From the sequence record PZ452578.1: 64,000 nt of DNA. One strand, written 5' to 3'. How positions within the stretch are numbered: position 1 is the first letter of the stretch; the number at the start of each line of letters is the position of its first letter. This DNA comes from a phage. Shown here in pieces: positions 1 through 64,000 of the stretch. The notes beneath the pieces were generated by a model. The model was not told the DNA's origin and made no database searches. It was given only the letters and a program-made list of their open reading frames with translations. The translations under genes and the position numbers were made by a program.

Positions 1-32
1 ATTTCATTCTCCAAATCCGTATTAGTTGATAG

Positions 33-66
33 TTGTATAGTACCATGGAAGAACAGTCTTGTAAAC
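33..66 (-). promoter_or_regulatory. phage early (sigma70-type) promoter, PeSL-like repeat copy
   Basis: Minus strand reads GTTTAC (-35), about 17-nt spacer, TGgTACTAT (-10), with an A/T-rich upstream tract; near-identical copies at about 26.3k, 28.4k and 43.5k. Transcription would leave the window to the left. Confidence 0.6.
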
Positions 67-153
67 AGTTTTGTGAAAAATTTTTAGGGAATCCAAAGGG
101 TCCAGAATCATCTGTTTTTCATAAGTATAGATTTATATTACTTGTATGAAAAA

Positions 154-169
154 GGGACCCGGAGGTCCC
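154..169 (-). terminator. intrinsic terminator hairpin downstream of gene 43
   Basis: GGGACC-UCCG-GGUCCC stem-loop followed by a U5 tract on the minus-strand transcript, just past the gene 43 stop. Confidence 0.6.
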
Positions 170-182
170 TAGATTTATTCTA

Positions 183-2879
183 TCAGCCAAACAGGAAGTC
201 TAACGAAGCTTTTTCTTCATAGTCCATACCAGCCGATTCACACATGCCTGCAAGCGGTTTAACAAACGATTTTTGGAACAAAGTTGAGTAGTCAATCCAA
301 GACAGTACGTCAGAACGAATTTCTTTTGGAAGTTCTGTGCCCGACGGCCAAGCAATGCACTTGTCACCAAATGGATTTCCTTCACGCAATGGAAGAACCA
401 TTACTTTATTTCCATCCAAAATTGGAGCTACACCCAGACCACTAACAGCTCGACGATAAGTTAGCACACCGCGAATATGGAACGGACATTTAAATCCTGG
501 CCAACCTTTATCATCATATTTCGCTATATCGTTCGCAGTTTTTACTTCAGCAATAACTTTATAGTCAAGTTGACGATATTCTTTCTCAAAGTTCTTATAA
601 TATTCTTGAACAGACTCTTCGCCTTCTTGAAGAATACGACGGATACTTTCTTCAAGAGCTTCTTGGACCGCTTTAGGCGTTGAACTCTGCTGAGTTTCCA
701 TACCCATGATTTTTAGATGCGGTTCAGCAAATCGCTTATCTTCCATATCATAAACGTTCAGAGCATAACGTTTTTTCGCTTTCCAAAATCCACCAACACC
801 CTTTGAACCAAGCGGAGGGCAAGAAATAGCTTCACGGTCCATATGCATCAGATGCTCGCGGTTATTCATATAATCACATAACTCACGATATGCAACATCA
901 ATCATAGGTTCCATCTTTTTCTTACCGAACTGATTCATGAATTCAACTAAATCGTTCTGCTCTTTGAATCGGTCAAGACCAACTTTTTCAATAACTTTAT
1001 CTACACAAACATATACCGAATCAGTATCACCTGCTGCGATGAAATCTTCGCCATTAGTTCCGCATACTTTATTCAGATATTCATTAATTTTACGAGCAAT
1101 CCACTGAATACCAACTTGGCCGAAAATTGTGATAGCAGTAGCATTTCGCAAATCATAGTAACGAAAATGAATATTACCAAGAGCACCGTAAAGACTGTTA
1201 ATAAGAATTTTACGGTTCAGCTGATTTGTGTTAGCAAGTGTAGCTGCTTTTTCACATTCTTCAATCAAACTATTGAGAACAGATTCGGTGTAATTCGATA
1301 GTTCATTTAAGAAATCATCACTGAACTTAACATATCGTTCAACTTCAGGTTTAGTTGAACAAGACCCTGCGCCTTTCATAATAATCTTTTTAATAGCTTC
1401 GGCATTCATTTCTTCAGCGAACATTTTCTTTTTCCAATCTTTACGCTGGAAAAATACTTTAGCGATTTCCTTTGGAATGATACCTTCTTGATGCTTATCA
1501 TACATCCATCCATTCGGAGAACAAGAATATTCATCACTCGGTTTAGGAGCTGTTCCTGCGATATATTCATGAATTGGATGAACTTTAAATTGTCCACGAA
1601 TAGTCTCAGGACTAATGTTAACCTGGCGAATAATACTCGGATACAGAGACGTCAAGTCAAAACTCATAATGTATCGACGAGCAATTGGCTTAGGTTCAAA
1701 TACAAATGCACCCGGAAAACTCTGTTTAACATGCGAACCTTGTTGAGGAATAACCTTATGTTCACCTTTCAATGAGTTAAAAATAATAGCATCCCAAGTT
1801 TTAATAGGACTCATTACACCAGAAAAAGGCATTTTAGCGTAATAAGACATACTTAAAACTAGATCGATAAACCCGCGAATTTTATCAATTGCTTGAACTG
1901 ATTCTACGTCAATGATGTTATAACTAATGTATCGTTGATGATTAGTCTCACGAAGTTTATTAATAGGACCATCATACGGTAATTTACCTTTTTTGGTTTC
2001 ATGCTGAGCAACTGATTCCAAAGAGAATGACGGCAAATTAGTAAATGCGAATTTCTTATACAAATCTAAATAATCAAGAATAGATACGCCATCAATAGAA
2101 TAAATTTCTTTGCTACCGTACATATTTTGAATTAGTTTAGATTTTACTCGACCAATTGGAGAGAAGCGTTTCATACTACGTTCACCGAGAACCATTTTAA
2201 CGCGATTCATGATATACGGAACGTCAAATCCCTCAATATTCCAACCAGTAAAAATAGCAGGTCGTTTCTGTTCCCAAAGATTGATATATTCCATGAGCAT
2301 ATCACGCTCATTATCGAATGGCATATAAATTACTCGGTCAAGAATTTCTTGAGGAACTTCATCACCACCTTCACAGTCAAGCTTAGCAGCTAACTTTGCA
2401 TCCCATTTTGATACTGAACCGTACATTGAATTCAAAAGGTCGAAAACATAAAAACGATCATCAATTGAATCGTAATGAGTGATAGCATCAATTTCATATT
2501 CAGCTTTCATTGGGTCAGGAAATTTATCACCAGTAACCTCAATGTCACAGTTAGCTACACGAACAAATTTTCGGTCATAAACAATTTCTGAACCGTATGT
2601 ATCACTGATATAAGCGAGTTTAAAATCGTTCATACCGAGAGCTTCGAGACCGATGTCTTCCATTCGTTTCATCCAATCTCGAGCATCTTTCATTGATGGA
2701 AATTTTTGAGGAGCGCAGTTTTTACCATAAATGTCTTTGTACTTTGACTCTTCCTTACAATGCCTAAACATAGTTGGAAGATATTCTACTTCACGAGTAC
2801 GTTCCTTTCCGTTTTCATCAATATAACGTTCAACAATGTTATTTCCGACTGTTTCAATAGAGATATAAAATTCTTTCAT
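183..2879 (-). CDS. 43: DNA polymerase gp43 (family B, 3'-5' exonuclease plus polymerase)
   Basis: 898-aa ORF starting MKEFYISIETVGNN; exo motif CDIEV, polymerase motifs SLYPSII and GDTDS; size and sequence as I recall for T4 gp43. Confidence 0.97.
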   Translation of the reverse strand: MKEFYISIETVGNNIVERYIDENGKERTREVEYLPTMFRHCKEESKYKDIYGKNCAPQKFPSMKDARDWMKRMEDIGLEALGMNDFKLAYISDTYGSEIVYDRKFVRVANCDIEVTGDKFPDPMKAEYEIDAITHYDSIDDRFYVFDLLNSMYGSVSKWDAKLAAKLDCEGGDEVPQEILDRVIYMPFDNERDMLMEYINLWEQKRPAIFTGWNIEGFDVPYIMNRVKMVLGERSMKRFSPIGRVKSKLIQNMYGSKEIYSIDGVSILDYLDLYKKFAFTNLPSFSLESVAQHETKKGKLPYDGPINKLRETNHQRYISYNIIDVESVQAIDKIRGFIDLVLSMSYYAKMPFSGVMSPIKTWDAIIFNSLKGEHKVIPQQGSHVKQSFPGAFVFEPKPIARRYIMSFDLTSLYPSIIRQVNISPETIRGQFKVHPIHEYIAGTAPKPSDEYSCSPNGWMYDKHQEGIIPKEIAKVFFQRKDWKKKMFAEEMNAEAIKKIIMKGAGSCSTKPEVERYVKFSDDFLNELSNYTESVLNSLIEECEKAATLANTNQLNRKILINSLYGALGNIHFRYYDLRNATAITIFGQVGIQWIARKINEYLNKVCGTNGEDFIAAGDTDSVYVCVDKVIEKVGLDRFKEQNDLVEFMNQFGKKKMEPMIDVAYRELCDYMNNREHLMHMDREAISCPPLGSKGVGGFWKAKKRYALNVYDMEDKRFAEPHLKIMGMETQQSSTPKAVQEALEESIRRILQEGEESVQEYYKNFEKEYRQLDYKVIAEVKTANDIAKYDDKGWPGFKCPFHIRGVLTYRRAVSGLGVAPILDGNKVMVLPLREGNPFGDKCIAWPSGTELPKEIRSDVLSWIDYSTLFQKSFVKPLAGMCESAGMDYEEKASLDFLFG

Positions 2880-2920
2880 AGATATTCCTTAGTTTATAGC
2901 CCGAGTTATTAGGCTCTTGA
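2880..2920 (-). promoter_or_regulatory. gene 43 5' leader with translational operator-like hairpin
   Basis: Minus-strand leader AAGAGCCUAAUAACUCGGGCUAUAAACUAAGGAAUAUCU-AUG: 5-bp stem AGCCU/GGGCU, 8-nt loop, then SD AAGGA. Matches the architecture of the T4 gp43 autogenous repression site. Confidence 0.5.
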
Positions 2921-2939
2921 TATATTATACTCCAAATAA

Positions 2940-2954
2940 GGGGCCGAAGCCCCT
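2940..2954 (-). terminator. UUCG-tetraloop hairpin (terminator or RNA-stability element)
   Basis: GGGGC-UUCG-GCCCC on the minus-strand transcript between the small ORF and the gene 43 leader. Confidence 0.5.
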
Positions 2955-2957
2955 TGC

Positions 2958-3179
2958 TTAAATTAGTACTATTTGCCGGGTGAAAATTGTCAATCCATCT
3001 GCATTAATTGACTTAACGACTGCAGTAAAATGTTTTTGTTCTGGGTGAACTAATTTTTGAAATTCTACCTGAAATTTTAATTGGAGGTTTTCTGGTAAAT
3101 CAAAAAGTGTTTCTGTTGCAGAAAGATTATATTTTTCTTTAAGAGACGCCATGTATTCTTGCGGAGTTATAGCAGTCAT
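2958..3179 (-). CDS. hypothetical small protein between regA and gene 43
   Basis: 73 aa from the ATG one nt after the regA stop (MTAITPQEY...); ends just before the hairpin at 2940-2954. No recognisable motif. Confidence 0.4.
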   Translation of the reverse strand: MTAITPQEYMASLKEKYNLSATETLFDLPENLQLKFQVEFQKLVHPEQKHFTAVVKSINADGLTIFTRQIVLI

Positions 3180-3180
3180 A

Positions 3181-3549
3181 TTAATTACCAATCGTATATT
3201 TAGGAACGAGTTTCCATTCATGTTTTTGTTTAAAAGAAATAACTCGGAAGTTATTAGTTAAATCTTTCATAAAAGTTCTTTGACCAGGAACGATTTCAAT
3301 CAGTCCCCAATCTTCTAACAGCCATGCAATCGAATCACGACGAACTTCATCTTCTTCTGTCATTTCAACTTGACGGCCATCCATACGAAGCATTTCTTTA
3401 AAATGAACGATATAGTATAGTCCTTTTTTCTGAAGAATATGACAGGACTGATACAGAACTTTATCTTTATTATTAGCAATTCCCATACGAGTCAAAGTTT
3501 CTTTTACTTTCAGAAAATCTTCAGGTTTTTTAAGAGTAATTTCAATCAT
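3181..3549 (-). CDS. regA: translational repressor RegA
   Basis: 122-aa ORF MIEITLKKPEDFLKVKETLTRMG...; size and position (between 62 and 43) as in T4. Confidence 0.9.
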   Translation of the reverse strand: MIEITLKKPEDFLKVKETLTRMGIANNKDKVLYQSCHILQKKGLYYIVHFKEMLRMDGRQVEMTEEDEVRRDSIAWLLEDWGLIEIVPGQRTFMKDLTNNFRVISFKQKHEWKLVPKYTIGN

Positions 3550-3550
3550 T

Positions 3551-4114
3551 TTACCATTCCAATGCTAGTTTTTTGAGTTGTTTCTGTTCTTTTACGTTCT
3601 TAGTCACTTCTTTCAAAAAATCATCCGTGACTAAACCTTTTAGTTCTTTTAATACTAAAGGAAGTTTTCCATTTTTAGTAAGAATTGATTTATAGTTAAT
3701 TGCATCATTTGTGTTAACTTGATACCGCTTAGCAAGTAACTTAATAATCAATACTTCGGTGGAATCTTCAACCAGTTTTGCCCATTTACCATATCTTTTA
3801 CCACGAGGAACTGCAGCCATTAGATAATTAAAATGAGCTTCATCACTTAAACCTGATCCAATTAAATTCATAGCATATACAGCTGGCATGCACTCTGGAA
3901 ATTGTGATAATGCATTTTCAACCATGAATTTTGAATAATCTTTTTGAGCAATAGAGCATTTAGTTTTATTATTAATAGCTCCAATTATTTCAAAAAACTC
4001 ATTTTCAGCTTTTTCTTTAAAAGAATCAGCAGCGGATTGGACAGCTGTCCAATCTTTTGAATACCAAGCAACTTGATGCTCGTTTAATTGAATATCATCT
4101 TCAAATAAGCTCAT
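3551..4114 (-). CDS. 62: clamp loader small subunit gp62
   Basis: 187 aa from the internal start [14 protein letters not shown]; directly downstream of gene 44. Confidence 0.9.
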
Positions 4115-4115
4115 A

Positions 4116-5075
4116 TCACTTCCACTGCATTTCACATGCTAACTGAATGAAAAGATAAGCTAGATGCAATTCAGTATTAGCTGCAATACCATGATACTGA
4201 TTATTTTCGCCGACAATTTCGTACATACGAATAATACTCTGTGGAGTTACACGTGAATAAATTTCTTCGGCAAGTTTACCCACGAACCACGAATAATCGG
4301 CTGCATATTTTGGTGCTAAAGCTCTGAGTTGTTTAACATCTTTATTTTTGAGAGACTCAAGAACATCATCAATAGCACCACGATCGTTAGTAACCAGTGA
4401 TAAAATACCAGCATCCAAAACACCTTTAGATGAATAACTATCGAGCTCGCCAATAGTTTTACGAAAATCAGGAAAATTCTTTTTAACCAAAGCTGCTACA
4501 ACTTTCATATCAGCTATAGCAATTCCTTCATGCTTACAGATTTCAGTCAACCGACGAATCATCTGCTTCATCATTTCAATTTTATCTTCATCGGTCGGTT
4601 GACCGAATGTAATAACTCGGCAGCGTGACTGAAGCGGTTTAATAATACCATCAATATTGTTAGCAGTAATAATAATACTACAGTTTGAACTATAAGCTTC
4701 CATAAAGGAACGAAGATGTCGCTGAGACTCTGCTAGCCCTGAACGGTCAAATTCATCAATAACGATTACTTTTTGACGACCATCAAATGAAGCTGCACTG
4801 GCAAAATTAGTCAAAGGACCACGAACGAAATCAATTTTACAATCTGATCCATTCACAAACATCATATCAGCATTTACATCATGACACAATGCTTTTGCTA
4901 CAGTTGTTTTACCTGTTCCTGGAGAAGGAGAATGAAGAATAATATGTGGAATCTTACCTTTACTTGTAATAGATTTAAAGGTTTCTTTATCAAAGGCGGG
5001 AAGAATACATTCATCGATAGTAGATGGACGATATTTCTGTTCAAGAATGTGTTCTTTTTCATTTACGGTAATCAT
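4116..5075 (-). CDS. 44: clamp loader ATPase gp44 (AAA+)
   Basis: 319 aa from MITVNEKEH; Walker [11 protein letters not shown], Walker [12 protein letters not shown] motif QSRC. Confidence 0.93.
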
Positions 5076-5108
5076 AATTTCCTCATTCAAGTTTTAGTGT
5101 AAATTATA

Positions 5109-5124
5109 AAGGGCCGAAGCCCTT
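5109..5124 (-). terminator. UUCG-tetraloop hairpin between genes 45 and 44
   Basis: GGGC-UUCG-GCCC flanked by A/U on the minus-strand transcript. Confidence 0.45.
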
Positions 5125-5126
5125 TA

Positions 5127-5813
5127 TTAAAAATCGTGGGTAGAATCAGCTTCAAGAGCTACTACATAATTCGCATGTTCACCTTCAAATTTAGCAGCGC
5201 CTTGTTTACCTTTTGCCCAGAGCAGAAGTTTATAATTTCCTGGTTGCATTTTCATATTTGCCATATTGATAATGAAATTAAATGTATTTTCACCATCATA
5301 ATCACCAAGAGTCAAAGAATATTTAACACGGGTCAGAGCAGAATCTTCTACTTTATTAAAACCGTTAATTACGATTTTACCTTCTTTTACCGTGATAGCA
5401 ATTGTATCAATTTGCAGACCACGAGATACACGCAACAGTTGTTGAAGGTCTTCAGCTTTAATTTCAGTAACAACAGATGCTACCGGGAATGGAATTGGTT
5501 TATTAGGAGCAACTACTGTACTCGGATCGGCTGCTGGCCAAAAAATTGTTGAGCGGGCATCAGCAATTTTAATATTTCCATCTTCTGACTGGGAAATTTC
5601 TGCATCATCATTAACTAGAGACAGAATACCGAGAAAACCGTTCAAATCGTAAATTGCTACATCAAAATCAATAACGTCAGAAATATTTGCTTCCGCATAA
5701 GTTGTACCATTAACTGCGCGAGTCATAATAAATTGACCGGATTTAAGCATAATACCAGAGTTAATAGTAGCGAAATTTTTAAGCAGAGCAGTAGTATCTT
5801 TAGACAGTTTCAT
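5127..5813 (-). CDS. 45: sliding clamp gp45
   Basis: 228-aa ORF MKLSKDTTALLKNFATINSGIMLK...; size and position as in T4. Confidence 0.95.
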   Translation of the reverse strand: MKLSKDTTALLKNFATINSGIMLKSGQFIMTRAVNGTTYAEANISDVIDFDVAIYDLNGFLGILSLVNDDAEISQSEDGNIKIADARSTIFWPAADPSTVVAPNKPIPFPVASVVTEIKAEDLQQLLRVSRGLQIDTIAITVKEGKIVINGFNKVEDSALTRVKYSLTLGDYDGENTFNFIINMANMKMQPGNYKLLLWAKGKQGAAKFEGEHANYVVALEADSTHDF

Positions 5814-5868
5814 GTAATTTCCTTCAATTCAAATGAGATTTAATTTTATAACTAATTTAATAAAGCAA

Positions 5869-6258
5869 TTAACGATTAAAATCAGCCGCAATTGTTTCGG
5901 CAACAATTTGAGCAGCAACAATCAGACGTTCATCTGCATTGCCGCAATATTCATCTTCAAGGCGTTCACCACATGAAGTCATAATAAATTTAGCACCAGC
6001 GTTTAGGGATTCTGTAGTATGTTTGCGCATTAGTTCAATCCATTTATTACTTACTTCACGATCGATAGCTTCATAATACGCATGACGAGCAGGTGCAGAT
6101 TTAATTTTGTTCTGAATAACTTCCATTGCGTTATCAGAAAGAGACAAAACCCATGCTCGACGAATTTTATTTTGGTTTTGTGGATTTGATTCAGAACGCA
6201 CGTGTTTTGGCTGAATATCTTTTACGTCAACAGTATAATTCACAGTAATTTTAGTCAT
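5869..6258 (-). CDS. rpbA: RNA polymerase-binding protein RpbA
   Basis: 129-aa ORF immediately upstream of gene 45; size and position as in T4. Confidence 0.8.
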
Positions 6259-6267
6259 AATACACCT

Positions 6268-6459
6268 TTAGTCATAATAATCAGTAACAGTCCAAGCTTC
6301 ATTTCTATTGGACATTATTTTTGTATATTCTGCTTTAAATGCATTCCTAAGCATAGATTCAGTAACTATATGCTCTTCATTAGAAAAATTATTTCTCAGA
6401 ATATATCGTTTTATTTCAGGAATAGTTAATAGATGCTGTCCAGTTGAATATTCTGCCAC
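6268..6459 (-). CDS. hypothetical protein (45.1 position)
   Basis: 63-aa ORF in the early-operon orientation. Confidence 0.5.
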   Translation of the reverse strand: MAEYSTGQHLLTIPEIKRYILRNNFSNEEHIVTESMLRNAFKAEYTKIMSNRNEAWTVTDYYD

Positions 6460-6510
6460 AGTTCCTCCGTATAAATATGTTTATCACTCGCTGTATCAAA
6501 AGGATATGTT

Positions 6511-7227
6511 ATGAATTATAAACTAATTTATGAAAAGTTAATCTCTAATGCTAAATCTCGAAAACTTGATTGCTATACTGAATCTCATCACATTATACCG
6601 CGCTGTTTAAATGGAAGTGATGATGCTTCAAACTTAGTAGATTTAACACCAGAAGAGCACTATGTAGCTCATCAACTTTTAGTAAAAATTTATCCTTCTG
6701 AACCAAAATTAGTCTATGCTGCTAACATGATGACAGTTTCTACGAAATACGCTAAACGCAACAATAAAACTTTCGGTTGGATTCGTCGTAAACTCTGGGA
6801 AATAGAAAAGAACAAAGAATTCTCCCAGGAGACACGAAAGAAAATGTCTGATGCAGTAGCTAATAAAGCAAGACTAACTTGTCCTCATTGCGGTAAGTCT
6901 GGATTAAGCGGGAATATGAATCGTTGGCATTTTGATAACTGCCCAAATCACCCTAATCCTAAAGTTAGACCACCAATGTCTAAAGAACACAGAAATAATA
7001 TCTCAAACGGGCTTAAAGCAATCGTTCTTGAAGAAACATCCTGCGAATTCTGCGGAATGATAGGCAAGAAATGCGTTATCGCAGCGCATAGAAATTTCTG
7101 CAAGAAAAATCCAAATGGACGCAAGAAAACTGAAAAGACTGGTACTTGCGTCCATTGCGGTAAAGTTACCACTTTCGGAAATTTATCAAGGTGGCATAAT
7201 GATAACTGTAAATATAAACCTAGCTAA
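6511..7227 (+). CDS. HNH homing endonuclease-like protein with three zinc-finger-like repeats
   Basis: 238 aa; N-terminal HNH signature ESHHIIPRCLNGSDDASNLVDLTPEEHYVAHQ; three C-terminal repeats of CxxCG...(R)WHxDNC. Plus strand, antisense to the surrounding early genes. Confidence 0.8.
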   Translation: MNYKLIYEKLISNAKSRKLDCYTESHHIIPRCLNGSDDASNLVDLTPEEHYVAHQLLVKIYPSEPKLVYAANMMTVSTKYAKRNNKTFGWIRRKLWEIEKNKEFSQETRKKMSDAVANKARLTCPHCGKSGLSGNMNRWHFDNCPNHPNPKVRPPMSKEHRNNISNGLKAIVLEETSCEFCGMIGKKCVIAAHRNFCKKNPNGRKKTEKTGTCVHCGKVTTFGNLSRWHNDNCKYKPS

Positions 7228-8908
7228 TCTTAGCTAAACTAAATCTACCAACTTTTTCCATCTGAATATGCTGACCATATTCTTGTGGGTCATGGTCTTT
7301 ATGCGAAATTATGAAGAAGTTGGTATCCTTCAAACCATCTAAAATTTTAGCTACATTTTTAATGCCTTCAGCATCAAATGCACCATCATACACTTCATCA
7401 AGAAATAAACAACTTATTTTAACACCTGAAACTTTTTCAGCAATATCACGCCAAGTAAATAAAAGAGCAATATCAATTCGTGCTTTTTCACCTTGACTGA
7501 ATGAAGCATAACTAAAATCTTCACGACCACGGGATTTAATTGTCTCATTAAATTCTTCATCTAATGTAAACACATAATCCGCTTCCATTATTTTAAGATA
7601 ATGGTTAATCTGCTTATTAAATAATGGAATGTACTTTTTAATAATAGCACCTTTAATACCAGAATCTTTGAGCATATCAGTCAAAATTCCTCGGTGGTAT
7701 TTTTCCATTACTAAATTAGTTTTTGTCTTAACAATTTTATCAAGTTCTTCTTGAAGCAGTGCTATTTCATCAGCATGGTCAATAAACTCAGAAGATGCTT
7801 TTTCTATAGCCGCTTTAACTTTTTTAGCTTTATCTACCGTCGTGATTAGAGATTGCTTTTTATTGCGAATATCATTTGCCAACGACTGTTGGGTTTTAAT
7901 ATTATCTCGGTATTCATCAACAAGAACTTTTAAATTATCACGGTGTGTTGAAAGCTGTTCAAATGAATGCGTACATTCAGAAACTTTATCTTTAATTTTA
8001 GAAACAACTTTATCACCGGAACTTAATTGTGACAAACAGGTTGGACATAATCCACCTTCGTGATACATATTAATGACTTTATTATACGAGTCAATTTTTG
8101 ATTTAATTAAAAATGCTTCTTGACCGATTTTATTAAATGCATCAGTCGGGTCTTCATCTAAAACAATATTAACTAATCTTTCATTAGCTTCTTCTATTTC
8201 TGATTTTAGCGTTCTAGCTTCTTTTGCCAAATCATCATACATATTTTGTAGACGAGTAAGGTTGTCACCCGTTAATTTTTTCTGGCGTTCAACGTTATCA
8301 TTATATATTTTAATTTGTTGGATAATACTATCTTTTTTAACATCAAGCACTTGGTTTTGTGAATTTAATTCACGTATTAGTGCTTTATTAAGCTTATCCA
8401 TTTCAGCTAATGTTCCTACCTCAAGCAGGTCTTCCACAAGCTTTCTTCGTGCAGGGGTCGACAAACCCATGAAAGGGATATACCCTGCTGTACCAAGGAC
8501 AACAATCTGCTTGAAACTGGCATATGACATTCCGATAAGCTGTTCAAATTCTGCTTGGAAATCTTTACTGCTGGCAGATTCATTAAGACGTGTACCGTTA
8601 ACGGTGATTTCGAAAACGTTTGGTTTTTGTCCTCTTTTGATATAGTACTTTTTCTCATCATATTCCATCCACAGTTCAACTAAAAGTTCTTTCTTATTTG
8701 TGCTGTTTATTAATTGACCTTTCTTTACATCACGAAATGGCTTGCCAAAAAGCCCAAATGTGATGGCTTCTAGCATAGTAGACTTACCACCGCCATTTCG
8801 TCCAGTAATAAGAGTTTTTTGAACCTTATCTAATTGAATGTCAATAGGATTTCCACCTACTGACATTATATTTTGATACCTAACTCGGTTTAGTTTAAAA
8901 TTCTTCAC
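7220..8908 (-). CDS. 46: recombination nuclease subunit gp46 (Rad50/SbcC-like ATPase)
   Basis: 562 aa; Walker A GRNGGGKST, long central coiled coil with CPTC zinc hook, C-terminal signature/Walker B (LFLDEV). Confidence 0.95.
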   Translation of the reverse strand: MKNFKLNRVRYQNIMSVGGNPIDIQLDKVQKTLITGRNGGGKSTMLEAITFGLFGKPFRDVKKGQLINSTNKKELLVELWMEYDEKKYYIKRGQKPNVFEITVNGTRLNESASSKDFQAEFEQLIGMSYASFKQIVVLGTAGYIPFMGLSTPARRKLVEDLLEVGTLAEMDKLNKALIRELNSQNQVLDVKKDSIIQQIKIYNDNVERQKKLTGDNLTRLQNMYDDLAKEARTLKSEIEEANERLVNIVLDEDPTDAFNKIGQEAFLIKSKIDSYNKVINMYHEGGLCPTCLSQLSSGDKVVSKIKDKVSECTHSFEQLSTHRDNLKVLVDEYRDNIKTQQSLANDIRNKKQSLITTVDKAKKVKAAIEKASSEFIDHADEIALLQEELDKIVKTKTNLVMEKYHRGILTDMLKDSGIKGAIIKKYIPLFNKQINHYLKIMEADYVFTLDEEFNETIKSRGREDFSYASFSQGEKARIDIALLFTWRDIAEKVSGVKISCLFLDEVYDGAFDAEGIKNVAKILDGLKDTNFFIISHKDHDPQEYGQHIQMEKVGRFSLAKIS

Positions 8909-9120
8909 AAAAGATTCCTTTTAATGTATCTTTTAGACCATTCTATCATATCATCATAATCTAAAAAGTATTCATCAAATTCAGCCATGCAAACAACACC
9001 TTGTGCTGTTTTTGATGTGATATAAATTATTCCAACATATCTAGAATCTTCTTCGGTGTAATCAATATTTGCTATGAATTCATCGTTAATGTCAAATGTC
9101 GAAAACTTCACAGTATGCAT
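8905..9120 (-). CDS. hypothetical protein (46.1 position)
   Basis: Small ORF; start set at an internal Met to limit overlap with the upstream ORF. Confidence 0.45.
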   Translation of the reverse strand: MHTVKFSTFDINDEFIANIDYTEEDSRYVGIIYITSKTAQGVVCMAEFDEYFLDYDDMIEWSKRYIKRNLL

Positions 9121-9355
9121 CCTTAATACAAGATACAGCCATATCTTGTAATGATTTAGGTGTGTCATTATCTAAAATGTTGAAGTTAAAAGATACGGCC
9201 CAATCAGTGCAGACCGTAACCTTTTTAATACAATTATCTTCAACCTCTAGTGGTTCAAACCAATATTCAATAATTTCTTTATGCCCAATATCATCTTTTA
9301 CTTCACATTCAAAATGCTGACTCATCATAACATTTTTAAATTCATCAAAAGTCAT
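9092..9355 (-). CDS. hypothetical protein (46.2 position)
   Basis: 87-aa ORF between 47 and 46. Confidence 0.5.
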   Translation of the reverse strand: MTFDEFKNVMMSQHFECEVKDDIGHKEIIEYWFEPLEVEDNCIKKVTVCTDWAVSFNFNILDNDTPKSLQDMAVSCIKDAYCEVFDI

Positions 9356-10371
9356 TGTGTTGCCTCTACATATAACTGATTTGCATATTGAATAAGTGCT
9401 TCGCGATCAGAATCAGTGATGTCTGGAATTGCATTAATGTATTCTTCCATCAATGTCTGAAGAGATTGAACTTCAACTTCTTCACTGTCATCTGACTCGA
9501 CAGAGTTATCAATCTTTGACACAACTCGTAATGAATGCACAACTTTTTCTAGTTCAGATTCGAACTTCGTTAGATTTTTGTCTACTTCAGTTACTATAAC
9601 ACGTACTGATAGATTTGTAAAATCTTTATAGTCAATTTTTCCTTTAAATGGATAATGAATTCTACGATGCCAGGTAGTATTGTTTGGAATAAATTCCATT
9701 CGTTCTGTTTCTGTATCAAACATCCAGAACCCGCGAGGGTCATTCTCGTCACCTGCTGTTAGTGTCCATGGTGTCCCAATATATCTGACGTTTGCAGCCT
9801 CAGAAATAGTATGGAAGTGACCAGACCACACTTCTTTATAAGTCTTAAGGAAATCAGGTTCAAGACCGTGAGATTTCATTCCTTTATAAAAATAAAATCC
9901 ATTCAGTTCCCAGTGACCAACACAAAAAGAAGCAGATGAAGTTTTGATGTGTTCAAGAATTTCACCAGTATTTTCTTCACACATCCAAGGAATTAAATCA
10001 ATCAAACATCCGTCAAAATCTACTGTAGTAGGCTTATCATATACTTTAACATTAGGATATTTAGCCAAAAGCTCAGTAGAAGCATTTGGATGCATTACAT
10101 TTTTATAGTGGAGATCGTGATTTCCTACAATAGTATGTAATGTGATTCCAGCGTCGTCAAGCATTTGAACTATTTCACGGGCAAACTCCATAGTTTTATG
10201 CGTGATCGCTTTTCGTACATCAAAAATATCACCATATTGAATCCATACAGTAATTCCATTTTTCTTAGAATATTCTATCGCTTGCTTAATTCCATCAATT
10301 TGAATACCGCGAATCCACTCATCATCGGCTTTAACGCCTAAATGCCAATCACCCAAGTTTAGTATTTTCAT
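9352..10371 (-). CDS. 47: recombination nuclease subunit gp47 (Mre11/SbcD-like phosphoesterase)
   Basis: 339 aa; metallophosphatase motifs LGDWHLG, GDIFD, GNHD, GHWE. Confidence 0.95.
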   Translation of the reverse strand: MKILNLGDWHLGVKADDEWIRGIQIDGIKQAIEYSKKNGITVWIQYGDIFDVRKAITHKTMEFAREIVQMLDDAGITLHTIVGNHDLHYKNVMHPNASTELLAKYPNVKVYDKPTTVDFDGCLIDLIPWMCEENTGEILEHIKTSSASFCVGHWELNGFYFYKGMKSHGLEPDFLKTYKEVWSGHFHTISEAANVRYIGTPWTLTAGDENDPRGFWMFDTETERMEFIPNNTTWHRRIHYPFKGKIDYKDFTNLSVRVIVTEVDKNLTKFESELEKVVHSLRVVSKIDNSVESDDSEEVEVQSLQTLMEEYINAIPDITDSDREALIQYANQLYVEATQ

Positions 10372-10972
10372 GGTGTCTTTTCCATCCTAATTTAGCTGCT
10401 TTTGAAACTAGTTCTTTAATTTTTCCTTTTGTCCATTCAGGACCAGGAGGTTCATGACATAACATTTGCTTAACTCCGTTATTATACCATTTTTTACCTT
10501 TATTATGTGATGAAGCTTTAAATTTATTTGACCTTCCTTTTACATAACCTTCTGGAATATACGGTAAAAAGGCAGATTTTCCTGTTAATGGGTCATGTGA
10601 ATGTATGTTTCCTTTACAATTATGAGAACCATATAATGGATGATTTTGTCCTTTAATATCTCTTCCAAATGAACCTTTTGGAGCAGCATATGACATATTA
10701 AAGAATAATGGATTTTTAACCGCATCATGCAAACGTTGATAATATAGCTCGCATTTAATAGCTTCTTCGCGCGTATCAAATTCATCTAAAATGCATGAAT
10801 CAAATAAATGTGGGTTATCTGAAAGTTCTTCATTATAAATTTTCTTATACTTTTTAGATAAAACTGATCCATGATATCCGGCTAAATGCCTATCTAAAGA
10901 TGTAGATCCAATATAAAAAGGAGGAAGTTTATCTCCACTATATATTGTTAAATAAGTTATATATTTTTTCAT
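10349..10972 (-). CDS. GIY-YIG homing endonuclease-like protein (Seg-like)
   Basis: 207 aa; N-terminal YLTIYSGDKLPPFYIGSTS...R (GIY-x9-YIG-R), C-terminal basic repeats with HPLYG/His motifs; its 3' end overlaps the gene 47 start. Confidence 0.65.
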   Translation of the reverse strand: MKKYITYLTIYSGDKLPPFYIGSTSLDRHLAGYHGSVLSKKYKKIYNEELSDNPHLFDSCILDEFDTREEAIKCELYYQRLHDAVKNPLFFNMSYAAPKGSFGRDIKGQNHPLYGSHNCKGNIHSHDPLTGKSAFLPYIPEGYVKGRSNKFKASSHNKGKKWYNNGVKQMLCHEPPGPEWTKGKIKELVSKAAKLGWKRHHENTKLG

Positions 10973-11133
10973 ATATCAAGAACCGTCATTGAAATGCAAA
11001 ATAAAATTATTGAAATAAATCCATCTGGAGTGCTAAAGAACCCAATCCAACATGCTCTAGTGAATAGATAAAATGCAAGAAAAAGTATCACATATCCAAG
11101 AAATATCATTATATCAAACTCCGTATAAAGCTA

Positions 11134-11150
11134 AAGGGCCGAAGCCCTTT
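11134..11150 (-). terminator. UUCG-tetraloop hairpin at the end of the alpha-gt gene
   Basis: AAGGGC-UUCG-GCCCUU on the minus-strand transcript. Confidence 0.45.
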
Positions 11151-12351
11151 ATTTTGTAATAATGTCAAACTGTTCTTTAAAGCAGAAGCTTGAATCTTGA
11201 TGCTGATACAAAAATTCATAAGCTTTTTCGCGTTCACGGTCATAAAGAGTTCGGTTAGATGACAGTTCTTTAATACGTTCAAATGTTGATTCCATGTCAT
11301 TTTCATCAAACCAAATGATACCGCTATCATGCGAAGTCAAAGGAGTATTATCAACACGGAATTTTAAATTTTCGCCCGTAGATTTCCAAAATACCGGAAT
11401 TGTTCCACATGCACCAAGCTCGAGATGAGTATATTCTAAAGAACGTTGTAGATATTTTTTGTCCAACTTACTCAGCTGATAACCAAAACCGGATTTACTC
11501 ATACGTTCAAGCATTTCGCTATTTACATAACGGTCAAGAATTTGCGTTGGCAAATTAGGAGCAATTTTAATTTGGTCTACTTGATGAAGACGATAATACT
11601 CGTATGGAATTCCTTTTTCTTTAATAGGAATGAACGCTGGAGAACGTTCCAGACCTTCCATAATAGTACTTAGTCCTGCAGGTTTAAGATATTTTTCATG
11701 AAAATCAAACATCTGATAAAAACCTTTCCATGTAGTCGTACGACCAATCCAACGGTTGATATTCATGTTAATTTCAGAAACATCTTTCCAGTAGGTTGAC
11801 CGAACCTTCGCAATATCCATAGGAGGCTGAAAGTTATATACGGTCGGTGCTTCTTCAATATCATCAAACAGAGAAACTGTTTCAGGATACCATTCTTTCA
11901 TCAGAACTTTATTAAAATCGCCATTATCAGAATGACTAAAAATAACATCAGCTCGACGAACAGTTTCTTCTAATCCCAAATTTCGACGCAAAGAAAGAGA
12001 AGAATGGTCATGTTGATAAACTACAACACGAACAGAAGGTTTAATATTATCAATAATTTTTTTATAGTTATTAATGGTGTCTTCTTCTACTGAAGTAGCA
12101 GGAACTGAATTGATAATTAGAATATCACAATCATTTACCAGCTTAAGTGTTTTATCGTATTCTTTTGCCAATAAAACTGGAATTGAAAATGACTTATAAT
12201 CATGCGCGCAATTACGAGTAAATGATTTATCTTTAGCATAAACCAAAATTACTTCATGACCATTTTTAATAAACCAATCACGTTGCTCGAGTGAGAATTT
12301 TGTTACACCACAACCTTCAAGACCTCGAGCCATAAAAATACATACTTTCAT
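11149..12351 (-). CDS. agt: DNA alpha-glucosyltransferase
   Basis: 400-aa ORF MKVCIFMARGLEGCGVTKF...; size and position (after 47) as in T-even phages. Confidence 0.88.
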   Translation of the reverse strand: MKVCIFMARGLEGCGVTKFSLEQRDWFIKNGHEVILVYAKDKSFTRNCAHDYKSFSIPVLLAKEYDKTLKLVNDCDILIINSVPATSVEEDTINNYKKIIDNIKPSVRVVVYQHDHSSLSLRRNLGLEETVRRADVIFSHSDNGDFNKVLMKEWYPETVSLFDDIEEAPTVYNFQPPMDIAKVRSTYWKDVSEINMNINRWIGRTTTWKGFYQMFDFHEKYLKPAGLSTIMEGLERSPAFIPIKEKGIPYEYYRLHQVDQIKIAPNLPTQILDRYVNSEMLERMSKSGFGYQLSKLDKKYLQRSLEYTHLELGACGTIPVFWKSTGENLKFRVDNTPLTSHDSGIIWFDENDMESTFERIKELSSNRTLYDREREKAYEFLYQHQDSSFCFKEQFDIITK

Positions 12352-12402
12352 TTAATATCCTCATTGTTTTGGTTTATTTTACCAAAAATTTATAAAGCAA
12401 TA

Positions 12403-12420
12403 TAGGAGCCGAAGCTCCTA
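12403..12420 (-). terminator. UUCG-tetraloop hairpin upstream of alpha-gt
   Basis: UAGGAGC-UUCG-GCUCCUA on the minus-strand transcript. Confidence 0.45.
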
Positions 12421-12591
12421 TCCGCATAATACACCGTATAGAGGCTCATTAGAGCTTCTAAATTTTATACGCTTATATGTTATAGTTCCTTCTGCTTTAG
12501 CTTTATCATGAGACTCTTTAAAGCGTCTCATCATTTCTACTTTAGAGGAACGAATTTTATTATCTACTTCAAAAGTCTGGATGTTCATCTT

Positions 12592-12798
12592 TCATAGTTG
12601 CCACCATTTTTTGACTTGATAAGAATCAACCCACACTTTCATATTAGGGTCTGCTCTTACAATAGGAGGATTAACTTCTTTAATTGAACTATCATGGTAT
12701 TCTTTTTCAGAAATTTTCACACAAAGATGACCATTCAAAGATTCAGTAAATCCTGCATTAATTTTAAGACGCTTGAATTTTACGTGTGTAAGCATCAA
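12592..12798 (-). CDS. hypothetical protein
   Basis: 68-aa ORF in operon orientation. Confidence 0.45.
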   Translation of the reverse strand: MMLTHVKFKRLKINAGFTESLNGHLCVKISEKEYHDSSIKEVNPPIVRADPNMKVWVDSYQVKKWWQL

Positions 12799-13081
12799 TC
12801 ATATCCTCAATCTGCGATCTAGTAGTCTTCCAAAGAATACTGATGAGTTCATCGTTATATGGCTGTTTTAGAATATCCCGACTTTTCTTGATAGCATATT
12901 CGTATTGAGCAAAATTATTATTTTCAGCTGCGATCTGAGCGTGCTTATAAAGACGATTCAGTTCGCGTTTGTTTTTAGACAATAACTTATTTGCTTTTCT
13001 TTCTGCTTCAAGACGGTTCTTTTCTTCAATAGAAGAAATAAGCTTTTCCACTTCATCATTAATTTCGGGTTTATCAGTCAT
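12764..13081 (-). CDS. hypothetical protein (charged, helical)
   Basis: 105-aa ORF. Confidence 0.5.
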   Translation of the reverse strand: MTDKPEINDEVEKLISSIEEKNRLEAERKANKLLSKNKRELNRLYKHAQIAAENNNFAQYEYAIKKSRDILKQPYNDELISILWKTTRSQIEDMIDAYTRKIQAS

Positions 13082-13082
13082 A

Positions 13083-13301
13083 TTATTTCTCTAATATAAA
13101 ATAAAAATCATCATCTGTTAAATGATACCGATAGTTTAATTCTACACCATTAGATTTAAAAGCGGTATCATACGGATTTTCTGGATCAATATCAATGTCA
13201 AGAGCTAAAACTTCCCTGAGATACATTTTAAGTAAATAGGGAATAGCTTCAACTTCAGGTATTTCTTCCAAGAATCCGGAGAGGTTAATCGTTAGCCTCA
13301 T
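13083..13301 (-). CDS. hypothetical protein
   Basis: 72-aa ORF immediately downstream of gene 55. Confidence 0.5.
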
Positions 13302-13842
13302 ATAAAAAATCCAAACTAGGAGAATCGTCTACAACACTTTTCTTTTCAGCCCCCGGTGTTCTATAGGTTGATTCTTCGTAATGCGTCATTTTATCGTAGA
13401 TGTCTTGAATAAAAGTTTCATCTACTAACGCAACCATATCGTCGTCACGACTGTCATAGACATTGTGAACGAAGTAACTATATTTCTTTGCAACTTCCTT
13501 ACGTTCTTTTTTAATACGTTGGACGAATGCATTAAAACAAGCTTGAGTTATATATGCATGTGGGTTTTTATATTTCGTTTCATCAAAATTGTGAAGTCCC
13601 TTAATAGAAGCTTCTATACCATCTGCAATCATTTCTTGTTTCCAGGACTGGGTGTATCCTGAAAAGTTGAAACGTTTAGATAAGCCTTCTGCAATAAGCA
13701 TAATGGCTAATCCGATAGTATCATTCTGACGAACTACTTTATTTGGGTCTTTATTATTTGCTAATTCTGTTTTCCAATCAATAATAGCTTGTAAAAGCTC
13801 TTTATTGTTTACGTAATTATATTTAGGCTTAGTTTCTGACAT
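13285..13842 (-). CDS. 55: late-transcription sigma factor gp55
   Basis: 185 aa from [23 protein letters not shown]...; size and sequence as I recall for T4 gp55. Confidence 0.93.
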
Positions 13843-13920
13843 TTTCACCTCTTAGCTCAATTCATAGATCTATTATATCATAATATTTGAAGATCTATCT
13901 TAAAGCATAGAGGATATCAG

Positions 13921-14190
13921 TTATCTAAGTAAGCAGTATGCTTGGAACACTTTCTCCATCATCTTTTTAAATTCATGAATATCTATGTAATGATCATTAA
14001 TATCAGCGCGATATAAAAAGTCTAAAAACTTTTTATGGGTATTAGAATATTTACTTCCAGTTAATTCAGAAACATGGCTTTCCCAATATCCAACACCAGT
14101 TTTATTTGGGAAAAATGAAATTTTCATGTATTGGTCAACATAGAAAATACCAAAATTTTCAATAGCAATAGAAATATTAATTAATTTCAT
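13921..14190 (-). CDS. hypothetical protein
   Basis: 89-aa ORF. Confidence 0.5.
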   Translation of the reverse strand: MKLINISIAIENFGIFYVDQYMKISFFPNKTGVGYWESHVSELTGSKYSNTHKKFLDFLYRADINDHYIDIHEFKKMMEKVFQAYCLLR

Positions 14191-14402
14191 ACATTCATCA
14201 ACTTAGCCGCTTCAAGAGCTGCATCTAGTGAATCAAATTGGTCAACATATTCAATCAATTCGCCATAATTGGCATATAACCACCATTGGCTAAATTCATA
14301 CTCAAGGATGAATCCATTTCCTTCAATTTGAGTTAAACCATTGCCGTTTGTATTTACTTCATATCCGGCAAGACGCAAATCGTTAATAAGAGCTTCGTTC
14401 AT
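14187..14402 (-). CDS. hypothetical protein (acidic)
   Basis: 71-aa ORF. Confidence 0.5.
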   Translation of the reverse strand: MNEALINDLRLAGYEVNTNGNGLTQIEGNGFILEYEFSQWWLYANYGELIEYVDQFDSLDAALEAAKLMNV

Positions 14403-14404
14403 AA

Positions 14405-14731
14405 TTATACCTTAGTAATTTTCAGGTCTGCAAATTTTTTCTTGCGTTGATTTTTCATGCGACGAATAGTTTTATCGGAAATTTCATGCTTTTGATAAGC
14501 TTTAGATTCTACACCAAAAGCTTTAACATCAAATTCTGACAAGATATATTGAACCAACAATTCACGGACAGTATTGCGTCCAATTTTCTGATCATTCTGT
14601 TTCATCGTCTGATGAAGCTCTTTTTCCCATTTATCCAAAATTTGAGGAGTTACAATATCGCCTTTTTCTAGCAAAGAAACTACTTTATCATATGCGTAAG
14701 AATTGATGGCGTTTTTAATTTGAATAGTCAT
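14405..14731 (-). CDS. hypothetical protein
   Basis: 108-aa ORF. Confidence 0.5.
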   Translation of the reverse strand: MTIQIKNAINSYAYDKVVSLLEKGDIVTPQILDKWEKELHQTMKQNDQKIGRNTVRELLVQYILSEFDVKAFGVESKAYQKHEISDKTIRRMKNQRKKKFADLKITKV

Positions 14732-14769
14732 ACATTATCCTCAATTGCGTTAAAATTTTATTATCCAAA

Positions 14770-14786
14770 AAGGGCCGAAGCCCTTA
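14770..14786 (-). terminator. UUCG-tetraloop hairpin
   Basis: AGGGC-UUCG-GCCCU on the minus-strand transcript at the end of ORF 14784..14984. Confidence 0.45.
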
Positions 14787-14984
14787 GCTAAACTTTTTGG
14801 CACCCTTCCAGCCTTCGTACATCATTGCGGCTGATATTAATATTGCTCCTGAGCAACTTGAATATTTGTGATTCCAAAACCAGTTTAGAAAAACTTCGTC
14901 ATCAATACCTTGGGCTATCATATTTTCAAAGAACTGACGACGAGCTTCGGCAATTCGCTGCGATAATTTAGATTCAGGATTCAT
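14784..14984 (-). CDS. hypothetical protein
   Basis: 66-aa ORF. Confidence 0.45.
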   Translation of the reverse strand: MNPESKLSQRIAEARRQFFENMIAQGIDDEVFLNWFWNHKYSSCSGAILISAAMMYEGWKGAKKFS

Positions 14985-15123
14985 TTAAATTTTCCAGTTA
15001 CCGTTTTCATCAATAAATTTAATCCAGTCATTTACTGACCACTTAGTTGTATCGCCTTTTGGAGTAACATTTAAAGTATATAGCCCTTGCTTAAAAAGCA
15101 TTCGTTTGATATTCATATTTTCC

Positions 15124-15417
15124 TCAGCTGTAACGATAGCACTCGTTTGATTTACGCTTAGCAACTAGTTGAGAAGTATTATAATCAAAATCATCGTCAA
15201 TGTAAACAGATTTTTTCAACTTTCTTACTTCACCACGCAGTTGACGATTCAATTCATTCTTAACCTCTGAATCAACACCTCGCATACGTCGCCATTTATC
15301 TGAACGAAAAATGTTTTCAACCATATCTTTATGACTTACACCATCAGGAGCTTTACGCTTTCCGAAATAGTCATAATCACACACTTTTAAGTCTTTACGA
15401 CGATACGTTTTACCCAT
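15124..15417 (-). CDS. hypothetical basic protein
   Basis: ORF with start set at the internal Met (MGKTYRRKD). Confidence 0.45.
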   Translation of the reverse strand: MGKTYRRKDLKVCDYDYFGKRKAPDGVSHKDMVENIFRSDKWRRMRGVDSEVKNELNRQLRGEVRKLKKSVYIDDDFDYNTSQLVAKRKSNECYRYS

Positions 15418-15592
15418 GGAGTTTAATTTCCTTAGCAACTGAACTAAATACAGCACGGTCACAAATCATGTGTTTATGTAACTTAAGTATAAGATAATAA
15501 ACATCATAACCATTTACGTAAGTAACGCGAACAGCATTACCATTAATAAAATAATACTGTCCCTTTTTAATTTCTTTATCAATCATAACCAT
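15410..15592 (-). CDS. hypothetical protein
   Basis: 60-aa ORF downstream of the early promoter at 15621-15652. Confidence 0.45.
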   Translation of the reverse strand: MVMIDKEIKKGQYYFINGNAVRVTYVNGYDVYYLILKLHKHMICDRAVFSSVAKEIKLHG

Positions 15593-15620
15593 ATCAATTC
15601 CTCAAAGGCAATTCATGTGT

Positions 15621-15652
15621 TAATAATACCACAGTTTGAGCTCGTTGTAAAC
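15621..15652 (-). promoter_or_regulatory. phage early promoter
   Basis: Minus strand: GTTTAC (-35), spacer, TGgTATTAT (-10). Confidence 0.55.
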
Positions 15653-15733
15653 AACTTTGTGAAAATTATTTTAAGGAATGATAAGAAGTGAACGATAGCT
15701 TAGAATGGTAATATACAGAATGTGAGAAAGAAA

Positions 15734-15746
15734 GGCCCAGAGGGCC
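15734..15746 (-). terminator. terminator hairpin downstream of the nrdH-like gene
   Basis: GGCCC-UCU-GGGCC followed by a U-rich tract on the minus-strand transcript. Confidence 0.5.
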
Positions 15747-15750
15747 CGTC

Positions 15751-16059
15751 TTAGTCTTCTATGATATCTCTATCATATCCAAGTGAAATGAGAGTTTCTT
15801 TGAAGTGTTTAATGTTCTTTTGTCTAGAATCATTAATGAAAATGACTGGATAACGAATGTTAAGAGATGTGAATCCAGCGCGTTTAGCAAGAGATACAAT
15901 CAGCGGACGATCATACTCAATCTTACCGTTATTTGTAAGAACTTTATAGAAAGTAAAAGGAGCATTGAGCTCCTTTAGAAGTTTTGTAACTGATTGACAT
16001 CCAGGACAACGACCAACTTCATCTGGAATTCCATAGACTTCAATCTTATTTTGTTTCAC
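15751..16059 (-). CDS. nrdH: NrdH-like glutaredoxin/thioredoxin-fold redoxin
   Basis: 102 aa; CPGC redox motif near the N-terminus; located next to nrdG/nrdD. Confidence 0.65.
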   Translation of the reverse strand: MKQNKIEVYGIPDEVGRCPGCQSVTKLLKELNAPFTFYKVLTNNGKIEYDRPLIVSLAKRAGFTSLNIRYPVIFINDSRQKNIKHFKETLISLGYDRDIIED

Positions 16060-16061
16060 AA

Positions 16062-16274
16062 CTATTCCTTACTGAGAGCAGCATTCAGCTTGTTAGTAAT
16101 TTTATCCAGACGCTCATTGAACTCGCTAGAAGATAGTCCTTTTTCTGGAGAAATCAAACTAATCACGAAAAATATAGCAATAAAAGGAATAAGGAAAATA
16201 GCTCCAACTGCCATAAACAGAAAGAATGTTACAGTTGTAAGAAAATCAGCCAAACCTTTACGAAATTTATACAT
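16062..16274 (-). CDS. small membrane protein
   Basis: 70 aa with one strongly hydrophobic segment (FFLFMAVGAIFLIPFIAIFFVISLI). Confidence 0.5.
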   Translation of the reverse strand: MYKFRKGLADFLTTVTFFLFMAVGAIFLIPFIAIFFVISLISPEKGLSSSEFNERLDKITNKLNAALSKE

Positions 16275-16389
16275 ATTTTACCCTTAATTGATTAACCAAG
16301 CATTGATAAGCACTAAACTATACTGTGAATAAAATTCTGGACCAAAATGAAAAATCATATCATTTATAGTATCCATAATGTAATTCAAT

Positions 16390-16860
16390 TTAATCATGTT
16401 TCCACACCCCATCGGTATTTGACCAAAGTCGCTGATTATCTGATCCTCGCCACAGCTTTTTGGTCGGAAGATTTTTCTCATACTTCCCATCAATAATAAC
16501 ATCAACATATTTAAGCATTTCTAGTTGTTTAATATCTTCAAACTTGTACCCTGTCCACAACCAAATGCTTTTATTTGGATAAAGATTTTTTACTGTTTGA
16601 ACAATGCAATGAACAACATCTCGGTTATCAGGATAAAGAGGGTCACCTCCGGTTATAGTTAATCCTTCTATATAATCATTATTCAAACATTCAATTAATT
16701 GTTCTAGTGTTTCACCGGTGAATGGAATACCATTTCTAGCATTCCATGTTGATTTATTATAACACCCTTCGCATTTATGCAAACAACCTGTAACGAAAAG
16801 AACGACCCTGCAACCAGGGCCATTCACAAAATCGCAAGGATAAAATCTATCATAATTCAT
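16390..16860 (-). CDS. nrdG: anaerobic ribonucleotide reductase activase NrdG (radical SAM)
   Basis: 156 aa; CxxxCxxC-type cluster region (GCLHKCEGCYN) and NrdG-like N-terminus. Confidence 0.9.
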   Translation of the reverse strand: MNYDRFYPCDFVNGPGCRVVLFVTGCLHKCEGCYNKSTWNARNGIPFTGETLEQLIECLNNDYIEGLTITGGDPLYPDNRDVVHCIVQTVKNLYPNKSIWLWTGYKFEDIKQLEMLKYVDVIIDGKYEKNLPTKKLWRGSDNQRLWSNTDGVWKHD

Positions 16861-18674
16861 TGGTGTTTAACCCTATGCATGATTTCTTTATTTTTGCCAA
16901 GATTAAATCCGCGCTCGTTCGGATTTCCCAAATAGCCGCATGTTCTTCTTATGGTGTTCATCTTTTTAGGATCAGTTTCTCCACAAATAGAACAAACAAA
17001 TCCGTTTTCAGTAGGAGTCATTTCATGGGTACTTCCGCATGTAAAACATTTATCTACTGGCATATTAACACCAAAATAATCTAAATGTTGTGCAGCATAA
17101 TCCCATACGGCCTCAAGGCCTTTTAAGTTATTTTTCATATCAGGAAGTTCAACATAAGAAATGTGACCACCTGTCGCAATGAAATGATATGGCGCTTCAC
17201 GAGAAATCTTTTCAAACGGAGTAATATTTTCTTCTACTGAAACATGGAAACTGTTAGTGTACCAACCTTTATCGGTAACATCTTTTACGCTTCCATATTT
17301 TTCTGTATCGAGTTTACAGAAGCGATAACAAAGGTTTTCAGCAGGAGTCGAATATAAACTAAAAGCAAATCCAGTTCTTTCAGTCCACTGTTTAAGATGA
17401 GCATTCATTTTAGTTAAAATTTCCTGTCCAATATCACGACCGACAAGAATATTCAATTCATGAATACCAATGTATCCTAGGGACACTGAACTTCTACCGT
17501 TTTTAAATAACTCAATTATGTCGTCATCAGGTTTAAGACGAACCCCGAATGCACCTTCTTGGTAAAGAATAGGAGCAACAGTAGCTTTAACTCCTTTTAA
17601 GGAACTAATTCTACACATCAAAGCTTCAAAACACAAATCCATACGTTCATTGAATAATTCAACAAATTTCTGTTCGTTAAATTGTGTTCCAATATAAGAA
17701 TCTAATGCAATGCGAGGAAGATTCAGTGTTACAACACCAAGATTATTACGTCCATCAAGAATTTCATTACCAGTCGAATCTTTCCATACGCTCAAGAAAC
17801 TACGGCATCCCATCGGAGAAACAGGAATAGATGAACCAGTGATAGCTTTATTGTTCTTAGCTGAAATAATATCAGGATACATCCTTTTGCTTGCACACTC
17901 TAAAGCAAGCTGCTTAATATCATAGTTCGGATCGTCTTTATAAAGATTAACACCTTCTTCAACAAACATAACAAGCTTAGGGAAAATAGGAGTTATCCCA
18001 TCACGACCAAGACCTTTAATACGATTTTTCAGAATTGCTTTCTGAATCATTCGTTCAGTCCAGTCAGTTCCCGTACCAAATGTAATTGTTACAAAAGGCG
18101 TTTGTCCGTTTGAACTAAAGAGAGTATTTACTTCATATTCATAAGCTTGAAATGCATCGTATACGTCTTTTTCTGTTTTAGATTGAGCATAATTCAACGC
18201 ATCGGCGATTTGCCATTTTTCTGCATCCTCAATATGTTTTGCATAGGTGCGTTTAACATAAGGAGAAAGTACTTTATCTACATTCGCAAAAGTCGTTCCG
18301 CCGTATTGGTGAGAAGCAACTTGCGCAGTAATTTGTGCCATAATTGCAGTAGCAACTCCAATTGATTTAGGAGTTTCAATCTGTGCATTACCTAGCTTAA
18401 ATCCGTTTTCAAGCATTCCTTTTAAATCTACTAAACAACAATTAGTAAATGGAAGAGCAGGGGAATAATCAATATCATGGAAATGAATAATTCCGCTTTC
18501 ATGCGCTTTCATAATAAAAGACGGGACCATATTTTTGGCAATGTGTTTAGACACAATACCAGCCATAAGGTCCCGTTGAGTTGGAAAAACACGAGAATCT
18601 TTATTAGCATTCTCGTTTAAAAGGTCTTTATTAGTTTTATGAATCAATCCTTCAATTTCTTTTTCAATTGTCAT
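16857..18674 (-). CDS. nrdD: anaerobic ribonucleoside-triphosphate reductase NrdD
   Basis: 605 aa, uninterrupted; C-terminal zinc ribbon (CFTCG...CSICG) and glycyl-radical motif RTCGYLG. Confidence 0.95.
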   Translation of the reverse strand: MTIEKEIEGLIHKTNKDLLNENANKDSRVFPTQRDLMAGIVSKHIAKNMVPSFIMKAHESGIIHFHDIDYSPALPFTNCCLVDLKGMLENGFKLGNAQIETPKSIGVATAIMAQITAQVASHQYGGTTFANVDKVLSPYVKRTYAKHIEDAEKWQIADALNYAQSKTEKDVYDAFQAYEYEVNTLFSSNGQTPFVTITFGTGTDWTERMIQKAILKNRIKGLGRDGITPIFPKLVMFVEEGVNLYKDDPNYDIKQLALECASKRMYPDIISAKNNKAITGSSIPVSPMGCRSFLSVWKDSTGNEILDGRNNLGVVTLNLPRIALDSYIGTQFNEQKFVELFNERMDLCFEALMCRISSLKGVKATVAPILYQEGAFGVRLKPDDDIIELFKNGRSSVSLGYIGIHELNILVGRDIGQEILTKMNAHLKQWTERTGFAFSLYSTPAENLCYRFCKLDTEKYGSVKDVTDKGWYTNSFHVSVEENITPFEKISREAPYHFIATGGHISYVELPDMKNNLKGLEAVWDYAAQHLDYFGVNMPVDKCFTCGSTHEMTPTENGFVCSICGETDPKKMNTIRRTCGYLGNPNERGFNLGKNKEIMHRVKHQ

Positions 18675-19144
18675 TTTAAACTCTTTCTAAGCTGCTTCTT
18701 AAATGAAGCTATTAACTGTGTTTTGGTGTCAGATTCATTATATTCAAATCCTCTTTGAAGCATCTCGGCCATCATTTCCTCTTTTCCTAAACGAGAAAAT
18801 TCCTTTGATTTATCTCCAACAAAGTTAGGGTGAATATTATTTTGGGTGTAATCGGATTTTAAATAAGTAAGTAAATTTTCTAACCATTCAAGATAATCAA
18901 CCCCTTGTCCCTTTAAGCCAGAACGATTAAATTTGTGCTTCATTTGACCTTCTGCGGCATTGCAGAGATTACAAAGCAATCCACGCACCTTTCCTGCTTT
19001 TGGTCCATTTAATTCATGGTCATGGTCGAGGTGATTAGCTTGAACATCAGGATTTAGTTCTCGTTGGCAAATTAAGCATTTACCGTTTTGTGCATTATAA
19101 AATTTCTGTTTTTCTTCTTTGTATAATTTGCCAGTCAATAACAT
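18671..19144 (-). CDS. 49: endonuclease VII (Holliday junction resolvase) gp49
   Basis: 157 aa; zinc-binding CLICQ...HLDHDH...CNLCN region; size as in T4 gp49. Confidence 0.9.
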   Translation of the reverse strand: MLLTGKLYKEEKQKFYNAQNGKCLICQRELNPDVQANHLDHDHELNGPKAGKVRGLLCNLCNAAEGQMKHKFNRSGLKGQGVDYLEWLENLLTYLKSDYTQNNIHPNFVGDKSKEFSRLGKEEMMAEMLQRGFEYNESDTKTQLIASFKKQLRKSLK

Positions 19145-19185
19145 AATAAACCCTTACCTTAAATAGATAAGGGTATTTATTATTT

Positions 19186-19671
19186 TCAAGTATTATAAAA
19201 CATTTGATGCAATCGCTTATATTGCTGAATCATTCGATCAGAAAAAGAAATTTGAGTTTCAAGCCATTCAATGTACTCTGCGGCAGCTTGCATCAGGTTA
19301 CCTTCATAGCCATCGTTATTTTCTTGTGCAGCTAATTTAGCTAATGCGTATGAAATACGTTCACCTTGAAAATCGGCTTTAGGCTTCTGAACAACTTGAT
19401 TAGTTCGCTCTACAACTTCTTCAATTTCGCCATTTTCTACTGATTCAGTATTCCACAAGCACCAATACGTAATTGGCTTATCGTAGATGTTAATAATCTT
19501 TCCATCAGAAAGTTCAATTTCAATAATTCCAGTATCAGGTTCTATATCATCTTCACATTCTTTTGCAAGTTCACGAACTTTAAAGACAGTACCTGCACTA
19601 AGTTCCGGCCAGTAATTACACAACCCTGTATCAGCACGATTAATTCTAAACCACTTATCTACTGTAATCAT
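19186..19671 (-). CDS. hypothetical protein, possibly Pin-like (size match only)
   Basis: 161 aa from the internal Met; position downstream of 49. Assignment is by size and position only. Confidence 0.45.
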   Translation of the reverse strand: MITVDKWFRINRADTGLCNYWPELSAGTVFKVRELAKECEDDIEPDTGIIEIELSDGKIINIYDKPITYWCLWNTESVENGEIEEVVERTNQVVQKPKADFQGERISYALAKLAAQENNDGYEGNLMQAAAEYIEWLETQISFSDRMIQQYKRLHQMFYNT

Positions 19672-19794
19672 GTCCCATCTCCATATCAATTAAGTCATTT
19701 ATCGTTGGTTCATTATATACTGTTTCTTCATCAGTATAAACCGGTTCTTCCGGCTCTGGCTCTACAGTTTCCCATCTAGCCGCCCACCAGGGTT

Positions 19795-20115
19795 TTATAG
19801 CGTAATCCATTCTCGTACTGTCTGAGTTACTACACGTTCTCGAGGTTCGACTAGTTCAACAGTCGGAACTGCATAATACCAGTCAGAATGATAAGAACCT
19901 GAACGGCATTCATTTACGGAAACATGTACATTATGTTTTGGACTAAAATAAACACACTGACGATATTGGCATTTACCATCTTGCACCCAGTCTTCTATTT
20001 CGATAGGTTTAAGATAGTCAGAAAAATCGAAATCATAGTTTTCCGAAAATGCATCATGGTCTTCGATGATTTCACTCAGAACTGCATCAACATCTAATTT
20101 ATTTTCAGTATTCAT
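19795..20115 (-). CDS. hypothetical protein
   Basis: 106-aa ORF. Confidence 0.5.
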   Translation of the reverse strand: MNTENKLDVDAVLSEIIEDHDAFSENYDFDFSDYLKPIEIEDWVQDGKCQYRQCVYFSPKHNVHVSVNECRSGSYHSDWYYAVPTVELVEPRERVVTQTVREWITL

Positions 20116-20125
20116 TTTTCACCAA

Positions 20126-20335
20126 TTAATTTCGCAATTTATCAAGTTCTTCATAATCAATCCAGGATTCTAATCCTGATGGCAAATCAGATTCAATTTC
20201 CCAAAGAAGTTCTTCAATTTTATGAAGACGATCTAATTCTTCAGCTGGAATAGTAACCATTGATGGAGTTCTTGATACACTAATATCGTAAATCATATTT
20301 ACCCCAGTTTGACCATACAATCGCCGTATTTCCAC
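20126..20335 (-). CDS. hypothetical protein
   Basis: 69-aa ORF. Confidence 0.45.
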   Translation of the reverse strand: MEIRRLYGQTGVNMIYDISVSRTPSMVTIPAEELDRLHKIEELLWEIESDLPSGLESWIDYEELDKLRN

Positions 20336-20514
20336 TTAGAAATAGACTTTTCGCCATTAGAATAATAAACTTCAAGTTTAGCACGGTTATTTTTAATTTG
20401 AATAACCTTTGCTGTCATCAAAGTTCCATACCCATAATAAACTGCAACTTCATCACCTACATATACCGCGCTTCCGCGGTAGTCATGGATATAATCAGTT
20501 CCTTCAAGCATCAT
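20299..20514 (-). CDS. hypothetical protein
   Basis: 71-aa ORF immediately downstream of nrdC. Confidence 0.45.
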   Translation of the reverse strand: MMLEGTDYIHDYRGSAVYVGDEVAVYYGYGTLMTAKVIQIKNNRAKLEVYYSNGEKSISKWKYGDCMVKLG

Positions 20515-20774
20515 TTAAAGTATTCCCGCAATTGGTCAAATCCACCAATATGACTTCCATCAGGAGCAAATACCTGAGGCATTGTCAAGCCGATTTGAGT
20601 ATCACGACCTAGTTTAGTCAGAAGCTCAGCGATTTTCTCATCATCAAAAACACCTTTTTCCGGCATAATGTTGATAAATTCAAACGGCTGTTTCTTCACG
20701 GTCAAAAGACGTTTTGCATTATCACAATACACGCATTTATGAATGTTGCTATCATAACCATATACTTTAAACAT
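20511..20774 (-). CDS. nrdC: thioredoxin/glutaredoxin NrdC
   Basis: 87 aa with CVYC active-site motif; size as in T4 NrdC. Confidence 0.85.
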   Translation of the reverse strand: MFKVYGYDSNIHKCVYCDNAKRLLTVKKQPFEFINIMPEKGVFDDEKIAELLTKLGRDTQIGLTMPQVFAPDGSHIGGFDQLREYFK

Positions 20775-20775
20775 A

Positions 20776-21033
20776 TTATTCCTTAATTCCTAGTACTTGT
20801 TTAAAAGTCTCGTCGTAATCAAGACTTTGGCCCGTTTGTTCTTTATATTTGTATATAATATCACTTACTTCTGATAGCATATTTTTATATGAACGAGTTA
20901 AAGCTGATTTAAGCACGCTGTATCTATCAGGAAATTTACCATGTTCATTATAATACGCTATTGCTAATTCACGGACTGCCTTTTCAGCAGTCTCCATATA
21001 TTCTTTACGCTTGGTCATTTTCTTCTCGGTCAA
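20776..21033 (-). CDS. hypothetical protein
   Basis: 85-aa ORF. Confidence 0.5.
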
Positions 21034-21319
21034 ATCGGTGTTTACAATGGCGACATTTATAACGAAGATTATTAGTCTGCCAATGGACTAATTGCACCTG
21101 TTCAGTTCCACACTCAGGGCAATTAGGAACGTTTTTAGAAGCCCTTTCGCGACGTTCAACCATGACCATTACAGAATCCCAATTAATAGGGCTGCTATAA
21201 TCATCACAACCATAAATCTTTCCACGCATTTCCAGATCGTCTTCTTCACCAGCCATAATAATTTTAATTAGACTAGAATTACTTGAAGCTGCAATATCTT
21301 CTAATAAACGCTTTTTCAT
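21005..21319 (-). CDS. hypothetical zinc-ribbon protein
   Basis: 104 aa with CPECG...CRHCKH. Confidence 0.5.
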
Positions 21320-22245
21320 TTCAGTACCTCAATAGCATTACGTAAACCATTTGCTTTTGCATTAAGAGCTTTTAACAATTTGGTGTGTTCTGCAATTTGG
21401 GCTTCAACTTCAATCAAACGAGCATTGAGATATTCGCGTTCTTCGCTCAAGTTATCAACCTTTTCTACTTTAGGCTCTTTTACAACTGTCTTATATGTAT
21501 TAGGGTTCTTCAGTTTAATTAGAATGCGTGAACTGTATAACATTGAACCATTATCTTCGGTTTCGTCATACATTTCTACTACGTCCATAATTTCTAACAT
21601 CACGCGAAGTTTATAAGACAACGAACGAATAGTTTTGTTGTGCTTATTAATTTCTTTAGCTGTCATGGTGCCGAGATTACGTGAGTAATAATAAGGAACC
21701 TGGATATTAATTAATACTGATGAACCACCTGGCTTGTGTGTTACTTCATCAGCAATAACCCAGTCCTTAACGTGAACTGTATTTGTACGGTCATCGCCCG
21801 CGGTAAATAGTTTGCGAGCATGCTTAAAAAGCATATTCACTTGGTCATTGAATTGACAAGCAAATTTATCAGCAAATTTGGTTTCAGGAATGGTAGAAAA
21901 CCAATTAGCCAAATGAGTCTTTTTAACATCATTAACAATAGTAAATTCAACCAAATCGGTTATAGATGTCTCAGATTTAATGAAGCTCGGCTTCATAAAG
22001 TTTTTAATGTTCTCATGAGCTACAGTAGAAGATAACATACGAGAACGTTTAAACCATTCAAGCAAATTGCCTAACGAATGAGAATAAGCGTTTTGAGTAT
22101 CTTTACAGATATGATTTTCCTGGCCAACATATTGAAGGAAATCACGAAGAATATTATTGATTACTGCTCTGTGTCCTATCTGATAATTACGATGTTTAGT
22201 AATAAGACTATCAAAATAATCAATATAATGTTTACGAGTTTTCAT
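21316..22245 (-). CDS. hypothetical protein, paralog family member with C-terminal coiled coil
   Basis: 309 aa; shares short blocks (F..K.L..AS.L; MDVV) with ORFs 22300-23301 and 23359-24378. Confidence 0.65.
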   Translation of the reverse strand: MKTRKHYIDYFDSLITKHRNYQIGHRAVINNILRDFLQYVGQENHICKDTQNAYSHSLGNLLEWFKRSRMLSSTVAHENIKNFMKPSFIKSETSITDLVEFTIVNDVKKTHLANWFSTIPETKFADKFACQFNDQVNMLFKHARKLFTAGDDRTNTVHVKDWVIADEVTHKPGGSSVLINIQVPYYYSRNLGTMTAKEINKHNKTIRSLSYKLRVMLEIMDVVEMYDETEDNGSMLYSSRILIKLKNPNTYKTVVKEPKVEKVDNLSEEREYLNARLIEVEAQIAEHTKLLKALNAKANGLRNAIEVLK

Positions 22246-22299
22246 GTTCTTCTCACTTGGTTAATGATTTATGCTCCGAGCCATCCTTGGCTTTAAATT

Positions 22300-23301
22300 T
22301 TACTTAATTAACTGTAAAGCTTGTTCTAGACGATCAAGACGATTAACAGATTCTTCCCAAATCCTTTTAGCCTGCTCATATTCTTTGTGCGCTTTATTAG
22401 AAATTTCTAGAACTTCTTTATAAGCTTTTTCTAGTGCAATAACTTCTGGACGAATTTCTATCGGTTCAGGTGAATCGTCAAGACATTCCATTAGTTCCTC
22501 AAGGGTAGTTTCTTCTTTAGGAGTATTCACAATTTCATCACATTTTTGTTGATAAATTTCTTTATCAGTAGGTGAGTACGCGCACTTTACTTCACGAAGA
22601 CTAATTACAATTTTATATCCTTCCCAGCCGCATATATTCTTAAAAGGATATGTATGAATATTTTCTACTGTTTCCATACAAAGTAATGCGGTCTCTAATT
22701 GACGAGTTATAGTGCTAGCAATTGAGAAAAATTTATTAATATTCTTTTGGTTAGTTTCTGGTGTAAAAAATCTGTAATTAATAAAAATAGCTACTTTGTT
22801 TTTATCAAGCTCATATTCTTCTGCTATAATCATATCATCAGCTAAGGGATGAATTTGACGATAATCGCCATAACATAATTTAGAAGCTGATTTTAGAATT
22901 TGCTTCGTAAAACTCCTAAATTCACTAACCCAACGACGAGTAAAAATATTCTCAGGGTCTTCTTTAGTATTAAGATGATAAGTATTAACATCACCGAACC
23001 AATTGTATCCTACTACATCTTTGGTTCGTTTAATTTCTTTCCCAAATTTACCAAGAATATCTTGATTAACTAAATATGAAAGAAGACGAGACCCTTTAAA
23101 GGTTTCCTTAATATCATCTTTATCTGCACGACTAGAAATTTTATGAACTTCATGAATAAATTTGCTGGAAGAAACAATACTTGCATCAGTATTATTGAGC
23201 CATTGATTGATAATGGAAATAACGCTATTCTGACTAGACATAGGTTTAACTTTATCATCAATAACGCTATTGAATGATTTGATATATTCGTTACGAGTCA
23301 T
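22300..23301 (-). CDS. hypothetical protein, paralog family member with C-terminal coiled coil
   Basis: Start set at MTRNEY because the early promoter at 23329-23359 lies upstream of it. Confidence 0.65.
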   Translation of the reverse strand: MTRNEYIKSFNSVIDDKVKPMSSQNSVISIINQWLNNTDASIVSSSKFIHEVHKISSRADKDDIKETFKGSRLLSYLVNQDILGKFGKEIKRTKDVVGYNWFGDVNTYHLNTKEDPENIFTRRWVSEFRSFTKQILKSASKLCYGDYRQIHPLADDMIIAEEYELDKNKVAIFINYRFFTPETNQKNINKFFSIASTITRQLETALLCMETVENIHTYPFKNICGWEGYKIVISLREVKCAYSPTDKEIYQQKCDEIVNTPKEETTLEELMECLDDSPEPIEIRPEVIALEKAYKEVLEISNKAHKEYEQAKRIWEESVNRLDRLEQALQLIK

Positions 23302-23328
23302 ATTAATCTCCTCAGTAGAAAGTAAGAA

Positions 23329-23359
23329 CATTATACCACATCCTTGTGGCGAAGTAAAC
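23329..23359 (-). promoter_or_regulatory. phage early promoter
   Basis: Minus strand: GTTTAC (-35), spacer, TGgTATAAT (-10). Confidence 0.6.
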
Positions 23360-24378
23360 TAGTTTAGTGCATTTAGTGCATTGTTCAGTTTAGAACGTTG
23401 CTTCGTGAGATTTTTGACTTTTTCTTGAGCTTTTTCTAGCATCTTTTCAGCTTCTAGCACTTCATTAGTTGCTTTGACGAGTTCATCATCTACTGCCTTG
23501 ATAGACTTCTCAATCGCATCCGCGTGCCATTTTTCAACAGGTTTAAGACTCGGATTTTCAACAGGAAGAAAATTCACTTTATTGAATTTCCATGCATCTT
23601 TATTACCTGAACTATACATCCAAAATTTAGGATCGTTTGATGAGTAATTAGATAAATTTAAGTTATCTTGCACTTCTTGCTTTTTCTCTTGCGGGACTTC
23701 GTCCTTTCTCAAAAAATCGTATTTAAATGAAACGATCATATCAAGTTCATATGTTGTTGTATGTTCCCAATTTCGCTCAAAACGAGGTAAAATCTTAGAA
23801 TGAACTGCAGCAACAACATCCATATACTTAAATGCTTCTGTCAACTGCGATTTAAGGCATTCGCAAATTGAAAGAGAATTTTTTGTATTAGGTTTAAAGC
23901 TAATTCGTGCAGTTCTATTATTTTCTTTTAATGGTCTTACTTCCATCTGAAGAGTATAACCATCAAATTTCAAGTTCTTTAAGTTAATGTCAGAACCTTT
24001 TAATCGACTAGCCGTCGACAAAATTTGCTTTAATTGTTTACGGAATAGAGCAATAAATCTCCATTCAATACGATAATGATTTGGATTGAAAAATCCAGAT
24101 GATAAATCGACCTTACTCTGACCAACACCTTGAACAAATAGAGGATTTTTATAATCAATAGTTTTACAGAAATCGGTGAGCTGCTCACGAGCAGTCATTT
24201 GTGTAATATACCCCGCTTTACTAAAATGACGTAATAATTCACTGCTATTTAGATATTTAAAGTGAATAGCACGATTAACTTTATCAGGGTCTAAATTATT
24301 TTCACACAAAAATGTCATAACATTACGAGTATCGCTGCCAGTACGAACCATATCTTCAATTTGAGAACGAGTTTTCAT
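23359..24378 (-). CDS. hypothetical protein, paralog family member with C-terminal coiled coil
   Basis: 339-aa ORF. Confidence 0.65.
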   Translation of the reverse strand: MKTRSQIEDMVRTGSDTRNVMTFLCENNLDPDKVNRAIHFKYLNSSELLRHFSKAGYITQMTAREQLTDFCKTIDYKNPLFVQGVGQSKVDLSSGFFNPNHYRIEWRFIALFRKQLKQILSTASRLKGSDINLKNLKFDGYTLQMEVRPLKENNRTARISFKPNTKNSLSICECLKSQLTEAFKYMDVVAAVHSKILPRFERNWEHTTTYELDMIVSFKYDFLRKDEVPQEKKQEVQDNLNLSNYSSNDPKFWMYSSGNKDAWKFNKVNFLPVENPSLKPVEKWHADAIEKSIKAVDDELVKATNEVLEAEKMLEKAQEKVKNLTKQRSKLNNALNALN

Positions 24379-24386
24379 GGTGTTCC

Positions 24387-25301
24387 TTAAGATTTAAGTA
24401 AATCAACAATTTTAATTAACTTTTCACGCTCAGATTTAGCTTTACTACTCAGTCCAGATAGTCTGAAAATTTCATCATCATATTGTTGAATAGAAATATT
24501 CAGCTCTTCAATCTGTTTATTAAAATAATCAATTTGTTCAGAATGTTTTTCGTTACTACGAAATGGTACAGGTTTTGTAGGCAATTTAGTTGAATTGGAT
24601 TCATCCGGGCGATAAATTAAAATACAACTTGAACCAATCGGACATTTAGCACCAGATGAATATTCTAACGTTCCAGCTTCTTTTAAAACTTCAAAAGCTA
24701 AACAGAGATGATGCCCCATATTGACATAATCTGTAGAGTGAGCTCTGACATAATAATCATCTCCACGAGTACTAAATTTAAAGCATTTAAGGTCTTCTGT
24801 ATTATTAGTTTTAAAAATCATTTGTTTATCTAGACCTTTAGCTAATCGAGCGCCTAATGCTAATAATCGTCGTTGATTTTCCCACAAATCCGCAATCATT
24901 TGGTCAAATGATAATTTTGGCATTAGTCGACCATAAAGGTCATATCCTTTATTATAATTACGAAGGATTTCACTCGCGTTAATACGAGACAACGCTCCAA
25001 TTTTATTAAGGGCTTTCATAATACGATTAGATAAACTCATTCCAGACCCGTTTGTTCGCCGTAAATGTTTTTCTAATCCAAATCCAATATCAACTTTAAA
25101 TTTATCTAAAATTTCAGCATGAACATCTCTGTCAATAACATTCAAATCCAAAGTTGGGTTAAATCTATGAAAAAATTTATCTGGCTCTCCACGACGAAGT
25201 ACAGTCCATTCATTCATCATTTTTTTATTAACTAAAGATTTAATTACTGCATTGACATTATTAATTGCTACTGACATATTTTCCTCACTCAATTTTACCA
25301 A
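24387..25301 (-). CDS. hypothetical protein with C-terminal coiled coil
   Basis: 304-aa ORF. Confidence 0.65.
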   Translation of the reverse strand: MVKLSEENMSVAINNVNAVIKSLVNKKMMNEWTVLRRGEPDKFFHRFNPTLDLNVIDRDVHAEILDKFKVDIGFGLEKHLRRTNGSGMSLSNRIMKALNKIGALSRINASEILRNYNKGYDLYGRLMPKLSFDQMIADLWENQRRLLALGARLAKGLDKQMIFKTNNTEDLKCFKFSTRGDDYYVRAHSTDYVNMGHHLCLAFEVLKEAGTLEYSSGAKCPIGSSCILIYRPDESNSTKLPTKPVPFRSNEKHSEQIDYFNKQIEELNISIQQYDDEIFRLSGLSSKAKSEREKLIKIVDLLKS

Positions 25302-25686
25302 TTACGCGGAATAAGATTGAACAGACTATATAAGTACCACATATAGATTGAACTAATGCCATTCCAAAGAACCAAACAATATTATCAAACAGTGTCTGTT
25401 TTACGTCGAAAGGACGTAAACTTACAATAATATTATCACCTTTTTCTATTGAAGAATACATCTCTGGGGAAATATATTCACTAAATCTATAACCGTCTTT
25501 GAGTTCATATACGGCAATAAACGATAAACTAGACCCCTTTCCTTGTGTTCCTGTAATAGTATTAACTACAGTAACATCATAATCTTTATAATGCATATAA
25601 TCATTAATTGCGTAATAACCATATGCAACTACTACACATAAACAGCATATCAATAAATTCAATCTTTTAATTATCAACTGTTTCAT
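25285..25686 (-). CDS. hypothetical membrane protein
   Basis: 133 aa with N- and C-terminal hydrophobic segments. Confidence 0.55.
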   Translation of the reverse strand: MKQLIIKRLNLLICCLCVVVAYGYYAINDYMHYKDYDVTVVNTITGTQGKGSSLSFIAVYELKDGYRFSEYISPEMYSSIEKGDNIIVSLRPFDVKQTLFDNIVWFFGMALVQSICGTYIVCSILFRVIGKIE

Positions 25687-25741
25687 AATAATCTCAATTA
25701 AAAGGGCTTAGAACCATTATACCATCCTTGGTATAAAGCGG

Positions 25742-26269
25742 TTATGCGAGTACCGTCTTTAACCGTTCTTCAAACTTCCGAAGAGTATTCTGGCGTTCAG
25801 CTCTTTGCTTTTTGTAAGTTTCAATACGCTCTGAAATGAGAGTGTATCGTTCATTTACTGATTCTTTCATAAAATCAGGAATTTCACGAGAAGCTTTAAT
25901 CTCGTCAAATTTATCAATAACAGCTTGCTCTTCAGCAATTAAGTTATCATACATCAAAATATCTTTCTTGATGAACTCAATATCTTCTTGAGTTACACGA
26001 GATAACTTAGATGCTTTATCCTTTTTGTACTGTTCGTTAGTATCACGAGACCAGTGTAATGCACGATTTTTATTCGTATTTTTGTAAATTTCTACAATAC
26101 CAATCTCATCAATAATAACGATCCAATTCCAACGGGATTTGTAAATCTGCCCTCCATCAACCGTAATTTCACCTCCGATTGAGATGTCATTAAAGAACTT
26201 GCTTTGTGCTTCTGATTTAAATTTACCATCGTTGTAATTTACCAGGTTGAAAATATCTTTAGCGTTCAT
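25742..26269 (-). CDS. hypothetical protein
   Basis: Start set at MNAKDIF, downstream of the PeSL promoter. Confidence 0.6.
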   Translation of the reverse strand: MNAKDIFNLVNYNDGKFKSEAQSKFFNDISIGGEITVDGGQIYKSRWNWIVIIDEIGIVEIYKNTNKNRALHWSRDTNEQYKKDKASKLSRVTQEDIEFIKKDILMYDNLIAEEQAVIDKFDEIKASREIPDFMKESVNERYTLISERIETYKKQRAERQNTLRKFEERLKTVLA

Positions 26270-26295
26270 TTTGTGTTCCTCCGTAGTTGATAGTT

Positions 26296-26326
26296 GTATA
26301 GTACCACAGAGGAACGGTCTTGTAAA
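26296..26326 (-). promoter_or_regulatory. phage early promoter, PeSL-like repeat copy
   Basis: Same element as at 33-66: GTTTAC, spacer, TGgTACTATACAACTATCAACTAC. Confidence 0.6.
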
Positions 26327-26329
26327 CAA

Positions 26330-26644
26330 CTAAAAGAAACTTCTTTCACAATTTTTTCCACTGAACCAAGCGCTCACTGCTTTCTTAGTCTCAGGAGCAG
26401 TGTTATCCATAAACCATTCAAAGGCAGCCTTTTTATGATTCTGGAGGGCTTCTCGGGCTTTAATCTGCTCACGGTCTATTAACACTAACATATGAGCCTT
26501 TCTTGTCACCATGGGCTTCTTATGATTTTTTGAATACTCCCAATCATTTGTCCATCGCATCGTTGTTGCGAATTGAAGTACAGCTTCTTTAATTTTAGTT
26601 TCGTAAATTTCACGAGCCTTTGAGTATAACATCATTACCTCCAT
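26330..26644 (-). CDS. hypothetical protein
   Basis: 104-aa ORF whose 3' end overlaps the downstream promoter repeat. Confidence 0.5.
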   Translation of the reverse strand: MEVMMLYSKAREIYETKIKEAVLQFATTMRWTNDWEYSKNHKKPMVTRKAHMLVLIDREQIKAREALQNHKKAAFEWFMDNTAPETKKAVSAWFSGKNCERSFF

Positions 26645-26714
26645 TTACCAGTTTAATTCTAGTCATCTTTTTAATGGCAGTCCATATAATCTATTTCTGA
26701 ACTGCCTTTTTGTC

Positions 26715-27434
26715 TTACGATTCTTCTAAATGTCTTTTCTGAAAAGTTGATACCATACTACGATAAGGTTCATTTGGATACCCGTGTTTTATAGCTTCCT
26801 TTGTAAATTTTCTCCATCCGTATTTAGTTTCTTTCCAAAGCTCGAATAATTCATCTTCATACTGCCATATAGTTAAATGAGAACGCTTTGCAGCTTTAAT
26901 TCCATTAATGTGCTTTTCTTTTACTGTAGGATTGCTTAGTGTCTTTTTAATAATATTACTAACTTTTCTAACAAAAGCTGGGTCCTTATATCGTTGTGAA
27001 GTTTTTATTGAAGTGTTTAATTTAGCTTCCGGCGTGGATGTGACCTCTTTCATCTTTTTCTTCATATGCTCTATATGATTAGGATTTTTCCATAAATTTA
27101 TAGAATGCTTTTTACATTTTATCCTAGTTTCATCTGCAACCTTTCCTCCTTCACCCCCATATGACAGGTTAACGCAGTTTTTTCCATATTTCAATTTACC
27201 TGCCATGATATATAATATTTCGGCTTGTACCATTTTATCATAATTATCAAAAACTTCTAAAACCGTTTTTGATAATATATGGTCATTTGACACTTTTACA
27301 CGTTCTATATAATTTCCACTACCAACATACGAATCATTGATGTTATTAGTTATATGTCGACCATAATAGTATTTCTTAATACCTGTCTTTAAATTTAATA
27401 TTTCAGTTTTATAGATAGTAAAATATTTTTTCAT
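26715..27434 (-). CDS. hypothetical protein, possible degenerate GIY-YIG-like nuclease module
   Basis: 239 aa; N-terminal FTIYKTEILNLKTGIKKYYYGRH resembles GIY-x-YIG-R; basic C-terminal half. Weak assignment. Confidence 0.4.
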   Translation of the reverse strand: MKKYFTIYKTEILNLKTGIKKYYYGRHITNNINDSYVGSGNYIERVKVSNDHILSKTVLEVFDNYDKMVQAEILYIMAGKLKYGKNCVNLSYGGEGGKVADETRIKCKKHSINLWKNPNHIEHMKKKMKEVTSTPEAKLNTSIKTSQRYKDPAFVRKVSNIIKKTLSNPTVKEKHINGIKAAKRSHLTIWQYEDELFELWKETKYGWRKFTKEAIKHGYPNEPYRSMVSTFQKRHLEES

Positions 27435-28399
27435 TTTAATAATACCGTTTCAGCGATTTCTTCCCAACCGTTTTTGTCGGTCATAATAAAGTCAGCAAGA
27501 TAAAGAGCAGTACGCAGTGAAACATTACGTAAACGATTAACATTGACTTTCATCCATGATAATGCTTTATAAGTTTCTTCATCAGAAAGACCGCGTTTTT
27601 GCATCATGTCAGTTGAAAGAATAACATCTTCAACCCTGACCATAATTTCTTCATTAGTGTGAACACCCAAATCTAAATAAACTGAGCGGGACACTAATGC
27701 TTGTAAATGTGGAGCAAGTTTAGTACCACGGTCTAATTCACGGTCAATGTCAACGTTTGTGATAAAAACAATTGTTCCTTTAAATTCAAACTCACGGTCA
27801 ATGCCTTTTTCTTCTAAGTAAGAAGATGCAGTGCTCCAGCAGACTTTACGGGTCTCTCCAGTGTCCAGAGCAGCTTTCAGAAGATTAAGAATGTCCATAT
27901 CAGAGAAAACATCCACATCATCAATCAAAAGGACAGAATTCTCTTCACGATTATTCCAAAGCTGTTCATAAAGACCGATACCAGAGATTTTACCATTAAT
28001 GCTTTTATACTCAATGTATCCAATATCATTTGCTTTATTTAAAGCTTTATCTAAAGAATACGTTTTACCAATGCCTGCCGCACCAGAGATAATTAATGAA
28101 CGAATGTTTCCGTTAATAATACCATTCGTCATCATTCCCATAACATTAAATCTTTTATTAATGCGGGTTTTCATATCTTCATATGATTCTTTAACTTCTT
28201 CAACTTTTACACCATCATATGAAATGTCTGATTTGTAAACCCAAACACCGCGACGCTTACCGTCAATTTCAACAAAAACTTTACCATCTCCTTGTGCATC
28301 TACCGGAGCATTATCAGGGAACCACTCACCTAAGAGTTCAAAAGTTCCAGAGATTTCTTTACCGAAGTAGATACCCTTATTGATAGTTACAGTTTTCAT
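27431..28399 (-). CDS. P-loop NTPase (AAA-like ATPase)
   Basis: 323 aa from MKTVTINKG; Walker A GAAGIGKT, Walker B VLLIDDVD. Confidence 0.7.
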   Translation of the reverse strand: MKTVTINKGIYFGKEISGTFELLGEWFPDNAPVDAQGDGKVFVEIDGKRRGVWVYKSDISYDGVKVEEVKESYEDMKTRINKRFNVMGMMTNGIINGNIRSLIISGAAGIGKTYSLDKALNKANDIGYIEYKSINGKISGIGLYEQLWNNREENSVLLIDDVDVFSDMDILNLLKAALDTGETRKVCWSTASSYLEEKGIDREFEFKGTIVFITNVDIDRELDRGTKLAPHLQALVSRSVYLDLGVHTNEEIMVRVEDVILSTDMMQKRGLSDEETYKALSWMKVNVNRLRNVSLRTALYLADFIMTDKNGWEEIAETVLLK

Positions 28400-28432
28400 T
28401 TTATTCTCCAAATCTGTATCAGTAGTTGATAG

Positions 28433-28466
28433 TTGTATAGTACCATAAAGCTTTATGCTTGTAAAC
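28433..28466 (-). promoter_or_regulatory. phage early promoter, PeSL-like repeat copy
   Basis: GTTTAC (-35), spacer, TGgTACTATACAACTATCAACTAC (-10 region); A-rich upstream element. Confidence 0.6.
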
Positions 28467-28495
28467 AGTTTTGTGAAAAAATTTTGAAATAAAAA

Positions 28496-28513
28496 GGGAG
28501 CCCGAAGGCTCCC
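28496..28513 (-). terminator. intrinsic terminator hairpin
   Basis: GGGAGCC-UUCG-GGCUCCC plus U-tract on the minus-strand transcript, directly after the stop of ORF 28516..29529 and before the promoter. Confidence 0.55.
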
Positions 28514-28515
28514 TA

Positions 28516-29529
28516 TCATTTATAATAACTTCGGTGGTTTTCAAGATAGACCTTCTCAAGGAAGTCATCCCAGAAACTCATGTCTACTTTTTGCTGCATA
28601 CCGTTCTTAGAAGCTTCAGTAGATGCTGCTTCTACTTGATCGACCACATCTTCCAAAAACTCTTGAACCGTTTTAAATGGATGTTTACCCAACTTCACGT
28701 CGAGAATAAATGGAGCATCTTGGAGTGGATAAACCAAGTCACCAGTTTTGTAAATTTCCAACAGTTGGAGTCCACCACGGCAAGCATGACTCAGAGCTTT
28801 CCAGTCAATACCTTCATTGGCTTCGGCCTTACGAGCACGTTCACCATATTCAGCATCTAATTTGTTCAGTGACTGCTTAAGCTCAATAAGAGAAAGCGTT
28901 GTCTGATATTTACGACCCAACACTGTATAAAACGTTTGTGGGCCGGTTTTCTCATGATTATGGAACACCCATTCACAGAATTCATTCTTTGGAAGACGAT
29001 GCTTAATATCTTCAACTTTAGTACGACGCTGCTTAATAGAACCATCTTCTTGGTAATCAACCCATTGCTCAGGGATTTGATTAACTACTTTCAATACATC
29101 ACGTAATGCAGCCAAACGAGAACCTTTGACACCGTATTTAGAAGCTTGCTTGCGGACATATCCTAAATATGATTTCATATTAGTCGTATAAAAACGAGAA
29201 CGGTTGTCTTGAATAAACTTCCACACATCAGGTAAATCAGATTTAACCACTAGTTCAGGTGGAGTATGAAGCATATCTAATGCTACAGTTTCACCATCTG
29301 CTGCTAATTTAAAGAAATATTTAAGACTGTATAGTTCATGGTCAATATCATCTTTAGTGTTTTTAGATGATGTGTTGTTAGTGTTTTTACTCATGTGCTC
29401 TTTAACATTTCCAATAAGAATATCACGAGCAGGAGGAACAAAGATTTCTTTAAAATCTACATCAGATTCTGGAGTAGAAGTTCCATAAAGATGACTACCA
29501 AAATAGCTTTTCATTACTGTTTTCATCAT
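28516..29529 (-). CDS. nucleotidyltransferase-fold protein (pol-beta superfamily)
   Basis: 337 aa; N-terminal YFGSHLYGTSTPESDVDF matches the hG[GS]x9-13Dh[DE]h motif of minimal/OAS/CD-NTase-type nucleotidyltransferases; helical C-terminal domain. Confidence 0.65.
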   Translation of the reverse strand: MMKTVMKSYFGSHLYGTSTPESDVDFKEIFVPPARDILIGNVKEHMSKNTNNTSSKNTKDDIDHELYSLKYFFKLAADGETVALDMLHTPPELVVKSDLPDVWKFIQDNRSRFYTTNMKSYLGYVRKQASKYGVKGSRLAALRDVLKVVNQIPEQWVDYQEDGSIKQRRTKVEDIKHRLPKNEFCEWVFHNHEKTGPQTFYTVLGRKYQTTLSLIELKQSLNKLDAEYGERARKAEANEGIDWKALSHACRGGLQLLEIYKTGDLVYPLQDAPFILDVKLGKHPFKTVQEFLEDVVDQVEAASTEASKNGMQQKVDMSFWDDFLEKVYLENHRSYYK

Positions 29530-29987
29530 TCAGCCTTATATTCAATAACAGGACATACTTTAGCTTTACGAGCTTTTAAAAATTCAACGATAACCGATTT
29601 CTTGGGTTGAATAGGAGGTAAACCTTTATACGCCCTATCAATATTTTCTACGTGTAAAGCATAATCCTTTTTCCATTTATAATCTTTATATTTTTCACGC
29701 AAATGTGCAGGAATAACAAATGAACCGATAATAAGTAAAACAACCAAAAGCGCAAGTATAAATGCTGATGGAAGCAAAGTCCATAAACTACCAAAAATAA
29801 TCCAACGCTGTAGGCTTTCTGCACAAATAATTGTTAGCCCTACGAGTATAGCACATCCAAAAATAGAAACGAAAAATGTAGGAATGGCAATAGACCAAAA
29901 ATATGCGCATAGTGTCTTAGGTCGTTGCCATTCATCGTTAAACAATTTGAATAATTTATAGTGCCAAGAGTTTTCATTAATAATCAT
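29526..29987 (-). CDS. hypothetical membrane protein
   Basis: 153 aa with at least two hydrophobic helices. Confidence 0.6.
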   Translation of the reverse strand: MIINENSWHYKLFKLFNDEWQRPKTLCAYFWSIAIPTFFVSIFGCAILVGLTIICAESLQRWIIFGSLWTLLPSAFILALLVVLLIIGSFVIPAHLREKYKDYKWKKDYALHVENIDRAYKGLPPIQPKKSVIVEFLKARKAKVCPVIEYKAE

Positions 29988-29989
29988 AA

Positions 29990-30511
29990 TTATCCTTTCA
30001 TTGAAAGCGTAACGGTTGTTAAATACTTAATCATAGCTTCAGCTTCTGATTTTGACAATGAAATTTCTCCATTGTTTTGACGAATAGAAATAAAATCCGG
30101 ATGACGGTCACCGCCAGCTTTTAAAACACACATATAAGTATCAACTTCGCCTTCAATATTTGAAATGATTGAAGCAGTTCCACATGAATGCGGTTTTTGA
30201 TAAATCAATACAGCTTTTCTTCCGCCATTTGACTGCTCATAGGCTTTTAATACATCAAACAAATCACTTCTTTTATCAATAGCTAAAATGTTATTTTCAT
30301 CTTCAATGTTAAATCCTTCGGATACTTCATAAAGTGTCACCCATAAATCGCCAATATCAATAACAGCGTTCACTTTTCCATGACTTTCAAGAGCATGACA
30401 AATTTTCTTGATTTCGTCATAACTCATTTTAATAATATCATCTCCTTGAATAAGAAAGATGTCATTTTTAAATTCAACACGAATTAAACCACTTCCACTT
30501 GAAATAAACAT
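29990..30511 (-). CDS. hypothetical protein (tandem paralog A)
   Basis: 173 aa; C-terminal block E.SLSKSEAEAMIKYLTTV resembles that of ORF 30518..31075. Confidence 0.6.
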   Translation of the reverse strand: MFISSGSGLIRVEFKNDIFLIQGDDIIKMSYDEIKKICHALESHGKVNAVIDIGDLWVTLYEVSEGFNIEDENNILAIDKRSDLFDVLKAYEQSNGGRKAVLIYQKPHSCGTASIISNIEGEVDTYMCVLKAGGDRHPDFISIRQNNGEISLSKSEAEAMIKYLTTVTLSMKG

Positions 30512-30517
30512 ATTTCC

Positions 30518-31075
30518 TCACTTTGAAATCATAGTTGGAATGACAGAATCAAGATAAGTCTTTAGTGCAATAGCTTCGTCTTTGGTAAATGTGACAATAT
30601 GTGATCGAAAATCGTCGATTTGGCGAATAGTTAAGACATCTCCCTCTTCATAACATTTTGATACATTTAAAAGAGTTTCATCATTCTGATTGCAAGCGTT
30701 AGTAATAATAGCATTGCAATTTTTGAGCCATTTTAAACTATGTTTTCTTTCATTAGAATAATAAAAATATTTAATCTTAGCTATAAAACTATCCCAATGG
30801 ATAACTGATAAACACATTGACTCACTTTTAATATTAAATCCTGGGCATGAAGAATAAAAATGAATTTTGTGCTCATCATTGATGCTTACTATTTTATCAG
30901 TATAAGGATATTCAATTTGGGTTAAATGAATGATTTCACTAGGCGTAAAATATAGCATATCGTCTTCTTGCGTCAAACGATACATGTTATTTACTTTTTC
31001 TATAGCCAATTCACCAAAAAGCGGACTAACTTCTAATACTAATCGTTTCATATTGATTCTCTTCGACTCACTCAC
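30518..31075 (-). CDS. hypothetical protein (tandem paralog B)
   Basis: 185 aa; C-terminal block VTFTKDEAIALKTYLDSV. Confidence 0.6.
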   Translation of the reverse strand: MSESKRINMKRLVLEVSPLFGELAIEKVNNMYRLTQEDDMLYFTPSEIIHLTQIEYPYTDKIVSINDEHKIHFYSSCPGFNIKSESMCLSVIHWDSFIAKIKYFYYSNERKHSLKWLKNCNAIITNACNQNDETLLNVSKCYEEGDVLTIRQIDDFRSHIVTFTKDEAIALKTYLDSVIPTMISK

Positions 31076-31208
31076 AATTACATACTCCTTTGAATAATAT
31101 CAATAATGTTGTTCACCAGATTATAAGTAAACATTGGGTAATTATATTGAATCATTACATACACAACAAACAAAACTTTCATTCTCTTCTCCTTGACAGT
31201 TGACAAGA

Positions 31209-31240
31209 TTACTATACCATAACCTTGCCAACTTGTAAAC
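31209..31240 (-). promoter_or_regulatory. phage early promoter
   Basis: Minus strand: GTTTAC (-35), spacer, TGgTATAGT (-10). Confidence 0.55.
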
Positions 31241-31245
31241 CGTTA

Positions 31246-31416
31246 AATGTTGTTTTCAATAAAATTTTGAAGCTTTGTGTGAGCATCAACCATGATTTTC
31301 ATTTCTTCTTTGGCGAAAGCTGTACCTCTTTCCCGAGCAGAATACTCATAGTCAGAAACTGCATTAGCATATTCTTCAATTAGCTTCATTAAAAACATCT
31401 GCTTTTCAGTTTTCAT
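31246..31416 (-). CDS. hypothetical small protein
   Basis: 56-aa ORF (MKTEKQMFLMKLIEEYANAV...) whose start overlaps the stop of the upstream ORF; below the ORF-track cutoff. Confidence 0.3.
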
Positions 31417-31600
31417 TATTCCACCTAATCATTTCAAGATATTGAACTAACTTAGCTTTAGATTTATCCAAATCCCTTTTAGCTGATTCTATACCATCGT
31501 ATGAATATCCTTCACAATGCTCAACTGCTAATTGGTATGAATCTATTTCAATATCATGCGCTAATTTAATGATTTTTTCAAACTGTTCGCGTGTTAGCAT
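31406..31600 (-). CDS. hypothetical protein
   Basis: 64-aa ORF. Confidence 0.45.
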   Translation of the reverse strand: MLTREQFEKIIKLAHDIEIDSYQLAVEHCEGYSYDGIESAKRDLDKSKAKLVQYLEMIRWNNEN

Positions 31601-31602
31601 AA

Positions 31603-31842
31603 TTAAACTCTCGTATTATGATCGATAATTTCATCAAGAAACATATCTAACGCTTCTAAAGCATTATCAACTTTAGCTTCAAGTTCATCAATGCCTTTAT
31701 TTGCAATGCCTGACGAAAACCAAGCAAAGTCACTAAGTTCCTCGTCTGCTTTACGAATTAAAGCTACCAATTCCTTAATTTTATCCGCTTGTTCGATACT
31801 AATCATTATTCCACCACATATGAAAGAGAGAATATTGCACAC
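31603..31842 (-). CDS. hypothetical protein
   Basis: 79-aa ORF. Confidence 0.45.
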
Positions 31843-31994
31843 GCCATGTGAGTTGCAACTTCATCACACATATTATAACGTTTCTTAAGAAGTTCTACAA
31901 GTTCTTCACTAGTAACTTCATCCATGTTGACGAAAAAATCACCATTAATGATGACGTAGATATTTCCTTCTTGATTAAGTGCTTCAATTTTCAT
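31806..31994 (-). CDS. hypothetical protein
   Basis: Start set at [10 protein letters not shown], downstream of the promoter at 32009-32052. Confidence 0.45.
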
Positions 31995-32008
31995 GATGTT
32001 CTCCTCTT

Positions 32009-32052
32009 TATCCGATGGTTGTATAGTATCACAGCTCAAATGGAAAGTAAAC
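32009..32052 (-). promoter_or_regulatory. phage early promoter
   Basis: Minus strand: GTTTAC (-35), spacer, GTGATACTATAC (-10 region). Confidence 0.5.
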
Positions 32053-32066
32053 CGGTAAAATGAAAA

Positions 32067-32084
32067 AGTCTCCCGAAGGAGACT
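32067..32084 (-). terminator. UUCG-tetraloop hairpin
   Basis: AGUCUCC-UUCG-GGAGACU on the minus-strand transcript after the stop of ORF 32089..32475. Confidence 0.5.
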
Positions 32085-32088
32085 AACG

Positions 32089-32475
32089 TTATTCGAGGGA
32101 AAGAAGATATTTACTCTGGTAAAACATTCCAGTAATATCATCTATCGTGCTTTGAATGGCTGGAGGCATTTCTTTGTAAATGCTGTTAGATTGGTCTAGT
32201 ATGCGATCAATCATTTTAATTGTGTCGGTAGGAAGTTTACTGGCATCTGGAATTGAAGGTGTGTATTTTCTACCAGAATACCCCAAATATTGCTCACCAA
32301 ATTTATCAATCAAATCTGGCAACTCGGAGAAAATAAAATCGTATGCTTTGTGTCTAGCATAACTTTTAGTTTCAAAATGTGCAGAATGAAAATAAGCTTG
32401 TGCAGCCATTAATAAACCTAAGTATTCATCTGCCTTTGAAGGTTTTCCACTTTGTGAAAAGTCGCTGAATTTCAT
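32089..32475 (-). CDS. hypothetical protein (rI.-1 position)
   Basis: 128-aa ORF immediately downstream of rI. Confidence 0.55.
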
Positions 32476-32765
32476 TCAGTCTCCAATTTAATGTTCATAA
32501 TTCTAGCGTATGATTGTGCCATCTCCGCGCCTCGCTCTATACATTCAAAATCAGAAGAGCACGGGTCATTTTTATAGGTCGTTCTCATAAAACTATAGAA
32601 TTGTTCAGACGATTCTACGCTTTTATTTTCAAAAAGCATATAAACGTGCCTAATACCAGATTCCATAAATTTATCAAAATGAGGATCGACATTCGCTTCA
32701 ATCGATGGAGATAAAACAAATGACAATCCTAGCATGGCAAAAAGTGCCGTTGCTTTTAAGGCCAT
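32472..32765 (-). CDS. rI: lysis-inhibition regulator RI (periplasmic antiholin-binding protein)
   Basis: 97 aa with N-terminal signal/anchor sequence MALKATALFAMLGLSFVLSPSIEA; size and position (upstream of tk) as in T4; SD GGAGG. Confidence 0.7.
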   Translation of the reverse strand: MALKATALFAMLGLSFVLSPSIEANVDPHFDKFMESGIRHVYMLFENKSVESSEQFYSFMRTTYKNDPCSSDFECIERGAEMAQSYARIMNIKLETE

Positions 32766-33032
32766 AAAGGCCTCCTATCATTTTTGTCCTGTATTTACTT
32801 TATGCCGATGCACGGCCTTAACTTTATCAAGGTATTTTTCAAAATTTCGCAATCTAGTATAGTCTGCCGGAGATTGGTTGAGTGATACTTCTCGACGCAA
32901 AGCTGAAATGATATTTCCAACTTCCCTACGAATTTCATCTAATTAAAGCACAGTAAGATTGCGAAGTTGCTTTTCAGTTAATTGTAGCATATATACCCCT
33001 TTAGTTAGATAAACCTATTTATAACTTTTGCA

Positions 33033-33614
33033 CTAACCGAGCTTTTTAGTTAATTCATTCCAATGTTTTCTACACAAAGAAACATAAATTTCATCACCAA
33101 TACAGATTTGATTACCTTCTTTAACTGGTGTTCCATCTTCCATTAATCGAGCTGTCATAATCGCTTTTTTACCACAGTGACAAACTGCTTTTAGTTCAAT
33201 AAGTTTATCTGCAATCGCCAAAAGTTCTTTAGAACCTTCAAATAATTTTCCAGCGAAATCAGTCCTTAATCCATAAGCCATAACAGGAACATTATATGTA
33301 TCAACAATTCGACTTAATTGATGCACCTGTTCAGTTTTTAAAAATTGGGCTTCATCTACAAATACGCAATGAATATCTTTTTGTGCTTCAGCCCATTTAT
33401 AGAACTCGAAAATATCCATATCATCTGTGATAATATTCGCTTCCTGTTTAATTCCAATGCGAGAAACGACTTCACAGACAGAGTCGCGAGTATCAATAGC
33501 AGGCTTAAGAATTAATACACTCATTCCACGTTCTTTATAATTATGTGCAGCAGTCAAAAGAGAAGCAGATTTTCCAGCATTCATTGCTGCATAAGTAAAA
33601 ATTAAACTCGCCAT
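33033..33614 (-). CDS. tk: thymidine kinase
   Basis: 193 aa; P-loop AAMNAGKS, C-terminal zinc ribbon (CHCG...C..C) typical of TK1-type kinases. Confidence 0.92.
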   Translation of the reverse strand: MASLIFTYAAMNAGKSASLLTAAHNYKERGMSVLILKPAIDTRDSVCEVVSRIGIKQEANIITDDMDIFEFYKWAEAQKDIHCVFVDEAQFLKTEQVHQLSRIVDTYNVPVMAYGLRTDFAGKLFEGSKELLAIADKLIELKAVCHCGKKAIMTARLMEDGTPVKEGNQICIGDEIYVSLCRKHWNELTKKLG

Positions 33615-33615
33615 C

Positions 33616-33804
33616 TTAGTCCTTAGTTAAATTTTCTAAATATGTTTCTAAATCATTTTCAGCTTTATCGATAGATTTTACTAATTCGTAATATGTTTCG
33701 GCATCTCCATAATCAGAAGATAATTCAAAAGACAAATCCTTTTCTAAACTAATAATTTCACCAACTAAAAATAATATTTCGTTCTTTTGTTCGCGAGTAA
33801 TCAT
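33616..33804 (-). CDS. hypothetical small acidic protein (tandem paralog 1)
   Basis: 62-aa ORF. Confidence 0.5.
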   Translation of the reverse strand: MITREQKNEILFLVGEIISLEKDLSFELSSDYGDAETYYELVKSIDKAENDLETYLENLTKD

Positions 33805-33986
33805 AAAGAATTTATATAATCAATGAGTTCTTGTTCTTTATTATCGAATTCTTTAGAAAGTTCTTCGTATTCATTTGCATTAAAAGGACCGCATTCATCA
33901 CAAACTTTTTCCAATTCACTGTTTTTATCCATAACTTCGTGGATAAGAGAAAAGAGTTTGTCTTTTTGTTCTTTGCTTAAACTCAT
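33801..33986 (-). CDS. hypothetical small acidic protein (tandem paralog 2)
   Basis: 61 aa; similar start (M.L.KEQKD.LF.L..E) to ORF 33616..33804. Confidence 0.5.
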   Translation of the reverse strand: MSLSKEQKDKLFSLIHEVMDKNSELEKVCDECGPFNANEYEELSKEFDNKEQELIDYINSL

Positions 33987-34152
33987 ATATTAATTTCCAA
34001 AAGTTTTAAAATAATTCGCTTTTGCTTAAATATTTCCACAGTTAAATGATCAGTATCTTTTTGACCAATTCCAATGGCAAAACCTTTATTAACAGCGAGT
34101 TCAATTAAATTATCAAGTTCACGTAACACTTCATATTGTAACTCAGAACTAT

Positions 34153-34365
34153 TCATTTCGGTTTACCTTCTTTAACGAAATCTGGATAAGGATAAAATCC
34201 CGAATAAAATCCTTCACCTTTATGATTGATGCATCCTTTATTAGAACAATAGCACCAATAATCGAAATCACAAGCCATTTCATCGTTGCATAAAGCAAAA
34301 ACAACCGGCCATTTACACTTTTCACAGTGGGCATTTTTAAGAATACTAGTTTGGCTCATAACCAT
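34153..34365 (-). CDS. hypothetical cysteine-rich small protein
   Basis: 70 aa with 8 Cys (CEKC...C...C..C.C...C). Confidence 0.5.
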   Translation of the reverse strand: MVMSQTSILKNAHCEKCKWPVVFALCNDEMACDFDYWCYCSNKGCINHKGEGFYSGFYPYPDFVKEGKPK

Positions 34366-34583
34366 GTCACCTTTAAGCAGTATTCTTCTACATGCTGTTT
34401 ACGACCTTTCTTATCAATAAAGGTATATTCAACGAATGTTCCAATGTAGTCTTTATCTACATCATGTGGACTATTAATTGGACATTTAGTACGGCAAATG
34501 CGTTCCCATTGACGAATAATTACTGCCTTATTCTTTGGGTCATACGGATGTGGATAATGTATATTCATAATAACGGTTCCCAA
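34356..34583 (-). CDS. hypothetical protein
   Basis: 75-aa ORF. Confidence 0.5.
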   Translation of the reverse strand: MGTVIMNIHYPHPYDPKNKAVIIRQWERICRTKCPINSPHDVDKDYIGTFVEYTFIDKKGRKQHVEEYCLKVTWL

Positions 34584-35032
34584 TCAACAATCACAATTTC
34601 TAATTTAGAGGAATATGTATCTAAAATCCCCTCAATAATATCCCAGTTCCCTTTACCTATGCCTGCACCAATCCTAGGCATATAGATTGTAGGTTTAATC
34701 AGTTTATTTTCACCAAACTCATTTAATTCTAACATACAATTCATTAAAGCGGAATACTCAAAATTTGGCCCTGGTTGAAATTGAGTATAAAGGTTGAAGC
34801 AATACGCTTTATGAGTCCTAAAGTATTTTTCATAGACTGAATAAGAACCAAGTTTAGTTACATCACCCCATTCAGTCTGTAATTTATCAGCTTCCAAAAT
34901 TTTAGGGAAAGCTTTAGTTAATTGACCTGCGACTCCAGCTTTCATCGTGTGAAAACAATTACATCCATGCGCAATATTTTTACCTTCAGCGAAAAGGGCG
35001 ACAATATCGCCCTTGATATATTTTACAATCAT
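34565..35032 (-). CDS. macro-domain protein (ADP-ribose binding or hydrolase fold)
   Basis: 155 aa; YIKGDIV, NIAHGCNCF, GVAGQL and C-terminal PRIGAGIGKGNWD resemble the conserved macro-domain blocks. Confidence 0.7.
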   Translation of the reverse strand: MIVKYIKGDIVALFAEGKNIAHGCNCFHTMKAGVAGQLTKAFPKILEADKLQTEWGDVTKLGSYSVYEKYFRTHKAYCFNLYTQFQPGPNFEYSALMNCMLELNEFGENKLIKPTIYMPRIGAGIGKGNWDIIEGILDTYSSKLEIVIVDWEPLL

Positions 35033-35376
35033 CTAGTACTCAATCCTCGATTATAAGAATCTACCAAACGGTCAACCATTGAATGACAAGCGGCTTTATC
35101 TTTCTCCTCCGCAACTGAACATTCTAAAGTATTCCACTTTTTAGCATATCGTTTTAATAATGTATCATTTTTGTATCTACTTGATTTATCTCTTTCTCCG
35201 TCTTTATATGCATATATTAATTTCTGTGCAAATTCAGCTTGACATGCTTTATTTTTCCCACAATAATCTGCCGCAGTGCGGTTTACATATTCTCTAATTT
35301 CAGTATATGATGTATCTGCTGACGCAGAAGCAGAAAATGAAATTAATCCTATACATAAAACCAAAATTTTAGTCAT
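35029..35376 (-). CDS. secreted small protein (signal peptide)
   Basis: 115 aa; signal peptide MTKILVLCIGLISFSASASA and four Cys. Possibly the positional equivalent of vs, not verified. Confidence 0.55.
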   Translation of the reverse strand: MTKILVLCIGLISFSASASADTSYTEIREYVNRTAADYCGKNKACQAEFAQKLIYAYKDGERDKSSRYKNDTLLKRYAKKWNTLECSVAEEKDKAACHSMVDRLVDSYNRGLSTR

Positions 35377-35914
35377 TTACTATTTCCAAAAGTTTATTAT
35401 TTTTAAGGTAATTAGCCTTTTCTAGGACTTCAGAAGCATATTTAGAACCTGCTTTAACATTCCATCCCGAATTATAAGAGGATATTGCTTTTCTTATATC
35501 GCCCTTATGTATATTTAACCAATAAGAAAGTTCAATGTACGCCCAGGAAGCTGAATTGGATCGTTTATTCAACATTCTTTTTATTTCAGCATCGGTCATA
35601 TTATAACCAAGTTCCTTAACTCTTGCTCGCATAGTAGGCAAATAATTTTGGAACATTCCGTAGGCGTGATGCTTTGGTTTAGATTTTAAATTAACTCCGC
35701 CAGAGCTTTCTTGCCATAAAATAGCAGCCATTATATGACCTAATCCGCTCTTGTGGATATTTTTATGTGTTTTATATTTTCCATCCTTAGAAAACTGTTC
35801 CCCGAATTGATACGCGTAACGCATGTTATCGAGTTGGACATTACTGAAAGTATGCTCGGAGCTATGTGCCATCATTGAAATGGCCAATAGACCAGCGAGT
35901 AGTGCTTTTCTCAT
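35369..35914 (-). CDS. secreted lytic transglycosylase-like protein
   Basis: 181 aa; signal peptide MRKALLAGLLAISMMAHS; SLT-like catalytic block WQESSGG...YGMFQ. Confidence 0.65.
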   Translation of the reverse strand: MRKALLAGLLAISMMAHSSEHTFSNVQLDNMRYAYQFGEQFSKDGKYKTHKNIHKSGLGHIMAAILWQESSGGVNLKSKPKHHAYGMFQNYLPTMRARVKELGYNMTDAEIKRMLNKRSNSASWAYIELSYWLNIHKGDIRKAISSYNSGWNVKAGSKYASEVLEKANYLKNNKLLEIVND

Positions 35915-35921
35915 GCTTACC

Positions 35922-36383
35922 TCATTGAGTTTTAATTACTGCTTTAGAAGCCTTTCCTGGTAAACGACGACTATTGATAATTGCCATCCTGCACTGAAGT
36001 GACGGGTCTTTGAACTTCGCATTAGGTTTACAAACTGTAAATCCAAGCCAAAGATTTCCATCTGTGATTTCTAGACGCCCAGGACGATATTCAACCCCAT
36101 CAATAAAATCCTCGTCAATGTCAGGACGCGGAGGCATACTCAGGAATTCATTAACTTCTAAAACATGGTCTTTTATTTTATGGAATAATTCAAAAACGTA
36201 TGTCTCATCAATCTCCCGTTGAATTGCGCGATCAAGAAGATGTTGAGAATATTTTAGATGAAACGATGAGACCCCTGCTGCTTTTGATGCCTCACGAATC
36301 TCATTGTTAATTTGACGAAACTCCGACTCAAAGTGACGACGAAGCTTATTTCGACGGATAAAAACTTCTGTATTGATAGTCAT
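35922..36383 (-). CDS. regB: endoribonuclease RegB
   Basis: 153-aa ORF MTINTEVFIRRNKLRRHFESEF...; size and position as in T4. Confidence 0.85.
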   Translation of the reverse strand: MTINTEVFIRRNKLRRHFESEFRQINNEIREASKAAGVSSFHLKYSQHLLDRAIQREIDETYVFELFHKIKDHVLEVNEFLSMPPRPDIDEDFIDGVEYRPGRLEITDGNLWLGFTVCKPNAKFKDPSLQCRMAIINSRRLPGKASKAVIKTQ

Positions 36384-36410
36384 GTTATTCTCCTCTTAAC
36401 TGATAGAAAA

Positions 36411-36440
36411 ATTATACCACAGTCAAGAGGAAAAGTAAAC
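36411..36440 (-). promoter_or_regulatory. phage early promoter upstream of regB
   Basis: Minus strand: GTTTAC (-35), 15-nt spacer, TGgTATAAT (-10). Confidence 0.65.
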
Positions 36441-36442
36441 AG

Positions 36443-36763
36443 TTATTCTTTAAATCTAATCAATTTATTCATAGACTTTGAAACTTCTGCACGAACCTCA
36501 TGTAGATTTTTGAGCTGCTCAAGACGCTGCGCATAGTAAGCAATTTCATCTTCTTCGAGACAGTCCTGTGAATCTTCTTTAAGATAACGTGCATAGTCCT
36601 GAAAAGCGTTACGAACTACTTCCTGGAAATCATCAAGACTTTGAATTTTCTTAGGAGCAGCAGATACACGACGAGGGGCAGTATAATACTCATAACCAAA
36701 CCCTGCGCTTAATTGAGCCATTAGTATTTTTCCTCTGGTTGGAACACTGCACGACAAGCCCAC
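36443..36763 (-). CDS. hypothetical protein (vs.3 position)
   Basis: 106-aa ORF. Confidence 0.5.
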
Positions 36764-37023
36764 ATACTGGCTTCTTTGAGTTTCGTTTTAGCAATAGTTA
36801 ACTGATCGAGGCTTTCAGCATAATTCTTCGCGAGTTCATCATCTTCACAGCTATCAAATGCTTCCCAAAATTCATCGTATAAAGCATCAAAGATAAGTCC
36901 TAAACGAACTTCAGCGTCTTTAATAGCATTTACTTTACCGATTTTTTCGTCGGTATGTGGCTTATAACCTTTAATATCTTCAATCATATTTGACTTCCTC
37001 ACCAGTGCATAAATCATATTCAA
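36721..37023 (-). CDS. hypothetical helical protein, positional candidate for vs.4 (Acb2-like)
   Basis: About 88-100 aa depending on start; second small ORF upstream of regB in a vs.3-vs.8-like series. Assignment by position and size only. Confidence 0.4.
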
Positions 37024-37201
37024 CTAAACGAATAGGTTCATGAATGCCATATCCTTGAACAGAAATTTCTGTCGTAGGATAAATTCCATCAATATCACCC
37101 ATATTCCAGGCTTCATTAAATTGCTGTTCGCCTGAATTACTAAACCACTCGGCGAAAGCATTTAGCACATCTTTAGAACCTTCAATAATTATCTTTGCCA
37201 T
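36980..37201 (-). CDS. hypothetical protein
   Basis: 73-aa ORF. Confidence 0.45.
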   Translation of the reverse strand: MAKIIIEGSKDVLNAFAEWFSNSGEQQFNEAWNMGDIDGIYPTTEISVQGYGIHEPIRLVEYDLCTGEEVKYD

Positions 37202-37563
37202 TACAAACTCTCAGTAAAGGTACGAGCGATAACGTCGCGCTGCTGTTCCGGAGTCAGAGAGTTAAAGCGAACTGCATAACCAGATACACGGATGGTCAGC
37301 TGCGGATATTTTTCCGGATGCTTAACTGCATCTTCCAGAGTTTCACGACGCAGAACGTTAACGTTCAGGTGTTGACCACCTTCAATTTTAATTGTAGGCT
37401 GTGGCTCAATTTCAATTTCACGGGCATGCAAACCATAGAAAATTTCTGGGTCTACAAAAGAGTCCTCTTTAAAGGTTTTAGAAACGATAATTCGTGCTTG
37501 AATACCATCTTCAAAATAAATAGTGCCTTTGTGTGTGCCTTCAAGAATTTGATATGCTTTCAT
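37201..37563 (-). CDS. GrcA/YfiD-like autonomous glycyl-radical cofactor
   Basis: 120 aa; C-terminus [29 protein letters not shown] is the glycyl-radical signature found in E. coli GrcA and the PFL C-terminus. Confidence 0.8.
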
Positions 37564-37570
37564 ATAAACC

Positions 37571-37897
37571 TCAATTAGAAAATAAATTTATCCAAGATTG
37601 TTCTTTAATTAAAAACGGCTCAGAATCATATGCCATTAAACTTTGGGTGATTAGTCCTTTAAAAGGCCCATCAATAAATTCCATGGTAAAATATGGAATT
37701 TTATTCATTAGCCGTGCATTAGGAGCCGTGCACAAAACTCTGCATCCTTTGAATACGCCTTTTTGTAATTTGTATTGCTTGGGATAAAATTCGCTCAAAA
37801 TGTTATTATTTGCTAAAATTTCAAAATGATTCACCAATTTATTTTTAATAGTTTTTGGCGAAAAATAAAGATATTCGAAAAGCTGAGTGTCTGTCAT
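37571..37897 (-). CDS. hypothetical protein
   Basis: Start set at MTDTQLFEY, overlapping the stop of the upstream ORF. Confidence 0.5.
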
Positions 37898-38436
37898 CAT
37901 TGCATTCCGATTACGAAAAACTGTGGACGAGTAATACCACCAATACAACATTTAATATTACAGCAGCAGTGTACAGTGTCAATATGGACACTATAAATCT
38001 TATCCATATCAGGAGATTTGACAGGCTCATCAATTATATATAAAATTCGCGAAAGCGATAAACCTCTGAACTTGCTTCCTTTATTACCAATAAAACTGCG
38101 CACAGAATCAGTAAATAAACGAAAACGTATATCATCATTAGAATAACGCGAAAATTCCTTTTTAATGTTATTTGCAGAAATTTTAGCGTAAGCTGAAGTA
38201 TTAGAAAGAACAATAACTGTTCCGCCATCATACAGCCAATTAGCAGCAAAGTTAGTCACAGCAATTGATTTACCGGATTGACGTCCACCATCTAGTCGAA
38301 GTGTGCAATACTGTTTAAGTAAGTCTTCAAATGGCGGGATATATTCGTTTTTACAAATTTCTTCTACTCTAGCATCAGAATGGTGTGTAAAAGCATTCAT
38401 CAGGGATAGATAAGGACCAGTTAAAAATGTTCTCAT
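37897..38436 (-). CDS. small P-loop NTPase-like protein with C-terminal Cys cluster
   Basis: 179 aa; Walker A LDGGRQSGKS, Walker B ILYIIDEP, C-terminal HCCCNIKCC. Confidence 0.55.
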   Translation of the reverse strand: MRTFLTGPYLSLMNAFTHHSDARVEEICKNEYIPPFEDLLKQYCTLRLDGGRQSGKSIAVTNFAANWLYDGGTVIVLSNTSAYAKISANNIKKEFSRYSNDDIRFRLFTDSVRSFIGNKGSKFRGLSLSRILYIIDEPVKSPDMDKIYSVHIDTVHCCCNIKCCIGGITRPQFFVIGMQ

Positions 38437-38576
38437 TTCTTCTCTCTAAATTTGGGCCATTCCGTGGCGCATGAATTGTCCATTTCTGTATTTACCCATT
38501 ACCGCGCTTGGGCTCGACCTTATTACAGGTTGGCGGGAATCCCTCACAAAATCATGAGGTCCAGGTTGTTCCCATG

Positions 38577-39050
38577 TTATTTGAATGATTTAACGTACTG
38601 AATAGAACCTTTACTATTCACAAAGGCAATTTTACCATTTTTGTTATACATGGTAGCAGTACGTTGATAGCCATAAGTTTGTTTACCAGATTGATAACCA
38701 ACTAATGCGAAATTATCTTCACCCATTTTATTCTGTTTAGCGCGAATACGTTCATGGCCATGTGCCATAAGAACCTTAGCATCACCAGTTGCAATGGATC
38801 TACGAGTTTTTTCATCTTCAACTGTATTAACAAAGTCGTCAAATGAATCAAATTTAGCATGAGATTTATTATACAGTTTTCCATCTACTGCATAATTATA
38901 TCCTTGTACATCCATCTCAACTTCTGTACCATCATCCAGTACAGCAGTGATTTTCTGTCCTTTTTTAAATTTCAAAAGATCAGTAAAAGATTCAGCAATA
39001 ATTTGAGAATTAATAGCTGCTTCAGTAATAAATTCTTGATAGGTTTTCAT
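38577..39050 (-). CDS. internal-protein-like head cargo protein with capsid targeting sequence
   Basis: 157 aa; N-terminus MKTYQEFITE matches the T4 internal-protein CTS consensus MKTYQEFIAE (prohead protease site L/I-x-E). Confidence 0.7.
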   Translation of the reverse strand: MKTYQEFITEAAINSQIIAESFTDLLKFKKGQKITAVLDDGTEVEMDVQGYNYAVDGKLYNKSHAKFDSFDDFVNTVEDEKTRRSIATGDAKVLMAHGHERIRAKQNKMGEDNFALVGYQSGKQTYGYQRTATMYNKNGKIAFVNSKGSIQYVKSFK

Positions 39051-39066
39051 GTGTTTCCTTTAATTT

Positions 39067-39384
39067 TTATTCTTTAGGGAAGTTTTTAGAATATGCATCA
39101 TAAAGCTTATTTCCAATACGGCGGAAAACTCTAGCCGCAAAACGATTTTCTGGGTTTTTAATCATGATTTGCATCATATAAGTACCCGCGTCAGAAAGAG
39201 CTTCTTCATAGTACCCGTTAATTTCTTTAAGAGTCCTACGTTTACCACCAGGACCATCAACAGTGATTTTCCATTTACCTGTAGAAGTACGACTTGGCGG
39301 CTCAACTTGTTCAATCCAGATATAACCGCCTTCTACACGTTGTCCTGCAGCAGATTCTGCAATAAATTCTTGATATGTTTTCAT
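39067..39384 (-). CDS. internal-protein-like head cargo protein with capsid targeting sequence
   Basis: 105 aa; N-terminus MKTYQEFIAE identical to the CTS consensus; basic body. Confidence 0.7.
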   Translation of the reverse strand: MKTYQEFIAESAAGQRVEGGYIWIEQVEPPSRTSTGKWKITVDGPGGKRRTLKEINGYYEEALSDAGTYMMQIMIKNPENRFAARVFRRIGNKLYDAYSKNFPKE

Positions 39385-39437
39385 GTGTTTCCTTTAAATA
39401 TTTTAATTAGTATAATTTATCTATTTAAGTAACTGTG

Positions 39438-39470
39438 AATATACTATCACAATTCCAAGAGAAAGTAAAC
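39438..39470 (-). promoter_or_regulatory. phage early promoter upstream of the internal-protein genes
   Basis: Minus strand: GTTTAC (-35), spacer, TGaTAGTAT (-10). Confidence 0.5.
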
Positions 39471-39474
39471 AGCT

Positions 39475-40443
<969 letters not shown>

Positions 40444-40462
<19 letters not shown>

Positions 40463-40932
40463 TCAGTGATAAAGTTATTTAAATTTTGAGTATATTTCTT
40501 TTCATCAAAAATCTTTTGCTGTCTGCGTAACCGCCATGGCATTTCAATGAACACGCACCATATTCCAGATAATATTGCTGCTGTCAAAATATTAACAAGC
40601 ATAATTAAAAGAATCCAATCTCCTGTTCTGCCTATTGGACTTTCTCCAAAGAAGCAAAATACGAATGATGACACAGGAAGACTAATGATATACCACAGAA
40701 TCATAATCTTATTTGTAAACCAATCAGCATTTGTTAACTTAGCGCGACCGTTTTGAATACATACGAACTTATCATCTGTTATAGTAGATGGCTTAGCTGC
40801 TTGATATCCCATTCTAAACTCCCTAATTAACAAATTTTTCATATCTTCGGAACAACCATTCCAGTCAACTCTATCAACTGAAATGCCATCATCCCCATCA
40901 TCTAAATCATACCAGCGAGTTTTTAAAATCAT
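40444..40932 (-). CDS. hypothetical membrane protein
   Basis: 162 aa with two hydrophobic helices. Confidence 0.55.
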
Positions 40933-41291
40933 CTGATTTTCCTACAATCACTCACAAACTCTTCCATTGATTCTTTTTCAATATAAGACATGTAGCTATT
41001 ATATTCCTTTAATTGTATTTTGTAATCCTTTTTTCTTTGCCAATTTATTTTAAAATTATCATAATGAAAATATAACACGGTACCAAAGAATGAAAATAAT
41101 GAAATCGCTATAGTAAAACGAAGTTCACTCCAAACCTCTGTTATAATTACTGTGCCGTCGATATTTAAAATAAAACAGTCAATTAACAATCCAATAAGAC
41201 TACCTGCAAGAGCTGCAAATGCTGATACGGCAAGAATTAATAGTGCCTCTGGAAACGAATATTTAACTTTATTTAGTTTTGGCTTTTGCAT
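40929..41291 (-). CDS. hypothetical membrane protein
   Basis: 120 aa with two hydrophobic helices. Confidence 0.55.
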   Translation of the reverse strand: MQKPKLNKVKYSFPEALLILAVSAFAALAGSLIGLLIDCFILNIDGTVIITEVWSELRFTIAISLFSFFGTVLYFHYDNFKINWQRKKDYKIQLKEYNSYMSYIEKESMEEFVSDCRKIR

Positions 41292-41686
41292 CGTGATTCC
41301 TTAACAAATTTCATAATTTCATCAAATTCATACATATCTAGTTTAAGCTGATGTTCCTTTTTAATCTTTTTACACTGCGCTTTCCAATCACGTACGCGTT
41401 TACGATAATGTCTTCCTTGATACCAGTATCCTACCCAATTTACGGGTACTAATAAAAGCGGAACTACCAATGGAAGAATTAGTGTTGCTCCAAATATTAC
41501 ACCAGATTCAATATCAGTCATAACGTCTATAATCATTCCAGCAATCAGCAGAATCACAAATGATACAGCTACCACAGGACCTATTAACACATCAGTAGAA
41601 ATTATCTGACGCTTTAATTCATACTTCAACGGTTTACTTGGAAGGTATAGTGATGGTTTTGACATATTCTCTACATTCCTTAACAA
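41273..41686 (-). CDS. hypothetical membrane protein
   Basis: 137 aa with two hydrophobic helices. Confidence 0.55.
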   Translation of the reverse strand: MLRNVENMSKPSLYLPSKPLKYELKRQIISTDVLIGPVVAVSFVILLIAGMIIDVMTDIESGVIFGATLILPLVVPLLLVPVNWVGYWYQGRHYRKRVRDWKAQCKKIKKEHQLKLDMYEFDEIMKFVKESRCKSQN

Positions 41687-42242
41687 ATTTTTCTAATAAT
41701 AAATCGCTTTCAAAATTGGGATTTTCTACGAATTTATCAAAAAGATCATCAACAATAGTTAAGATATTCTTTTTACTAAGAATACGTTTATTTTCATGCT
41801 TCGTTTCAGAATCAACTATAAGAGTAAAGAAATATTTCTTGCCCTGAAATTTTACAGTAGTATCAATATAGAATAAATTTGACTTTTGTAAATTACGTTT
41901 AAACCATGCATCACTTAAACTATAAACGCCAAGATAATCATAATCGTCGTTTAAATAACAGACCGTCCATTCAGGAGAAACAAAATCAGTAAATTCAACG
42001 TCAAAATCGCATGTTAATAAATGAATTGATTCAATACTGTTAATAAGTATTCCAGGACGTATTAAAGACTTTTTACCTCTAGAAAATCTTCCAGAAAGAC
42101 TTTCATCAGTTTCATATGAAGAACCCCAATAATAATTACGTCCTTCTGCCATACGTTTAAGAGCATTTAGTAATTGGTCTGGAACATCAACCTGTCTTTG
42201 GAACTCTTCAAACATTGAATTGAAATCACTTTGCATTTTCAT
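41634..42242 (-). CDS. hypothetical protein
   Basis: 202-aa ORF. Confidence 0.55.
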   Translation of the reverse strand: MKMQSDFNSMFEEFQRQVDVPDQLLNALKRMAEGRNYYWGSSYETDESLSGRFSRGKKSLIRPGILINSIESIHLLTCDFDVEFTDFVSPEWTVCYLNDDYDYLGVYSLSDAWFKRNLQKSNLFYIDTTVKFQGKKYFFTLIVDSETKHENKRILSKKNILTIVDDLFDKFVENPNFESDLLLEKFVKECREYVKTITIPSK

Positions 42243-42262
42243 TCCTATTTACTCCAAGTAAT

Positions 42263-42278
42263 AGGGGCCGAAGCCCCT
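42263..42278 (-). terminator. UUCG-tetraloop hairpin
   Basis: AGGGGC-UUCG-GCCCCU on the minus-strand transcript between ORFs. Confidence 0.5.
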
Positions 42279-42283
42279 TATCA

Positions 42284-42877
42284 TTATTTCAGAGAATTAA
42301 TGTATTCCTGAACATCGGCAGAGGTAGTTTCAACCCCAGAAATATTGCCATTAAATGTTTCAACTCGGGCAAGAGTATCTTCAATATCAACCTTAGTCAG
42401 CGCTGCAATTTCAACTACATCATCAGCAGTACTAATTCCAAGTGCATTCGCTGCACGAGTTTCACGGATATATTCCAATTTAACTGCAAGTTCTTGGCGA
42501 GCATCATCTAACTCAACTACTTTCTTAGCGATTTCAATTCGCATTTCAGCATACCCATCAGCTTTAGTAGTCAGCTGTTCAGCTGTTCGACGATATAGCA
42601 AACCGAGTTTAGCATGCATTGTTACATCTTGACCTTCGGAAAGAAGCTTGCGAATTTCACGCTCTTTTGATTCAGCCTGTTTATTCTTTTCAATAACAAG
42701 TTCACGAATACGTTTTTCTTCATTAATAGATTTAACAGAAGCAGTTTTTAGATCTTTAATTTTATCAAGTAGTTTTGCTGCTGCAGCAGTATACTGTTCT
42801 TCAACAGATAGATTTTTAGCCATAGCAGAACCAAGTTTAGTGCGAATAAACTCAACAATTTTCTTCAGTGTGTTCAT
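42284..42877 (-). CDS. hypothetical coiled-coil protein
   Basis: 197 aa, predominantly helical with heptad character. Confidence 0.6.
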
Positions 42878-42917
42878 AGTATTTCCTTAGGTTAATTAAG
42901 ATTTAAAATCCATGAGA

Positions 42918-42944
42918 GTATTATACTCCGGATAGTTTGTAAAC
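42918..42944 (-). promoter_or_regulatory. phage early promoter
   Basis: Minus strand: GTTTAC (-35), spacer, GAGTATAAT (-10). Confidence 0.55.
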
Positions 42945-43165
42945 TATTTCAACATCGCCTTTTGCTGCTTTATAACCTTCAGCCCAAGATACAACCGAGT
43001 TTTTATCTGAAGATTCAAATTCTGGCATTGGGCTTTCGCCAATGTTCACGCAGTATGTTTCTTCATTTTCGTCGAACCAAATAATTAAAGTAGTCATTTA
43101 TTTCTCCGTTTCTGTATTTGTTTTGATAAGTCTATAATAACACCGTCCTTGGTGTTTGTATACAA

Positions 43166-43441
43166 TTATTTCATATTATTGAAATATTCTTCAGCAATTT
43201 CATCATTATCATGATAAACTTTAGAAGACAGTTTAACATAACCTTCTGCCGTGAACATGTTAATCACAACCTTTACAGTATACCACTGACCGTCTTCATT
43301 ACCCATTACTGCATAAGTTTCAAACATCGGATGGTCAGGACCGATAACTTTAATATCATTCACCGTACGACCAAAATCTTCTGAAACACATTTCATAAAG
43401 AAGTTGAACAGTTCACCGTAATTATCCATTTCATTCTCCAA
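43166..43441 (-). CDS. hypothetical protein
   Basis: 91-aa ORF about 25 nt downstream of the PeSL promoter start site. Confidence 0.55.
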   Translation of the reverse strand: MENEMDNYGELFNFFMKCVSEDFGRTVNDIKVIGPDHPMFETYAVMGNEDGQWYTVKVVINMFTAEGYVKLSSKVYHDNDEIAEEYFNNMK

Positions 43442-43467
43442 GTTGTTTTCTGTATCAGCAGTTGATA

Positions 43468-43502
43468 GTTGTATAGTACCATGGAAGAACAGGGATGTAA
43501 AC
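43468..43502 (-). promoter_or_regulatory. phage early promoter, PeSL-like repeat copy
   Basis: Same ~60-bp element as at 33-66, 26296-26326 and 28433-28466. Confidence 0.6.
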
Positions 43503-43635
43503 AGTTTTGTGAAAAAATTTTTAAAAAGTTTTAGGGAATTCTAGGGTCAGGAGGGGCAATTAAAAGGTAGGATAATATATTATAAAGGGTATAAACTAAA
43601 TGATGCCTAGAGAGGCCCGAAAAGGCCTAGATACC

Positions 43636-43666
43636 AAAAAGCCCCAACCTTTCGGTCGGGGCTAAG
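43636..43666 (-). terminator. intrinsic terminator, 31-bp repeat copy 1
   Basis: Minus-strand transcript GCCCCGAC-CGAAAG-GUUGGGGC plus U5; identical 31-bp sequence at 44191-44221. A second hairpin (AGGCC...GGCCU) follows at 43613-43629. Confidence 0.6.
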
Positions 43667-43670
43667 AATG

Positions 43671-44144
43671 TTATTTGATTTGTTTAGCAGACCAAATGCG
43701 GTCTTTAATAATTTTTTGGATGTCTTCAACATACTCAAGAGAGTGAGCATGTGGGTTATCTTTGAAACTATAAGCACGAGCTAGCTTTTGGCCTTCAGTT
43801 TTGATTACTAAAAGCTCTTTAAGGATAGCTTCATATTTAGAGATAATTCCTTTAACAATATTTTTTTCTTGTGCAGCTTTAGGATCTGCTTTAGGAGCAG
43901 GTTTACCTGAAGCCTTTGCAAAAGCAGCTCCAGTAGCAACTAAACTTTTCCAGGCCATACTAACCGCATTTCCTGTAAATCCTTCTGCTTTCATGTCGCG
44001 AGCAAATTGGAATCGTGATTCATCGGAAGCATCTTTATAGGAATATTTACCCGCGGCAATGGCTGCTTTTGCGACAGCTTGAATTTCGGTGCTAGATGCT
44101 TCATTTAACACCGCTTCATTTAAAAATTGAGCATATGATTTCAT
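43671..44144 (-). CDS. hypothetical Ala/Lys-rich protein with CTS-like N-terminus (candidate head cargo protein)
   Basis: 157 aa; N-terminus MKSYAQFLNE resembles the CTS (L-x-E cleavage context); a late promoter box lies upstream. Confidence 0.55.
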   Translation of the reverse strand: MKSYAQFLNEAVLNEASSTEIQAVAKAAIAAGKYSYKDASDESRFQFARDMKAEGFTGNAVSMAWKSLVATGAAFAKASGKPAPKADPKAAQEKNIVKGIISKYEAILKELLVIKTEGQKLARAYSFKDNPHAHSLEYVEDIQKIIKDRIWSAKQIK

Positions 44145-44180
44145 CTTATTTCCTGTTTTAATTCGTGGTTTTAATATATT

Positions 44181-44188
44181 TATTTATA
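44181..44188 (-). promoter_or_regulatory. late promoter (TATAAATA box)
   Basis: Minus strand TATAAATA about 35 nt upstream of the ATG at 44144. Confidence 0.5.
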
Positions 44189-44190
44189 CT

Positions 44191-44221
44191 AAAAAGCCCC
44201 AACCTTTCGGTCGGGGCTAAG
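44191..44221 (-). terminator. intrinsic terminator, 31-bp repeat copy 2 (end of the tRNA operon)
   Basis: Identical to 43636-43666; hairpin plus U-tract on the minus-strand transcript. Confidence 0.6.
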
Positions 44222-44269
44222 CCTTGCGGCAACCTTGTCGGGGTTCCACCTGCTAAGGCAAGTGTTTGT

Positions 44270-44361
44270 ACGAAACGCCGGGATTCGAACCCGGTTATTA
44301 AGCAGTTGACGCTACTCAATATTTTTAAAAGGCCATATCTCGACCATATCCGAACGTTCCG
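44270..44361 (-). ncRNA. tRNA-like small RNA (canonical acceptor and T-arm, non-canonical anticodon region)
   Basis: Minus strand: 7-bp acceptor stem CGGAACG/CGUUUCG and T-arm CCGGG-UUCGAAU-CCCGG, but no regular anticodon stem-loop; about 92 nt. Confidence 0.35.
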
Positions 44362-44534
44362 TCAAAAACGCTACTCGGCTTACGGCAAAGATATTTCCTC
44401 GAATCGATAATTCGGTGCGCCGTTTCTGCTGTGATATAAGTGGACATTAACAAAACATAAAGATTTATTAATGCCAGTCCTTAAACAGGGAACATCAGTC
44501 CGACGACTTACCGGTAGCGACCCGGCTTCTTGTT

Positions 44535-44610
44535 TGGTCGAGGCAGTAGGAATCGAACCTACGACCTAGGACTTAGAAGGTCCTTGCTCTTCCTTCTGAG
44601 CTATGCCTCG
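44535..44610 (-). tRNA. tRNA-Arg (anticodon UCU)
   Basis: Hand-folded cloverleaf: acceptor CGAGGCA/UGCCUCG, anticodon loop CUUCUAA, T-loop UUCGAUU, encoded CCA. Confidence 0.8.
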
Positions 44611-44614
44611 GATT

Positions 44615-44689
44615 TGGCGGACGTGATAGGATTCGAACCTATAACCAATCGCTTAACAGGCGATCGCTCTGCCATTGAGCTACACATCC
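44615..44689 (-). tRNA. tRNA-Asn (anticodon GUU)
   Basis: Hand-folded: acceptor GGAUGUG/CACGUCC (one G-U), anticodon loop CUGUUAA, T-loop UUCGAAU, encoded CCA. Confidence 0.75.
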
Positions 44690-44693
44690 AAAT

Positions 44694-44780
44694 TGGTGGG
44701 GAGTGATGGAGTCGAACCACCCGAGTCGCAATGACAATGGATTTACAGTCCACACCGCTACCTCTACGGGATAACTCCCC
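44694..44780 (-). tRNA. tRNA-Tyr (anticodon GUA), type II with long variable arm
   Basis: Hand-folded: acceptor GGGGAGU/ACUCCCC, anticodon loop CUGUAAA, long variable arm, T-loop UUCGACU, encoded CCA. Confidence 0.75.
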
Positions 44781-44789
44781 TAATTAATT

Positions 44790-44864
44790 TGGTGGCCCTG
44801 GGTGGAATTGAACCACCATCTGGCGATTATGAGTCGCTTGCTTGAACCTTCCAGCTACAGGGCC
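44790..44864 (-). tRNA. tRNA with CAU anticodon (Ile2/lysidine-type or Met)
   Basis: Hand-folded: acceptor GGCCCUG/CAGGGCC, anticodon loop CUCAUAA, T-loop UUCAAUU, encoded CCA. Confidence 0.7.
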
Positions 44865-44865
44865 T

Positions 44866-44941
44866 TGGTGCTGATTGACGGAATCGAACCGCCGACCTTC
44901 TCATTACAAGTGAGTTGCTCTACCTACTGAGCTAAATCAGC
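44866..44941 (-). tRNA. tRNA-Thr (anticodon UGU)
   Basis: Hand-folded: acceptor GCUGAUU/AAUCAGC, anticodon loop CUUGUAA, T-loop UUCGAUU, encoded CCA. Confidence 0.8.
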
Positions 44942-44946
44942 AAAAC

Positions 44947-45036
44947 TGGCGGAGGCGATAGGATTTGAACCTATGAGTCGCCGGAGCGACTGCCGGTTTT
45001 CAAGACCGGTGCATTAAACCACTCTGCCACGCCTCC
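44947..45036 (-). tRNA. tRNA-Ser (anticodon UGA), type II
   Basis: Hand-folded: acceptor GGAGGCG/CGCCUCC, anticodon loop CUUGAAA, long variable arm, T-loop UUCAAAU, encoded CCA. Confidence 0.8.
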
Positions 45037-45038
45037 AG

Positions 45039-45112
45039 TCTCCATACAAGGATTTGAACCTTGGACCTCCTGATCCCAAATCAGGCGCTCTACCAAACTG
45101 AGCTACACGGAG
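45039..45112 (-). tRNA. tRNA-Pro (anticodon UGG)
   Basis: Hand-folded: acceptor CUCCGUG/UAUGGAG, anticodon loop UUUGGGA, T-loop UUCAAAU; CCA not encoded. Confidence 0.75.
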
Positions 45113-45122
45113 TAAATTAAAT

Positions 45123-45196
<74 letters not shown>

Positions 45197-45201
45197 AAAT
45201 T

Positions 45202-45288
45202 TGGTGCGAGAAGTGGGACTCGAACCCACAAGGAAATCATTCCGCAGCATTTTAAGTGCTGTGCCTTTACCAATTTGACCATTCTCGC
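45202..45288 (-). tRNA. tRNA-Leu (anticodon UAA), type II
   Basis: Hand-folded: acceptor GCGAGAA/UUCUCGC, anticodon loop CUUAAAA, long variable arm, T-loop UUCGAGU, encoded CCA. Confidence 0.8.
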
Positions 45289-45289
45289 G

Positions 45290-45362
45290 CTGGGAATAAA
45301 GGACTCGAACCTTTGCATCCTGGAATCAAAATCCAGTGCCTTACCAACTTGGCTAATTCCCA
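45290..45362 (-). tRNA. tRNA-Gln (anticodon UUG)
   Basis: Hand-folded: acceptor UGGGAAU/AUUCCCA, anticodon loop UUUUGAU, T-loop UUCGAGU; CCA not encoded. Confidence 0.8.
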
Positions 45363-45448
45363 ATTATTAACAAAGGCTCTCAAACAAGAACCCTTGATGA
45401 TAGAGGGTATTAATCAGTGCGGTATGAGTTAATAATAACAAATAATTC

Positions 45449-45964
45449 TTAAAGCAAATTAAACATTTTAACAGTCGGCAAAACAATTTCTTCTTCGATA
45501 TAAGCAAATTCTACATGTTCAACTACACGCAAGAAATCATATTCATAGTATTCAGAAGCATGACCAAGAATATCAATGAGGCCTTCAGATATCTTATTAC
45601 CATTCACAAAGAATAAATCAAATACACGTTCTTCGTCTTCTTCGGATTTATTACCAAGGTCAACTTCTATATCAAAAACCTTTTTAATGAATTCTGGATA
45701 AAGTTGTTCTGAGAACAGTCCTTCAACCAAATATTCATATATAAAAAGCTCTTGCTCGCTGAACAACCCATTACCACAATAACGGTCAGCTTTAGTGCTA
45801 GAATGACGACTCTTAAACTTCTTCAAAAGATATTTAAATTGTTGGAGCTCATGCTCTTCTACGCCAAACAGTGTTTTGGTTTTATAGTTATCACCATCAT
45901 TTTCCCAGGTAGTGACATCAATTACGTAACCCTTAGGAATTGTGCTGCCTAAACGAATATACAT
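45449..45964 (-). CDS. hypothetical acidic protein
   Basis: 171-aa ORF upstream of the tRNA cluster. Confidence 0.55.
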   Translation of the reverse strand: MYIRLGSTIPKGYVIDVTTWENDGDNYKTKTLFGVEEHELQQFKYLLKKFKSRHSSTKADRYCGNGLFSEQELFIYEYLVEGLFSEQLYPEFIKKVFDIEVDLGNKSEEDEERVFDLFFVNGNKISEGLIDILGHASEYYEYDFLRVVEHVEFAYIEEEIVLPTVKMFNLL

Positions 45965-46254
45965 TTGTTCACCATATTAATGTAAGTATATTTAATACAT
46001 TCAAGACCCAAAGGATTCTTGAAAATATCATATTCAAGAGGACCTTTTTCTGTTTCAATAAAGAAATCAAAATTTACTGTATTAAATTTACGGTCTTCCT
46101 TCACTAATTTAACTTGAGAAGATGAACGGTCAATGTAAACCTTTTCAACTTCAAAACATGTTAAAATGCCATAATCATCAATCAAGGCTTTAGCCGCATC
46201 TTGATCATATTTATATCCATTTTCAACGGACGATACTTTCGCATAAAGAATCAT
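45949..46254 (-). CDS. hypothetical protein
   Basis: 101-aa ORF. Confidence 0.5.
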   Translation of the reverse strand: MILYAKVSSVENGYKYDQDAAKALIDDYGILTCFEVEKVYIDRSSSQVKLVKEDRKFNTVNFDFFIETEKGPLEYDIFKNPLGLECIKYTYINMVNKCIFV

Positions 46255-46256
46255 TA

Positions 46257-46646
46257 TTAGCCTTCATCAACAATAGTATGAGTATGGGCATTTACAATTT
46301 GCCACCAATCAAAGCGATTGGAACCATACATTGGTTTGTTTTCATTTTCTTTGATAATATCACGAAGTTCATCTTCGGTAGCGGCTTTCGCGATTAAATC
46401 AGCATATCCACCACGAGGATAATAATTATCACCTGCAAAAAGTAAAAAATTTGGTTTAATATTATTAAACTCTTCAAGAGTAATAACTGTTCCACCAGGT
46501 TGAACAATATCTACATAACTATATCCTAATTTTTGAGCAGCATCTACTGCTTCAAGCAGGGTATCATGAGCCCATCCAATTTGGCAATCTGGCTTTTCAG
46601 ATGGATTAGCTTGATAATCTGCATACACTTTATACATTCTATTCAC
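46257..46646 (-). CDS. hypothetical protein
   Basis: 129-aa ORF. Confidence 0.55.
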   Translation of the reverse strand: MNRMYKVYADYQANPSEKPDCQIGWAHDTLLEAVDAAQKLGYSYVDIVQPGGTVITLEEFNNIKPNFLLFAGDNYYPRGGYADLIAKAATEDELRDIIKENENKPMYGSNRFDWWQIVNAHTHTIVDEG

Positions 46647-46824
46647 CTTTAGAAATTTTATCCATAACGATAGCGATTAAACCAATTAAAAATGCTACTA
46701 CAAGTGAAAAAACATTTTCTGCTGTAGTCAATAATCCGCATATAAATCCAACAAACATTGAAAAACTAAAAGCAGAAGCAGAAATTGCAATAGCAACATT
46801 TCGAATTAATTCACAACGTTTCAT
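46639..46824 (-). CDS. small membrane protein
   Basis: 61 aa, largely one or two hydrophobic helices. Confidence 0.5.
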   Translation of the reverse strand: MKRCELIRNVAIAISASAFSFSMFVGFICGLLTTAENVFSLVVAFLIGLIAIVMDKISKGE

Positions 46825-46844
46825 TTTATTCTCCTCAGTAGTTG

Positions 46845-46882
46845 ATAGGGTAATAGTATCACTACTAAAACCCTATGTAAAC
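46845..46882 (-). promoter_or_regulatory. phage early promoter with the -10 inside a 7-bp inverted repeat
   Basis: Minus strand GTTTAC (-35), spacer, GTGATACTATTACC (-10 region); inverted repeat ATAGGGT/ACCCTAT at 46845-46851 and 46870-46876. Confidence 0.5.
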
Positions 46883-46901
46883 AACTTTGTGAAATTGTTT
46901 A

Positions 46902-47192
46902 TTACAAAAGATTTTTAGCAATAATCTTGAGATGTGCTGCAGAAATGTGTTTAGCTTTAAACAACGCAGTTTCTTCAGCAGGAGAGATAACGATTGTAGC
47001 ACCATCCTTTTTAGCAGACCACCCATCACCTAAGTAAACAGTACCTTTGATTTCTTCGCCATCAACCAGACTAATCATTGGTTTACCTTCTCGTCCTTTA
47101 TTTGCTTTAATAACTTCAGAAGTAAGAGTAGCTTCGGTAATGGTAGAAACCGGGGTAGTTGTAGTAGAAGTAAATTCTTTAAATGTTTTCAT
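46902..47192 (-). CDS. ipI: internal protein I precursor (head-packaged anti-restriction protein)
   Basis: 96 aa; N-terminal MKTFKEF...TITE with an I-x-E protease site at residue 20 would leave a 76-aa mature protein, matching IPI* size; immediately upstream of 57B as in T4. Confidence 0.7.
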   Translation of the reverse strand: MKTFKEFTSTTTTPVSTITEATLTSEVIKANKGREGKPMISLVDGEEIKGTVYLGDGWSAKKDGATIVISPAEETALFKAKHISAAHLKIIAKNLL

Positions 47193-47212
47193 TTTTATTT
47201 TCCTAATTAATT

Positions 47213-47253
47213 TTGATGAGGTAATAGTATCACTACCTCATCAACGTGTAAAC
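47213..47253 (-). promoter_or_regulatory. phage early promoter with the -10 inside an 11-bp inverted repeat, upstream of ipI
   Basis: GTTTAC (-35) at 47248-47253; inverted repeat TTGATGAGGTA/TACCTCATCAA (47213-47223 and 47234-47244) flanks the -10 region. Confidence 0.5.
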
Positions 47254-47265
47254 AACTTTGTGAAA

Positions 47266-47950
<685 letters not shown>

Positions 47951-47951
<1 letters not shown>

Positions 47952-48676
47952 TATAGTACCTTTAGTGTATTTTTAATTTTAGAAAAAAGTTCTTCAAGAG
48001 AACCATCGTTTGTAATTACTAAATCGCCATCACGAATTGGCAATCCAGCTTCTGTAATATGTGTATCATTGGATTTTTGACCAGGACGAACTACATGAAT
48101 TACTGTAGCACCCATCGCCCTAGCCGCATCCATTTCATGATCTTGACGGGTATCAGGAACGATATAATAATCATAACCTGAGTTAAATTTATCAAGATAA
48201 TCTAAAGCAAATAATTTTACCCAGTACATGCGGTCGAAGTTATTAACAATCAAATCCGTACCTAGGGCTTGCATCAGACGACGGACTGACCATTGATCTT
48301 CAATATTATTTATAACGTCAATAATCTTGTTAAATGCTACGGAATTAACTGATTCTTGTCCTTCGTCATCAAAAACAAACACACCCTTAATTGGGCTTTT
48401 ACCATTAAGATAGCAAAATGCTTGTTCCATAATCGTGATTACTTCTAATTTAGTCAGATTTAAATTAGTCTCACGATCATAGTCAATTCCTTCAAACTCT
48501 TTACGAGTTAAACAAGGATAGTCAGTGTTTGCTGCAAATACTCCCCATGCATAAGCCAATGCATCCTTAATAGGACCAGCAAGTTGATATTTAACTGCAG
48601 AATAATTATTCATGATAAAATCTGCAGTAGTATCTTTTCCACTACGCTTTACACCGCTTAAAAAGATTAGTTTCAT
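47951..48676 (-). CDS. 1: deoxynucleoside monophosphate kinase gp1
   Basis: 241 aa from MKLIFLSGVKRSGKDT (P-loop). Confidence 0.9.
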
Positions 48677-48725
48677 GTGTTTCTCCTCAAATTTGATTAA
48701 GATTATAACACACAAAACTGAAGCA

Positions 48726-49256
48726 TTAAACTTCTGCTATAATTTTACCATCTTTTTCTACTTGAAAATAGGTGTAAGGAATCGTTGCAGTACATACTAA
48801 AGCCGGGTCTGAATCTTCTGTGTAGCTAAATTCTACTTCAGATAGGTCAGAAACCCAAGGCTTATAAAAATTTATTGACATCACGATTTCAGTTTTGCTA
48901 TTATCTAAGATGTAAAGCGTAATGTACTCAGGACCTGTTTTTTGGGCAGTATTTTCACCTGTAAGATAGTTGCTAGTTCCTAGCATCCATTCATACATTC
49001 CTATCCATGACTTAAGTTCTTCATCAACTATAAATCTCACGATGAGTGGATCATACTCGAATGTAACGCCTGGACGTTGTGCTCGGCCCAGTCCAAACGG
49101 CCCAGTCACGGTATCAGTAACAGGTATTCTAATTCCTGGAATAGGAACTGACTGAGCATTTAAAGTAAAAGCAGATGTAGTATTACTATGTGGTATTGAT
49201 ACTACAAAGTTAGTTGTATTTGCTTGGTTAAAAATTTGTTGCAGAGCTTGCGACAT
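48726..49256 (-). CDS. 3: tail completion / sheath stabiliser gp3
   Basis: 176 aa from MSQALQQIF; size and position as in T4. Confidence 0.85.
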   Translation of the reverse strand: MSQALQQIFNQANTTNFVVSIPHSNTTSAFTLNAQSVPIPGIRIPVTDTVTGPFGLGRAQRPGVTFEYDPLIVRFIVDEELKSWIGMYEWMLGTSNYLTGENTAQKTGPEYITLYILDNSKTEIVMSINFYKPWVSDLSEVEFSYTEDSDPALVCTATIPYTYFQVEKDGKIIAEV

Positions 49257-49362
49257 ATATTCCTCATAATGCTTTATAACTGTTGGTGGTATAATGGGTC
49301 TAAGTCCCTTCCATTCAATTCCATTTAGAACAAACAACAGAAAAGAATGGAAGATAATAGAA

Positions 49363-50187
49363 TTAGATATTTGACCAGACTTTGTTTGCAGAGAAACGTT
49401 TTCCTTTTGAAACGAACTGCTGAAGTGGCATCAACACAACGTTCGCCCAGTCTTTCGGGGCGATTTCAACAAGGCTACCCATAATATTACCAGGTATATA
49501 TGCCTTAATCATTTGGTCTGCACCCCTAAATCCTTTCACTTGACTCCAATCAATTTTTAATTTCGTTTTATTAGTAATAGTAGGTGTATTTGCATATTGC
49601 TTTAAAAGCTCTTCTAGGAATTGCTGACGAGCTTTAGGTGGAATATAGTGCAAGTTTAATCCGTACATTAAATTATGCTTACCTAAACCAAGATAAATTA
49701 TTAAAGGAAATTTATCCCAGTAAGGAAGAGTTTCCTTGTGTTTAGCATCATAAGCAAAAGCATATATTCGTCCCGGCTGCGGGCGAACAACTTTATGTCC
49801 TTTTACTTGCTTAATAGTTTCAGCAAACCACTTTCTAGTTTTATTATTAATTGCTGCACCTTCATTACGAATTTTATCACGCAATGTTTGTCTGAATGAA
49901 TTTATCATAAGCAGTTGTCTTTCTTGCTTATTGAGTTTATTCATTGGTTTTGATTCAAGCTTTTGAATCTTTTCGGCTGTTTTAATTCCTGAAGCATATT
50001 TTGACATTGCCGAAGTAAACGTAGAATATTTAATTCCTCTTTCTTCAGCAAATTGCTTTCCTGTCATTCCTTTTGCTTTGGCCTTTTTGTATTCAAGACC
50101 TATCTGAATCCATTTCTTTTCGTTTAATGATTGCTTAACCTTTGGAACTTGGGGAGTGCTTTCATTAATTATTTGAAAAATAGCCAT
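49363..50187 (-). CDS. 2: DNA end-protector protein gp2
   Basis: 274-aa ORF; size and position as in T4. Confidence 0.85.
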
Positions 50188-50639
50188 TATGCCCCCTTAA
50201 AGCCAAGAGCTCGTAATCCATCTTCTGTTAGAATTCTAAATTTTATTCCACGCTTTTCAGCTAAAGATTGCGCTGCTTTCCATTTGTCAGTGTTCACAGA
50301 CCAGGTATAAATTTCATTCATAAATCTTTTCTTCGCTGCGGTTGTTAGATGTGCTGGTTTAACTGGTGGTTGTGTTTCTTTTTTAGGTTTTATTTCAATA
50401 AAAAATTCTTGTCCAGAAGAATCTTTCATCCAAATATCCATGAAGTATCTACGTTTTTTCCCTTCGGCATTACAAAAATAAGGAATTACTGCTGTTTCAC
50501 TACCCCATGCAATAATTTCTGGATTTTTATCTAACCATTCAAAAAAGAATTTTTCCCAATTTGATCTATACGTAATTTTTTTAGGGTCACCTCTATACTT
50601 TGATATATTTTTAGGAACCCATTTTCCAGAATATGCCAT
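50187..50639 (-). CDS. 4: head completion protein gp4
   Basis: 150-aa ORF; divergent from gene 53 across late promoters. Confidence 0.85.
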
Positions 50640-50650
50640 TGGATTCTCCT

Positions 50651-50658
50651 TATAAATA
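50651..50658 (+). promoter_or_regulatory. late promoter (TATAAATA) for gene 53
   Basis: TATAAATA about 30 nt upstream of the gene 53 ATG, with SD AGGAGG. Confidence 0.6.
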
Positions 50659-50665
50659 GATAATA

Positions 50666-50673
50666 TATTTATA
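50666..50673 (-). promoter_or_regulatory. late promoter (TATAAATA) for gene 4
   Basis: Minus-strand TATAAATA about 27 nt upstream of the gene 4 ATG; divergent from the gene 53 promoter. Confidence 0.55.
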
Positions 50674-50686
50674 AACAGGAGGGCCC

Positions 50687-51277
50687 ATGCTCTTTACATT
50701 TTTTGATCCGATTGAATATGCGGCCAAAACGGTGAATAAAAACGCGCCGACTATTCCTATGACAGATATTTTTAGAAACTATAAAGACTATTTTAAACGC
50801 GCTCTTGCGGGATACCGCTTACGTACTTATTATATCAAAGGTTCACCCCGCCCAGAAGAATTAGCAAATACTATATATGGAAATCCGCAGTTGTATTGGG
50901 TTTTATTGATGTGTAATGATAATTATGATCCATATTATGGATGGATTACTTCACAAGAAGCTGCTTATCAAGCATCTATACAAAAATACAAAAATGTAGG
51001 TGGAGACCAAATAGTATATCACGTGAATGAGAACGGTGAAAAATTTTATAATTTAATATCATACGATGATAATCCATATGTTTGGTATGATAAAGGCGAT
51101 AAAGCTAGAAAATACCCCCAATATGAAGGAGCACTTGCTGCGGTCGATACGTATGAAGCGGCTGTTCTTGAAAATGAAAAACTTCGTCAAATAAAAATAA
51201 TAGCAAAATCAGACATCAATTCATTTATGAACGACCTTATACGTATAATGGAGAAATCTTATGGAAATGATAAGTAA
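50687..51277 (+). CDS. 53: baseplate wedge protein gp53
   Basis: 196-aa ORF; size and position as in T4. Confidence 0.9.
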   Translation: MLFTFFDPIEYAAKTVNKNAPTIPMTDIFRNYKDYFKRALAGYRLRTYYIKGSPRPEELANTIYGNPQLYWVLLMCNDNYDPYYGWITSQEAAYQASIQKYKNVGGDQIVYHVNENGEKFYNLISYDDNPYVWYDKGDKARKYPQYEGALAAVDTYEAAVLENEKLRQIKIIAKSDINSFMNDLIRIMEKSYGNDK

Positions 51278-52988
51278 TAACCTTAATTGGTTTGTTGGTG
51301 TTGTTGAAGATAGAATGGACCCATTAAAATTAGGTCGTGTTCGTGTTCGTGTGGTTGGTCTGCATCCACCTCAAAGAGCACAAGGTGATGTAATGGGTAT
51401 TCCAACTGAAAAATTACCATGGATGTCAGTTATTCAACCTATAACTTCTGCAGCAATGTCTGGAATTGGAGGTTCTGTTACTGGACCGGTAGAAGGAACT
51501 AGAGTTTATGGTCATTTTTTAGACAAATGGAAAACTAACGGAATTGTCCTTGGCACGTATGGCGGAATAGTTCGCGAAAAACCGAATAGACTTGAAGGAT
51601 TTTCTGACCCAACTGGGCAATATCCTAGACGTTTAGGAAATGATACTAACGTACTAAACCAAGGCGGAGAAGTAGGATATGATTCCTCTTCTAACGTTAT
51701 TCAAGATAGTAACTTAGACACTGCAATAAATCCCGATGATAGACCACTATCAGAGATTCCAACCGATGATAATCCAAATATGTCAATGACTGAAATGCTT
51801 CGCCGTGATGAAGGATTAAGACTAAAAGTTTATTGGGATACCGAAGGATATCCGACAATTGGTATTGGTCATCTTATCATGAAGCAGCCAGTTCGTGATA
51901 TGGCTCAAATTAATAAAGTTTTATCAAAACAAGTTGGTCGTGAAATTACAGGAAATCCAGGTTCTATTACAATGGAAGAGGCGACGACTTTATTTGAGCG
52001 TGATTTGGCTGATATGCAACGTGACATTAAATCGCATTCTAAAGTAGGACCAGTCTGGCAAGCTGTTAACCGTTCTCGTCAAATGGCATTAGAAAATATG
52101 GCATTTCAGATGGGTGTTGGTGGTGTAGCTAAATTTAACACAATGTTAACTGCTATGTTAGCAGGAGATTGGGAAAAAGCGTATAAAGCCGGTCGTGATT
52201 CATTATGGTATCAACAAACAAAAGGCCGTGCATCCCGTGTTACCATGATTATTCTTACGGGAAATTTAGAATCATATGGCGTTGAAGTGAAAACCCCAGC
52301 TAGGTCTCTATCAGCAATGGCTGCTACTGTAGCTAAATCTTCTGACCCTGCTGACCCTCCTATTCCAAATGACTCGAGAATTTTATTCAAAGAACCAGTT
52401 TCTTCATATAAAGGTGAATATCCTTATGTGCATACAATGGAAACTGAAAGTGGACATATTCAGGAATTTGATGATACCCCTGGGCAAGAACGATACAGAT
52501 TAGTTCATCCAACTGGAACTTATGAAGAAGTATCACCGTCAGGAAGAAGAACAAGAAAAACTGTTGATAATTTGTATGATATAACCAACGCTGATGGTAA
52601 TTTTTTGGTAGCCGGTGATAAAAAGACTAACGTCGGTGGATCAGAAATTTATTACAACATGGATAATCGTCTTCACCAGATAGATGGAAGCAATACAATA
52701 TTTGTACGTGGCGACGAAACGAAAACTGTTGAAGGTAATGGAACTATCCTAGTTAAAGGTAATGTTACTATTGTAGTTGAAGGCAATGCTGACATTACAG
52801 TTAAAGGAGATGCTACCACTTTAGTTGAAGGAAATCAAACTAATACAGTAAATGGAAATCTTTCTTGGAAAGTTGCTGGGACAGTTGATTGGGACGTTGG
52901 TGGTGATTGGACAGAAAAAATGGCATCTATGAGTTCTATTTCATCTGGTCAATACACAATTGATGGATCGAGGATTGACATTGGCTAA
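51261..52988 (+). CDS. 5: baseplate central spike / tail lysozyme gp5
   Basis: 575 aa; central lysozyme domain (MTEMLRRDEGLRLKVYWDTEGYPTIGIGHLI) and C-terminal VxGxxxV beta-helix repeats. Confidence 0.95.
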   Translation: MEMISNNLNWFVGVVEDRMDPLKLGRVRVRVVGLHPPQRAQGDVMGIPTEKLPWMSVIQPITSAAMSGIGGSVTGPVEGTRVYGHFLDKWKTNGIVLGTYGGIVREKPNRLEGFSDPTGQYPRRLGNDTNVLNQGGEVGYDSSSNVIQDSNLDTAINPDDRPLSEIPTDDNPNMSMTEMLRRDEGLRLKVYWDTEGYPTIGIGHLIMKQPVRDMAQINKVLSKQVGREITGNPGSITMEEATTLFERDLADMQRDIKSHSKVGPVWQAVNRSRQMALENMAFQMGVGGVAKFNTMLTAMLAGDWEKAYKAGRDSLWYQQTKGRASRVTMIILTGNLESYGVEVKTPARSLSAMAATVAKSSDPADPPIPNDSRILFKEPVSSYKGEYPYVHTMETESGHIQEFDDTPGQERYRLVHPTGTYEEVSPSGRRTRKTVDNLYDITNADGNFLVAGDKKTNVGGSEIYYNMDNRLHQIDGSNTIFVRGDETKTVEGNGTILVKGNVTIVVEGNADITVKGDATTLVEGNQTNTVNGNLSWKVAGTVDWDVGGDWTEKMASMSSISSGQYTIDGSRIDIG

Positions 52989-52998
52989 TATACTTCCA

Positions 52999-53517
52999 AT
53001 GAGCGCTGATTTAGGAGAATCCATGGAAGGTTCTTCTATCGACGTCACCTTTACCGCTCAATTAGAAACGGGTGAAACGTTAGTATCTATAAATATAACT
53101 AGTTACGAAGAAACTCCTGGGGTTTTAGTAGAAGAAAATCGCTTATATGGAACATATGAATCTGTATTTGGTTTCGGAAATGACGCGTTGAAATATCGTT
53201 TAGGCGATGAATTTAAAACTGCTGCTTCATGGGAAGAACTTCCTACTGATTCTGATACTCAGTTGTATTTGTGGAAAGCTCCTCAAAATCTCCAGAAGAC
53301 ATTCACTTACGAAGTAACATTAATATATGACTACCAAGAACAAAGTGAATCTGGGGGTTCTGGCAGTAATTCTAGGTCATCTTCTGATACTACTGAACCG
53401 ACGGATCCTCCTGCTCCAGTAAGAAAAACTCTCGTTAAAAATTATACTAAAACTATAGTTGGAAATTGGAGTCGTTGGGCTAATAAATTGAGAAGCTATG
53501 TGTATGAGAGGCCATAA
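52999..53517 (+). CDS. hypothetical protein 5.1
   Basis: Acidic ORF between genes 5 and 5.4; start set at the first ATG after the gene 5 stop. Confidence 0.6.
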
Positions 53518-53811
53518 ATGTCAGGATTAAGTTATGATAAGTGTGTTACTGCTGGCCATGAAGCGTGGCCTCCAACAGTTGTGAATGCTACACAAAGTAA
53601 AGTATTCACTGGAGGAATTGCTGTTCTAGTAGCAGGCGATCCAATTACAGAACATACAGAAATTAAAAAGCCATATGAAACACATGGCGGAGTGACACAA
53701 CCCAGAACTTCTAAGGTATATGTCACTGGAAAGAAAGCTGTTCAAATGGCTGATCCAATATCATGCGGTGATACTGTGGCTCAGGCATCATCTAAAGTAT
53801 TCATTAAATAG
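53518..53811 (+). CDS. 5.4: PAAR-repeat spike tip protein gp5.4
   Basis: 97 aa; size and position (between 5 and 6) as in T4. Confidence 0.8.
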
Positions 53812-53819
53812 GATTTAAA

Positions 53820-55802
53820 ATGGCAAATACCCCTGTAAATTATCAATTAACAAGAACAGCAAATGCTATTCCCGAGATATTCGTCGGGGGTACATTTGCT
53901 GAAATAAAACAAAACCTCATTGAATGGCTTAATGGCCAAAATGAATTTTTGGATTATGATTTTGAAGGCTCAAGATTAAACGTTCTGTGTGACCTTTTGG
54001 CTTATAATACGCTGTACATTCAACAGTTTGGTAATGCTGCTGTGTATGAAAGCTTTATGCGTACTGCTAACTTACGAAGTTCAGTTGTTCAAGCTGCACA
54101 AGATAACGGATATTTACCTACTTCAAAATCCGCTGCACAGACCGAAATTATGTTAACGTGTACAGACGCATTGAATAGAAATTACATTACTATTCCTCGT
54201 GGTACTCGCTTTTTAGCATATGCAAAAGATACTTCTGTTAATCCATATAACTTCGTTTCTACCGAAGACGTTATTGCTATTCGTGATAAAAATAACCAAT
54301 ATTTTCCACGTTTAAAACTTGCTCAAGGACGTATCGTAAGAACTGAAATCATTTATGATAAATTGACACCTATTATCATTTATGATAAAAATATTGATAG
54401 AAACCAGGTTAAATTATACGTTGATGGAGCGGAATGGATTAACTGGACAAGAAAGTCAATGGTTCATGCTGGTTCTACATCAACAATTTACTACATGCGT
54501 GAAACTATTGATGGAAACACTGAATTCTATTTTGGCGAAGGTGAAATTTCTGTTAATGCGGCAGAAGGAGCTCTAACTGCTAACTATATTGGAGGTCTTA
54601 AACCTACCCAGAACTCTACTATTGTTATTGAGTACATCAGTACTAACGGCGCAGATGCGAACGGCGCAGTCGGATTTTCATATGCAGATACATTGACAAA
54701 TATAACTGTCATCAATATTAATGAAAATCCAAACGATGACCCAGATTTTGTTGGTGCTGATGGTGGTGGTGATCCAGAAGATATTGAACGTATTCGTGAA
54801 TTGGGTACTATTAAGCGTGAAACTCAGCAGCGATGTGTAACTGCGACAGATTATGATACATTTGTCTCAGAAAGATTTGGTTCTATTATTCAAGCCGTTC
54901 AGACTTTCACTGATTCTACTAAACCTGGTTATGCATTTATTGCTGCTAAACCTAAATCAGGATTGTATTTAACTACTGTGCAGCGTGAAGATATTAAAAA
55001 TTATCTCAAAGATTATAATTTAGCACCTATTACACCATCAATTATTTCTCCTAATTATCTTTTCATTAAGACTAATTTAAAAGTCACATATGCTTTAAAT
55101 AAACTGCAAGAATCCGAGCAGTGGCTTGAAGGTCAAATAATTGATAAAATTGACCGCTATTATACCGAAGATGTAGAAATTTTTAACTCATCTTTCGCTA
55201 AGTCTAAGATGTTAACTTATGTAGATGATGCAGATCATTCTATCATTGGTTCATCAGCGACTATTCAAATGGTTCGTGAAGTACAAAACTTCTATAAAAC
55301 TCCTGAAGCTGGTATTAAATACAATAATCAAATAAAAGACCGTTCTATGGAATCTAATACGTTTTCATTTAATTCTGGACGAAAGGTTGTAAATCCTGAT
55401 ACTGGTTTAGAAGAAGATGTATTATATGACGTTCGTATAGTATCAACAGACCGAGATTCTAAAGGAATTGGCAAAGTTATTATTGGTCCATTTGCTTCTG
55501 GCGATGTTACAGAAAATGAAAACATTCAACCATATACAGGCAATGATTTTAATAAATTGGCAAGTTCCGATGGACGTGACAAATACTATGTTATCGGTGA
55601 AATAAATTATCCAGCTGACATGATTTATTGGAATATCGCTAAAATTAATTTAACATCCGATAAATTTGAGGTTCAGACTATTGAGTTATATTCTGATCCA
55701 ATAGACGATGTTATTTTCACACGCGATGGTTCACTGATTGTATTTGAAAATGATTTACGTCCACAATACTTAACTATCGATTTGGAGCCTATATCACAAT
55801 GA
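53820..55802 (+). CDS. 6: baseplate wedge protein gp6
   Basis: 660-aa ORF. Confidence 0.93.
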   Translation: MANTPVNYQLTRTANAIPEIFVGGTFAEIKQNLIEWLNGQNEFLDYDFEGSRLNVLCDLLAYNTLYIQQFGNAAVYESFMRTANLRSSVVQAAQDNGYLPTSKSAAQTEIMLTCTDALNRNYITIPRGTRFLAYAKDTSVNPYNFVSTEDVIAIRDKNNQYFPRLKLAQGRIVRTEIIYDKLTPIIIYDKNIDRNQVKLYVDGAEWINWTRKSMVHAGSTSTIYYMRETIDGNTEFYFGEGEISVNAAEGALTANYIGGLKPTQNSTIVIEYISTNGADANGAVGFSYADTLTNITVININENPNDDPDFVGADGGGDPEDIERIRELGTIKRETQQRCVTATDYDTFVSERFGSIIQAVQTFTDSTKPGYAFIAAKPKSGLYLTTVQREDIKNYLKDYNLAPITPSIISPNYLFIKTNLKVTYALNKLQESEQWLEGQIIDKIDRYYTEDVEIFNSSFAKSKMLTYVDDADHSIIGSSATIQMVREVQNFYKTPEAGIKYNNQIKDRSMESNTFSFNSGRKVVNPDTGLEEDVLYDVRIVSTDRDSKGIGKVIIGPFASGDVTENENIQPYTGNDFNKLASSDGRDKYYVIGEINYPADMIYWNIAKINLTSDKFEVQTIELYSDPIDDVIFTRDGSLIVFENDLRPQYLTIDLEPISQ

Positions 55803-58800
55803 CAGTAAAAGCACCTTCAGTCACTAGTCTCAGAATTTCCAAGTTATCCGCAAATCAGGTGCAAGTACGCTGGGATGACGTTGGTGCTAATTTCTACTAT
55901 TTTGTAGAAATCGCTGAGACAAAAACAAACTCGGGAGAAAATCTCCCGAGCAATCAATACAGATGGATTAACTTAGGATATACTGCAAATAACAGCTTCT
56001 TTTTTGATAATGCTAATCCATTAACATCGTACATTATTAGAGTAGCTACAGCTGCGCAGGATTTTGAGCAGTCTGATTGGATTTATACTGAAGAGTTTGA
56101 AACTTTTGCTACAAACGCTTATACATTTCAAAACATGATTGAAATGCAATTAGCTAATAAATTCATTCAGGAAAAATTTACTCTTAATAATTCTGACTAT
56201 GTCAATTTTAACAATGACACTATAATGGCTGCATTGATGAATGAATCGTTTCAATTCAGCCCATCATATGTTGATGTTTCATCAATAAGTAATTTTATTA
56301 TTGGTGAAAATGAGTATCATGAAATACAAGGTTCTATTCAGCAAGTATGTAAGGATATTAACCGCGTTTATTTGATGGAATCAGAAGGGATTCTATATCT
56401 TTTTGAGCGCTATCAACCCGTAGTTAAAGTATCTAATGATAAAGGACAAACCTGGAAAGCTGTAAAGCTCTTCAATGACCGCGTAGGATATCCTTTATCT
56501 AAGACTGTATATTACCAATCTGCAAACACAACATACGTTCTAGGATACGACAAGATTTTCTATGGCCGCAAATCTACTGATGTTAGATGGTCAGCTGATG
56601 ATGTCAGATTTAGTTCGCAGGATATAACATTTGCTAAACTTGGCGACCAATTACATCTAGGATTTGATGTAGAAATTTTTGCCACTTACGCGACTTTGCC
56701 AGCTAATGTATACCGCATTGCAGAAGCTATTACTTGCACCGATGATTACATTTACGTTGTCGCCAGAGACAAAGTTAGATACATAAAAACGAGTAATGCA
56801 CCTATAGATTCTGATCCATTATCTCCAACATATTCGGAAAGACTTTTTGAACCTGATACAATGACTATAACTGGAAATCCTAAAGCAGTATGCTATAAAA
56901 TGGATTCTATCGGTGATAAAGTTTTTGCTCTTATTATTGGTGAAGTTGAAACATTAAATGCCAATCCGAGAACTTCAAAAATAATTGATTCTGCCGATAA
57001 AGGAATATATGTTTTAAATCATGCCACGAAAACATGGAAAAGAGTTTTTGGCAACACTGAAGAAGAAAGAAGACGTATTCAACCTGGATATGCGAATATG
57101 TCAACTGACGGTAAATTAGTTTCTCTATCTTCGAGTAATTTTAAATTTTTAAGTGATAACATTGTTAATGACCCTGAAACTGCAGCGAAATATCAGTTAA
57201 TTGGTGCTGTTAAATATGAATTTCCTCGTGAATGGCTAGCTGATAAGCATTATCATATGATGGCATTTATAGCAGATGAAAAATCTGATTGGGAAACTTT
57301 TACGCCTCAGCCGATGAAATACTATGCAGAACCATTCTTTAACTGGTCTAAAAAATCTAACACACGCTGTTGGATAAACAACTCTGACAGAGCTGTAGTA
57401 GTTTATGCTGATTTAAAATACACCAAAGTTATAGAAAATATTCCGGAAACATCACCAGATAGATTAGTTCATGAATACTGGGATGATGGTGATTGTACGA
57501 TAGTAATGCCAAATGTTAAATTCACGGGATTTAAAAAATACGCGTCTGGGATGCTTTTTTATAAGTCTTCTGGTGAAATAATTTCTTACTATGATTTTAA
57601 CTATCGAGTGAGAGACACAGTTGAAATAATTTGGAAGCCAACTGGAATATTTTTAAAAGCATTTTTACAAAACCAAGAGCGTGAAACTCCTTGGTCCCCG
57701 GAAGAAGAGCATGGATTAGCTGATCCTGATTTAAGACCATTGATTGGCACAATGATGCCTGATTCTTATTTGCTACAGGATTCTAATTTTGAGGCATTCT
57801 GCGAAGCATATATTCAGTATCTTTCCGATGGATATGGAACTCAGTATAATAATTTACGAAATTTAATTCGTAATCAATATCCGCGAGAAGAGCACGCGTG
57901 GGAATATTTGTGGTCAGAGATATATAAAAGAAACATTTATTTAAATGCTGATAAACGTGATGCTGTTGCAAGATTTTTTGAATCACGTAGCTATGATTTT
58001 TATTCTACTAAAGGAATTGAAGCATCATACAAATTTCTTTTTAAAGTTCTTTATAATGAAGAAGTTGAAATTGAAATTGAATCTGGGGCTGGTACTGAAT
58101 ATGATATAATCGTTCAATCTGATTCTTTGACCGAAGACTTAGTAGGACAAACGATTTATACAGCTACAGGAAGATGTAATGTTACTTATATAGAAAGAAG
58201 CTATTCTAATGGTAAATTGCAATGGACCGTAACTATTCATAATCTTTTGGGAAGATTAATTGCCGGTCAAGAAGTTAAAGCAGAAAGACTCCCTAGTTTC
58301 GAAGGCGAAATTATTCGCGGGGTTAAAGGAAAGGATTTGCTTCAAAATAATATAGACTATATTAATAGAAGTAGATCATATTATGTAATGAAAATTAAAT
58401 CCAATTTACCTTCTTCCCGCTGGAAATCTGACGTTATTCGTTTTGTTCATCCAGTAGGATTTGGATTTATAGCAATTACCCTTTTAACAATGTTTATTAA
58501 TGTTGGTTTAACTCTTAAACATACAGAGACTATAATTAATAAATACAAAAACTATAAATGGGATTCTGGATTGCCTACTGAATATGCTGATAGAGTAGCC
58601 AAATTGACTCCAACCGGTGAAATTGAGCATGATTCAGTAACAGGCGAAGCAATTTATGAACCTGGCCCAATGGCTGGTGTAGAATATCCTCTTCCTGATG
58701 ACTATAATGCTGAAAATAATAATTCAATATTTCAAGGTCAATTGCCATCTGAACGACGTAAATTAATGAGTCCTCTATTTGATGCATCTGGAACAACATT

Positions 58801-58897
58801 TGCACAATTTAGGGATTTAGTTAATAAACGTCTAAAAGATAATATAGGAAATCCAAGAGACCCTGAAAATCCAACACAGGTTAAAATAGATGAATGA
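55799..58897 (+). CDS. 7: baseplate wedge protein gp7
   Basis: 1032-aa ORF. Confidence 0.93.
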   Translation: MTVKAPSVTSLRISKLSANQVQVRWDDVGANFYYFVEIAETKTNSGENLPSNQYRWINLGYTANNSFFFDNANPLTSYIIRVATAAQDFEQSDWIYTEEFETFATNAYTFQNMIEMQLANKFIQEKFTLNNSDYVNFNNDTIMAALMNESFQFSPSYVDVSSISNFIIGENEYHEIQGSIQQVCKDINRVYLMESEGILYLFERYQPVVKVSNDKGQTWKAVKLFNDRVGYPLSKTVYYQSANTTYVLGYDKIFYGRKSTDVRWSADDVRFSSQDITFAKLGDQLHLGFDVEIFATYATLPANVYRIAEAITCTDDYIYVVARDKVRYIKTSNAPIDSDPLSPTYSERLFEPDTMTITGNPKAVCYKMDSIGDKVFALIIGEVETLNANPRTSKIIDSADKGIYVLNHATKTWKRVFGNTEEERRRIQPGYANMSTDGKLVSLSSSNFKFLSDNIVNDPETAAKYQLIGAVKYEFPREWLADKHYHMMAFIADEKSDWETFTPQPMKYYAEPFFNWSKKSNTRCWINNSDRAVVVYADLKYTKVIENIPETSPDRLVHEYWDDGDCTIVMPNVKFTGFKKYASGMLFYKSSGEIISYYDFNYRVRDTVEIIWKPTGIFLKAFLQNQERETPWSPEEEHGLADPDLRPLIGTMMPDSYLLQDSNFEAFCEAYIQYLSDGYGTQYNNLRNLIRNQYPREEHAWEYLWSEIYKRNIYLNADKRDAVARFFESRSYDFYSTKGIEASYKFLFKVLYNEEVEIEIESGAGTEYDIIVQSDSLTEDLVGQTIYTATGRCNVTYIERSYSNGKLQWTVTIHNLLGRLIAGQEVKAERLPSFEGEIIRGVKGKDLLQNNIDYINRSRSYYVMKIKSNLPSSRWKSDVIRFVHPVGFGFIAITLLTMFINVGLTLKHTETIINKYKNYKWDSGLPTEYADRVAKLTPTGEIEHDSVTGEAIYEPGPMAGVEYPLPDDYNAENNNSIFQGQLPSERRKLMSPLFDASGTTFAQFRDLVNKRLKDNIGNPRDPENPTQVKIDE

Positions 58898-59894
58898 TTC
58901 AAGTGTTATCTATCGTGCGATAGTTACTTCAAAATTTAGAACAGAAAAAATGTTGAATTTTTATAATTCAATTGGAAGTGGTCCGGATAAAAACACTATC
59001 TTTATTACATTTGGAAGATCAGAACCGTGGTCATCAAACGAAAATGAGGTGGGATTTGCCCCACCTTATCCCACCGATTCTGTGTTAGGTGTAACTGACA
59101 TGTGGACTCATATGATGGGAACAGTGAAGGTTCTTCCATCTATGCTTGATGCAGTTATTCCTCGTCGAGATTGGGGAGATACTAGATATCCGGATCCATA
59201 CACATTTAGAATTAACGATATTGTAGTGTGTAACTCAGCTCCTTACAACGCTACCGAATCAGGCGCAGGCTGGTTAGTATATCGTTGTTTAGATGTTCCT
59301 GATACTGGAATGTGCTCAATTGAGTCTTTAACTAATAAGGATGAATGCCTTAAGCTAGGTGGAAAATGGACTCCTTCTGTTAGGTCAATGACTCCTCCTG
59401 AAGGTCGAGGAGACGCGGAAGGAACAATCGAACCTGGAGACGGGTATGTATGGGAATATCTATTTGAGATTCCGCCTGATGTATCTATAAATAGATGTAC
59501 GAATGAATATATCGTAGTTCCTTGGCCTGAGGAATTAAAAGAAGACCCGACTAGATGGGGGTATGAAGATAATCTCACTTGGCAGCAAGATGATTTTGGA
59601 TTAATTTACCGGGTTAAGGCAAATACTATTCGTTTTAAAGCATACTTAGATTCAGTTTATTTTCCTGAAGCTGCATTGCCAGGAAATAAAGGATTTAGAC
59701 AAATATCGATAATCACGAATCCTCTTGAAGCTAAAGTTCATCCAAATGACCCAAACGTTAAAGCTGAAAAGGATTACTATGATCCGGAAGATTTAATGAG
59801 GCATTCGGGCGAAATGATTTATATGGAAAATAGGCCACCTATTATTATGGCAATGGATCAAACAGAAGAAATCAATATTCTGTTTACATTTTAA
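58890..59894 (+). CDS. 8: baseplate wedge protein gp8
   Basis: 334-aa ORF. Confidence 0.93.
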   Translation: MNDSSVIYRAIVTSKFRTEKMLNFYNSIGSGPDKNTIFITFGRSEPWSSNENEVGFAPPYPTDSVLGVTDMWTHMMGTVKVLPSMLDAVIPRRDWGDTRYPDPYTFRINDIVVCNSAPYNATESGAGWLVYRCLDVPDTGMCSIESLTNKDECLKLGGKWTPSVRSMTPPEGRGDAEGTIEPGDGYVWEYLFEIPPDVSINRCTNEYIVVPWPEELKEDPTRWGYEDNLTWQQDDFGLIYRVKANTIRFKAYLDSVYFPEAALPGNKGFRQISIITNPLEAKVHPNDPNVKAEKDYYDPEDLMRHSGEMIYMENRPPIIMAMDQTEEINILFTF

Positions 59895-59899
59895 ATTAA

Positions 59900-59917
59900 G
59901 GGAGCCCATGGGCTCCC
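59900..59917 (+). terminator. intrinsic terminator after gene 8
   Basis: GGGAGCC-CAUG-GGCUCCC followed by UUUUUC on the plus strand. Confidence 0.6.
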
Positions 59918-59925
59918 TTTTTCTT

Positions 59926-59933
59926 TATAAATA
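59926..59933 (+). promoter_or_regulatory. late promoter (TATAAATA) for gene 9
   Basis: TATAAATA about 25 nt upstream of the gene 9 ATG. Confidence 0.6.
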
Positions 59934-59957
59934 CTATAAACTCATAAGGAAACCGCT

Positions 59958-60824
59958 ATGTTCATTCAAGAACCAAAGAAATTGATTGATACCGGCGAAA
60001 TTGGTAACGCTTCTACTGGTGATATCTTATTCGACGGTGGTAATAAAATTAATAGTGATTTTAACGCAATTTATAATGCGTTTGGCGATCAGCGTAAAAT
60101 GGCAGTAGCAAATGGTACTGGTGCTGACGGCCAAATTATCCATGCTACTGGATATTATCAAAAGCATTCTATCACAGAGTACGCAACTCCGGTGAAAGTT
60201 GGTACTAGGCATGATATTGATACCTCTACTGTTGGTGTTAAAGTTATCATTGAAAGAGGAGAACTCGGTGACTGTGTTGAATTCATTAATTCTAATGGAT
60301 CGATATCAGTTACTAATCCTTTAACAATTCAAGCTATTGATTCAATTAAAGGTGTTTCGGGTAATTTGGTAGTAACTAGCCCATATAGTAAAGTAACTTT
60401 GCGCTGTATTTCATCTGATAATTCTACGTCAGTTTGGAATTATTCTATTGAAAGTATGTTTGGCCAAAAGGAATCACCGGCCGAAGGTACATGGAATATT
60501 TCTACATCTGGATCAGTTGACATTCCATTATTTCATCGTACTGAATACAATATGGCTAAATTGCTAGTTACTTGTCAATCGGTAGATGGAAGAAAAATTA
60601 AAACGGCAGAAATAAATATTCTTGTAGATACTGTTAATTCAACGGTCATTTCTTCTGAATATGCTGTCATGCGGGTTGGGAATGAAACTGAAGAAGACGA
60701 AATCGCTAATATTGCATTTAGTATTAAAGAAAATTATGTAACGGCGACTATAAGTTCTTCAACTGTCGGTATGAGAGCAGCAGTTAAAGTTATCGCTACG
60801 CAGAAAATCGGGGTGGCTCAATAA
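59958..60824 (+). CDS. 9: baseplate wedge / long tail fibre socket protein gp9
   Basis: 288-aa ORF. Confidence 0.93.
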   Translation: MFIQEPKKLIDTGEIGNASTGDILFDGGNKINSDFNAIYNAFGDQRKMAVANGTGADGQIIHATGYYQKHSITEYATPVKVGTRHDIDTSTVGVKVIIERGELGDCVEFINSNGSISVTNPLTIQAIDSIKGVSGNLVVTSPYSKVTLRCISSDNSTSVWNYSIESMFGQKESPAEGTWNISTSGSVDIPLFHRTEYNMAKLLVTCQSVDGRKIKTAEINILVDTVNSTVISSEYAVMRVGNETEEDEIANIAFSIKENYVTATISSSTVGMRAAVKVIATQKIGVAQ

Positions 60825-62629
60825 TGAAACAAAATATTAATATCGGTAATGTTGTTGATGATGGTACCGGTGACTACCTGCGTAAAGGTGGTATAAAAAT
60901 AAATGAAAACTTTGATGAACTTTATTATGAACTTGGTGATGGAGATGTTCCATATTCAGCCGGTGCCTGGAAAACTTATAATGCTTCATCTGGACAAACA
61001 CTAACGGCAGAATGGGGAAAATCATATGCCATTAACACTTCATCTGGAAGAGTAACTCTACAACTTCCTAAAGGAACCGTTAATGATTATAATAAAGTAA
61101 TTAAAGCTAGGGATGTATTTGCAACATGGAATGTTAATCCAGTTACTCTAGTAGCCGCTTCTGGTGATACTATTAAAGGATCATCGTCATCAGTTGAAAT
61201 TAATGTTCAATTTAGCGATTTAGAATTAGTTTATTGTGCTCCAGGACGTTGGGAATATGTCAAAAACAAACAAATTGACAAAATTATTAGTTCAGATATT
61301 AGTAATGTAGCACGTAAAGAATTTTTAGTCGAAGTTCAAGGACAAACAGACTTTTTAGATGTTTTCCGTGGAACTAGCTATAATGTTAATAACATCCGAG
61401 TAAAACACCGCGGTAATGAATTATATTATGGCGATGTATTTAGTGAAAACAGTGACTTTGGCTCTCCTGGGGAAAATGAAGGAGAATTGATTCCTCTTGA
61501 TGGATTTAATATTAGGTTAAGACAGCCTTGTAATATTGGTGACACCGTTCAAATTGAAACATTTATGGATGGTGTATCACAATGGAGAAGTTCATATACA
61601 AGACGCCAAATAAAAGTATTAGATTCAAAATTAACGTCAAAAACTTCTTTAGAAGGAAGTATTTACGTTACTGATTTATCAACAATGAAATCAATTCCAT
61701 TCTCTGCATTTGGATTAATTCCTGGAGAACCTATTAATCCTAATTCTCTTGAAGTTCGTTTTAATGGAATTTTACAACAACAAGCTGGAACAGCCGGATA
61801 TCCTCTGTTTTTGTGTGAAGGTGCTAATTCAGATACGCAAGCAGGATGTATATCTCTTGGCGGTGAATGGAAAGAATCGAATACAGATTATTCTATAGAA
61901 TATGAAGATGGAAAACCTGTCAGTCTTTTATTTGATAGAAAATTTGAATCCGGCGATATAATCGTTATAACATGGTTCAATAATGATTTAGGAACTCTTT
62001 TAGAAAAAGATGACATTATTGAATTAACTGATGACCGTTATGTTAGTAAAGGATCATCTACTGAAGTTACTGGTGATGTAGCCTTAACAGATTTTGATAA
62101 AATCGGTTGGCCAAATGTTGAAAAAGTTGATTCTTATACTAGAACGTATAATTCAATATCATCTATTTTCGACAGCATTTATCCTGTTGGTTCAATTTAT
62201 GAAAATGCTATAAACCCAAATAATCCGGTGACTTATATGGGATTTGGTTCATGGAAATTATTTGGTAAAGGGCAGGTTTTAGTAGGATGGAATGATGATG
62301 TTACAGATCCAAACTTTGCATTAAACAATAATGATTTAGATTCTAGCGGAAATCCTTCACATACCGCCGGTGGAACAGTTGGTACAACATCAGTAACGCT
62401 TGAAAACGCAAATCTTCCTGCGACTAAAACTGATGAAAGAGTTTTAATTGAAGACGAAAATGGATCAGTTATTATTGGAGGATGTCAATATGACCCAGAC
62501 GAAACTGGTCCTATATATACAAAATATCGTGAAGACTACGCAACAACAAACTCTTCACATACTCCTCCTGCTAATATTAGTAATATTCAACCGTCTATTA
62601 CTGTATACCGTTGGATAAGGATTGCATAA
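60824..62629 (+). CDS. 10: baseplate wedge protein gp10
   Basis: 601-aa ORF. Confidence 0.93.
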
Positions 62630-63288
62630 TGAGTTTACTTAATAATAAAGCGGGAGTTATTTCCCGCTTAGCAGATTTTCTTGGTTTTAGAACTAAGAAA
62701 AATGATATTTCGGTTATGAATAATCAGCCGGTAGGCGCTGTAACAATTTCACAAATAGCAAAAGGTTTTTATGACCCAAATGTAGAATCTGCTATCAACG
62801 ATGTTAGAAATATGGCAGAGCAACAGGTTGGAGCTGTATTAATTAATATAAGCGGCGTATCTCCTACTGGCGTACAACAAACAGACTATTGGTCATTTGA
62901 AGGAACTGTTACTGATACTTCAGCCAAACCAGGTGACCCAGTTATTGTTAACATGTTTGGTATTCCAGTTAAAGCTACTAACGGAATGACTTCAATTGAA
63001 TTTACCAGTGCCGTTAGAATAGCTCTACAGGAAATGGTTGCAAAATTTATTGCAATTGATTCATTTGAAGACCATCCTACCATAGGAAATAAAATACAAG
63101 TTAAGTATTTAGATAACCAAGAACATATCTTAGAGCAATACTCTGATAAAGGAATTACTTTCAAACAAGAAATAATTTCTCCTTCTAAACCTGGATATGG
63201 AACTTGGCAATTATTAGGTGCGCAAACTGTCACGTTAGATAGTCACACACAACCTACAGTATTTTATTATTTTGAGAGAATAGCATGA
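62629..63288 (+). CDS. 11: baseplate wedge protein gp11
   Basis: 219 aa from the ATG overlapping the gene 10 stop (TAATG); the ORF track starts earlier at a TTG. Confidence 0.9.
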
Positions 63289-64000
63289 GTAATAATACAT
63301 ATCAGCACGTATCAAATGAATCAAAATATGTTAAATTCGATCCTACTGGATCGAATTTTCCTGACACTGTTACGACGGTGCAGTCTGCATTATCAAAAAT
63401 AAGTAATATCGGCGTAAATGGTATTCCTGATGCATCTATGGAAGTTAAAGGAATAGCAATGATTGCATCAGAGCAAGAGGTTTTAGATGGAACAAATAAT
63501 TCTAAAATCGTTACACCAGCTACATTAGCAACAAGATTATTGTATCCAAATGCTACTGAAACTAAATATGGTTTAACGCGTTATTCAACAAATGAAGAAA
63601 CATTAGAAGGCTCAGATAATAATTCATCAATAACACCGCAAAAACTGAAATACCATACTGATGATGTGTTCCAAAATAGATATTCGTCTGAGTCATCAAA
63701 CGGGGTTATTAAAATATCATCTACGCCTGCAGCTTTGGCTGGTGTCGATGATACTACGGCGATGACTCCGCTGAAAACTCAAAAACTTGCAATAAAATTA
63801 ATTTCACAAATAGCTCCTTCAGAAGACACTGCAACAGAATCTGTGAGAGGAGTAGTTCAATTATCTACTGTTGCACAAACTCGTCAAGGAACTCTCCGTG
63901 AAGGATATGCAATTTCCCCGTATACCTTTATGAATTCTGTTGCAACACAAGAATATAAGGGTGTTATACGTTTAGGAACACAATCGGAAATTAACAGTAA
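63285..64000 (+). CDS. 12: short tail fibre protein gp12 (5' part, truncated by window end)
   Basis: Starts [22 protein letters not shown]..., open to the window end. Confidence 0.88.

Follow-up and report, generated by a model that had tools for sequence, protein, structure and literature searches.

The question raised by this locus is why four similar sequences lie dispersed through one stretch of phage DNA, and whether they serve as promoters, as substrates for recombination between gene blocks, or as both, as a sequence-only reading had proposed. The window, i.e. the whole stretch of 64,000 nucleotides that was analysed (PZ452578.1), is by comparison a segment of a Tequatrovirus (T4-like) genome, collinear with T4 27.0-90 kb, and T4 27012-89960 matches it block by block at 91-99% identity. 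The four dispersed repeats were recovered, with the earlier coordinates 3-6 nt off: the exact 22-mer AGTTGATAGTTGTATAGTACCA occurs four times, always on the + strand (24-45, 26285-26306, 28424-28445 and 43460-43481), against a chance expectation of 0 in 100 shuffles of the window. All four copies are direct repeats in the same orientation.

Base by base, the alignment of the copies is patchy. Over 62 nt, copies 2, 3 and 4 are 79%, 84% and 94% identical to copy 1, pairwise local alignments among the copies extend over 45-112 nt with 71-91% identity, and the longest exact blocks measure 22-33 nt. The description as near-identical over ~60 bp is therefore overstated: the -35/-10 spacer differs from copy to copy. 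The second block quoted earlier, TGTAAACAGTTTTGTGAAAAA, recurs without a change only in copies 1, 3 and 4, and copy 2 has cttgtaaacaactaaaagaaac in its place. The homology of copy 4 with copy 1 reaches upstream to about -65 and comprises ~125 nt in all. Flanks without an obvious promoter role are included in that stretch. A placement within variable regions applies best to copy 4, whereas copies 1-3 are found in T4-collinear blocks.

Read on the minus strand, each copy presents the same order of elements, namely GTTTACA (4/4 copies), 17 bp, TGgTACTAT, the conserved start region ACAACTATCAACT, a short leader (~20-35 nt from the inferred +1 to ATG), GGAG and ATG, and each is located directly 5' of a minus-strand gene start (Table 1), the start codon of the imm.1 ortholog straddling the left edge of the window. 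The presence of TTTACA-17-TACTAT with a preceding TG in all four copies, their position 5' of genes and their orthologs in the GTTTAC class of T4 support the earlier proposal of minus-strand promoters. In a generic sigma-70 scan the copies score only 9/12, and matches of equal score are common in AT-rich DNA (15 versus 9.9 expected), so the promoter case rests on family conservation and orthology. Scanning with a UP consensus, which is said to be that of Estrem et al., fused to GTTTAC returned 6 matches versus 0.34 expected, including copies 4, 3 and 1 with 1, 2 and 3 mismatches, respectively; no match within 3 mismatches was obtained for copy 2, and the A-rich UP element suggested earlier thus appears near consensus in three copies but has no match in copy 2. 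A T4 middle (MotA-dependent) promoter was considered and rejected: the MotA box, (a/t)(a/t)TGCTT(t/c)A centred at -30, replaces the -35 element (PMC1524935), whereas the -35 region of the copies is GTTTACA and their spacers contain no TGCTT.

Table 1 Positions of the promoter copies, their parts, associated hairpins and weaker family members in the window.
Feature	Position	Strand	Remarks
Copy 1, early-promoter cassette	2..86	-	upstream of imm.1 ortholog; orthologous to T4 27038
Copy 1, parts	UP-like 86->67; GTTTAC 66->61; TGgTACTAT 45->37; inferred +1 near A30	-	
Copy 1, RegB-like ribosome-binding site	12->2	-	GGAGAATGAAA
Terminator-like hairpin after gene 43	153..170	-	88 nt upstream of copy 1 -35 hexamer
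Copy 2, early promoter	26267..26346	-	upstream of nrdC.8 ortholog; T4 53901
Copy 2, parts	GTTTAC 26327->26322; TACTAT 26303->26298; inferred +1 near 26291	-	
Copy 2, ribosome-binding site	GGAGG 26282->26278; ATG 26269	-	
Copy 2, predicted hairpin	26275..26315	-	dG -19.4, z -4.1
Copy 3, early-promoter cassette	28397..28486	-	upstream of nrdC.10 ortholog; T4 55342
Copy 3, parts	UP 28486->28467; GTTTAC 28466->28461; TACTAT 28442->28437; inferred +1 near 28430	-	
Copy 3, ribosome-binding site	28409->28399; ATG 28399	-	GGAGAATAAAA; 11/11 match to strong RegB site
Terminator hairpin	28495..28514	-	30 nt from copy 3 -35; T-tract runs into UP element
Copy 4, early-promoter cassette	43427..43545	-	upstream of e.8 ortholog; T4 70654
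Copy 4, parts	UP 43522->43503; GTTTAC 43502->43497; TACTAT 43478->43473; inferred +1 near 43466	-	
Copy 4, ribosome-binding site	43439->43429; ATG 43429	-	GGAGAATGAAA
Terminator hairpin	43640..43663	-	139 nt upstream of copy 4 -35 hexamer
Weaker family member	15610..15671	-	GTTTACA-17-TGgTATTAT
Weaker family member	46840..46901	-	upstream of trna.4 ortholog (T4 73329-73514), ipI region
Weaker family member	47213..47271	-	upstream of ipI-type gene starting at 47192 (MKTFKEF...)

T4 early promoters are UP/-35/TGn/-10 promoters with extra regions of consensus (Hinton 2010, PMC2988021), and their consensus has GTTTAC at -36 to -31 (Nolan et al. 2006, PMC1524935). T4 contains six exact cores in total, four of them at the orthologous positions given in Table 1, directly 5' of the same four genes, plus two more. 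A strict scan of T4 identified 32 GTTTAC-type sites on the early-transcribed strand, among which TACTAT is the commonest -10 (13/32) and a shared 'ctatcaa' comes after the -10. A 95-nt unit was found at 3909 places in 546 phage records, typically 8 per genome and mostly 7-9, the genomes being, among the matches listed, T4-like and about 165-170 kb in size; the spacers are locus-specific and stable across phages. The invariance of the 22-mer among IMG/VR loci is partly built in, because these loci were retrieved with that exact word. In Yersinia phage fPS-2, the ortholog of copy 4 is annotated as 'predicted early promoter'. Judged by sequence, the repeats are ordinary members of the known T4-like immediate-early promoter family, and earlier publications describe a part that they may play as recombination linkers. 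Three weaker relatives of the family, at 15610, 46840 and 47213, had been missed by the sequence-only reading; at 46824-46834 the second carries a ribosome-binding site identical to the RegB consensus, and a strong hairpin spans the -10 of the third.

Strong RegB/S1 cleavage sites of the form GG*AGRAYARAA are located in the ribosome-binding sites of T4 early mRNAs, according to the part of the review by Uzan & Miller (2010, PMC3014915) that cites Durand et al. (2006). Besides the complete match in copy 3, the leaders of copies 1 and 4 agree with GGAGRAYARAA at 10/11 positions and that of copy 2 at 8/11, and each of the two exact matches in the window closely follows an early promoter. Window-wide, 15 consensus matches versus 11.6 expected are not above chance, and only the placement at promoters, not the total count, is telling.

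Taken together, we consider it highly probable that each repeat serves a T4-type phage as a cassette for immediate-early expression and that the copies are old paralogs of one promoter family. Host sigma-70 RNA polymerase would fire these promoters right after DNA injection, and a few minutes later RegB would cut the ribosome-binding site, shutting off the messages. The likeness of the copies would reflect their common origin as old paralogs under strong selection, held at fixed syntenic places in T4 and hundreds of relatives with occasional short-tract exchange. Having only 22-33 bp of exact homology, such scattered direct repeats would seldom, if ever, give rise to deletions or duplications.

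A rival reading, which we regard as rather unlikely, takes the repeats to be primarily mobile regulatory linkers (PeSLs sensu Arbiol 2010, Comeau 2014), whose likeness would be kept by frequent recombination and which would drive excision, mini-circle insertion and block swapping. It can draw on the PeSL mini-circles demonstrated in RB49/phi1 and the PeSLs reported for the PST/T4 pair (PMC2839356, PMC4122927), the latter with the promoter pattern TTTACW-N17-TAYWAT (Comeau et al. 2014, PMC4122927), and the copies likewise carry what appears to be the strong sigma-70-like promoter, ending in a ribosome-binding site and start codon, that serves as a PeSL criterion. Minus-strand-sense terminator-like hairpins are located upstream of three of the four copies (1, 3 and 4); no such hairpin lies upstream of copy 2, because this copy extends over the stop of the preceding gene, the nrdC.9 ortholog, whose ORF has its 3' end at 26330. 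The label PeSL-like is hence apt for copy 3, with hairpin, T-tract/UP and promoter contiguous, loosely so for copies 1 and 4, and not for copy 2, and the supposed position just downstream of a terminator hairpin holds closely for copy 3, at larger distances for copies 1 and 4, and fails for copy 2. Also in favour of linkers, T4 has the hairpin and promoter composite of copy 3 again at motA and frd.3, upstream of each gene, and the stem-loop preceding copy 4 has a duplicate at 44195-44218, the pair flanking a variable cassette with a 157-aa gene absent from T4; the insert at this stem-loop is missing in T4 (0 bp) but measures ~520 bp in the window and reaches ~1215 bp in other relatives.

Further points for this rival are the ~125-nt homology of copies 1 and 4, flanks included, and traces of small-scale exchange. 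At the copy-1 locus, two relatives (L012, L019) have the copy-4-type spacer allele ATCCC versus AAGAC in T4 and the window, the two alleles differing by a block of four linked substitutions, one being the copy-4 state. In four IMG/VR loci, an extra ORF of ~234 bp separates the copy-1 promoter from imm.1, an ORF of ~226 bp is found at the T4 167044 copy, and either junction falls at the ribosome-binding-site/ATG (3') end of the repeat. These comparative patterns support small-scale exchange, which does occur; however, no second promoter copy flanks the indels adjoining copy 1, which share only the microhomology ATGAAAAT.

Against the linker reading, copy positions are syntenic and their number is stable, and the locus-specificity of the spacers across phages means that there is no general homogenisation. 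Inversion of gene blocks, also suggested earlier, cannot result, since all copies are direct repeats. By T4 gene order, recombination of copy 1 with copy 2 would delete genes 43, 44, 45, 46, 47 and 55, and that of copy 3 with copy 4 would delete gene e; all of these genes count as essential or required in T4 genetics. Copy 2 with copy 3 is the only plausible excision, and in none of 712 phage records matching a synthetic query for this deletion did one place cover the junction. When window and T4 are compared, no breakpoint coincides with any of the four promoter cores, and six of the indels are located not at the repeats but at homing-endonuclease genes or introns (mobB, mobC, I-TevII, segB, segC and the seg-like ORF 26715-27434). 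The exact homology of the copies also falls short of the ~50 bp for efficient T4 recombination that PMC2839356 gives in its citation of Singer 1982. The earlier claim of a recombination substrate thus holds weakly, with small-scale exchange on its side and the missing deletion against it.

That the likeness is purely convergent, i.e. that independent sequences were optimised towards the strongest promoter with neither common descent nor exchange, is very unlikely. Selection on T4 early promoters to capture polymerase is strong (PMC2988021), and the shared core is near the family consensus, but the shared -10, TACTAT, reaches only 4/6 of the sigma-70 optimum and is nevertheless identical in all copies. 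Moreover, the homology is not confined to the promoter elements but takes in leader sequence and continues upstream to about -65, the T4 copy-1 unit and the T4 167044 copy share even their first four codons (ATGAAAATCGCT), and the alleles at the copy-1 locus are separated by four linked substitutions, one allele being the copy-4 state. A functionless chance or low-complexity repeat has a negligible probability although the AT-rich window contains many short two-copy repeats, being refuted by the shuffles and by conservation at orthologous sites in T4 and hundreds of genomes.

Within the cassettes, the spacer of copy 2 deserves attention. The 5' arm of its predicted hairpin (26315->26303) consists of the -35/-10 spacer and the first part of the -10, and the leader, including the GGAGG ribosome-binding site, supplies the 3' arm (26287->26275). 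What remains of the -10 lies in the loop together with the start site, and Dhakavirus orthologs show covariation between the arms. Among 28 strictly defined T4 early promoters, 13 likewise have a spacer that forms the 5' arm of a strong predicted RNA hairpin; the start region or leader of the same promoter supplies the 3' arm, which contains the ribosome-binding site in at least 7 of these 13. Translational masking with the promoter inside the hairpin has been described for T4 genes e, soc, 49 and I-TevI (PMC3014915). An unlikely idea is that the copy-specific spacers are not neutral filler: read-through transcripts would fold, masking the ribosome-binding site and hiding GGAG from RegB, and locally started transcripts without the 5' arm would stay open. 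If true, this would extend the promoter-inside-a-hairpin logic to the early promoter class genome-wide; no description of such masking at early promoters was found in the literature searched, older T4 literature lying outside the search.

Compared with known systems, the copies resemble PeSLs (Arbiol et al. 2010, PMC2839356; PMC4122927) in joining an AT-rich tract to an early promoter, ribosome-binding site and ATG, all preceded by a stem-loop, and in having small ORF indels adjoining such units in close relatives; they differ in that stem-loop and promoter are contiguous only in copy 3, copy 2 has no stem-loop and deletion between neighbouring copies was not found among the 712 records. With the strong RegB/S1 sites of T4, copies 1, 3 and 4 share a putative site of 10-11/11 consensus in the intergenic ribosome-binding-site region, whereas copy 2 has only 8/11 and its GGAG lies within the predicted helix in long transcripts. 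As in genes e, soc, 49 and I-TevI, the 5' arm of the helix sequestering the copy 2 ribosome-binding site is upstream of the start site, and only transcripts from the local promoter would escape it; in those genes, late or middle promoters separate early from late expression, whereas the promoter embedded in copy 2 is itself early. Closest are the T4 early (Pe) promoters, reportedly treated by Liebig & Rueger in 1989, Wilkens & Rueger in 1996 and Miller et al. in 2003, which likewise have a GTTTAC -35, 17-bp spacing, a TGn + TAnnnT -10 and an A/T-rich UP region. These are also oriented along the early-transcribed strand 5' of early genes, and the copies are orthologs of T4 sites, with no essential difference from the class; the four copies belong to a sub-set that also shares the start region and leader.

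Our analysis confirmed the four dispersed early-promoter repeats that the sequence-only reading had described, within a few bases of where it had placed them: the 22-mer AGTTGATAGTTGTATAGTACCA has four exact matches in the window, all on the plus strand (at 24, 26285, 28424 and 43460), with none expected by chance (100 dinucleotide-preserving shuffles of the window). These copies 1 to 4 lie upstream of the imm.1, nrdC.8, nrdC.10 and e.8 orthologs, respectively. The description as near-identical holds for the 22-mer core but not for the whole unit, since identity is patchy (79%, 84% and 94% to copy 1 over 62 nt for copies 2, 3 and 4) and the 17-bp spacer separating the promoter hexamers is specific to each copy. 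Likewise, a second block quoted as shared, TGTAAACAGTTTTGTGAAAAA, differs in copy 2 and is exact only in the other three copies, and base-by-base pairwise local alignment found longest exact blocks of 22-33 nt, but only 71-91% identity across alignments of 45-112 nt. Weaker members of the same early-promoter family occur at 15610, 46840 and 47213. The copy-3 spacer also holds a perfect 14-nt palindrome, CATAAAGCTTTATG (28446-28459), common to the T4 promoter upstream of frd.3 (146875).

The promoter reading is well supported at the sequence level. On the minus strand all four copies carry TTTACA, 17 bp and TACTAT, with TG preceding the -10 and a full -35 block of GTTTACA. As T4 early promoters have the consensus GTTTAC at -36 to -31 (PMC1524935) and are built from UP, -35, TGn and -10 elements with further consensus regions (PMC2988021), the copies read as T4-type early promoters. 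Scanning the window with the UP consensus of Estrem et al. joined to GTTTAC at the proper distance gave six matches against 0.34 expected, including copies 4, 3 and 1 with one, two and three mismatches, respectively, and no match at copy 2. Directly 3' of the -10 the copies share an invariant ACAACTATCAACT, and we infer a transcription start at the A seven bases past the -10 hexamer, followed by a short leader, GGAG and ATG. In copy 3 the ribosome-binding-site region is GGAGAATAAAA, whereas copies 1 and 4 share GGAGAATGAAA, and these match the consensus of strong RegB/S1 sites, GGAGRAYARAA (PMC3014915), at 11 of 11 and 10 of 11 positions, respectively; in the window, both exact matches to this consensus and five of the 13 one-mismatch matches lie just 3' of early-type promoters. 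The repeat thus contains more than a promoter: with its RegB-type ribosome-binding site it makes up an entire early expression cassette. The genes downstream of the four copies belong to PHROG families without known function. A middle-promoter (MotA-box) reading was ruled out by the absence of TGCTT, and an Rfam scan of the window returned only ten tRNAs, with no match at the repeats. The T4 record (AF158101) annotates CDS, RNA and origins but no promoters, and a T4 start-site map covering the copies was not found in the accessible literature.

By megablast of three segments, the window belongs to Tequatrovirus (T4-like coliphages), the best records being 96-98% identical, and it aligns, without change of orientation, with T4 27012-89960 (91-99% identity by block). 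T4 carries the identical 22-mer at 27038, 53901, 55342 and 70654, according to its annotation immediately 5' of imm.1, nrdC.8, nrdC.10 and e.8, and in two additional exact copies upstream of motA (163631) and ndd.6 (167044); near-copies occur at 6588, 146833 and 166765, among others, and all T4 copies share one strand. A strict scan of T4 ((G/T)TT(T/G)AC, 18 nt, TAnnnT, AT-rich region upstream) identified 32 sites on the early-transcribed strand, of which 13 have TACTAT, the most frequent -10, with ctatcaa commonly following; a similar scan of the window yielded ten convincing minus-strand sites. Furthermore, the 95-nt copy-4 unit matched 3909 places in 546 phage records, usually eight per genome, the listed genomes being T4-like and about 165-170 kb, and the copy-4 ortholog is annotated as a predicted early promoter in the RefSeq record of Yersinia phage fPS-2. 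Catalogues of T4 early promoters date back decades, and the finding by itself adds little.

Investigating why the copies resemble each other, we compared spacers across the window, T4 and 20 IMG/VR loci, the latter retrieved by the exact 22-mer, which biases apparent core conservation. Spacers are stable and locus-specific throughout, gcataaagctttatgg always occurring at nrdC.10 and gaccgttcctctgtgg always at nrdC.8; therefore, the copies evolve mostly as independent orthologous lineages and are not homogenized. Pure convergence on a good promoter is argued against, considering that the common -10, TACTAT, is non-optimal, that homology between copies 1 and 4 spans about 125 nt, from around -65 into the leader, and that the T4 copies at 27038 and 167044 have even their first four codons in common. 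These features argue for copies related by shared descent. Occasional exchange between them is also visible, as the copy-1 locus of two IMG/VR relatives (L012 and L019) carries the copy-4-type block ATCCC in place of the AAGAC found in T4 and the window.

The copies had also been called PeSL-like, after the promoter-early stem-loop cassettes proposed as recombination linkers. This applies fully to copy 3, where a hairpin lies 30 nt from the -35 and its T-tract is contiguous with the UP element, a compact composite also found upstream of motA and frd.3 in T4; the hairpins of copies 1 and 4, however, lie 88 and 139 nt from the -35, and no upstream hairpin was found for copy 2. Upstream of copy 4, two 36-nt direct repeats, each containing the terminator stem-loop, flank an extra ORF (see table), and the insert at this place measures 0 bp in T4, about 520 bp in the window and about 1215 bp in other relatives. 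The product of this ORF begins with MKSYAQFLNEA, which resembles the capsid-targeting sequence of internal proteins. Two further repeat families, D4 and D5, are terminator-like hairpins containing GGGCCGAAGCCC, which recall the GGGC/GCCC motifs mentioned for the endpoints of T4 deletions (PMC2839356).

Features of the window (coordinates in nt)
Feature	Coordinates	Strand	Remarks
Hairpin-bearing early promoters	26275-26315, 31165-31240, 36365-36440, 46810-46882, 47180-47253	minus	spacer complementary to the start region, leader or ribosome-binding site of the same promoter
Duplicated terminator stem-loop	43631-43666, 44186-44221		upstream of copy 4
157-aa ORF	43671-44144	minus	between the duplicated hairpins; absent from T4
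GGGCCGAAGCCC terminator-like hairpins (D4 and D5)	2937, 5107, 11132, 14768, 42261		two identical over 22 nt
seg-like ORF	26715-27434		239 aa, homing-endonuclease-like, phrog_314; insertion relative to T4, between the orthologs of nrdC.9 and nrdC.10
Sites of missing T4 mobile-gene features	12339-12367, 16840-16860, 18136-18139, 44538-44853, 53514-53519
D3 repeat family	39015-39068, 39349-39402, 47157-47210		starts of three genes whose products begin MKTYQEFITE, MKTYQEFIAE and MKTFKEFTST, the conserved targeting peptides at the N terminus of internal head proteins
Segment replaced relative to T4 ipII/ipIII	38573-39345
tRNA genes	44538-45362		ten by Rfam, eight annotated in T4; 44699-44778 barely above threshold

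The sequence-only reading had further proposed that the copies could excise, invert or swap the intervening gene blocks. Inversion is ruled out because all four are direct repeats, between which crossing-over would yield deletions or duplications. By T4 gene order, recombination of copies 1 and 2 would delete genes 43, 44, 45, 46, 47 and 55, and that of copies 3 and 4 gene e, all of them essential or required in T4 genetics; a copy 2/copy 3 event is the sole plausible deletion. Using its junction as a synthetic query, we found that in none of 712 matching records does one place cover the junction, and relative to T4 none of the four promoter cores coincides with a breakpoint. Instead, six of the indels between window and T4 map to homing-endonuclease genes or introns. 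The window lacks mobB, mobC, the nrdD intron with I-TevII, segB and segC, as well as 5.3; homing endonucleases are associated with one in three of its indels relative to T4. The wider spacing of copies 2 and 3 (2139 nt versus 1441 nt in T4) is due to the inserted seg-like ORF. Thus, excision or swapping of large blocks between the four copies is unsupported, whereas exchange on a small scale is partly borne out by the copy-4 allele at the copy-1 locus and by adjoining ORF indels. In four loci (L011, L012, L014 and L019) the copy-1 promoter is separated from imm.1 by an additional ORF of about 234 bp, in a place that the window, ending with the imm.1 start codon, does not include. Another ORF, of about 226 bp, adjoins the T4 167044 copy. 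The junctions of both lie at the ribosome-binding-site/ATG end of the promoter unit, with only ATGAAA(AT) as microhomology. The copy-1 ORF (MKIVMGCLAVCL..., about 75 aa) is absent from T4 and phage L003, and its junctions in the four loci have only ATGAAAAT in common. Together, the small ORF indels and the duplicated stem-loop fit the published PeSL picture (PMC2839356, PMC4122927) on a small scale.

RNA folding from the -35 to the ATG, compared with shuffles, showed no structure beyond shuffles in copies 1, 3 and 4 (z +0.3 to +0.8); copy 2 folds into a 13-bp helix pairing the spacer with the leader, including GGAGG (dG -19.4, z -4.1), and the window promoters at 31240, 36440 and 47253 fold similarly (z -3.7 to -4.8). 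In such spacer-leader hairpins the -10 lies partly or wholly in the loop. Of 28 strictly defined early promoters of T4, 13 fold with z < -2.5, and 12 of these pair the spacer with downstream sequence. The sense strand is more stable than the antisense in all 13 T4 hairpins (mean -20.6 versus -13.5 kcal/mol; 36 of 217 pairs are G-U), which points to structure at the RNA rather than the DNA level. Across Tequatrovirus, Mosigvirus and Dhakavirus, the nrdC.8 locus keeps the -35, the -10 and CTATCAACTAC unchanged, and the spacer and ribosome-binding-site arms vary by genus with complementarity kept, i.e., they covary (WG01 -19.3, z -4.3; MX01 -17.6, z -3.0; DCP2 -23.8, z -5.6); the RB69 fold is weaker (-13.6, z -1.6). 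Pair counting in close-relative orthologs gave 17 changed pairs kept and nine broken, from few substitutions and mostly one divergent locus. A small TATCA/TGATA leader hairpin lacks conservation across the copies and was discarded. With its 5' arm upstream of the inferred start, the spacer-leader helix could form only in read-through transcripts, and the folding suggests that the hairpins may mask the ribosome-binding site in such transcripts.

Overall, the central elements are already known, namely T4 early promoters, RegB-sensitive early ribosome-binding sites and PeSLs, early promoters having been proposed as recombination linkers for the T4/PST pair in 2014 (PMC4122927). To these, our analysis adds that the repeated element is a complete, predicted on-fast/off-fast expression cassette reaching into the RegB-type ribosome-binding site, and that the recombination idea is constrained for these copies, which are direct repeats with no more than 33 bp of exact homology, a stable number per genome and no natural copy 2/copy 3 deletion among the records matched. 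A promoter-inside-hairpin design is listed in one review only for e, soc, 49 and I-TevI (PMC3014915); the hairpins spanning the -10 in about half of the early promoters, if functional and previously undescribed, could explain the spacer differences between copies, and their masking, if functional, would provide a testable rule for which polycistronic early transcripts are translated.

Follow-up and report, generated by a model that had tools for sequence, protein, structure and literature searches.

What is a plus-strand gene doing among the minus-strand replication and recombination genes of a T4-like phage? In the gene 43-47 block of a Tequatrovirus (T4-like) genome, positions 6511-7227 of the window (the whole 64,000-nt stretch of sequence record PZ452578.1 that was analysed) hold an ATG-started ORF of 238 aa. 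The RB32 annotation of the interval has genes 44, 45, rpbA, 45.2, 46, 46.1, 46.2 and 47 on the minus strand of the same segment and this ORF as the sole gene on the plus strand, just as a first-pass annotation made from the sequence alone had described. That annotation placed the ORF between the 45.1-position ORF and gene 46. The gene 46 side of this placement holds, but the left neighbour is gene 45.2, with rpbA beyond it. An overlap between the ORF stop and gene 46 had also been noted and is indeed present over 8 nt; it involves the stop of gene 46, which faces the ORF stop, and not the start, which lies at 8908. A comparable convergent overlap is found in RB32, RB51, Cronuts, the Mosigvirus 348Ecol098PP and Klebsiella phage Snake_ER16. 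The small ORF ascribed to T4 at this place does not exist: in T4, genes 45.2 and 46 are separated by a 55-bp spacer that contains no ORF. The features of the locus are collected in Table 1.

Table 1. Features in and around the plus-strand ORF, in window coordinates.
Feature	Position	Strand	Remarks
Gene 45.2	6268..6459	-	Left neighbour of the ORF; 5' end rewritten by the cassette
Cassette segment absent from T4	6454..7235		From pairwise alignment with T4; presumed mobile cassette
Late-promoter element TATAAATA	6470..6477	+	T4 consensus, 33 nt upstream of the ATG; putative promoter
Shine-Dalgarno-like AAGGA	6500..6504	+	6 nt upstream of the ATG; L004 and L005 conserve it
Homing endonuclease ORF	6511..7227	+	238 aa, 717 nt; same in kind as RB32ORF054w; intact in tblastn
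HNH (beta-beta-alpha-metal) catalytic motif	6580..6672	+	Residues 24-54; ESHHIIPRC-x8-SNLVDLTPEEHYVAH
Zinc finger 1, CPHCGKSGLSGNMNRWHFDNC	6880..6942	+	C-x2-C-x12-H-x3-C; aligns with I-TevIII finger 2, 50% over 28 aa
Candidate MotA-type middle promoter TGCTTTA-N13-TATTAT	6995..7020	-	Inside the ORF, toward 45.2-rpbA-45; pattern match, could be chance
Zinc finger 2 (variant), CEFCGMIGKKCVIAAHRNFC	7042..7101	+	C-x2-C-x11-H-x3-C; aligns with I-TevIII finger 1
Zinc finger 3, CVHCGKVTTFGNLSRWHNDNC	7147..7209	+	C-x2-C-x12-H-x3-C; aligns with I-TevIII finger 2
Tail-to-tail overlap of ORF and gene 46	7220..7227		8 nt; TAA at 7225-7227, TAG as reverse complement of 7220-7222
Divergent tract, gene 46 3' end	7237..7499	-	Linked to the endonuclease gene; 82.2% identity to T4

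The gene is already known by annotation, being labelled a homing endonuclease in dozens of T4-like records. Phage RB32 carries the same 717-nt ORF at the same site (RB32ORF054w; ABI94878.1, in DQ904452), with 99.3% nucleotide identity and the same overlap with gene 46, and its GenBank label has read 'putative site-specific intron-like DNA endonuclease, similar to mobB' since 2006. Further copies are present in RB33, RB51, RB68, slur07, PhiZZ30 and others, many of them recorded as 'homing endonuclease'. Petrov et al. (2010) counted two mob-like homing endonuclease genes in RB32 (PMC2993671), of which RB32ORF054w is presumably one; a literature search for RB32ORF054w found no paper on the gene.

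The 238-aa protein has 2299 homologues at E <= 1e-5 and matches PHROG 655, 'homing endonuclease', with E = 8.6e-69. Judged from its sequence, it combines a Mob-type HNH nuclease with an I-TevIII-type finger array, the two apparently joined by a helix with a sub-threshold NUMOD3-like match. An AlphaFold2 model of the whole protein (mean pLDDT 87.5) displays a beta-beta-alpha HNH core and three beta-beta-alpha fingers; fold searches with this model returned no informative match.

Both the HNH motif named in the first-pass annotation and its catalytic His and Asn residues are confirmed on alignment, with H26, H27, N41, H50 and H54 invariant in 24 homologues. In pattern they correspond to H26/H27/N39/H48 of I-TevIII, which were shown by mutation to be catalytic (PMC1865063). 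In the model, the core consists of strands 24-27 and 42-45 and helix 47-60, with a pLDDT of about 93, and sequence and model together fit the beta-beta-alpha-metal core of His-Me finger nucleases, in which strand 1 bears a catalytic His, an Asn holds the metal or the structure and the helix bears a His or Asn. T4 MobB is 43% identical to residues 2-110 (E = 4e-29), the identity to MobE is about 35%, and mobE and mobD are also among the tblastn matches. The protein is thus built like a T4 Mob-class enzyme, with a Mob-type HNH domain at the N-terminus and a C-terminal domain of its own. No curated HNH profile scored above threshold: Pfam HNH reached 16.9 bits against a cut-off of 21.4, and in NCBIfam the sole match, to the IscB HNH region, stayed below threshold. 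These low scores reflect the poor coverage of T4 Mob-type HNH domains by the Pfam and NCBIfam profiles.

The C-terminal half had been described as three tandem 'CxxCG...WHxDNC' modules. Modules 1 and 3 fit this description, whereas module 2 is a variant that nevertheless keeps a Cys/His spacing of the same kind (Table 1). In the 24 homologues, the ligands of finger 1 (C124, C127, H140, C144) are invariant or nearly so and those of finger 3 (C213, C216, H229, C233) are invariant, while finger 2 is kept in roughly the 18 closest orthologues; a beta-beta-alpha structure is predicted for finger 1. The I-TevIII finger to which finger 2 aligns reads CDFCGHIGKG...HNDRC, and residues 174-236, comprising fingers 2 and 3, are 37% identical to I-TevIII 207-266 over 65 aa (BLASTP, E = 7e-8). 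By homology and by the pattern CX2CX12-13HX3C, the array is of the I-TevIII C2HC type, with spacings of 12, 11 and 12, so that finger 2 is one residue short. Robbins et al. (2007) found that the I-TevIII fingers conform to CX2CX12-13HX3C, that each binds zinc and that both are needed for DNA binding; the same region forms the dimerisation interface, which permits a double-strand break (PMC1865063). The pattern C-x2-C-x10-14-H-x3-[CH] occurs three times in the six frames of the window, each time inside this ORF, so that the triple array is not a product of chance.

None of the families in the copies of Pfam and NCBIfam that we searched fits the fingers. When the finger region was searched exhaustively, 975 representative protein clusters scored E <= 1e-3, and single proteins had as many as 7 matched stretches (HMMER). 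Two of these finger proteins, read by eye, carry about eight finger motifs after GIY-YIG-like N-termini, in which Pfam called no nuclease domain. With 975 clusters and no Pfam family, the three-finger array is an ordinary case of a common, modular and uncurated repeat. This repeat, shared with I-TevIII, may merit description as a modular DNA-binding unit.

The gene is not universal among the T-even relatives but polymorphic for presence and absence. Megablast matched its flanks in 600 phage records, including 504 at >=90% identity, and the ORF itself in 59-60, which puts the gene in 59-60 of about 504 Tequatrovirus records. At >=95% amino acid identity there are 60 records, each with a full-length copy in one tblastn piece, and the Tequatrovirus copies are 96-99.7% identical. 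In Mosigvirus an orthologue (58% amino acid identity) is present in 14 of about 155 records. T4 and RB69 lack the gene, as do all 18 T4-like loci from IMG/VR. Free-standing between conserved genes and carried by only some close relatives, the gene has the distribution of the Mob class.

The site itself is shared by at least four other Straboviridae lineages. Orthologues with 44-64% amino acid identity occupy it in a metagenomic T4-like contig, Dhakavirus 04086, the Mosigviruses 348Ecol098PP and mar005p1, Klebsiella phage Snake_ER16 and Pseudotevenvirus Cronuts. Each lies between a 45.2-like gene and gene 46 and converges on gene 46, usually overlapping its end, and the length of the ORF is kept at 237-239 aa from genus to genus. 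Between genera, the endonucleases share 58-64% of their residues, as against about 80% for the C-terminal 200 residues of gp46. This greater divergence argues for long residence in each lineage, and on the same grounds a recent cross-genus transfer was rejected.

Comparison with T4 outlines the presumed mobile cassette. On the left, 253 of 254 positions are identical to T4, up to codon 2 of gene 45.2. The cassette then takes the place of about 80 bp of T4, made up of the start codon and ribosome-binding site of 45.2, the spacer of 55 bp and the final codons of gene 46. In consequence, 45.2 here begins with GTG followed by an extra Ala as codon 2, and gp46 ends in ...RFSLAKIS instead of the ...RFTVMV of T4; the ribosome-binding site of 45.2 is a new GGAGG. 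A Mosigvirus carrier compared with RB69 displays the same type of junction and the same extra Ala codon in 45.2, which indicates that the unit and its left junction are common to the genera.

On the right, the 3' end of gene 46 differs from T4 by 47 mismatches in 264 nt, amounting to 15 synonymous and 19 non-synonymous codon differences, and beyond this tract gene 46 is again identical to T4 at 201 of 201 positions. The tract allele is found at >=95% identity in 60 records, 59 of which carry the endonuclease gene; no record falls between 90 and 95% identity, and 512 fall between 80 and 90%. The exception, KMB22, has the tract without the gene: its spacer and the last ~50 nt of its gene 46 are of the T4 type, and the endonuclease-linked sequence runs from about 7286 inward. 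This pattern is consistent with a conversion tract that covered a break in gene 46 and stopped short of the cassette; alternatively, KMB22 could have lost the cassette by recombination. A second junction haplotype, in RB51, RB68, REP2, REP3, ESH35 and NIC06P2, is set apart by changes in the final 16 nt of the ORF and in the ~70 nt with which the gene 46 3' end begins. The Mosigvirus carrier has no such divergent tract relative to RB69; besides scattered single differences, only a cluster of three changes, some 35 nt away from the stop of gene 46, distinguishes the two. For this reason, the Tequatrovirus tract may stem from a single past import and not from ongoing homing. As historical evidence only, the linked tract is consistent with what co-conversion during homing would leave. 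Taken together, the PHROG 655 match, the homology to MobB, the intact catalytic residues, the patchy presence and the linked divergent tract support the earlier reading of the gene as a homing-endonuclease insertion.

The signals upstream of the ORF suggest how the gene may be expressed. Within the first 50 kb of the window, the plus strand has no second copy of the late-promoter element, and the window-wide count (12 found, 10.95 expected) is not above chance. Both the element and the leader 'gctgtatcaaa(a/t)aaggat' are conserved ahead of the orthologues in Dhakavirus (L004) and Mosigvirus (L005), hence in three genera in all, and the element is absent upstream of the Cronuts orthologue (L003). 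The fold of the leader RNA is unremarkable (z = -0.40). The antisense orientation keeps the gene outside the early and middle transcripts of the 43-47 block, and since no terminator-like site was found within 6100-7600, late transcripts would continue past the ORF, antisense into gene 46. According to the review by Edgell and Belfort, specific promoters of T4 homing endonuclease genes are middle or late, and these genes are co-oriented with their neighbours, segD excepted (PMC2988022); with segD as the one exception in T4, the antisense orientation found here is unusual for the class, yet precedented.

A second set of putative signals points the other way. On the minus strand, the T4 spacer carries ATGCTTTA-N12-TATAAT, a putative middle promoter of the MotA type for 45.2. 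A literature search on such a promoter of T4 45.2 found nothing useful. This pair of MotA box and -10 element is lost in the genome studied here, and the candidate embedded in the ORF (Table 1) may replace it; the MotA-type pattern has 22 matches in the window where 7.9 are expected. Promoters for downstream genes are often embedded in endonuclease genes, which favours the retention of the latter (PMC2988022).

To locate a possible target, we compared gene 46 alleles with and without the endonuclease gene. We infer that endonuclease-free phages would be cleaved in the 7237-7499 tract, within the final ~50 nt of gene 46 or in the 45.2/46 spacer. Among 16 endonuclease-free alleles, drawn from several genera, a block of gene 46, 'CAT CTT CAA ATG AAG AAA GTT GG', is nearly invariant amid variable third-codon positions on its flanks, and it is altered in five of the seven carrier haplotypes; this makes it a candidate recognition region. 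The two unaltered carriers, L007 and L009, retain the 'CAT CTY CAA ATG' typical of endonuclease-free genomes. A change of the Leu codon in this 'HLQM' block was accordingly rejected as a universal discriminator, and no nucleotide difference was found that separates all carrier from all endonuclease-free gene 46 alleles.

We propose that the ORF most probably encodes a free-standing, Mob-class homing endonuclease as known from T4, and that it forms a self-contained antisense cassette between 45.2 and 46. Its expression timing, cleavage, target position and homing are predictions in a model drawn from MobE and I-TevIII. The gene would be transcribed late from its own promoter, remaining silent while early and middle transcription runs the opposite way. 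The protein would bind DNA through its three C2HC fingers and the NUMOD3-like linker, and the N-terminal HNH domain would nick or cut the allele without the endonuclease in a co-infecting T4-like phage, the target lying in the 45.2/46 spacer or at or close to the 3' end of gene 46. Repair by recombination with the carrier genome would then bring the cassette, along with the neighbouring stretch of gene 46, into the genome that was cut, so that the gene spreads and the local markers of the competitor are excluded. A nick, as made by MobE, and a double-strand break by a dimer, as made by I-TevIII, would both be compatible with the sequence. MobE nicks T2 nrdB in vivo, adjoining its own insertion site, and thereby drives co-conversion (PMC2790892).

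Other explanations have to be weighed against this one. That the ORF is a chance product of the antisense strand of an AT-rich early region could be suggested by other long antisense ORFs close by (e.g. 5136-5552 and 8262-8645), and has next to no probability; it is already refuted by the 2299 homologues, the annotation in dozens of records and the finger pattern that is unique to this ORF in the window, and the absence of the ORF DNA from T4 means that it is not the antisense of another gene. An HNH gene associated with packaging was also considered. Such genes adjoin terminase in HK97-like phages; this gene is not near the terminase genes and is absent in most relatives, and the idea was rejected. 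A decaying passenger, brought in once with its flanking DNA by ordinary recombination and now inactive, would fit the near identity of the Tequatrovirus copies, which could descend from one import, and KMB22, where the flanking tract is seen to be separable from the gene. The T4 spacer may also hold a relic of the 5' end of the ORF (27 of 39 nt alike, a score reached by 1 of 300 shuffles), in which case loss does occur. We nonetheless regard decay as very unlikely, given that all 60 copies at >=95% amino acid identity are full length and that orthologues with as little as 44% identity retain all the catalytic and zinc-ligand residues; the constant length across genera further indicates purifying selection on the protein.

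A resident gene that benefits or regulates its host genome and is not actively homing would account for the conservation of site, orientation, promoter and leader in several genera and of the long residence suggested by divergence beyond that of the flanks. It might act as a weapon against co-infecting relatives, as a DNA-binding autorepressor, or as a source of late antisense RNA across 46-47, the cassette supplying promoters for 45.2-rpbA-45. I-TevI acts as an autorepressor. The lack of a terminator would let late transcripts run antisense into gene 46, and the candidate middle promoter embedded in the ORF could favour retention in the manner described for other endonuclease genes (PMC2988022). 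An intron endonuclease has been reported to mediate competition between phages (PMC11620839). We still think a resident role of this kind unlikely, as carriers make up only ~10% of genomes in each of two genera, which is not expected of a beneficial function, and the promoter assignments are pattern matches only. Full conservation of the catalytic residues also means that the protein is not just a DNA binder. In part, moreover, the two readings overlap, for a homing endonuclease also gives marker exclusion.

The Mob-class homing endonuclease is therefore the reading that we retain. The gene is real, and it is a typical, uncharacterised member of a well-known class, ordinary for T4-like phages. 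As an object it adds little, since dozens of T4-like genomes already have it under the label of homing endonuclease, and it behaves as is usual in its class. It does offer a clean test case, since an RB32-type carrier and T4 differ sharply only in the 264-nt gene 46 tract, and the KMB22 recombinant together with the RB51-type haplotype would allow the target site and the immunity-conferring changes to be mapped. Beyond this, we tentatively entertain a combination of two ideas, which we consider possible but somewhat doubtful: that an old resident lineage is locked to the 45.2/46 site, and that the I-TevIII-type finger is a widespread DNA-reading repeat. The lineage may have been maintained in five or more Straboviridae lineages, as an antisense cassette that is complete in itself and brings a late promoter, may rewrite the C-terminus of gp46, a Rad50-like protein, and the start of 45.2, and may have the conserved gene 46 block described above as its target. 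If this were true, the target would lie in the gene whose own product processes the breaks on which homing depends, and proteins that carry the finger, which occurs in ~1000 clusters alongside HNH domains and, in two proteins read by eye, GIY-YIG-like N-termini, would be natural 'zinc-finger nucleases' with a specificity built finger by finger.

How does the gene compare with known systems? From RB32ORF054w and its copies it shows no material difference, being the same gene at the same site. With T4 MobB and MobE it shares the N-terminal HNH domain 'MNY...E(S/T)HHI(I/V)P...GG.DD..NLV.LT..EH..AH', the free-standing position between conserved genes and the sporadic distribution, and by analogy it likely acts as MobE does, cutting the conserved gene next to it and so leading to co-conversion (PMC2790892). 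In contrast, the C-terminal DNA-binding half of MobB is unrelated to that of the present protein. The T4 mob genes also differ in orientation and expression, the gene described here being antisense to its neighbours and having its own late-promoter motif, whereas mobE has no promoter of its own (PMC2790892), and they differ in location, the site here being 45.2/46.

I-TevIII, from the nrdB intron of phage RB3, resembles the protein in joining an HNH nuclease to C-terminal CX2CX12-13HX3C fingers. It is, however, intron-encoded, its nuclease is of the HNH_3 type (Pfam PF13392) and not of the Mob type, and it has two fingers where the present protein has three. Barth et al. (2023) described phage homing endonucleases with repeated zinc-finger DNA-binding domains (PMC10448857). 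Their CapR/DUF723/DUF4397 fingers are of CxxC...CxC types and sit on T5orf172 nucleases, unlike the C2HC fingers of the I-TevIII type found here. In those systems, as in this one, a nuclease domain is nevertheless combined with a variable number of small finger modules, and the endonuclease genes lie at boundaries of sequence exchange (PMC10448857).

The cassette rewrites both flanking genes (window 6457-6459 and 7220-7240). In the window, 45.2 starts with GTG followed by an additional Ala codon, which is also found in the Mosigvirus carrier, and gp46 is two residues longer, its C-terminus reading ...RFSLAKIS as against ...RFTVMV. A second endonuclease-carrying haplotype, exemplified by RB51, differs from the window over the ORF's final 16 nt and, within the 3' end of gene 46, over the initial ~70 nt; its gp46 terminates in ...RFSVATIN.

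The final ~22 codons of gene 46 (window 7223-7290) were compared with the corresponding stretches of T4 (L002) and of loci L012-L024 and L029. Across 16 endonuclease-free T4-like genomes belonging to several genera, the block CAT CTT CAA ATG AAG AAA GTT GG is near-invariant, with conservation extending to synonymous positions while adjacent codons vary; in most endonuclease-carrying haplotypes, this block is altered. Among the 60 records having the endonuclease-linked variant of gene 46, only phage KMB22 has it without the endonuclease gene. Its 45.2/46 spacer and the final ~50 nt of its gene 46 are T4-type, the variant lies further in, and the crossover between the two falls between window positions 7267 and 7286. 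KMB22 is a natural recombinant, and it would be useful for narrowing down the target site of the endonuclease.

In T4 itself, the 55-bp spacer between 45.2 and 46 (L002 9248-9302) matches window 6510-6548 without gaps at 27 of 39 positions. The similarity covers the initial 39 nt of the ORF, the T4 location is syntenic, and the match score was attained by one of 300 shuffles. The spacer may hold a remnant of an endonuclease copy that was lost from T4, or the similarity may be a coincidence in AT-rich DNA. The same spacer carries a minus-strand element that, by its sequence, resembles a MotA-type middle promoter serving 45.2. This element is absent from the window, and a similar pattern is located within the endonuclease ORF.

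Features of the 45.2/46 region in the window and related phages
Feature	Location	Strand	Details
Second endonuclease-carrying haplotype	RB51 (L006) 1890-1990		also RB68, REP2/3, ESH35, NIC06P2
MotA-type middle-promoter-like element, T4 spacer	T4 (L002) ~9262-9290	-	ATGCTTTA-N12-TATAAT
Similar pattern	window 6995-7020	-	TGCTTTA-N13-TATTAT; within endonuclease ORF, directed toward 45.2
Phage vB-Eco-KMB22, OR539217.1	L012 1380-1830		corresponds to window 7228-7520

A protein identical to the window's endonuclease is encoded by PV654520.1, a 142-kb record named Pseudomonas phage vB_PSGBLB0006 with P. aeruginosa as host. It contains the same Tequatrovirus region as the window, with 98% nucleotide identity, and its host label or assembly looks doubtful.

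The endonuclease's finger type, CPHCG...HFDNC, is present in 975 representative clusters, and the Pfam copy used contained no family for it. P0123, a protein of 434 aa, and P0126, of 554 aa, have about eight tandem fingers when counted by eye and seven matched stretches by HMMER. These fingers are of the same type, CPHCG...(R/H)(W/Y/H)HFDNC...NPN, and the N-termini preceding them appear, by eye, GIY-YIG-like.

Follow-up and report, generated by a model that had tools for sequence, protein, structure and literature searches.

The analysed window is a 64,000-nucleotide stretch of DNA from a T4-like phage (sequence record PZ452578.1). The ORF at 10349..10972, which an earlier note had reported without naming a strand, lies on the minus strand, running from an ATG at 10972 to a TGA at 10349-10351 and encoding 207 amino acids. 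Its upstream neighbour is gene 47.1 (10969..11109, minus strand), a small membrane protein of 46 amino acids identified by PHROG 6693 (1.5e-31) and the T4 annotation. Downstream is gene 47 (9352..10371, minus strand), the Mre11/SbcD-like recombination nuclease subunit recognized by Pfam Metallophos and the T4 annotation, and the presumed target. In phages T4, T2, T6 and RB14 gene 47.1 directly adjoins gene 47, and in T4 the 47.1 stop overlaps the gene 47 start. Alignment with T4 reveals exactly 601 additional nucleotides at the 47.1|47 junction of the window, bounded by 7-nt ATGAAAA direct repeats. The left copy (10966..10972, minus strand) is the start of the inserted gene and overlaps the 47.1 TGA stop; the right copy (10365..10371, minus strand) is the start of gene 47. 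The overlap with gene 47 given in the earlier note is exactly 23 nt long (10349..10371, minus strand), such that the last seven codons and stop of the inserted gene coincide with the first 23 nt of gene 47 read in another frame. The stop TGA falls within the gene 47 codons GGT GAT (Gly7-Asp8). The ORF stands between 47.1 and 47 in its own right, outside any intron or intein, and no Rfam intron or other RNA family was found in 9000-12600. Homologues are detected with E values down to 1e-137 and pN/pS among copies of the whole ORF is 0.03-0.11; therefore, this is not a chance ORF. Judged by these ratios, the gene is under strong purifying selection.

A GC-rich hairpin between a-gt and 47.1 (11132..11151, no strand assigned) is identical in T4 and is a putative terminator in the annotations of phages G28, GiZh and fPS-90. 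A MotA-box-like middle promoter upstream of a-gt (12377..12402, minus strand), recognized by pattern match only, is the likely source of a transcript that carries 47.1, the inserted gene and 47. The promoter scan returned 9 sites compared with 11.2 expected, with no promoter-like excess nearer the ORF, and no T4 late-promoter motif occurs near it.

Residues 1-100 (10673..10972, minus strand) comprise the N-terminal GIY-YIG catalytic domain, as assigned from the predicted model and alignment. The AF2 model has pLDDT values above 90 for residues 1-90. Its core is a three-stranded sheet with a β1-β2 hairpin followed by helices (β-β-α-α-β-α), as in the GIY-YIG superfamily. Strand β1 spans residues 4-11 and carries Y7 and Y11, β2 spans residues 19-25 and carries Y20-I21-G22, and R28 is located in the first helix after strand 2. 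A Seg-type G-Y33-x-G35-S motif follows, then E75 within helix 68-81, and N92. The string TIYSGDKLPPFYIGSTSLDR, which the earlier note had read as GIY-x9-YIG-R, is present at residues 9-28, but the spacing from TIY to YIG is eight residues rather than nine. The top three Foldseek matches are the I-TevI catalytic domain, and those of the 66 BFVD matches at E ≤ 1e-3 that bear names are GIY-YIG, Seg-like or intron endonucleases. The Pfam GIY-YIG profile (PF01541) matches the protein with 20.1 bits (E = 8e-4), under its gathering cutoff of 22.6, and matches 12 of 39 relatives at E ≤ 0.01 (best 2.4e-5).

Residues Y7, Y11, Y20, I21 and G22 are kept in 38 of the 39 relatives, and Y33, G35, E75 and N92 in all 39. 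The absence of the catalytic Arg and Glu, which the earlier note would have counted against the assignment, is not observed. Glu75 and Asn92 occupy invariant columns of an alignment with I-TevI (E75 and N90), SegA, SegF and I-TevII, and Arg28 is present after YIG. The R28 position is occupied by Lys in 22 relatives, Arg in nine, Asn in five and Gln, Ser and Glu in one each (non-basic in 8/39); T4 SegA also lacks an Arg at the equivalent position. Residues were mapped by MAFFT alignment and secondary-structure register, without structural superposition. MAFFT paired YVG of I-TevI with G-Y-x-G-S, the Seg motif; since G-Y-H-G-S forms a loop in the model and FYIG belongs to strand 2, we took this pairing to be an error of register. 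PDB searches with the protein sequence and with a profile of the 39-member alignment matched no GIY-YIG structure, and when the family profile was compared by hhalign with the I-TevI sequence alone, only a C-terminal NUMOD-like stretch could be aligned. RefSeq records and PHROG 10820 label the protein an HNH endonuclease. Those database labels are all that speaks for this identity, which is refuted by fold and motif and has a negligible chance of being correct: no Pfam HNH match is found at E ≤ 1, the fold matches are all GIY-YIG, and the GIY, YIG, Glu and Asn residues are conserved. The fold, the conserved Glu and Asn, the family-level Pfam matches and the presence/absence polymorphism at 47.1|47 described below together bear out the free-standing, Seg-like GIY-YIG identity that had been proposed from the letters of the sequence.

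The C-terminal region (residues 105-207; 10352..10660, minus strand) is a presumed DNA-binding module, based on its pI, its predicted structure and the NUMOD3 motifs of relatives. Its basic and repetitive character, also remarked upon earlier, is evident in a pI of 9.9, with 19 Lys and Arg plus 8 His in 103 residues, and in two SHN-x-KG repeats (residues 116 and 155). Further motifs are GxNHPLYG, WYNNG and a terminal helix. The prediction shows β-hairpins and a helix at residues 186-195 with moderate pLDDT. NUMOD3 is detected in this region in 20 of the 39 relatives; the protein itself has no Pfam match there.

The insert occupies 47.1|47 in 69 records of the phage collection, and the site is empty in 465. 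The insert is present in ~13% of Tequatrovirus records, and the remainder have precise empty sites. A scan of IMG/VR with the conserved 5′ sequence of gene 47 returned six loci, all empty and T4-type. Decayed copies occur in KNP5 (a 223-nt deletion) and in ESh16/ESh36 (a frameshift). At least one carrier, AndreasVesalius (locus-tag prefix bas42), belongs to an E. coli K-12 isolate collection, the BASEL collection. We found no description in the literature of an endonuclease at 47.1|47.

A second endonuclease gene nearby, mentioned in the earlier note, does exist. This free-standing gene of HNH type lies between 45.2 and 46 (6511..7227, plus strand); its product matches PHROG 655 ‘homing endonuclease’ (8.6e-69) and, weakly, Pfam HNH. 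It is convergent with gene 46, overlaps the gene 46 3′ end by 8 nt, and is found in 60 of 505 records, for example in RB33 at 99.5%. The nearest relatives differ with respect to the two endonuclease genes of the window: Killian contains the Seg-like gene and lacks the HNH gene, and RB33 contains the HNH gene and does not figure in the list of Seg-like gene carriers. The suggestion that the region is a hotspot holds loosely, in that Tequatroviruses have at least four endonuclease slots between 45.2 and a-gt.2 (45.2|46, 46|46.1, 47|47.1 and a-gt|a-gt.2), whereas two such genes within 4.5 kb of one genome prove little.

Sequence comparison identifies four silent substitutions in gene 47 codons 3-6 (10354..10363, minus strand), which read ATA CTA AAC TTG here and ATT TTA AAT TTA in T4. 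Apart from this patch, the window does not differ from T4 within 247 nt upstream. The patch was found in all 14 insert-bearing sequences read, and 68 of the 69 occupied records differ from the T4-type junction by at least 4 nt. Among 25 sequences read, the four-site patch is perfectly linked to the insert, whereas every other site within nt 45-420 of gene 47 has been reshuffled. Since the 10-nt patch adjoins the insert, such linkage is to be expected from adjacency alone. Approximately nine records, four of which were read, contain the patch and no insert, and the poor-quality record ERS-1 combines the insert with T4-type codons; for this reason the patch does not prove immunity and may not be needed. 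Gene 47 nt 219 was also tested as a second protective site, as intact endonuclease genes went together with C219 in the 15 sequences read first. It was dropped when GiZh and REP1, which have intact genes, were found among the 25 sequences to have T219, leaving residual linkage only.

Relatives with 50-69% identity occupy the same place in three other genera and overlap the start of gene 47. The gene is found at this position in 4 of 162 Jiaodavirus records, in 8 of 101 Dhakavirus records and also in Biquartavirus, and in both Dhakavirus and Jiaodavirus presence and absence are polymorphic at the gene 47 start. The overlap is similar to that of the window, with 17 nt in KP185, 23 nt in L9-6 and a like arrangement in IME08. 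Compared with an insert-free relative, the first 285 nt of KP185 gene 47 are 81% identical and the sequence thereafter is 99.5% identical; for IME08 and its insert-free relatives the values are ~83% over the first ~270 nt and 95-96% thereafter. The IME08 annotation wrongly extends gp47 over the endonuclease gene, which is not annotated. A sister clade at other loci of T4-like phages (the vB_YenM_TG1 ‘GIY-YIG homing endonuclease’, IME281, HX01 and Bp7) is 55-70% identical over the N-terminal ~115 residues but differs in genomic position and in the C-terminal halves, which carry NUMOD3 repeats. This is consistent with one catalytic cartridge having been joined to various DNA-binding modules.

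The closest known systems are T4 SegF and SegG, which carry out ‘intronless homing’. As in the window, each is encoded by a promoter-less free-standing GIY-YIG gene between conserved genes, in which signals of the downstream gene are embedded (PMC2988022). The similarity extends to an N-terminal catalytic domain with a C-terminal DNA-binding half (presumed for the window protein), to a patchy distribution among T-even relatives and to flanking sequence of an essential neighbour that travels along. The differences are that 47.1|47 is not the site of any of the 15 endonuclease genes in T4 and that the window ORF has no stop of its own, ending inside gene 47. BLAST shows no similarity of the window protein to SegA or SegF, the T4 proteins tested. 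T4 SegA is nonetheless the best non-self match of the family N-terminal HMM among the window and T4 ORFs (E = 0.004 in a search of 633 ORFs). The two are collinear in YxG, 10 residues and G-Y-x-G-S, with Glu and Asn aligned and no Arg in the SegA segment after YxG. Identity over the domain is ~26%, the C-terminal halves are unrelated and the SegA locus is uvsX/beta-gt. I-TevI, whose catalytic domain (PDB accession numbers 1LN0 and 1MK0) resembles the model, differs in being intron-encoded and in having a Zn-finger linker and an HTH domain. Its helix after YIG is ~9 residues longer than that of the window protein, and neither sequence nor profile searches connect the two.

Most probably, then, the ORF is an intact free-standing GIY-YIG homing endonuclease of the T4 segA-G kind, present as a promoter-less cassette exactly at 47.1|47. 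Such an insert agrees with known biology because the seg and mob genes of T4 are promoter-less cassettes with embedded signals of the downstream gene (PMC2988022). We infer that the protein is an active nuclease and that its target lies in the 5′ part of gene 47. The start codon and the upstream translation signals that gene 47 uses in T4 now appear to serve the inserted gene, whose own 3′ end would in turn supply what precedes the gene 47 start. The inserted gene would probably be expressed from the a-gt middle promoter transcript, with translation coupled to 47.1. By analogy with SegF, SegG and SegE, cleavage and homing would take place upon co-infection with a relative bearing an empty T4-type site, where the basic C-terminal half would bind the 5′ part of gene 47 and the N-terminal GIY-YIG domain would then make a double-strand break. 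Recombination-dependent repair, with the carrier genome as template, would copy the endonuclease gene together with markers close to it. The carrier itself may be protected by the split of the junction by the insert, by the four silent changes in gene 47 codons 3-6, or by both.

The patch may instead be donor sequence that was imported with the gene and gives no protection, the true cut site being elsewhere; to this we assign a substantial chance, a little short of even. The crossover would then have fallen in GGTGATTGGCA, which encodes GDWHLG and is the first stretch to be conserved, and the cut may be as far as ~260-285 nt inside gene 47, close to the GNHD motif, or may be upstream. The endonuclease ORF physically contains the first 23 nt of gene 47, and IME341, a Dhakavirus without the insert, has a gene 47 start identical to the Tequatrovirus patch ATGAAAATACTAAAC. 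The divergent tracts of KP185 and IME08 reach ~260-285 nt into gene 47, ending just past the GNHD codons, and the direction of the wobble changes differs from genus to genus. Free-standing T4 endonucleases are also known to cut away from their own insertion site (PMC2988022). However, Tequatroviruses show no insert-linked site beyond gene 47 nt 18, a result that speaks against a distant cut with obligatory co-conversion, and the patch occurs without the insert on at least three gene 47 backgrounds, as would fit selection for resistance.

Strong purifying selection and an endonuclease 3′ end that gives gene 47, an important gene, its translation initiation region would also suit a domesticated nuclease or regulator that benefits the phage and is not, or is no longer, a homing element. 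Possible roles would be exclusion of competitor phages, aid in recombination or amplification, or control of gene 47 translation; SegB is reported to further immune evasion via segmental amplification (PMC13096335). Domestication is nevertheless improbable, given that only ~13% of Tequatrovirus records have the insert, that relatives elsewhere are rare (8/101 and 4/162), that empty sites are otherwise precise and that decayed copies exist. These are marks of a selfish element, and a benefit to the phage would not replace homing. Still less probable is a catalytically dead GIY-YIG relic that is kept because gene 47 expression would suffer from its loss. Seg and mob genes are known to be retained by way of embedded signals (PMC2988022), the Arg position varies within the family and the Pfam score is under threshold. 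Yet a relic is not expected to show pN/pS of 0.03-0.11 and invariant Tyr, Glu and Asn; R28 is present in the window copy, and precise empty sites with the patch indicate that the gene is dispensable without harm.

Beyond the homing endonuclease assignment, a more speculative proposal, which we regard as rather unlikely, is a homing-endonuclease lineage that, in at least four T4-like genera, has specialised in the opening codons of gene 47, with built-in retention and with the patch as a resistance allele. The endonuclease would then hold the original ribosome-binding context of gene 47. Its C-terminal tail (W-K/E-R-x-x-E-N), which is conserved, would be dual-coded with a new Shine-Dalgarno-like GGA and the gene 47 ATG AAA AT, and imprecise loss would therefore cripple gene 47. 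The target would be an odd one, since the Mre11-like nuclease resects the very breaks that homing needs. A cleavage-resistance allele that also circulates without the insert would make a stage of the homing-endonuclease life cycle visible.

The window gene is a good, if ordinary, new case of the mobile endonuclease genes found throughout T4-type genomes. With it the catalogue of T4 mobile elements gains an unnamed, probable endonuclease of the Seg type and 47.1|47 as a new slot for insertion, and it corrects a widespread RefSeq HNH mislabel as well as the mis-annotation of IME08 gp47. The occupied, empty T4-type and empty-with-patch alleles are naturally occurring material on which target-site resistance and co-conversion can be tested. 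Such endonuclease genes shape the survival of markers in mixed infections and in phage cocktails.

The window is part of a T4-like (Tequatrovirus) genome whose minus strand holds genes 43, 46, 46.1, 46.2, 47, a-gt and 55. The endonuclease ORF (10349..10972, minus strand) starts with ATG, ends with TGA and codes for a 207-residue protein. Its first codon forms an ATGA with the TGA stop of the small 47.1 gene (10969..11109, minus strand), and at its downstream end the ORF shares 23 nt (10349-10371) with gene 47 (9352..10371, minus strand), in agreement with the overlap length given in an earlier note made from the sequence alone. The motif string listed in that note, TIYSGDKLPPFYIGSTSLDR, is present at residues 9-28, with TIY and YIG separated by eight residues rather than nine. 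The basic C-terminal repeats it described are found as well, as the C-terminal half of the protein has a pI of 9.9 and contains GQNHPLYG, two SHN-x-KG repeats and WYNNG. No other coding was detected at the ORF, where the plus strand offers just one 42-residue ORF, and the Rfam search returned no RNA families in 9000-12600.

Taken as a single protein, the sequence is weak evidence for a GIY-YIG nuclease: the Pfam GIY-YIG match has an E value of 8e-4 and 20.1 bits, under the 22.6 cutoff. The NCBIfam search of the protein and the sequence and profile searches of the PDB gave no match. The PHROGs match, phrog_10820 (7.6e-94), carries the family label 'HNH endonuclease', which is also the name used in many RefSeq records (e.g. 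NC_054916, NC_054901 and NC_054933); in the GiZh record (NC_054903) the gene is left without annotation. A database search identified 169 relatives. Among the 39 that were aligned, 12 match Pfam GIY-YIG, with a best E value of 2.4e-5, and 20 match NUMOD3. The AlphaFold model built from the 39-member alignment has pLDDT above 90 over residues 1-90, in the order strand 4-11, strand 19-25, helix 26-30, helix 40-52, strand 57-65 and helix 68-81. The catalytic domain of I-TevI accounts for the top three Foldseek hits in the PDB, with probability 0.99-1.0, and 66 viral models match at E<=1e-3, the named ones being GIY-YIG, Seg-like or group I intron endonucleases. The relatives' Pfam matches, the model and the I-TevI hits bear out the proposed assignment to Seg-like GIY-YIG enzymes. 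The HNH identity given by RefSeq and PHROG 10820 was therefore rejected, because both fold and motifs are those of GIY-YIG nucleases.

Residues Y7, Y11, Y20, I21 and G22 are conserved in 38 of the 39 relatives, and Y33, G35, S39, A71, E75 and N92 in all of them. The E75 and N92 columns are invariant in the alignment with T4 SegA, SegF, I-TevII and I-TevI, and correspond to I-TevI E75 and N90; the I-TevI sequence used for this mapping was checked against PDB entries 1MK0 and 1LN0. In the first helix beyond the YIG strand, at the place taken by R27 in I-TevI, this protein has R28. Both the Arg and the Glu whose loss the earlier note would have held against the assignment are thus retained in this protein. 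Across the family, the R28 position is occupied by Lys in 22 relatives, by Arg in nine and by a non-basic residue in eight; for the family at large this Arg is a weak point. T4 SegA likewise lacks an Arg in the segment after its YIG equivalent. SegA (YYG...GYMGSG) is collinear with the YIG-10 residues-G-Y-x-G-S segment of this protein, to which a segment of T4 SegF is similar, and SegA is the best non-self match of the family N-terminal HMM (E=0.004) among all ORFs of the window and of T4 1-50 kb.

In T4, gene 47.1 directly adjoins gene 47 through an ATGA overlap. Alignment with T4 places 601 extra nt in the window, with ATGAAAA at each end, and the upstream 247 nt are identical to T4; the ORF region is an insertion relative to T4. 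Through this insert, placed exactly at the ATGA junction, the endonuclease gene acquired the ATG and upstream context that serve gene 47 in T4, and gene 47 came to lie behind the endonuclease 3' end (...AGGATGGAAAAGACACC ATG). The earlier note had read the ORF and its meaning correctly. A promoter scan detected no promoter-like excess near the ORF; the closest plausible candidate resembles a MotA box and lies upstream of a-gt. Among the T4 seg and mob genes, cassettes have been described that lack a promoter of their own, depend on transcripts already made there and contain signals for the gene that follows (PMC2988022). The DNA encoding the conserved C-terminal tail of the family, W-K/E-R-x-x-E-N, also contains the ATG AAA AT of gene 47 and a GGA ahead of it, and this double use probably explains the conservation of the tail.

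The insert DNA is found in 69 phage-collection records at 96-99.7% identity, whereas 465 records, including T2, T6, RB9, RB14 and RB27, have the uninterrupted T4-type junction; in IMG/VR six contigs were found, each with an empty site. Carriers belong to many ICTV species, e.g. teqhad, gizh, fps90, ec04, lutter, ecomg28, zeezee23, knp5 and teqdroes. Copies are under purifying selection, with pN/pS of 0.03-0.11. The copies of KNP1 and KNP5 have decayed through a 223-nt internal deletion, and those of ESh16 and ESh36 are frameshifted, the ESh records being flagged unverified.

Gene 47 of the window differs from T4 at nt 9, 10, 15 and 18 by four wobble changes, so that codons 3-6 read ATA CTA AAC TTG versus ATT TTA AAT TTA. 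The next differences are at nt 45 and then nt 124; given 3.1% background divergence, P is about 2e-4 for at least four differences in this pre-specified 10-nt stretch. This silent patch is present in 14/14 insert-bearing sequences read and absent from 7/7 T4-type empty sites read, RB14 having one of the four changes, whereas all other variable sites at nt 45-420 are reshuffled relative to insert status. When an artificial junction combining the insert with T4-type codons was compared with the whole collection, 68 of the 69 occupied records were 4 nt or more away from it. The sole occupied record with T4-type codons 3-6 is ERS-1 (PP337211), whose junction may be an assembly artefact, the record being UNVERIFIED_ORG with many indels. 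About nine records combine an empty site with the patch, and the four that were read (SHFML-26, Ec_YwIITB1, BCPEco_001 and UGKSEcP1) represent no fewer than three gene 47 backgrounds. These alleles could be precise losses of the insert, e.g. between the ATGAAAA repeats or by heteroduplex-loop repair; they could equally be resistant alleles. C219 of gene 47 (region of window position 10219) occurs in 11/14 insert-bearing and 0/11 insert-free genomes. As a second protective site it was rejected on more sequences, since two phages with an intact endonuclease lack it; C219 is residual linkage and no requirement. Separately, a distinct divergent block at nt 58-75 and 225-281 is common to UGKSEcP1 and two other loci (L005 and L009) whatever their insert status, which indicates frequent mosaic recombination inside gene 47.

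Three more genera have relatives at 50-69% protein identity immediately upstream of gene 47 and overlapping its start. The overlap is 17 nt in Klebsiella phage KP185 (Jiaodavirus) and 23 nt in Aeromonas phage L9-6 (Biquartavirus). In IME08 (Dhakavirus, NC_014260) the intact, unannotated homologue (2498..3124 of its locus, L016) occupies the place of 47.1, and the gp47 annotation (3021..4124) includes a false 84-nt N-terminal extension into it, the real start being at locus position 3102. The upstream neighbour of the endonuclease gene varies by genus, and gene 47 is the sole constant. The insert is rare in these groups (8/101 records around IME08 and 4/162 around KP185). Compared with insert-free WG01, IME08 differs at all wobble bases of codons 3-6 (nt 9, 12, 15 and 18), and nt 10 differs too, as a silent change in the first position of the Leu codon; compared with IME341, IME08 differs at the four wobble bases only. 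The 24 nt after these codons are identical to the relatives. Over the first ~270 nt, IME08 gene 47 is about 83% identical to WG01 and IME341, and beyond that 95-96%; between KP185 and KpV477 the first 285 nt are 81% identical and the next 415 nt 99.5%. Both tracts stop just after the GNHD codons and are the footprints to be expected if an endonuclease gene had come in together with donor DNA from its flanks.

Of the readings considered, the best supported is that of a free-standing Seg-type homing endonuclease with the 5' part of gene 47 as its target. Double-strand-break repair during mixed infections would be its means of spreading, by analogy with SegF, SegG, SegE and SegB, for which such spread has been shown (PMC2988022; PMC2330249). 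A domesticated role and a dead relic both fit less well with the combination of rarity, decayed copies and strong purifying selection. For the homing endonuclease, the tight Tequatrovirus patch points to a cut at the junction itself. A target deeper in gene 47 would be compatible with the tracts of roughly 270 nt seen in other genera, and with the tendency of Seg enzymes to cut away from their insertion site. The literature search found no paper on an endonuclease gene at the 47.1|47 junction, and some GenBank records already label it a (putative) homing endonuclease; the gene is an uncharacterised addition to a well-known class of endonucleases.

The proposal of a regional hotspot for homing elements holds at the population level, with four endonuclease slots between 45.2 and a-gt.2, and not beyond that level. 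A free-standing HNH-type gene (6511..7227, plus strand) lies between 45.2 and 46, convergent with gene 46, their stop codons overlapping by 8 nt. It occurs in 60 of 505 related records, T4 and Killian lacking it. The two endonuclease genes of the window have their closest matches in different phages, Killian for the Seg-like gene (99.7% identity) and RB33 for the HNH gene (99.5%). RB33 is not in the list of phages that carry the Seg-like gene. In T4 the space between a-gt and a-gt.2 is occupied by mobB (HNH; 7828..8730 of the T4 locus, L003), which the window lacks at 12352..12600; thus the endonuclease complement of the region is unlike that of T4 in three slots. The fourth slot holds an 855-nt gene annotated 'homing endonuclease' in SHFML-26 (L011, from 3011), G28 (L014, from 3861) and PhiZZ23 (L020, from 3861), directly downstream of 46.1 at the gene 46 start position of T4 and the window. 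Elsewhere in the window, another Seg-like ORF (~26718..27449, minus strand) has a SegA-type signature (KKYYYGRHITNNINDSYVGSGNY...) and matches the family N-terminal HMM weakly (E=0.012).

What the first reader, a model, noticed from the sequence alone, without database searches (positions are those of the whole stretch)
34153..35032. Macro-domain protein next to cysteine-rich small proteins in the tk-regB region
ORF 34565..35032 has macro-domain hallmark blocks (GDIV, NIAHGCNCF, GVAGQL, PRIGAGIGKGNWD). Macro domains bind or hydrolyse ADP-ribose derivatives, so a phage copy could reverse ADP-ribosylation-based host defence or process phage-made ADP-ribosyl modifications. The neighbouring 70-aa protein (34153..34365) has eight cysteines, suggestive of a zinc-binding partner.
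Basis: partly seen in the sequence, partly recalled or inferred. Interest (0 to 1): 0.55.

Follow-up and report, generated by a model that had tools for sequence, protein, structure and literature searches.

The report
T4 tk.4 (AdfM) macrodomain, already known

Summary
ORF 34565..35032 (minus strand, 155 aa) carries all four quoted motifs. It passes Pfam Macro, gives a confident AlphaFold model (pLDDT 95.3), and its best structural matches are TARG1, Poa1p, BT1257 and DarG macrodomains.

The window is a Tequatrovirus and the ORF is tk.4, 98.7% identical to T4 Tk.4. A 2025 preprint (HIDEN-SEQ) found tk.4 as the only T4 gene needed against DarTG2, showed that a clean knockout is sensitised, and named it adfM. 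The DarT-reversal idea is therefore supported but already published.

My additions:
- The family has an invariant Gln84 where DarG and TARG1 have the catalytic Lys, as in SCO6735/BT1257, which do hydrolyse thymidine-linked ADP-ribose on DNA.
- This allele differs from T4 at G31K/S32A in the GxG loop.
- tk.4 is mosaic among near-identical phages.

The 70-aa neighbour has seven cysteines, not eight. It belongs to Pfam PF23895 (Phage_zn_bind). T4 has no homologue anywhere in its genome, I found no fusion to a macrodomain, and one distant relative lies far from any macro gene. The partner idea is unsupported.

Verdict: real, ordinary, already known; low interest.

The parts
34565..35032 (-). tk.4 / adfM: stand-alone macrodomain protein of 155 aa
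   Evidence: ORF. Pfam Macro hit. 98.7% identical to T4 Tk.4. AF2 pLDDT 95.3. Foldseek hits to TARG1, Poa1p, BT1257 and DarG. PADLOC DarG model E 1.1e-7, macro part only.
34955..34969 (-). Codons 22-26, H-G-C-N-C. Asn25 is the counterpart of DarG N22, SCO6735 N27 and PhiKZ AdfM N23.
   Evidence: H22, G23, N25 and C26 are invariant in 55 family members. Column equivalence. The role of the Asn is taken from PMC9411070 and PMC13309987.
34934..34942 (-). Codons 31-33, K-A-G. This is the loop-1 'GxG' motif with the first Gly replaced by Lys (T4 has G-S-G).
   Evidence: These are the only two differences from T4 Tk.4. Column 31 is G in 46 of 55 relatives and K in 3.
34781..34795 (-). Codons 80-84, N-L-Y-T-Q. 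Gln84 occupies the column of the catalytic Lys of DarG (K80) and TARG1 (K84), and of the essential Gln85 of SCO6735.
   Evidence: N80 and Q84 are invariant. Three profile-based alignments agree on the column. The SCO6735 numbering was rebuilt and agrees with the residue numbers in the paper read.
34649..34678 (-). Codons 119-128, P-R-I-G-A-G-I-G-K-G: the glycine-rich phosphate-binding loop 2
   Evidence: P119, G122 and G124 are invariant. The loop aligns with PRIGCGL of TARG1 and BT1257.
34994..35014 (-). GC-rich hairpin (9 pairs, loop of 3) inside codons 7-13 of tk.4, followed by a T-rich run. Function unknown.
   Evidence: -13.4 kcal/mol for the hairpin alone. The hairpin sequence is seen in phages of six groups (Tequatrovirus, Mosigvirus, Kagamiyamavirus, Dhakavirus, Krischvirus and the unclassified HMD-6), with compensatory changes. 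No Rfam match.
34356..34568 (-). tk.3, 70 aa from the ATG, DUF7202. It overlaps the tk.4 stop by ATGA.
   Evidence: It was not a hit in the T4 DarTG2 screen, where tk.4 was the single hit.
34153..34365 (-). Cysteine-rich 70-aa protein (RB32ORF111c type), Pfam PF23895 Phage_zn_bind
   Evidence: Pfam E 2.6e-29 and phrog_2306. 7 Cys and 2 His. Invariant C14, C17, C40, C45, H48. AF2 pLDDT 86.8, small beta-rich fold. No significant PDB fold match.
33983..34156 (-). 57-aa ORF (RB32ORF110c type), function unknown
   Evidence: phrog_3452.
33988..34354 (.). Segment with no counterpart in T4. It carries the two ORFs above, and its ends are ambiguous by about 6 nt.
   Evidence: BLASTN of the window against T4: 36400..34355 aligns at 98.1% and 33987..33000 at 97.6%, and the two blocks abut in T4. 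T4 annotation.

Best explanation
ORF 34565..35032 (minus strand) is the orthologue of phage T4 tk.4, now called adfM (anti-DarT factor, macrodomain). It is a stand-alone macrodomain of the ALC1/TARG1-like class. It lies in the tightly packed run of minus-strand genes from regB to tk, which I infer to be early or middle genes.

The most likely mechanism is this. The host toxin DarT2 (of the DarTG2 system) ADP-ribosylates thymidines in single-stranded phage DNA and so blocks replication. Tk.4 binds the ADP-ribose moiety and hydrolyses the thymidine-ribose bond, which restores the DNA. It thus acts as an orphan antitoxin that the phage carries itself.

The active site is not of the DarG type. The position of the catalytic lysine (DarG K80, TARG1 K84) is an invariant glutamine (Q84), next to an invariant asparagine (N25). 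This is the arrangement of SCO6735/BT1257. In SCO6735 the Gln and Asn are essential, and hydrolysis is proposed to start from a positioned water molecule.

Shown here or in the literature: orthology, fold, residue pattern, and the genetic requirement for tk.4 in T4.

Inferred: that this allele (G31K, S32A) behaves like the T4 allele, and that protection is enzymatic.

The cysteine-rich neighbour, tk.3 and the 57-aa ORF are independent small genes of a variable gene array, not parts of the same machine.
For: Identity and context:
- The region is 98.4% identical to phages RB14 and SH7, with the same gene order.
- The protein is 98.7% identical to T4 Tk.4.

Fold:
- Pfam Macro hit.
- AF2 model at pLDDT 95.3.
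- Foldseek hits to TARG1, Poa1p, BT1257 and DarG at probability 1.00, TM 0.72-0.81.
- Profile against PDB sequences gives E 2e-20 to 4e-17 for the same set.
- PADLOC DarG model E 1.1e-7.

Function:
- In T4, tk.4 was the single significant hit of a transposon screen on a DarTG2 host, and a clean knockout was sensitised (bioRxiv 10.1101/2025.11.20.689424).
- T4 lacking adfA and adfN remained DarTG2-resistant, which predicted a further factor (PMC11825919).

Mechanism:
- H22, G23, N25, C26, N80, Q84, P119, G122 and G124 are invariant in 55 relatives.
- Q84 falls in the K80/K84/Q85 column by hmmsearch, hmmalign and mafft --add.
- SCO6735 removes thymidine-linked ADP-ribose from DNA and protects against DarT; its Q85A mutant is dead and N27S nearly so (PMC9411070).
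- A different phage macrodomain, PhiKZ gp104, removes DarT2 marks from DNA in vitro (PMC13309987).
Against: - There is no biochemistry for any T4-type Tk.4. The preprint itself only says enzymatic removal 'seems likely'.
- The catalytic lysine of DarG is absent.
- This allele has Lys in place of the first Gly of the substrate-binding GxG loop, so it differs from the tested T4 protein exactly where substrate binds. The allele is common, though: at least 37 phage records are 99% or more identical, and one protein cluster has 122 members.
- SCO6735 Q85A still inhibits DarT by direct interaction, so a non-catalytic contribution is possible.
- The profile scores to BT1257, DarG, TARG1, Poa1p and SCO6735 are nearly equal at 65-76 bits. 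The sequence alone therefore does not fix the substrate.
Confidence: 0.8

Rival explanations
1. Tk.4 neutralises DarTG2 without catalysis, either by binding and inhibiting DarT2 directly or by capping ADP-ribosylated DNA.
For: The catalytically dead SCO6735 Q85A mutant still inhibits DarT efficiently by interaction (PMC9411070). Tk.4 lacks the DarG catalytic Lys. This allele also has a G31K change in the GxG loop.
Against: Every residue that matters for catalysis in the Gln-type enzyme is invariant in 55 relatives (N25, Q84, both glycine loops), which fits selection on an active site. The protein has no counterpart of the C-terminal DarT-binding domain of DarG: it matches only model positions 2-145 of 329.
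Confidence: 0.1
2. Its main substrate is a small ADP-ribose derivative (ADP-ribose-1''-phosphate, O-acetyl-ADP-ribose, or an ADPR-based immune signal). This is what the RefSeq label 'phosphatase' and the 'Poa1p-like' label imply.
For: Poa1p (an ADP-ribose 1''-phosphate phosphatase) and OARD1 (an O-acetyl-ADP-ribose deacetylase) match about as well as DarG. Annotations read 'phosphatase' or 'Poa1p-like', and phrog_335 is labelled 'phosphatase'. A survey of viral NAD/ADPr systems argued that many phage macrodomains might act on soluble derivatives (PMC9503650).
Against: The only phenotype on record for the T4 orthologue is specific loss of resistance to DarTG2, a DNA-modifying system. The 'phosphatase' label comes from homology transfer, not from an assay.
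Confidence: 0.07
3. It reverses or tunes ADP-ribosylation made by the phage's own transferases (Alt, ModA, ModB).
For: T4-type phages encode three ADP-ribosyltransferases (T4 annotation).
Against: No linkage: in T4, alt, modA and modB lie far from tk.4. From my own knowledge, not tested here, those enzymes mainly modify arginine, a linkage that macrodomains are not known to cleave. The gene is conditionally needed only in the presence of DarTG2.
Confidence: 0.03
4. The cysteine-rich 70-aa protein is a zinc-binding subunit or regulator of the macrodomain.
For: It lies 200 bp downstream in the same tightly overlapping gene array. PF23895 homologues are found between the macro gene and tk in five genera of Straboviridae. 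In Krischvirus a second kind of small zinc protein (PF23903) directly follows the macro gene.
Against: - The whole T4 genome has no homologue: best tblastn E 0.16 and best HMM E 0.03, against 2.6e-39 for the window control. T4 Tk.4 is still sufficient for DarTG2 resistance as the single hit of the screen.
- 2734 phage records have a Tk.4 homologue, but only 738 have a detectable PF23895 homologue.
- The ten longest of the 150 listed family representatives (252 significant matches in all) show no macro fusion.
- A distant homologue has no macro gene within 6 kb.
- The shared position within Straboviridae is explained by the general synteny of that family.
Confidence: 0.05

Closest known systems
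Phage T4 Tk.4 = AdfM (anti-DarT factor, macrodomain); bioRxiv 10.1101/2025.11.20.689424
   Same: It is the same gene. The protein has 153 of 155 residues identical, sits in the same position between vs and tk.3, and has the same invariant residues.
   Different: There are two adjacent substitutions in the GxG loop (G31K, S32A). The window also carries a 367-bp insert with two extra small ORFs further downstream that T4 lacks.
DarG, the macrodomain antitoxin of DarTG2 (PDB 5M31, 5M3E, 5M3I, 7OMU)
   Same: It has the same macro fold subclass (TM 0.76-0.79; profile E 2e-19). The conserved Asn is shared. The expected reaction is the same: removal of ADP-ribose from thymidine in ssDNA.
   Different: Tk.4 has Gln84 in place of the catalytic Lys80. 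It has no C-terminal DarT-binding domain. It has no adjacent darT gene and is encoded by a phage.
SCO6735 (Streptomyces coelicolor, PDB 5E3B) and BT1257 (PDB 2FG1, 2AFC)
   Same: These are the best sequence matches among solved structures (BT1257 E 2e-8 with the single sequence and 2e-20 with the profile). They share the H-x-C-N motif and the Gln at the catalytic position. SCO6735 hydrolyses dT-ADPr DNA and protects against DarT.
   Different: Identity is only about 25%. Tk.4 lacks the five-residue insertion of the mobile loop that carries Lys89 in SCO6735. Gly23 stands where SCO6735 has Val25. These are cellular, not viral, proteins.
PhiKZ gp104, also named AdfM (PMC13309987)
   Same: It is a phage stand-alone macrodomain that counters DarTG2, and it has been shown in vitro to remove DarT2 marks from DNA.
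   Different: It belongs to a different subfamily. It keeps the DarG-type Lys (motif P-T-K). BLASTP against Tk.4 aligns only 23 residues at E 0.018. It is imported into the phage nucleus, which T4-type phages do not have.
TARG1/OARD1 (PDB 4J5R and others) and yeast Poa1p (PDB 6LFQ and others)
   Same: These are the top Foldseek hits (E 5e-10 to 3e-9). The conserved His before the Asn position and the PRIGxG loop are shared.
   Different: The TARG1 catalytic dyad Lys84/Asp125 is Gln84/Gly126 in Tk.4. Their known substrates are protein Glu/Asp-ADPr, OAADPr and Appr1p, although TARG1 can also act on dT-ADPr DNA (title of PMC8501950).
Pfam PF23895 'Phage zinc binding domain' (for the 70-aa neighbour)
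   Same: Full-length match at 101.5 bits against a cut-off of 27. The conserved pattern is CxxC ... C-x4-C-x2-H.

Membership tests
Macro domain superfamily (Pfam PF01661) | Score above the Pfam gathering threshold | tested here: met
   25 bits against a cut-off of 22, E 1.9e-5, covering residues 22-132. 32 of the 79 database homologues also carry a precomputed PF01661 hit; the other 47 have none recorded.
Macro domain superfamily (Pfam PF01661) | Three-layer alpha/beta/alpha macro fold | tested here: met
   AF2 pLDDT 95.3, pTM 0.90. 117 PDB matches have E of 0.001 or better, and the top 19 are all macrodomains at probability 1.00.
Macro domain superfamily (Pfam PF01661) | Glycine-rich ADP-ribose-binding loops (loop 1 GxG; loop 2 G-x-G-x-G) | tested here: inconclusive
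   Loop 2 is intact: P119-R-I-G-A-G-I-G-K-G, with P119, G122 and G124 invariant. Loop 1 reads K31-A32-G33 here. G33 is invariant, but the first Gly is Lys in this allele, while it is Gly in T4 and in 46 of 55 relatives.
T4 Tk.4 / AdfM orthologous group | Near-identity to T4 Tk.4 and the same genomic position (vs - tk.4 - tk.3) | tested here: met
   98.7% identity over 155 aa. Same neighbours, with ATGA start/stop overlaps.
T4 Tk.4 / AdfM orthologous group | Required for plating on a DarTG2-expressing host | not testable with these tools
   Shown only for T4. It is inferred for this allele.
DarG (DarTG2 antitoxin) | Catalytic lysine (K80 in T. aquaticus and M. tuberculosis DarG) | tested here: not met
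   Gln84 occupies that column in hmmsearch, hmmalign and mafft --add alignments, and it is invariant in the family.
DarG (DarTG2 antitoxin) | C-terminal DarT-binding domain | tested here: not met
   The protein ends after the macrodomain at 155 aa. The PADLOC DarG model is matched only over positions 2-145 of 329.
DarG (DarTG2 antitoxin) | Encoded next to a darT toxin gene | tested here: not met
   The neighbours are vs, vs.1 and regB upstream, and tk.3, PF23895, a 57-aa ORF, tk.2, tk.1 and tk downstream. None has an ADP-ribosyltransferase domain.
SCO6735/BT1257-type (Gln-type) ALC1-like macrodomains | Gln at the catalytic position, held by the conserved Asn (SCO6735 Q85 and N27) | tested here: met
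   Q84 and N25 are both invariant and lie in the same columns as the BT1257 and SCO6735 residues. Their roles are taken from PMC9411070.
SCO6735/BT1257-type (Gln-type) ALC1-like macrodomains | Extended mobile loop after the Gln carrying Lys89/Lys94 | tested here: not met
   The five residues 'mktgs' (SCO6735) and 'iykds' (BT1257) are insert states relative to the Tk.4 family profile. Tk.4 reads Q-F-Q-P-G-P-N.
SCO6735/BT1257-type (Gln-type) ALC1-like macrodomains | Hydrolysis of thymidine-linked ADP-ribose on DNA | not testable with these tools
   It needs an enzyme assay.
Pfam PF23895 Phage_zn_bind (70-aa neighbour) | Score above the gathering threshold, and a conserved Cys/His ligand pattern | tested here: met
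   101.5 bits against a cut-off of 27. C14, C17, C40, C45 and H48 are invariant in 11 sequences from five Straboviridae genera and from metagenomes.
Pfam PF23895 Phage_zn_bind (70-aa neighbour) | Actual zinc binding | not testable with these tools
   It needs metal analysis of the purified protein.

The most novel reading that the evidence does not exclude
T4-type AdfM may be a mechanistically distinct, Gln-type DNA ADP-ribosyl-hydrolase rather than a captured DarG. On this reading, its cassette-like allelic replacement (55% identity in an otherwise 97-100% identical backbone) and loop variants such as G31K tune its specificity towards different DarT2 variants or other nucleic-acid ADP-ribosyltransferases. 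The conserved hairpin plus U-run at the start of its coding sequence would set how much of it is made, and the changing set of small zinc proteins just downstream would be separate counter-defence cassettes.
Probability: 0.15. Interest if true: 0.4.

Novelty: already known. Interest (0 to 1): 0.13.

Why it matters
The gene matters biologically. It is one layer of the T-even phages' defence against DarTG systems, alongside AdfA and AdfN, and it shows phages carrying antitoxin-like enzymes of their own. But this has already been published for T4 (tk.4 = adfM), macrodomain labels are already in many phage records, and phage macrodomains are common: one survey found them in 41% of myoviruses. The finding therefore opens no new question.

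What remains modestly useful from this analysis:
- The T4-type protein has a Gln-type (SCO6735-like) active site, not the Lys-type site of DarG. This bears on mechanism and on any inhibitor or engineering work.
- The natural allele here carries G31K/S32A in the substrate-binding loop and has not been tested.

Tried and rejected
- **Partner hypothesis for the 70-aa protein.** Rejected on four tests: its absence from the whole T4 genome, the record counts, a search for domain fusions among representatives, and the context of a distant homologue.
- **Small five-sequence MAFFT alignment.** It put Q84 two columns away from the DarG lysine. I rejected that register because three profile-based alignments agree with each other and recover the N...T identities.
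- **Promoter and terminator scan of 32900..37300.** It found no more sites than shuffled sequence does (19 against 17.4, and 3 against 2.2), so I make no transcription-unit claim from it.
- **Rfam scan of 33500..35500.** No match.
- **CmdTAC paper.** I checked it for any T4 macrodomain link; macrodomains appear only in its reference list.
- **Tk.4 as a true DarG family member.** Considered and rejected (see the membership test).
Full report
**Observation.**
The window region 33000..36400 is 98.4% identical to Tequatrovirus phages RB14 and SH7. The minus strand carries the T4-type gene order regB, vs.1, vs, tk.4, tk.3, two small ORFs, tk.2, tk.1, tk. The 70-aa ORF at 34153..34365 (minus strand) is real but has seven cysteines and two histidines, not eight cysteines. 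Adjacent genes overlap by ATGA or similar at nearly every junction from vs.1 to tk.1, so this is one compact gene array.

**Is it a macrodomain?**
Yes.
- Pfam Macro is passed: 25 bits against a cut-off of 22.
- The single sequence finds BT1257, Poa1p, OARD1/TARG1, SCO6735 and DarG among solved structures.
- A profile of 55 relatives raises these matches to E 2e-20 to 4e-17.
- The AlphaFold2 model is confident: pLDDT 95.3, pTM 0.90.
- Its best Foldseek PDB matches are TARG1, Poa1p, BT1257 and the DarG macrodomains, at probability 1.00 and TM 0.72-0.81.
- The PADLOC DarG model matches at E 1.1e-7, but only over its macro part, positions 2-145 of 329.

**What is it, and is it known?**
The protein is 98.7% identical to T4 Tk.4 and 100% identical to an annotated 'macro domain protein' of phage BYEP02. 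Public records already label the orthologues 'phosphatase', 'Poa1p-like', 'macro domain protein', 'ADP-ribose binding site', and even 'antitoxin, toxin-antitoxin'.

A 2025 preprint (HIDEN-SEQ, 10.1101/2025.11.20.689424) infected a DarTG2-expressing host with a T4 transposon library. It found tk.4 as the single significant hit and confirmed that a clean knockout is sensitised. It noted structural similarity to M. tuberculosis DarG and named the gene adfM. It states only that enzymatic removal of ADP-ribose from DNA 'seems likely'.

This fills a gap left by earlier work, in which T4 lacking adfA and adfN remained DarTG2-resistant (PMC11825919). Independently, the unrelated PhiKZ macrodomain gp104, also named AdfM, was shown in vitro to remove DarT2 marks from DNA (PMC13309987).

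**Mechanism, and one refinement.**
In 55 relatives the invariant residues are H22, G23, N25, C26, G33, A35, N80, Q84, P119, G122 and G124.

Three profile-based alignments (hmmsearch against the PDB, hmmalign, and mafft --add) put Q84 in one column. That column holds the catalytic Lys80 of DarG, Lys84 of TARG1, the Lys of PhiKZ gp104, the Gln of BT1257 and Gln85 of SCO6735. A quick five-sequence MAFFT run gave a register two columns off. I discount it because it loses the N...T identities that the profile methods recover.

SCO6735 is the relevant precedent. It lacks both TARG1 catalytic residues, yet it hydrolyses thymidine-linked ADP-ribose on DNA and protects against DarT. It loses all activity in Q85A and nearly all in N27S, and it is proposed to use a positioned water molecule (PMC9411070).

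Tk.4 therefore works like DarG but is not a DarG. It has no catalytic Lys, no C-terminal DarT-binding domain and no adjacent darT. It is not a plain SCO6735 either, because the five-residue mobile-loop insertion is missing. Profile scores to BT1257, DarG, TARG1, Poa1p and SCO6735 are all 65-76 bits, so the T4-type family is its own branch of the ALC1/TARG1-like class.

**Caveat for this allele.**
The only two differences from T4 are adjacent: G31K and S32A. They turn the loop-1 GxG motif into K-A-G. Column 31 is Gly in 46 of 55 relatives. The K31 form is nevertheless frequent. At least 37 phage records are 99% or more identical to the window protein, which excludes the T4-type allele because that allele differs at two positions. 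One protein cluster of this form has 122 members. It is probably functional, but it is untested.

**The cysteine-rich neighbour.**
- It is a full-length member of Pfam PF23895 'Phage zinc binding domain' (E 2.6e-29) and of phrog_2306.
- Across 11 sequences, only C14, C17, C40, C45 and H48 are invariant. This fits one CxxC...C-x4-C-x2-H metal site rather than an eight-ligand cluster.
- The AF2 model is a small beta-rich domain at pLDDT 86.8.

**Is it a partner of the macrodomain?**
For:
- It lies between the macro gene and tk in Tequatrovirus, Mosigvirus, Kagamiyamavirus, Krischvirus and Slopekvirus.

Against:
- The window has a 367-bp segment (33988..34354) carrying this ORF and the 57-aa ORF that T4 simply lacks.
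- A tblastn and an HMM search of the complete T4 genome find no homologue. The best values are E 0.16 and 0.03, against 2.6e-39 for the window as positive control.
- In T4, tk.4 alone was the hit of the DarTG2 screen.
- 2734 phage records hold a Tk.4 homologue, against 738 with a PF23895 homologue.
- An exhaustive profile search found 252 representative clusters, and the 150 listed are 54-190 aa long. The ten longest of those have no macro domain; one has a sub-threshold HTH.
- A 51%-identical homologue on an integrase-bearing metagenomic contig sits between an RNA ligase and PLD/RtcB genes, with no macro gene within 6 kb.

The co-location within Straboviridae is best explained by family-wide synteny of a variable small-gene array. 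I treat the partner idea as unsupported.

**Things seen on the way.**
- *Hairpin in tk.4.* A 9-bp GC-rich hairpin followed by a T-rich run lies in codons 7-13 of tk.4 on the sense strand (34994..35014). It recurs in phages of six groups (Tequatrovirus, Mosigvirus, Kagamiyamavirus, Dhakavirus, Krischvirus and the unclassified phage HMD-6) with compensatory changes. These include a double silent G-C to A-U change in EcS1 and a C-G to A-U change in HMD-6. In 11 sequences, 77.8% of cells are paired and three pairs change on both sides. The covariation score is 0.22 against 0.13 in shuffles (0 of 500 reach it), and it is higher than in all slid registers. The sample is small and related, so this is suggestive only. 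One record annotates it as a terminator, and Rfam has no match.
- *Mosaic tk.4.* In Tequatrovirus S1P5QW the flanking proteins are 93-100% identical to the window's, but Tk.4 is only 55% identical.
- *Other genes nearby.* vs.4 (36721..36987, minus strand) matches the Acb2/Tad1 hairpin domain, and vs.6 matches a glycyl-radical domain.
- *Paralogues.* tk.1 and tk.2 are paralogues.

**Verdict.**
The feature is real. The functional guess is right, and the partner guess is not supported. The whole is already known at the level of gene, fold and phenotype, so interest is low. The modest new points are the Gln-type active site and the G31K allele. The enzymology of the T4-type protein remains to be done.

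Noticed in passing
window 34994..35014 (minus strand), inside codons 7-13 of tk.4: A GC-rich 9-bp hairpin (AAGGGCGAU-AUU-GUCGCCCUU, -13.4 kcal/mol) followed by a T-rich run lies on the sense strand. The hairpin is conserved with compensatory changes in T4, S1P5QW, mobillu, EcS1, QL01, Makalu/MIZ6 and HMD-6, and absent from IME523, VAC36, KP15, Apostate, GAP31 and pinkbiff. It is annotated as a 'terminator' in MN882349. Covariation is 0.22 against 0.13 in shuffles. It could be an attenuator or an mRNA-stability element.
   Followed up: partly
window 34565..35032 compared with L008 (OL956808.1) 2001..2480: tk.4 is mosaic. In a Tequatrovirus where RegB, Vs.1, Vs, Tk.3, Tk and the Cys-rich protein are 93-100% identical to the window's, Tk.4 is only 55% identical. 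Its N-terminal ~45 residues are still nearly the same, which suggests recombination within the gene.
   Followed up: partly
window 34934..34942 (minus strand), codons 31-33 of tk.4: The only differences from T4 Tk.4 are G31K and S32A, which change the substrate-loop GxG motif to K-A-G. The allele is common in nature but has not been tested.
   Followed up: partly
window 33988..34354: A 367-bp segment carrying the Cys-rich ORF and a 57-aa ORF is absent from T4. The flanks are 98% identical and abut in T4 with about 6 nt of ambiguity.
   Followed up: yes
window 36721..36987 (minus strand, vs.4) and 37201..37563 (minus strand, vs.6): vs.4 matches the Pfam Acb2/Tad1 hairpin domain (E 9.4e-20), that is, the anti-CBASS sponge family. 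vs.6 matches the glycyl-radical domain (E 3e-18). A second counter-defence gene therefore lies 1.7 kb from tk.4.
   Followed up: no
window 33616..33804 and 33801..33986 (minus strand): tk.1 and tk.2 are tandem paralogues. Both match DUF7438 and phrog_653.
   Followed up: no
L005 (MN882349.1) 2298..2492 and 2489..2707: In Krischvirus Makalu the gene directly after the macro gene belongs to a different small zinc family (PF23903, Phage_zn_bind_2), and it is followed by the PF23895 homologue. The interval between the macro gene and tk seems to collect small zinc-type proteins.
   Followed up: no
L007 (JGI Ga0613820_0001010) 5162..8968: A distant PF23895 homologue sits between an RNA ligase and PLD-like plus intein-containing RtcB genes on an integrase-bearing contig. 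This is an RNA-repair context with no macro gene nearby.
   Followed up: no
window 36411..36439 (minus strand): The best promoter-like site on the gene strand (TTTACT-17-TATAAT with an upstream TG) lies just upstream of regB. Overall, the scan found no more sites than shuffled sequence does.
   Followed up: no
bioRxiv 10.1101/2025.11.20.689424 (T4 vs gene; window 35029..35376, minus strand): The same preprint reports vs, the gene immediately upstream of tk.4, as the most depleted T4 gene in minimal glucose medium.
   Followed up: no
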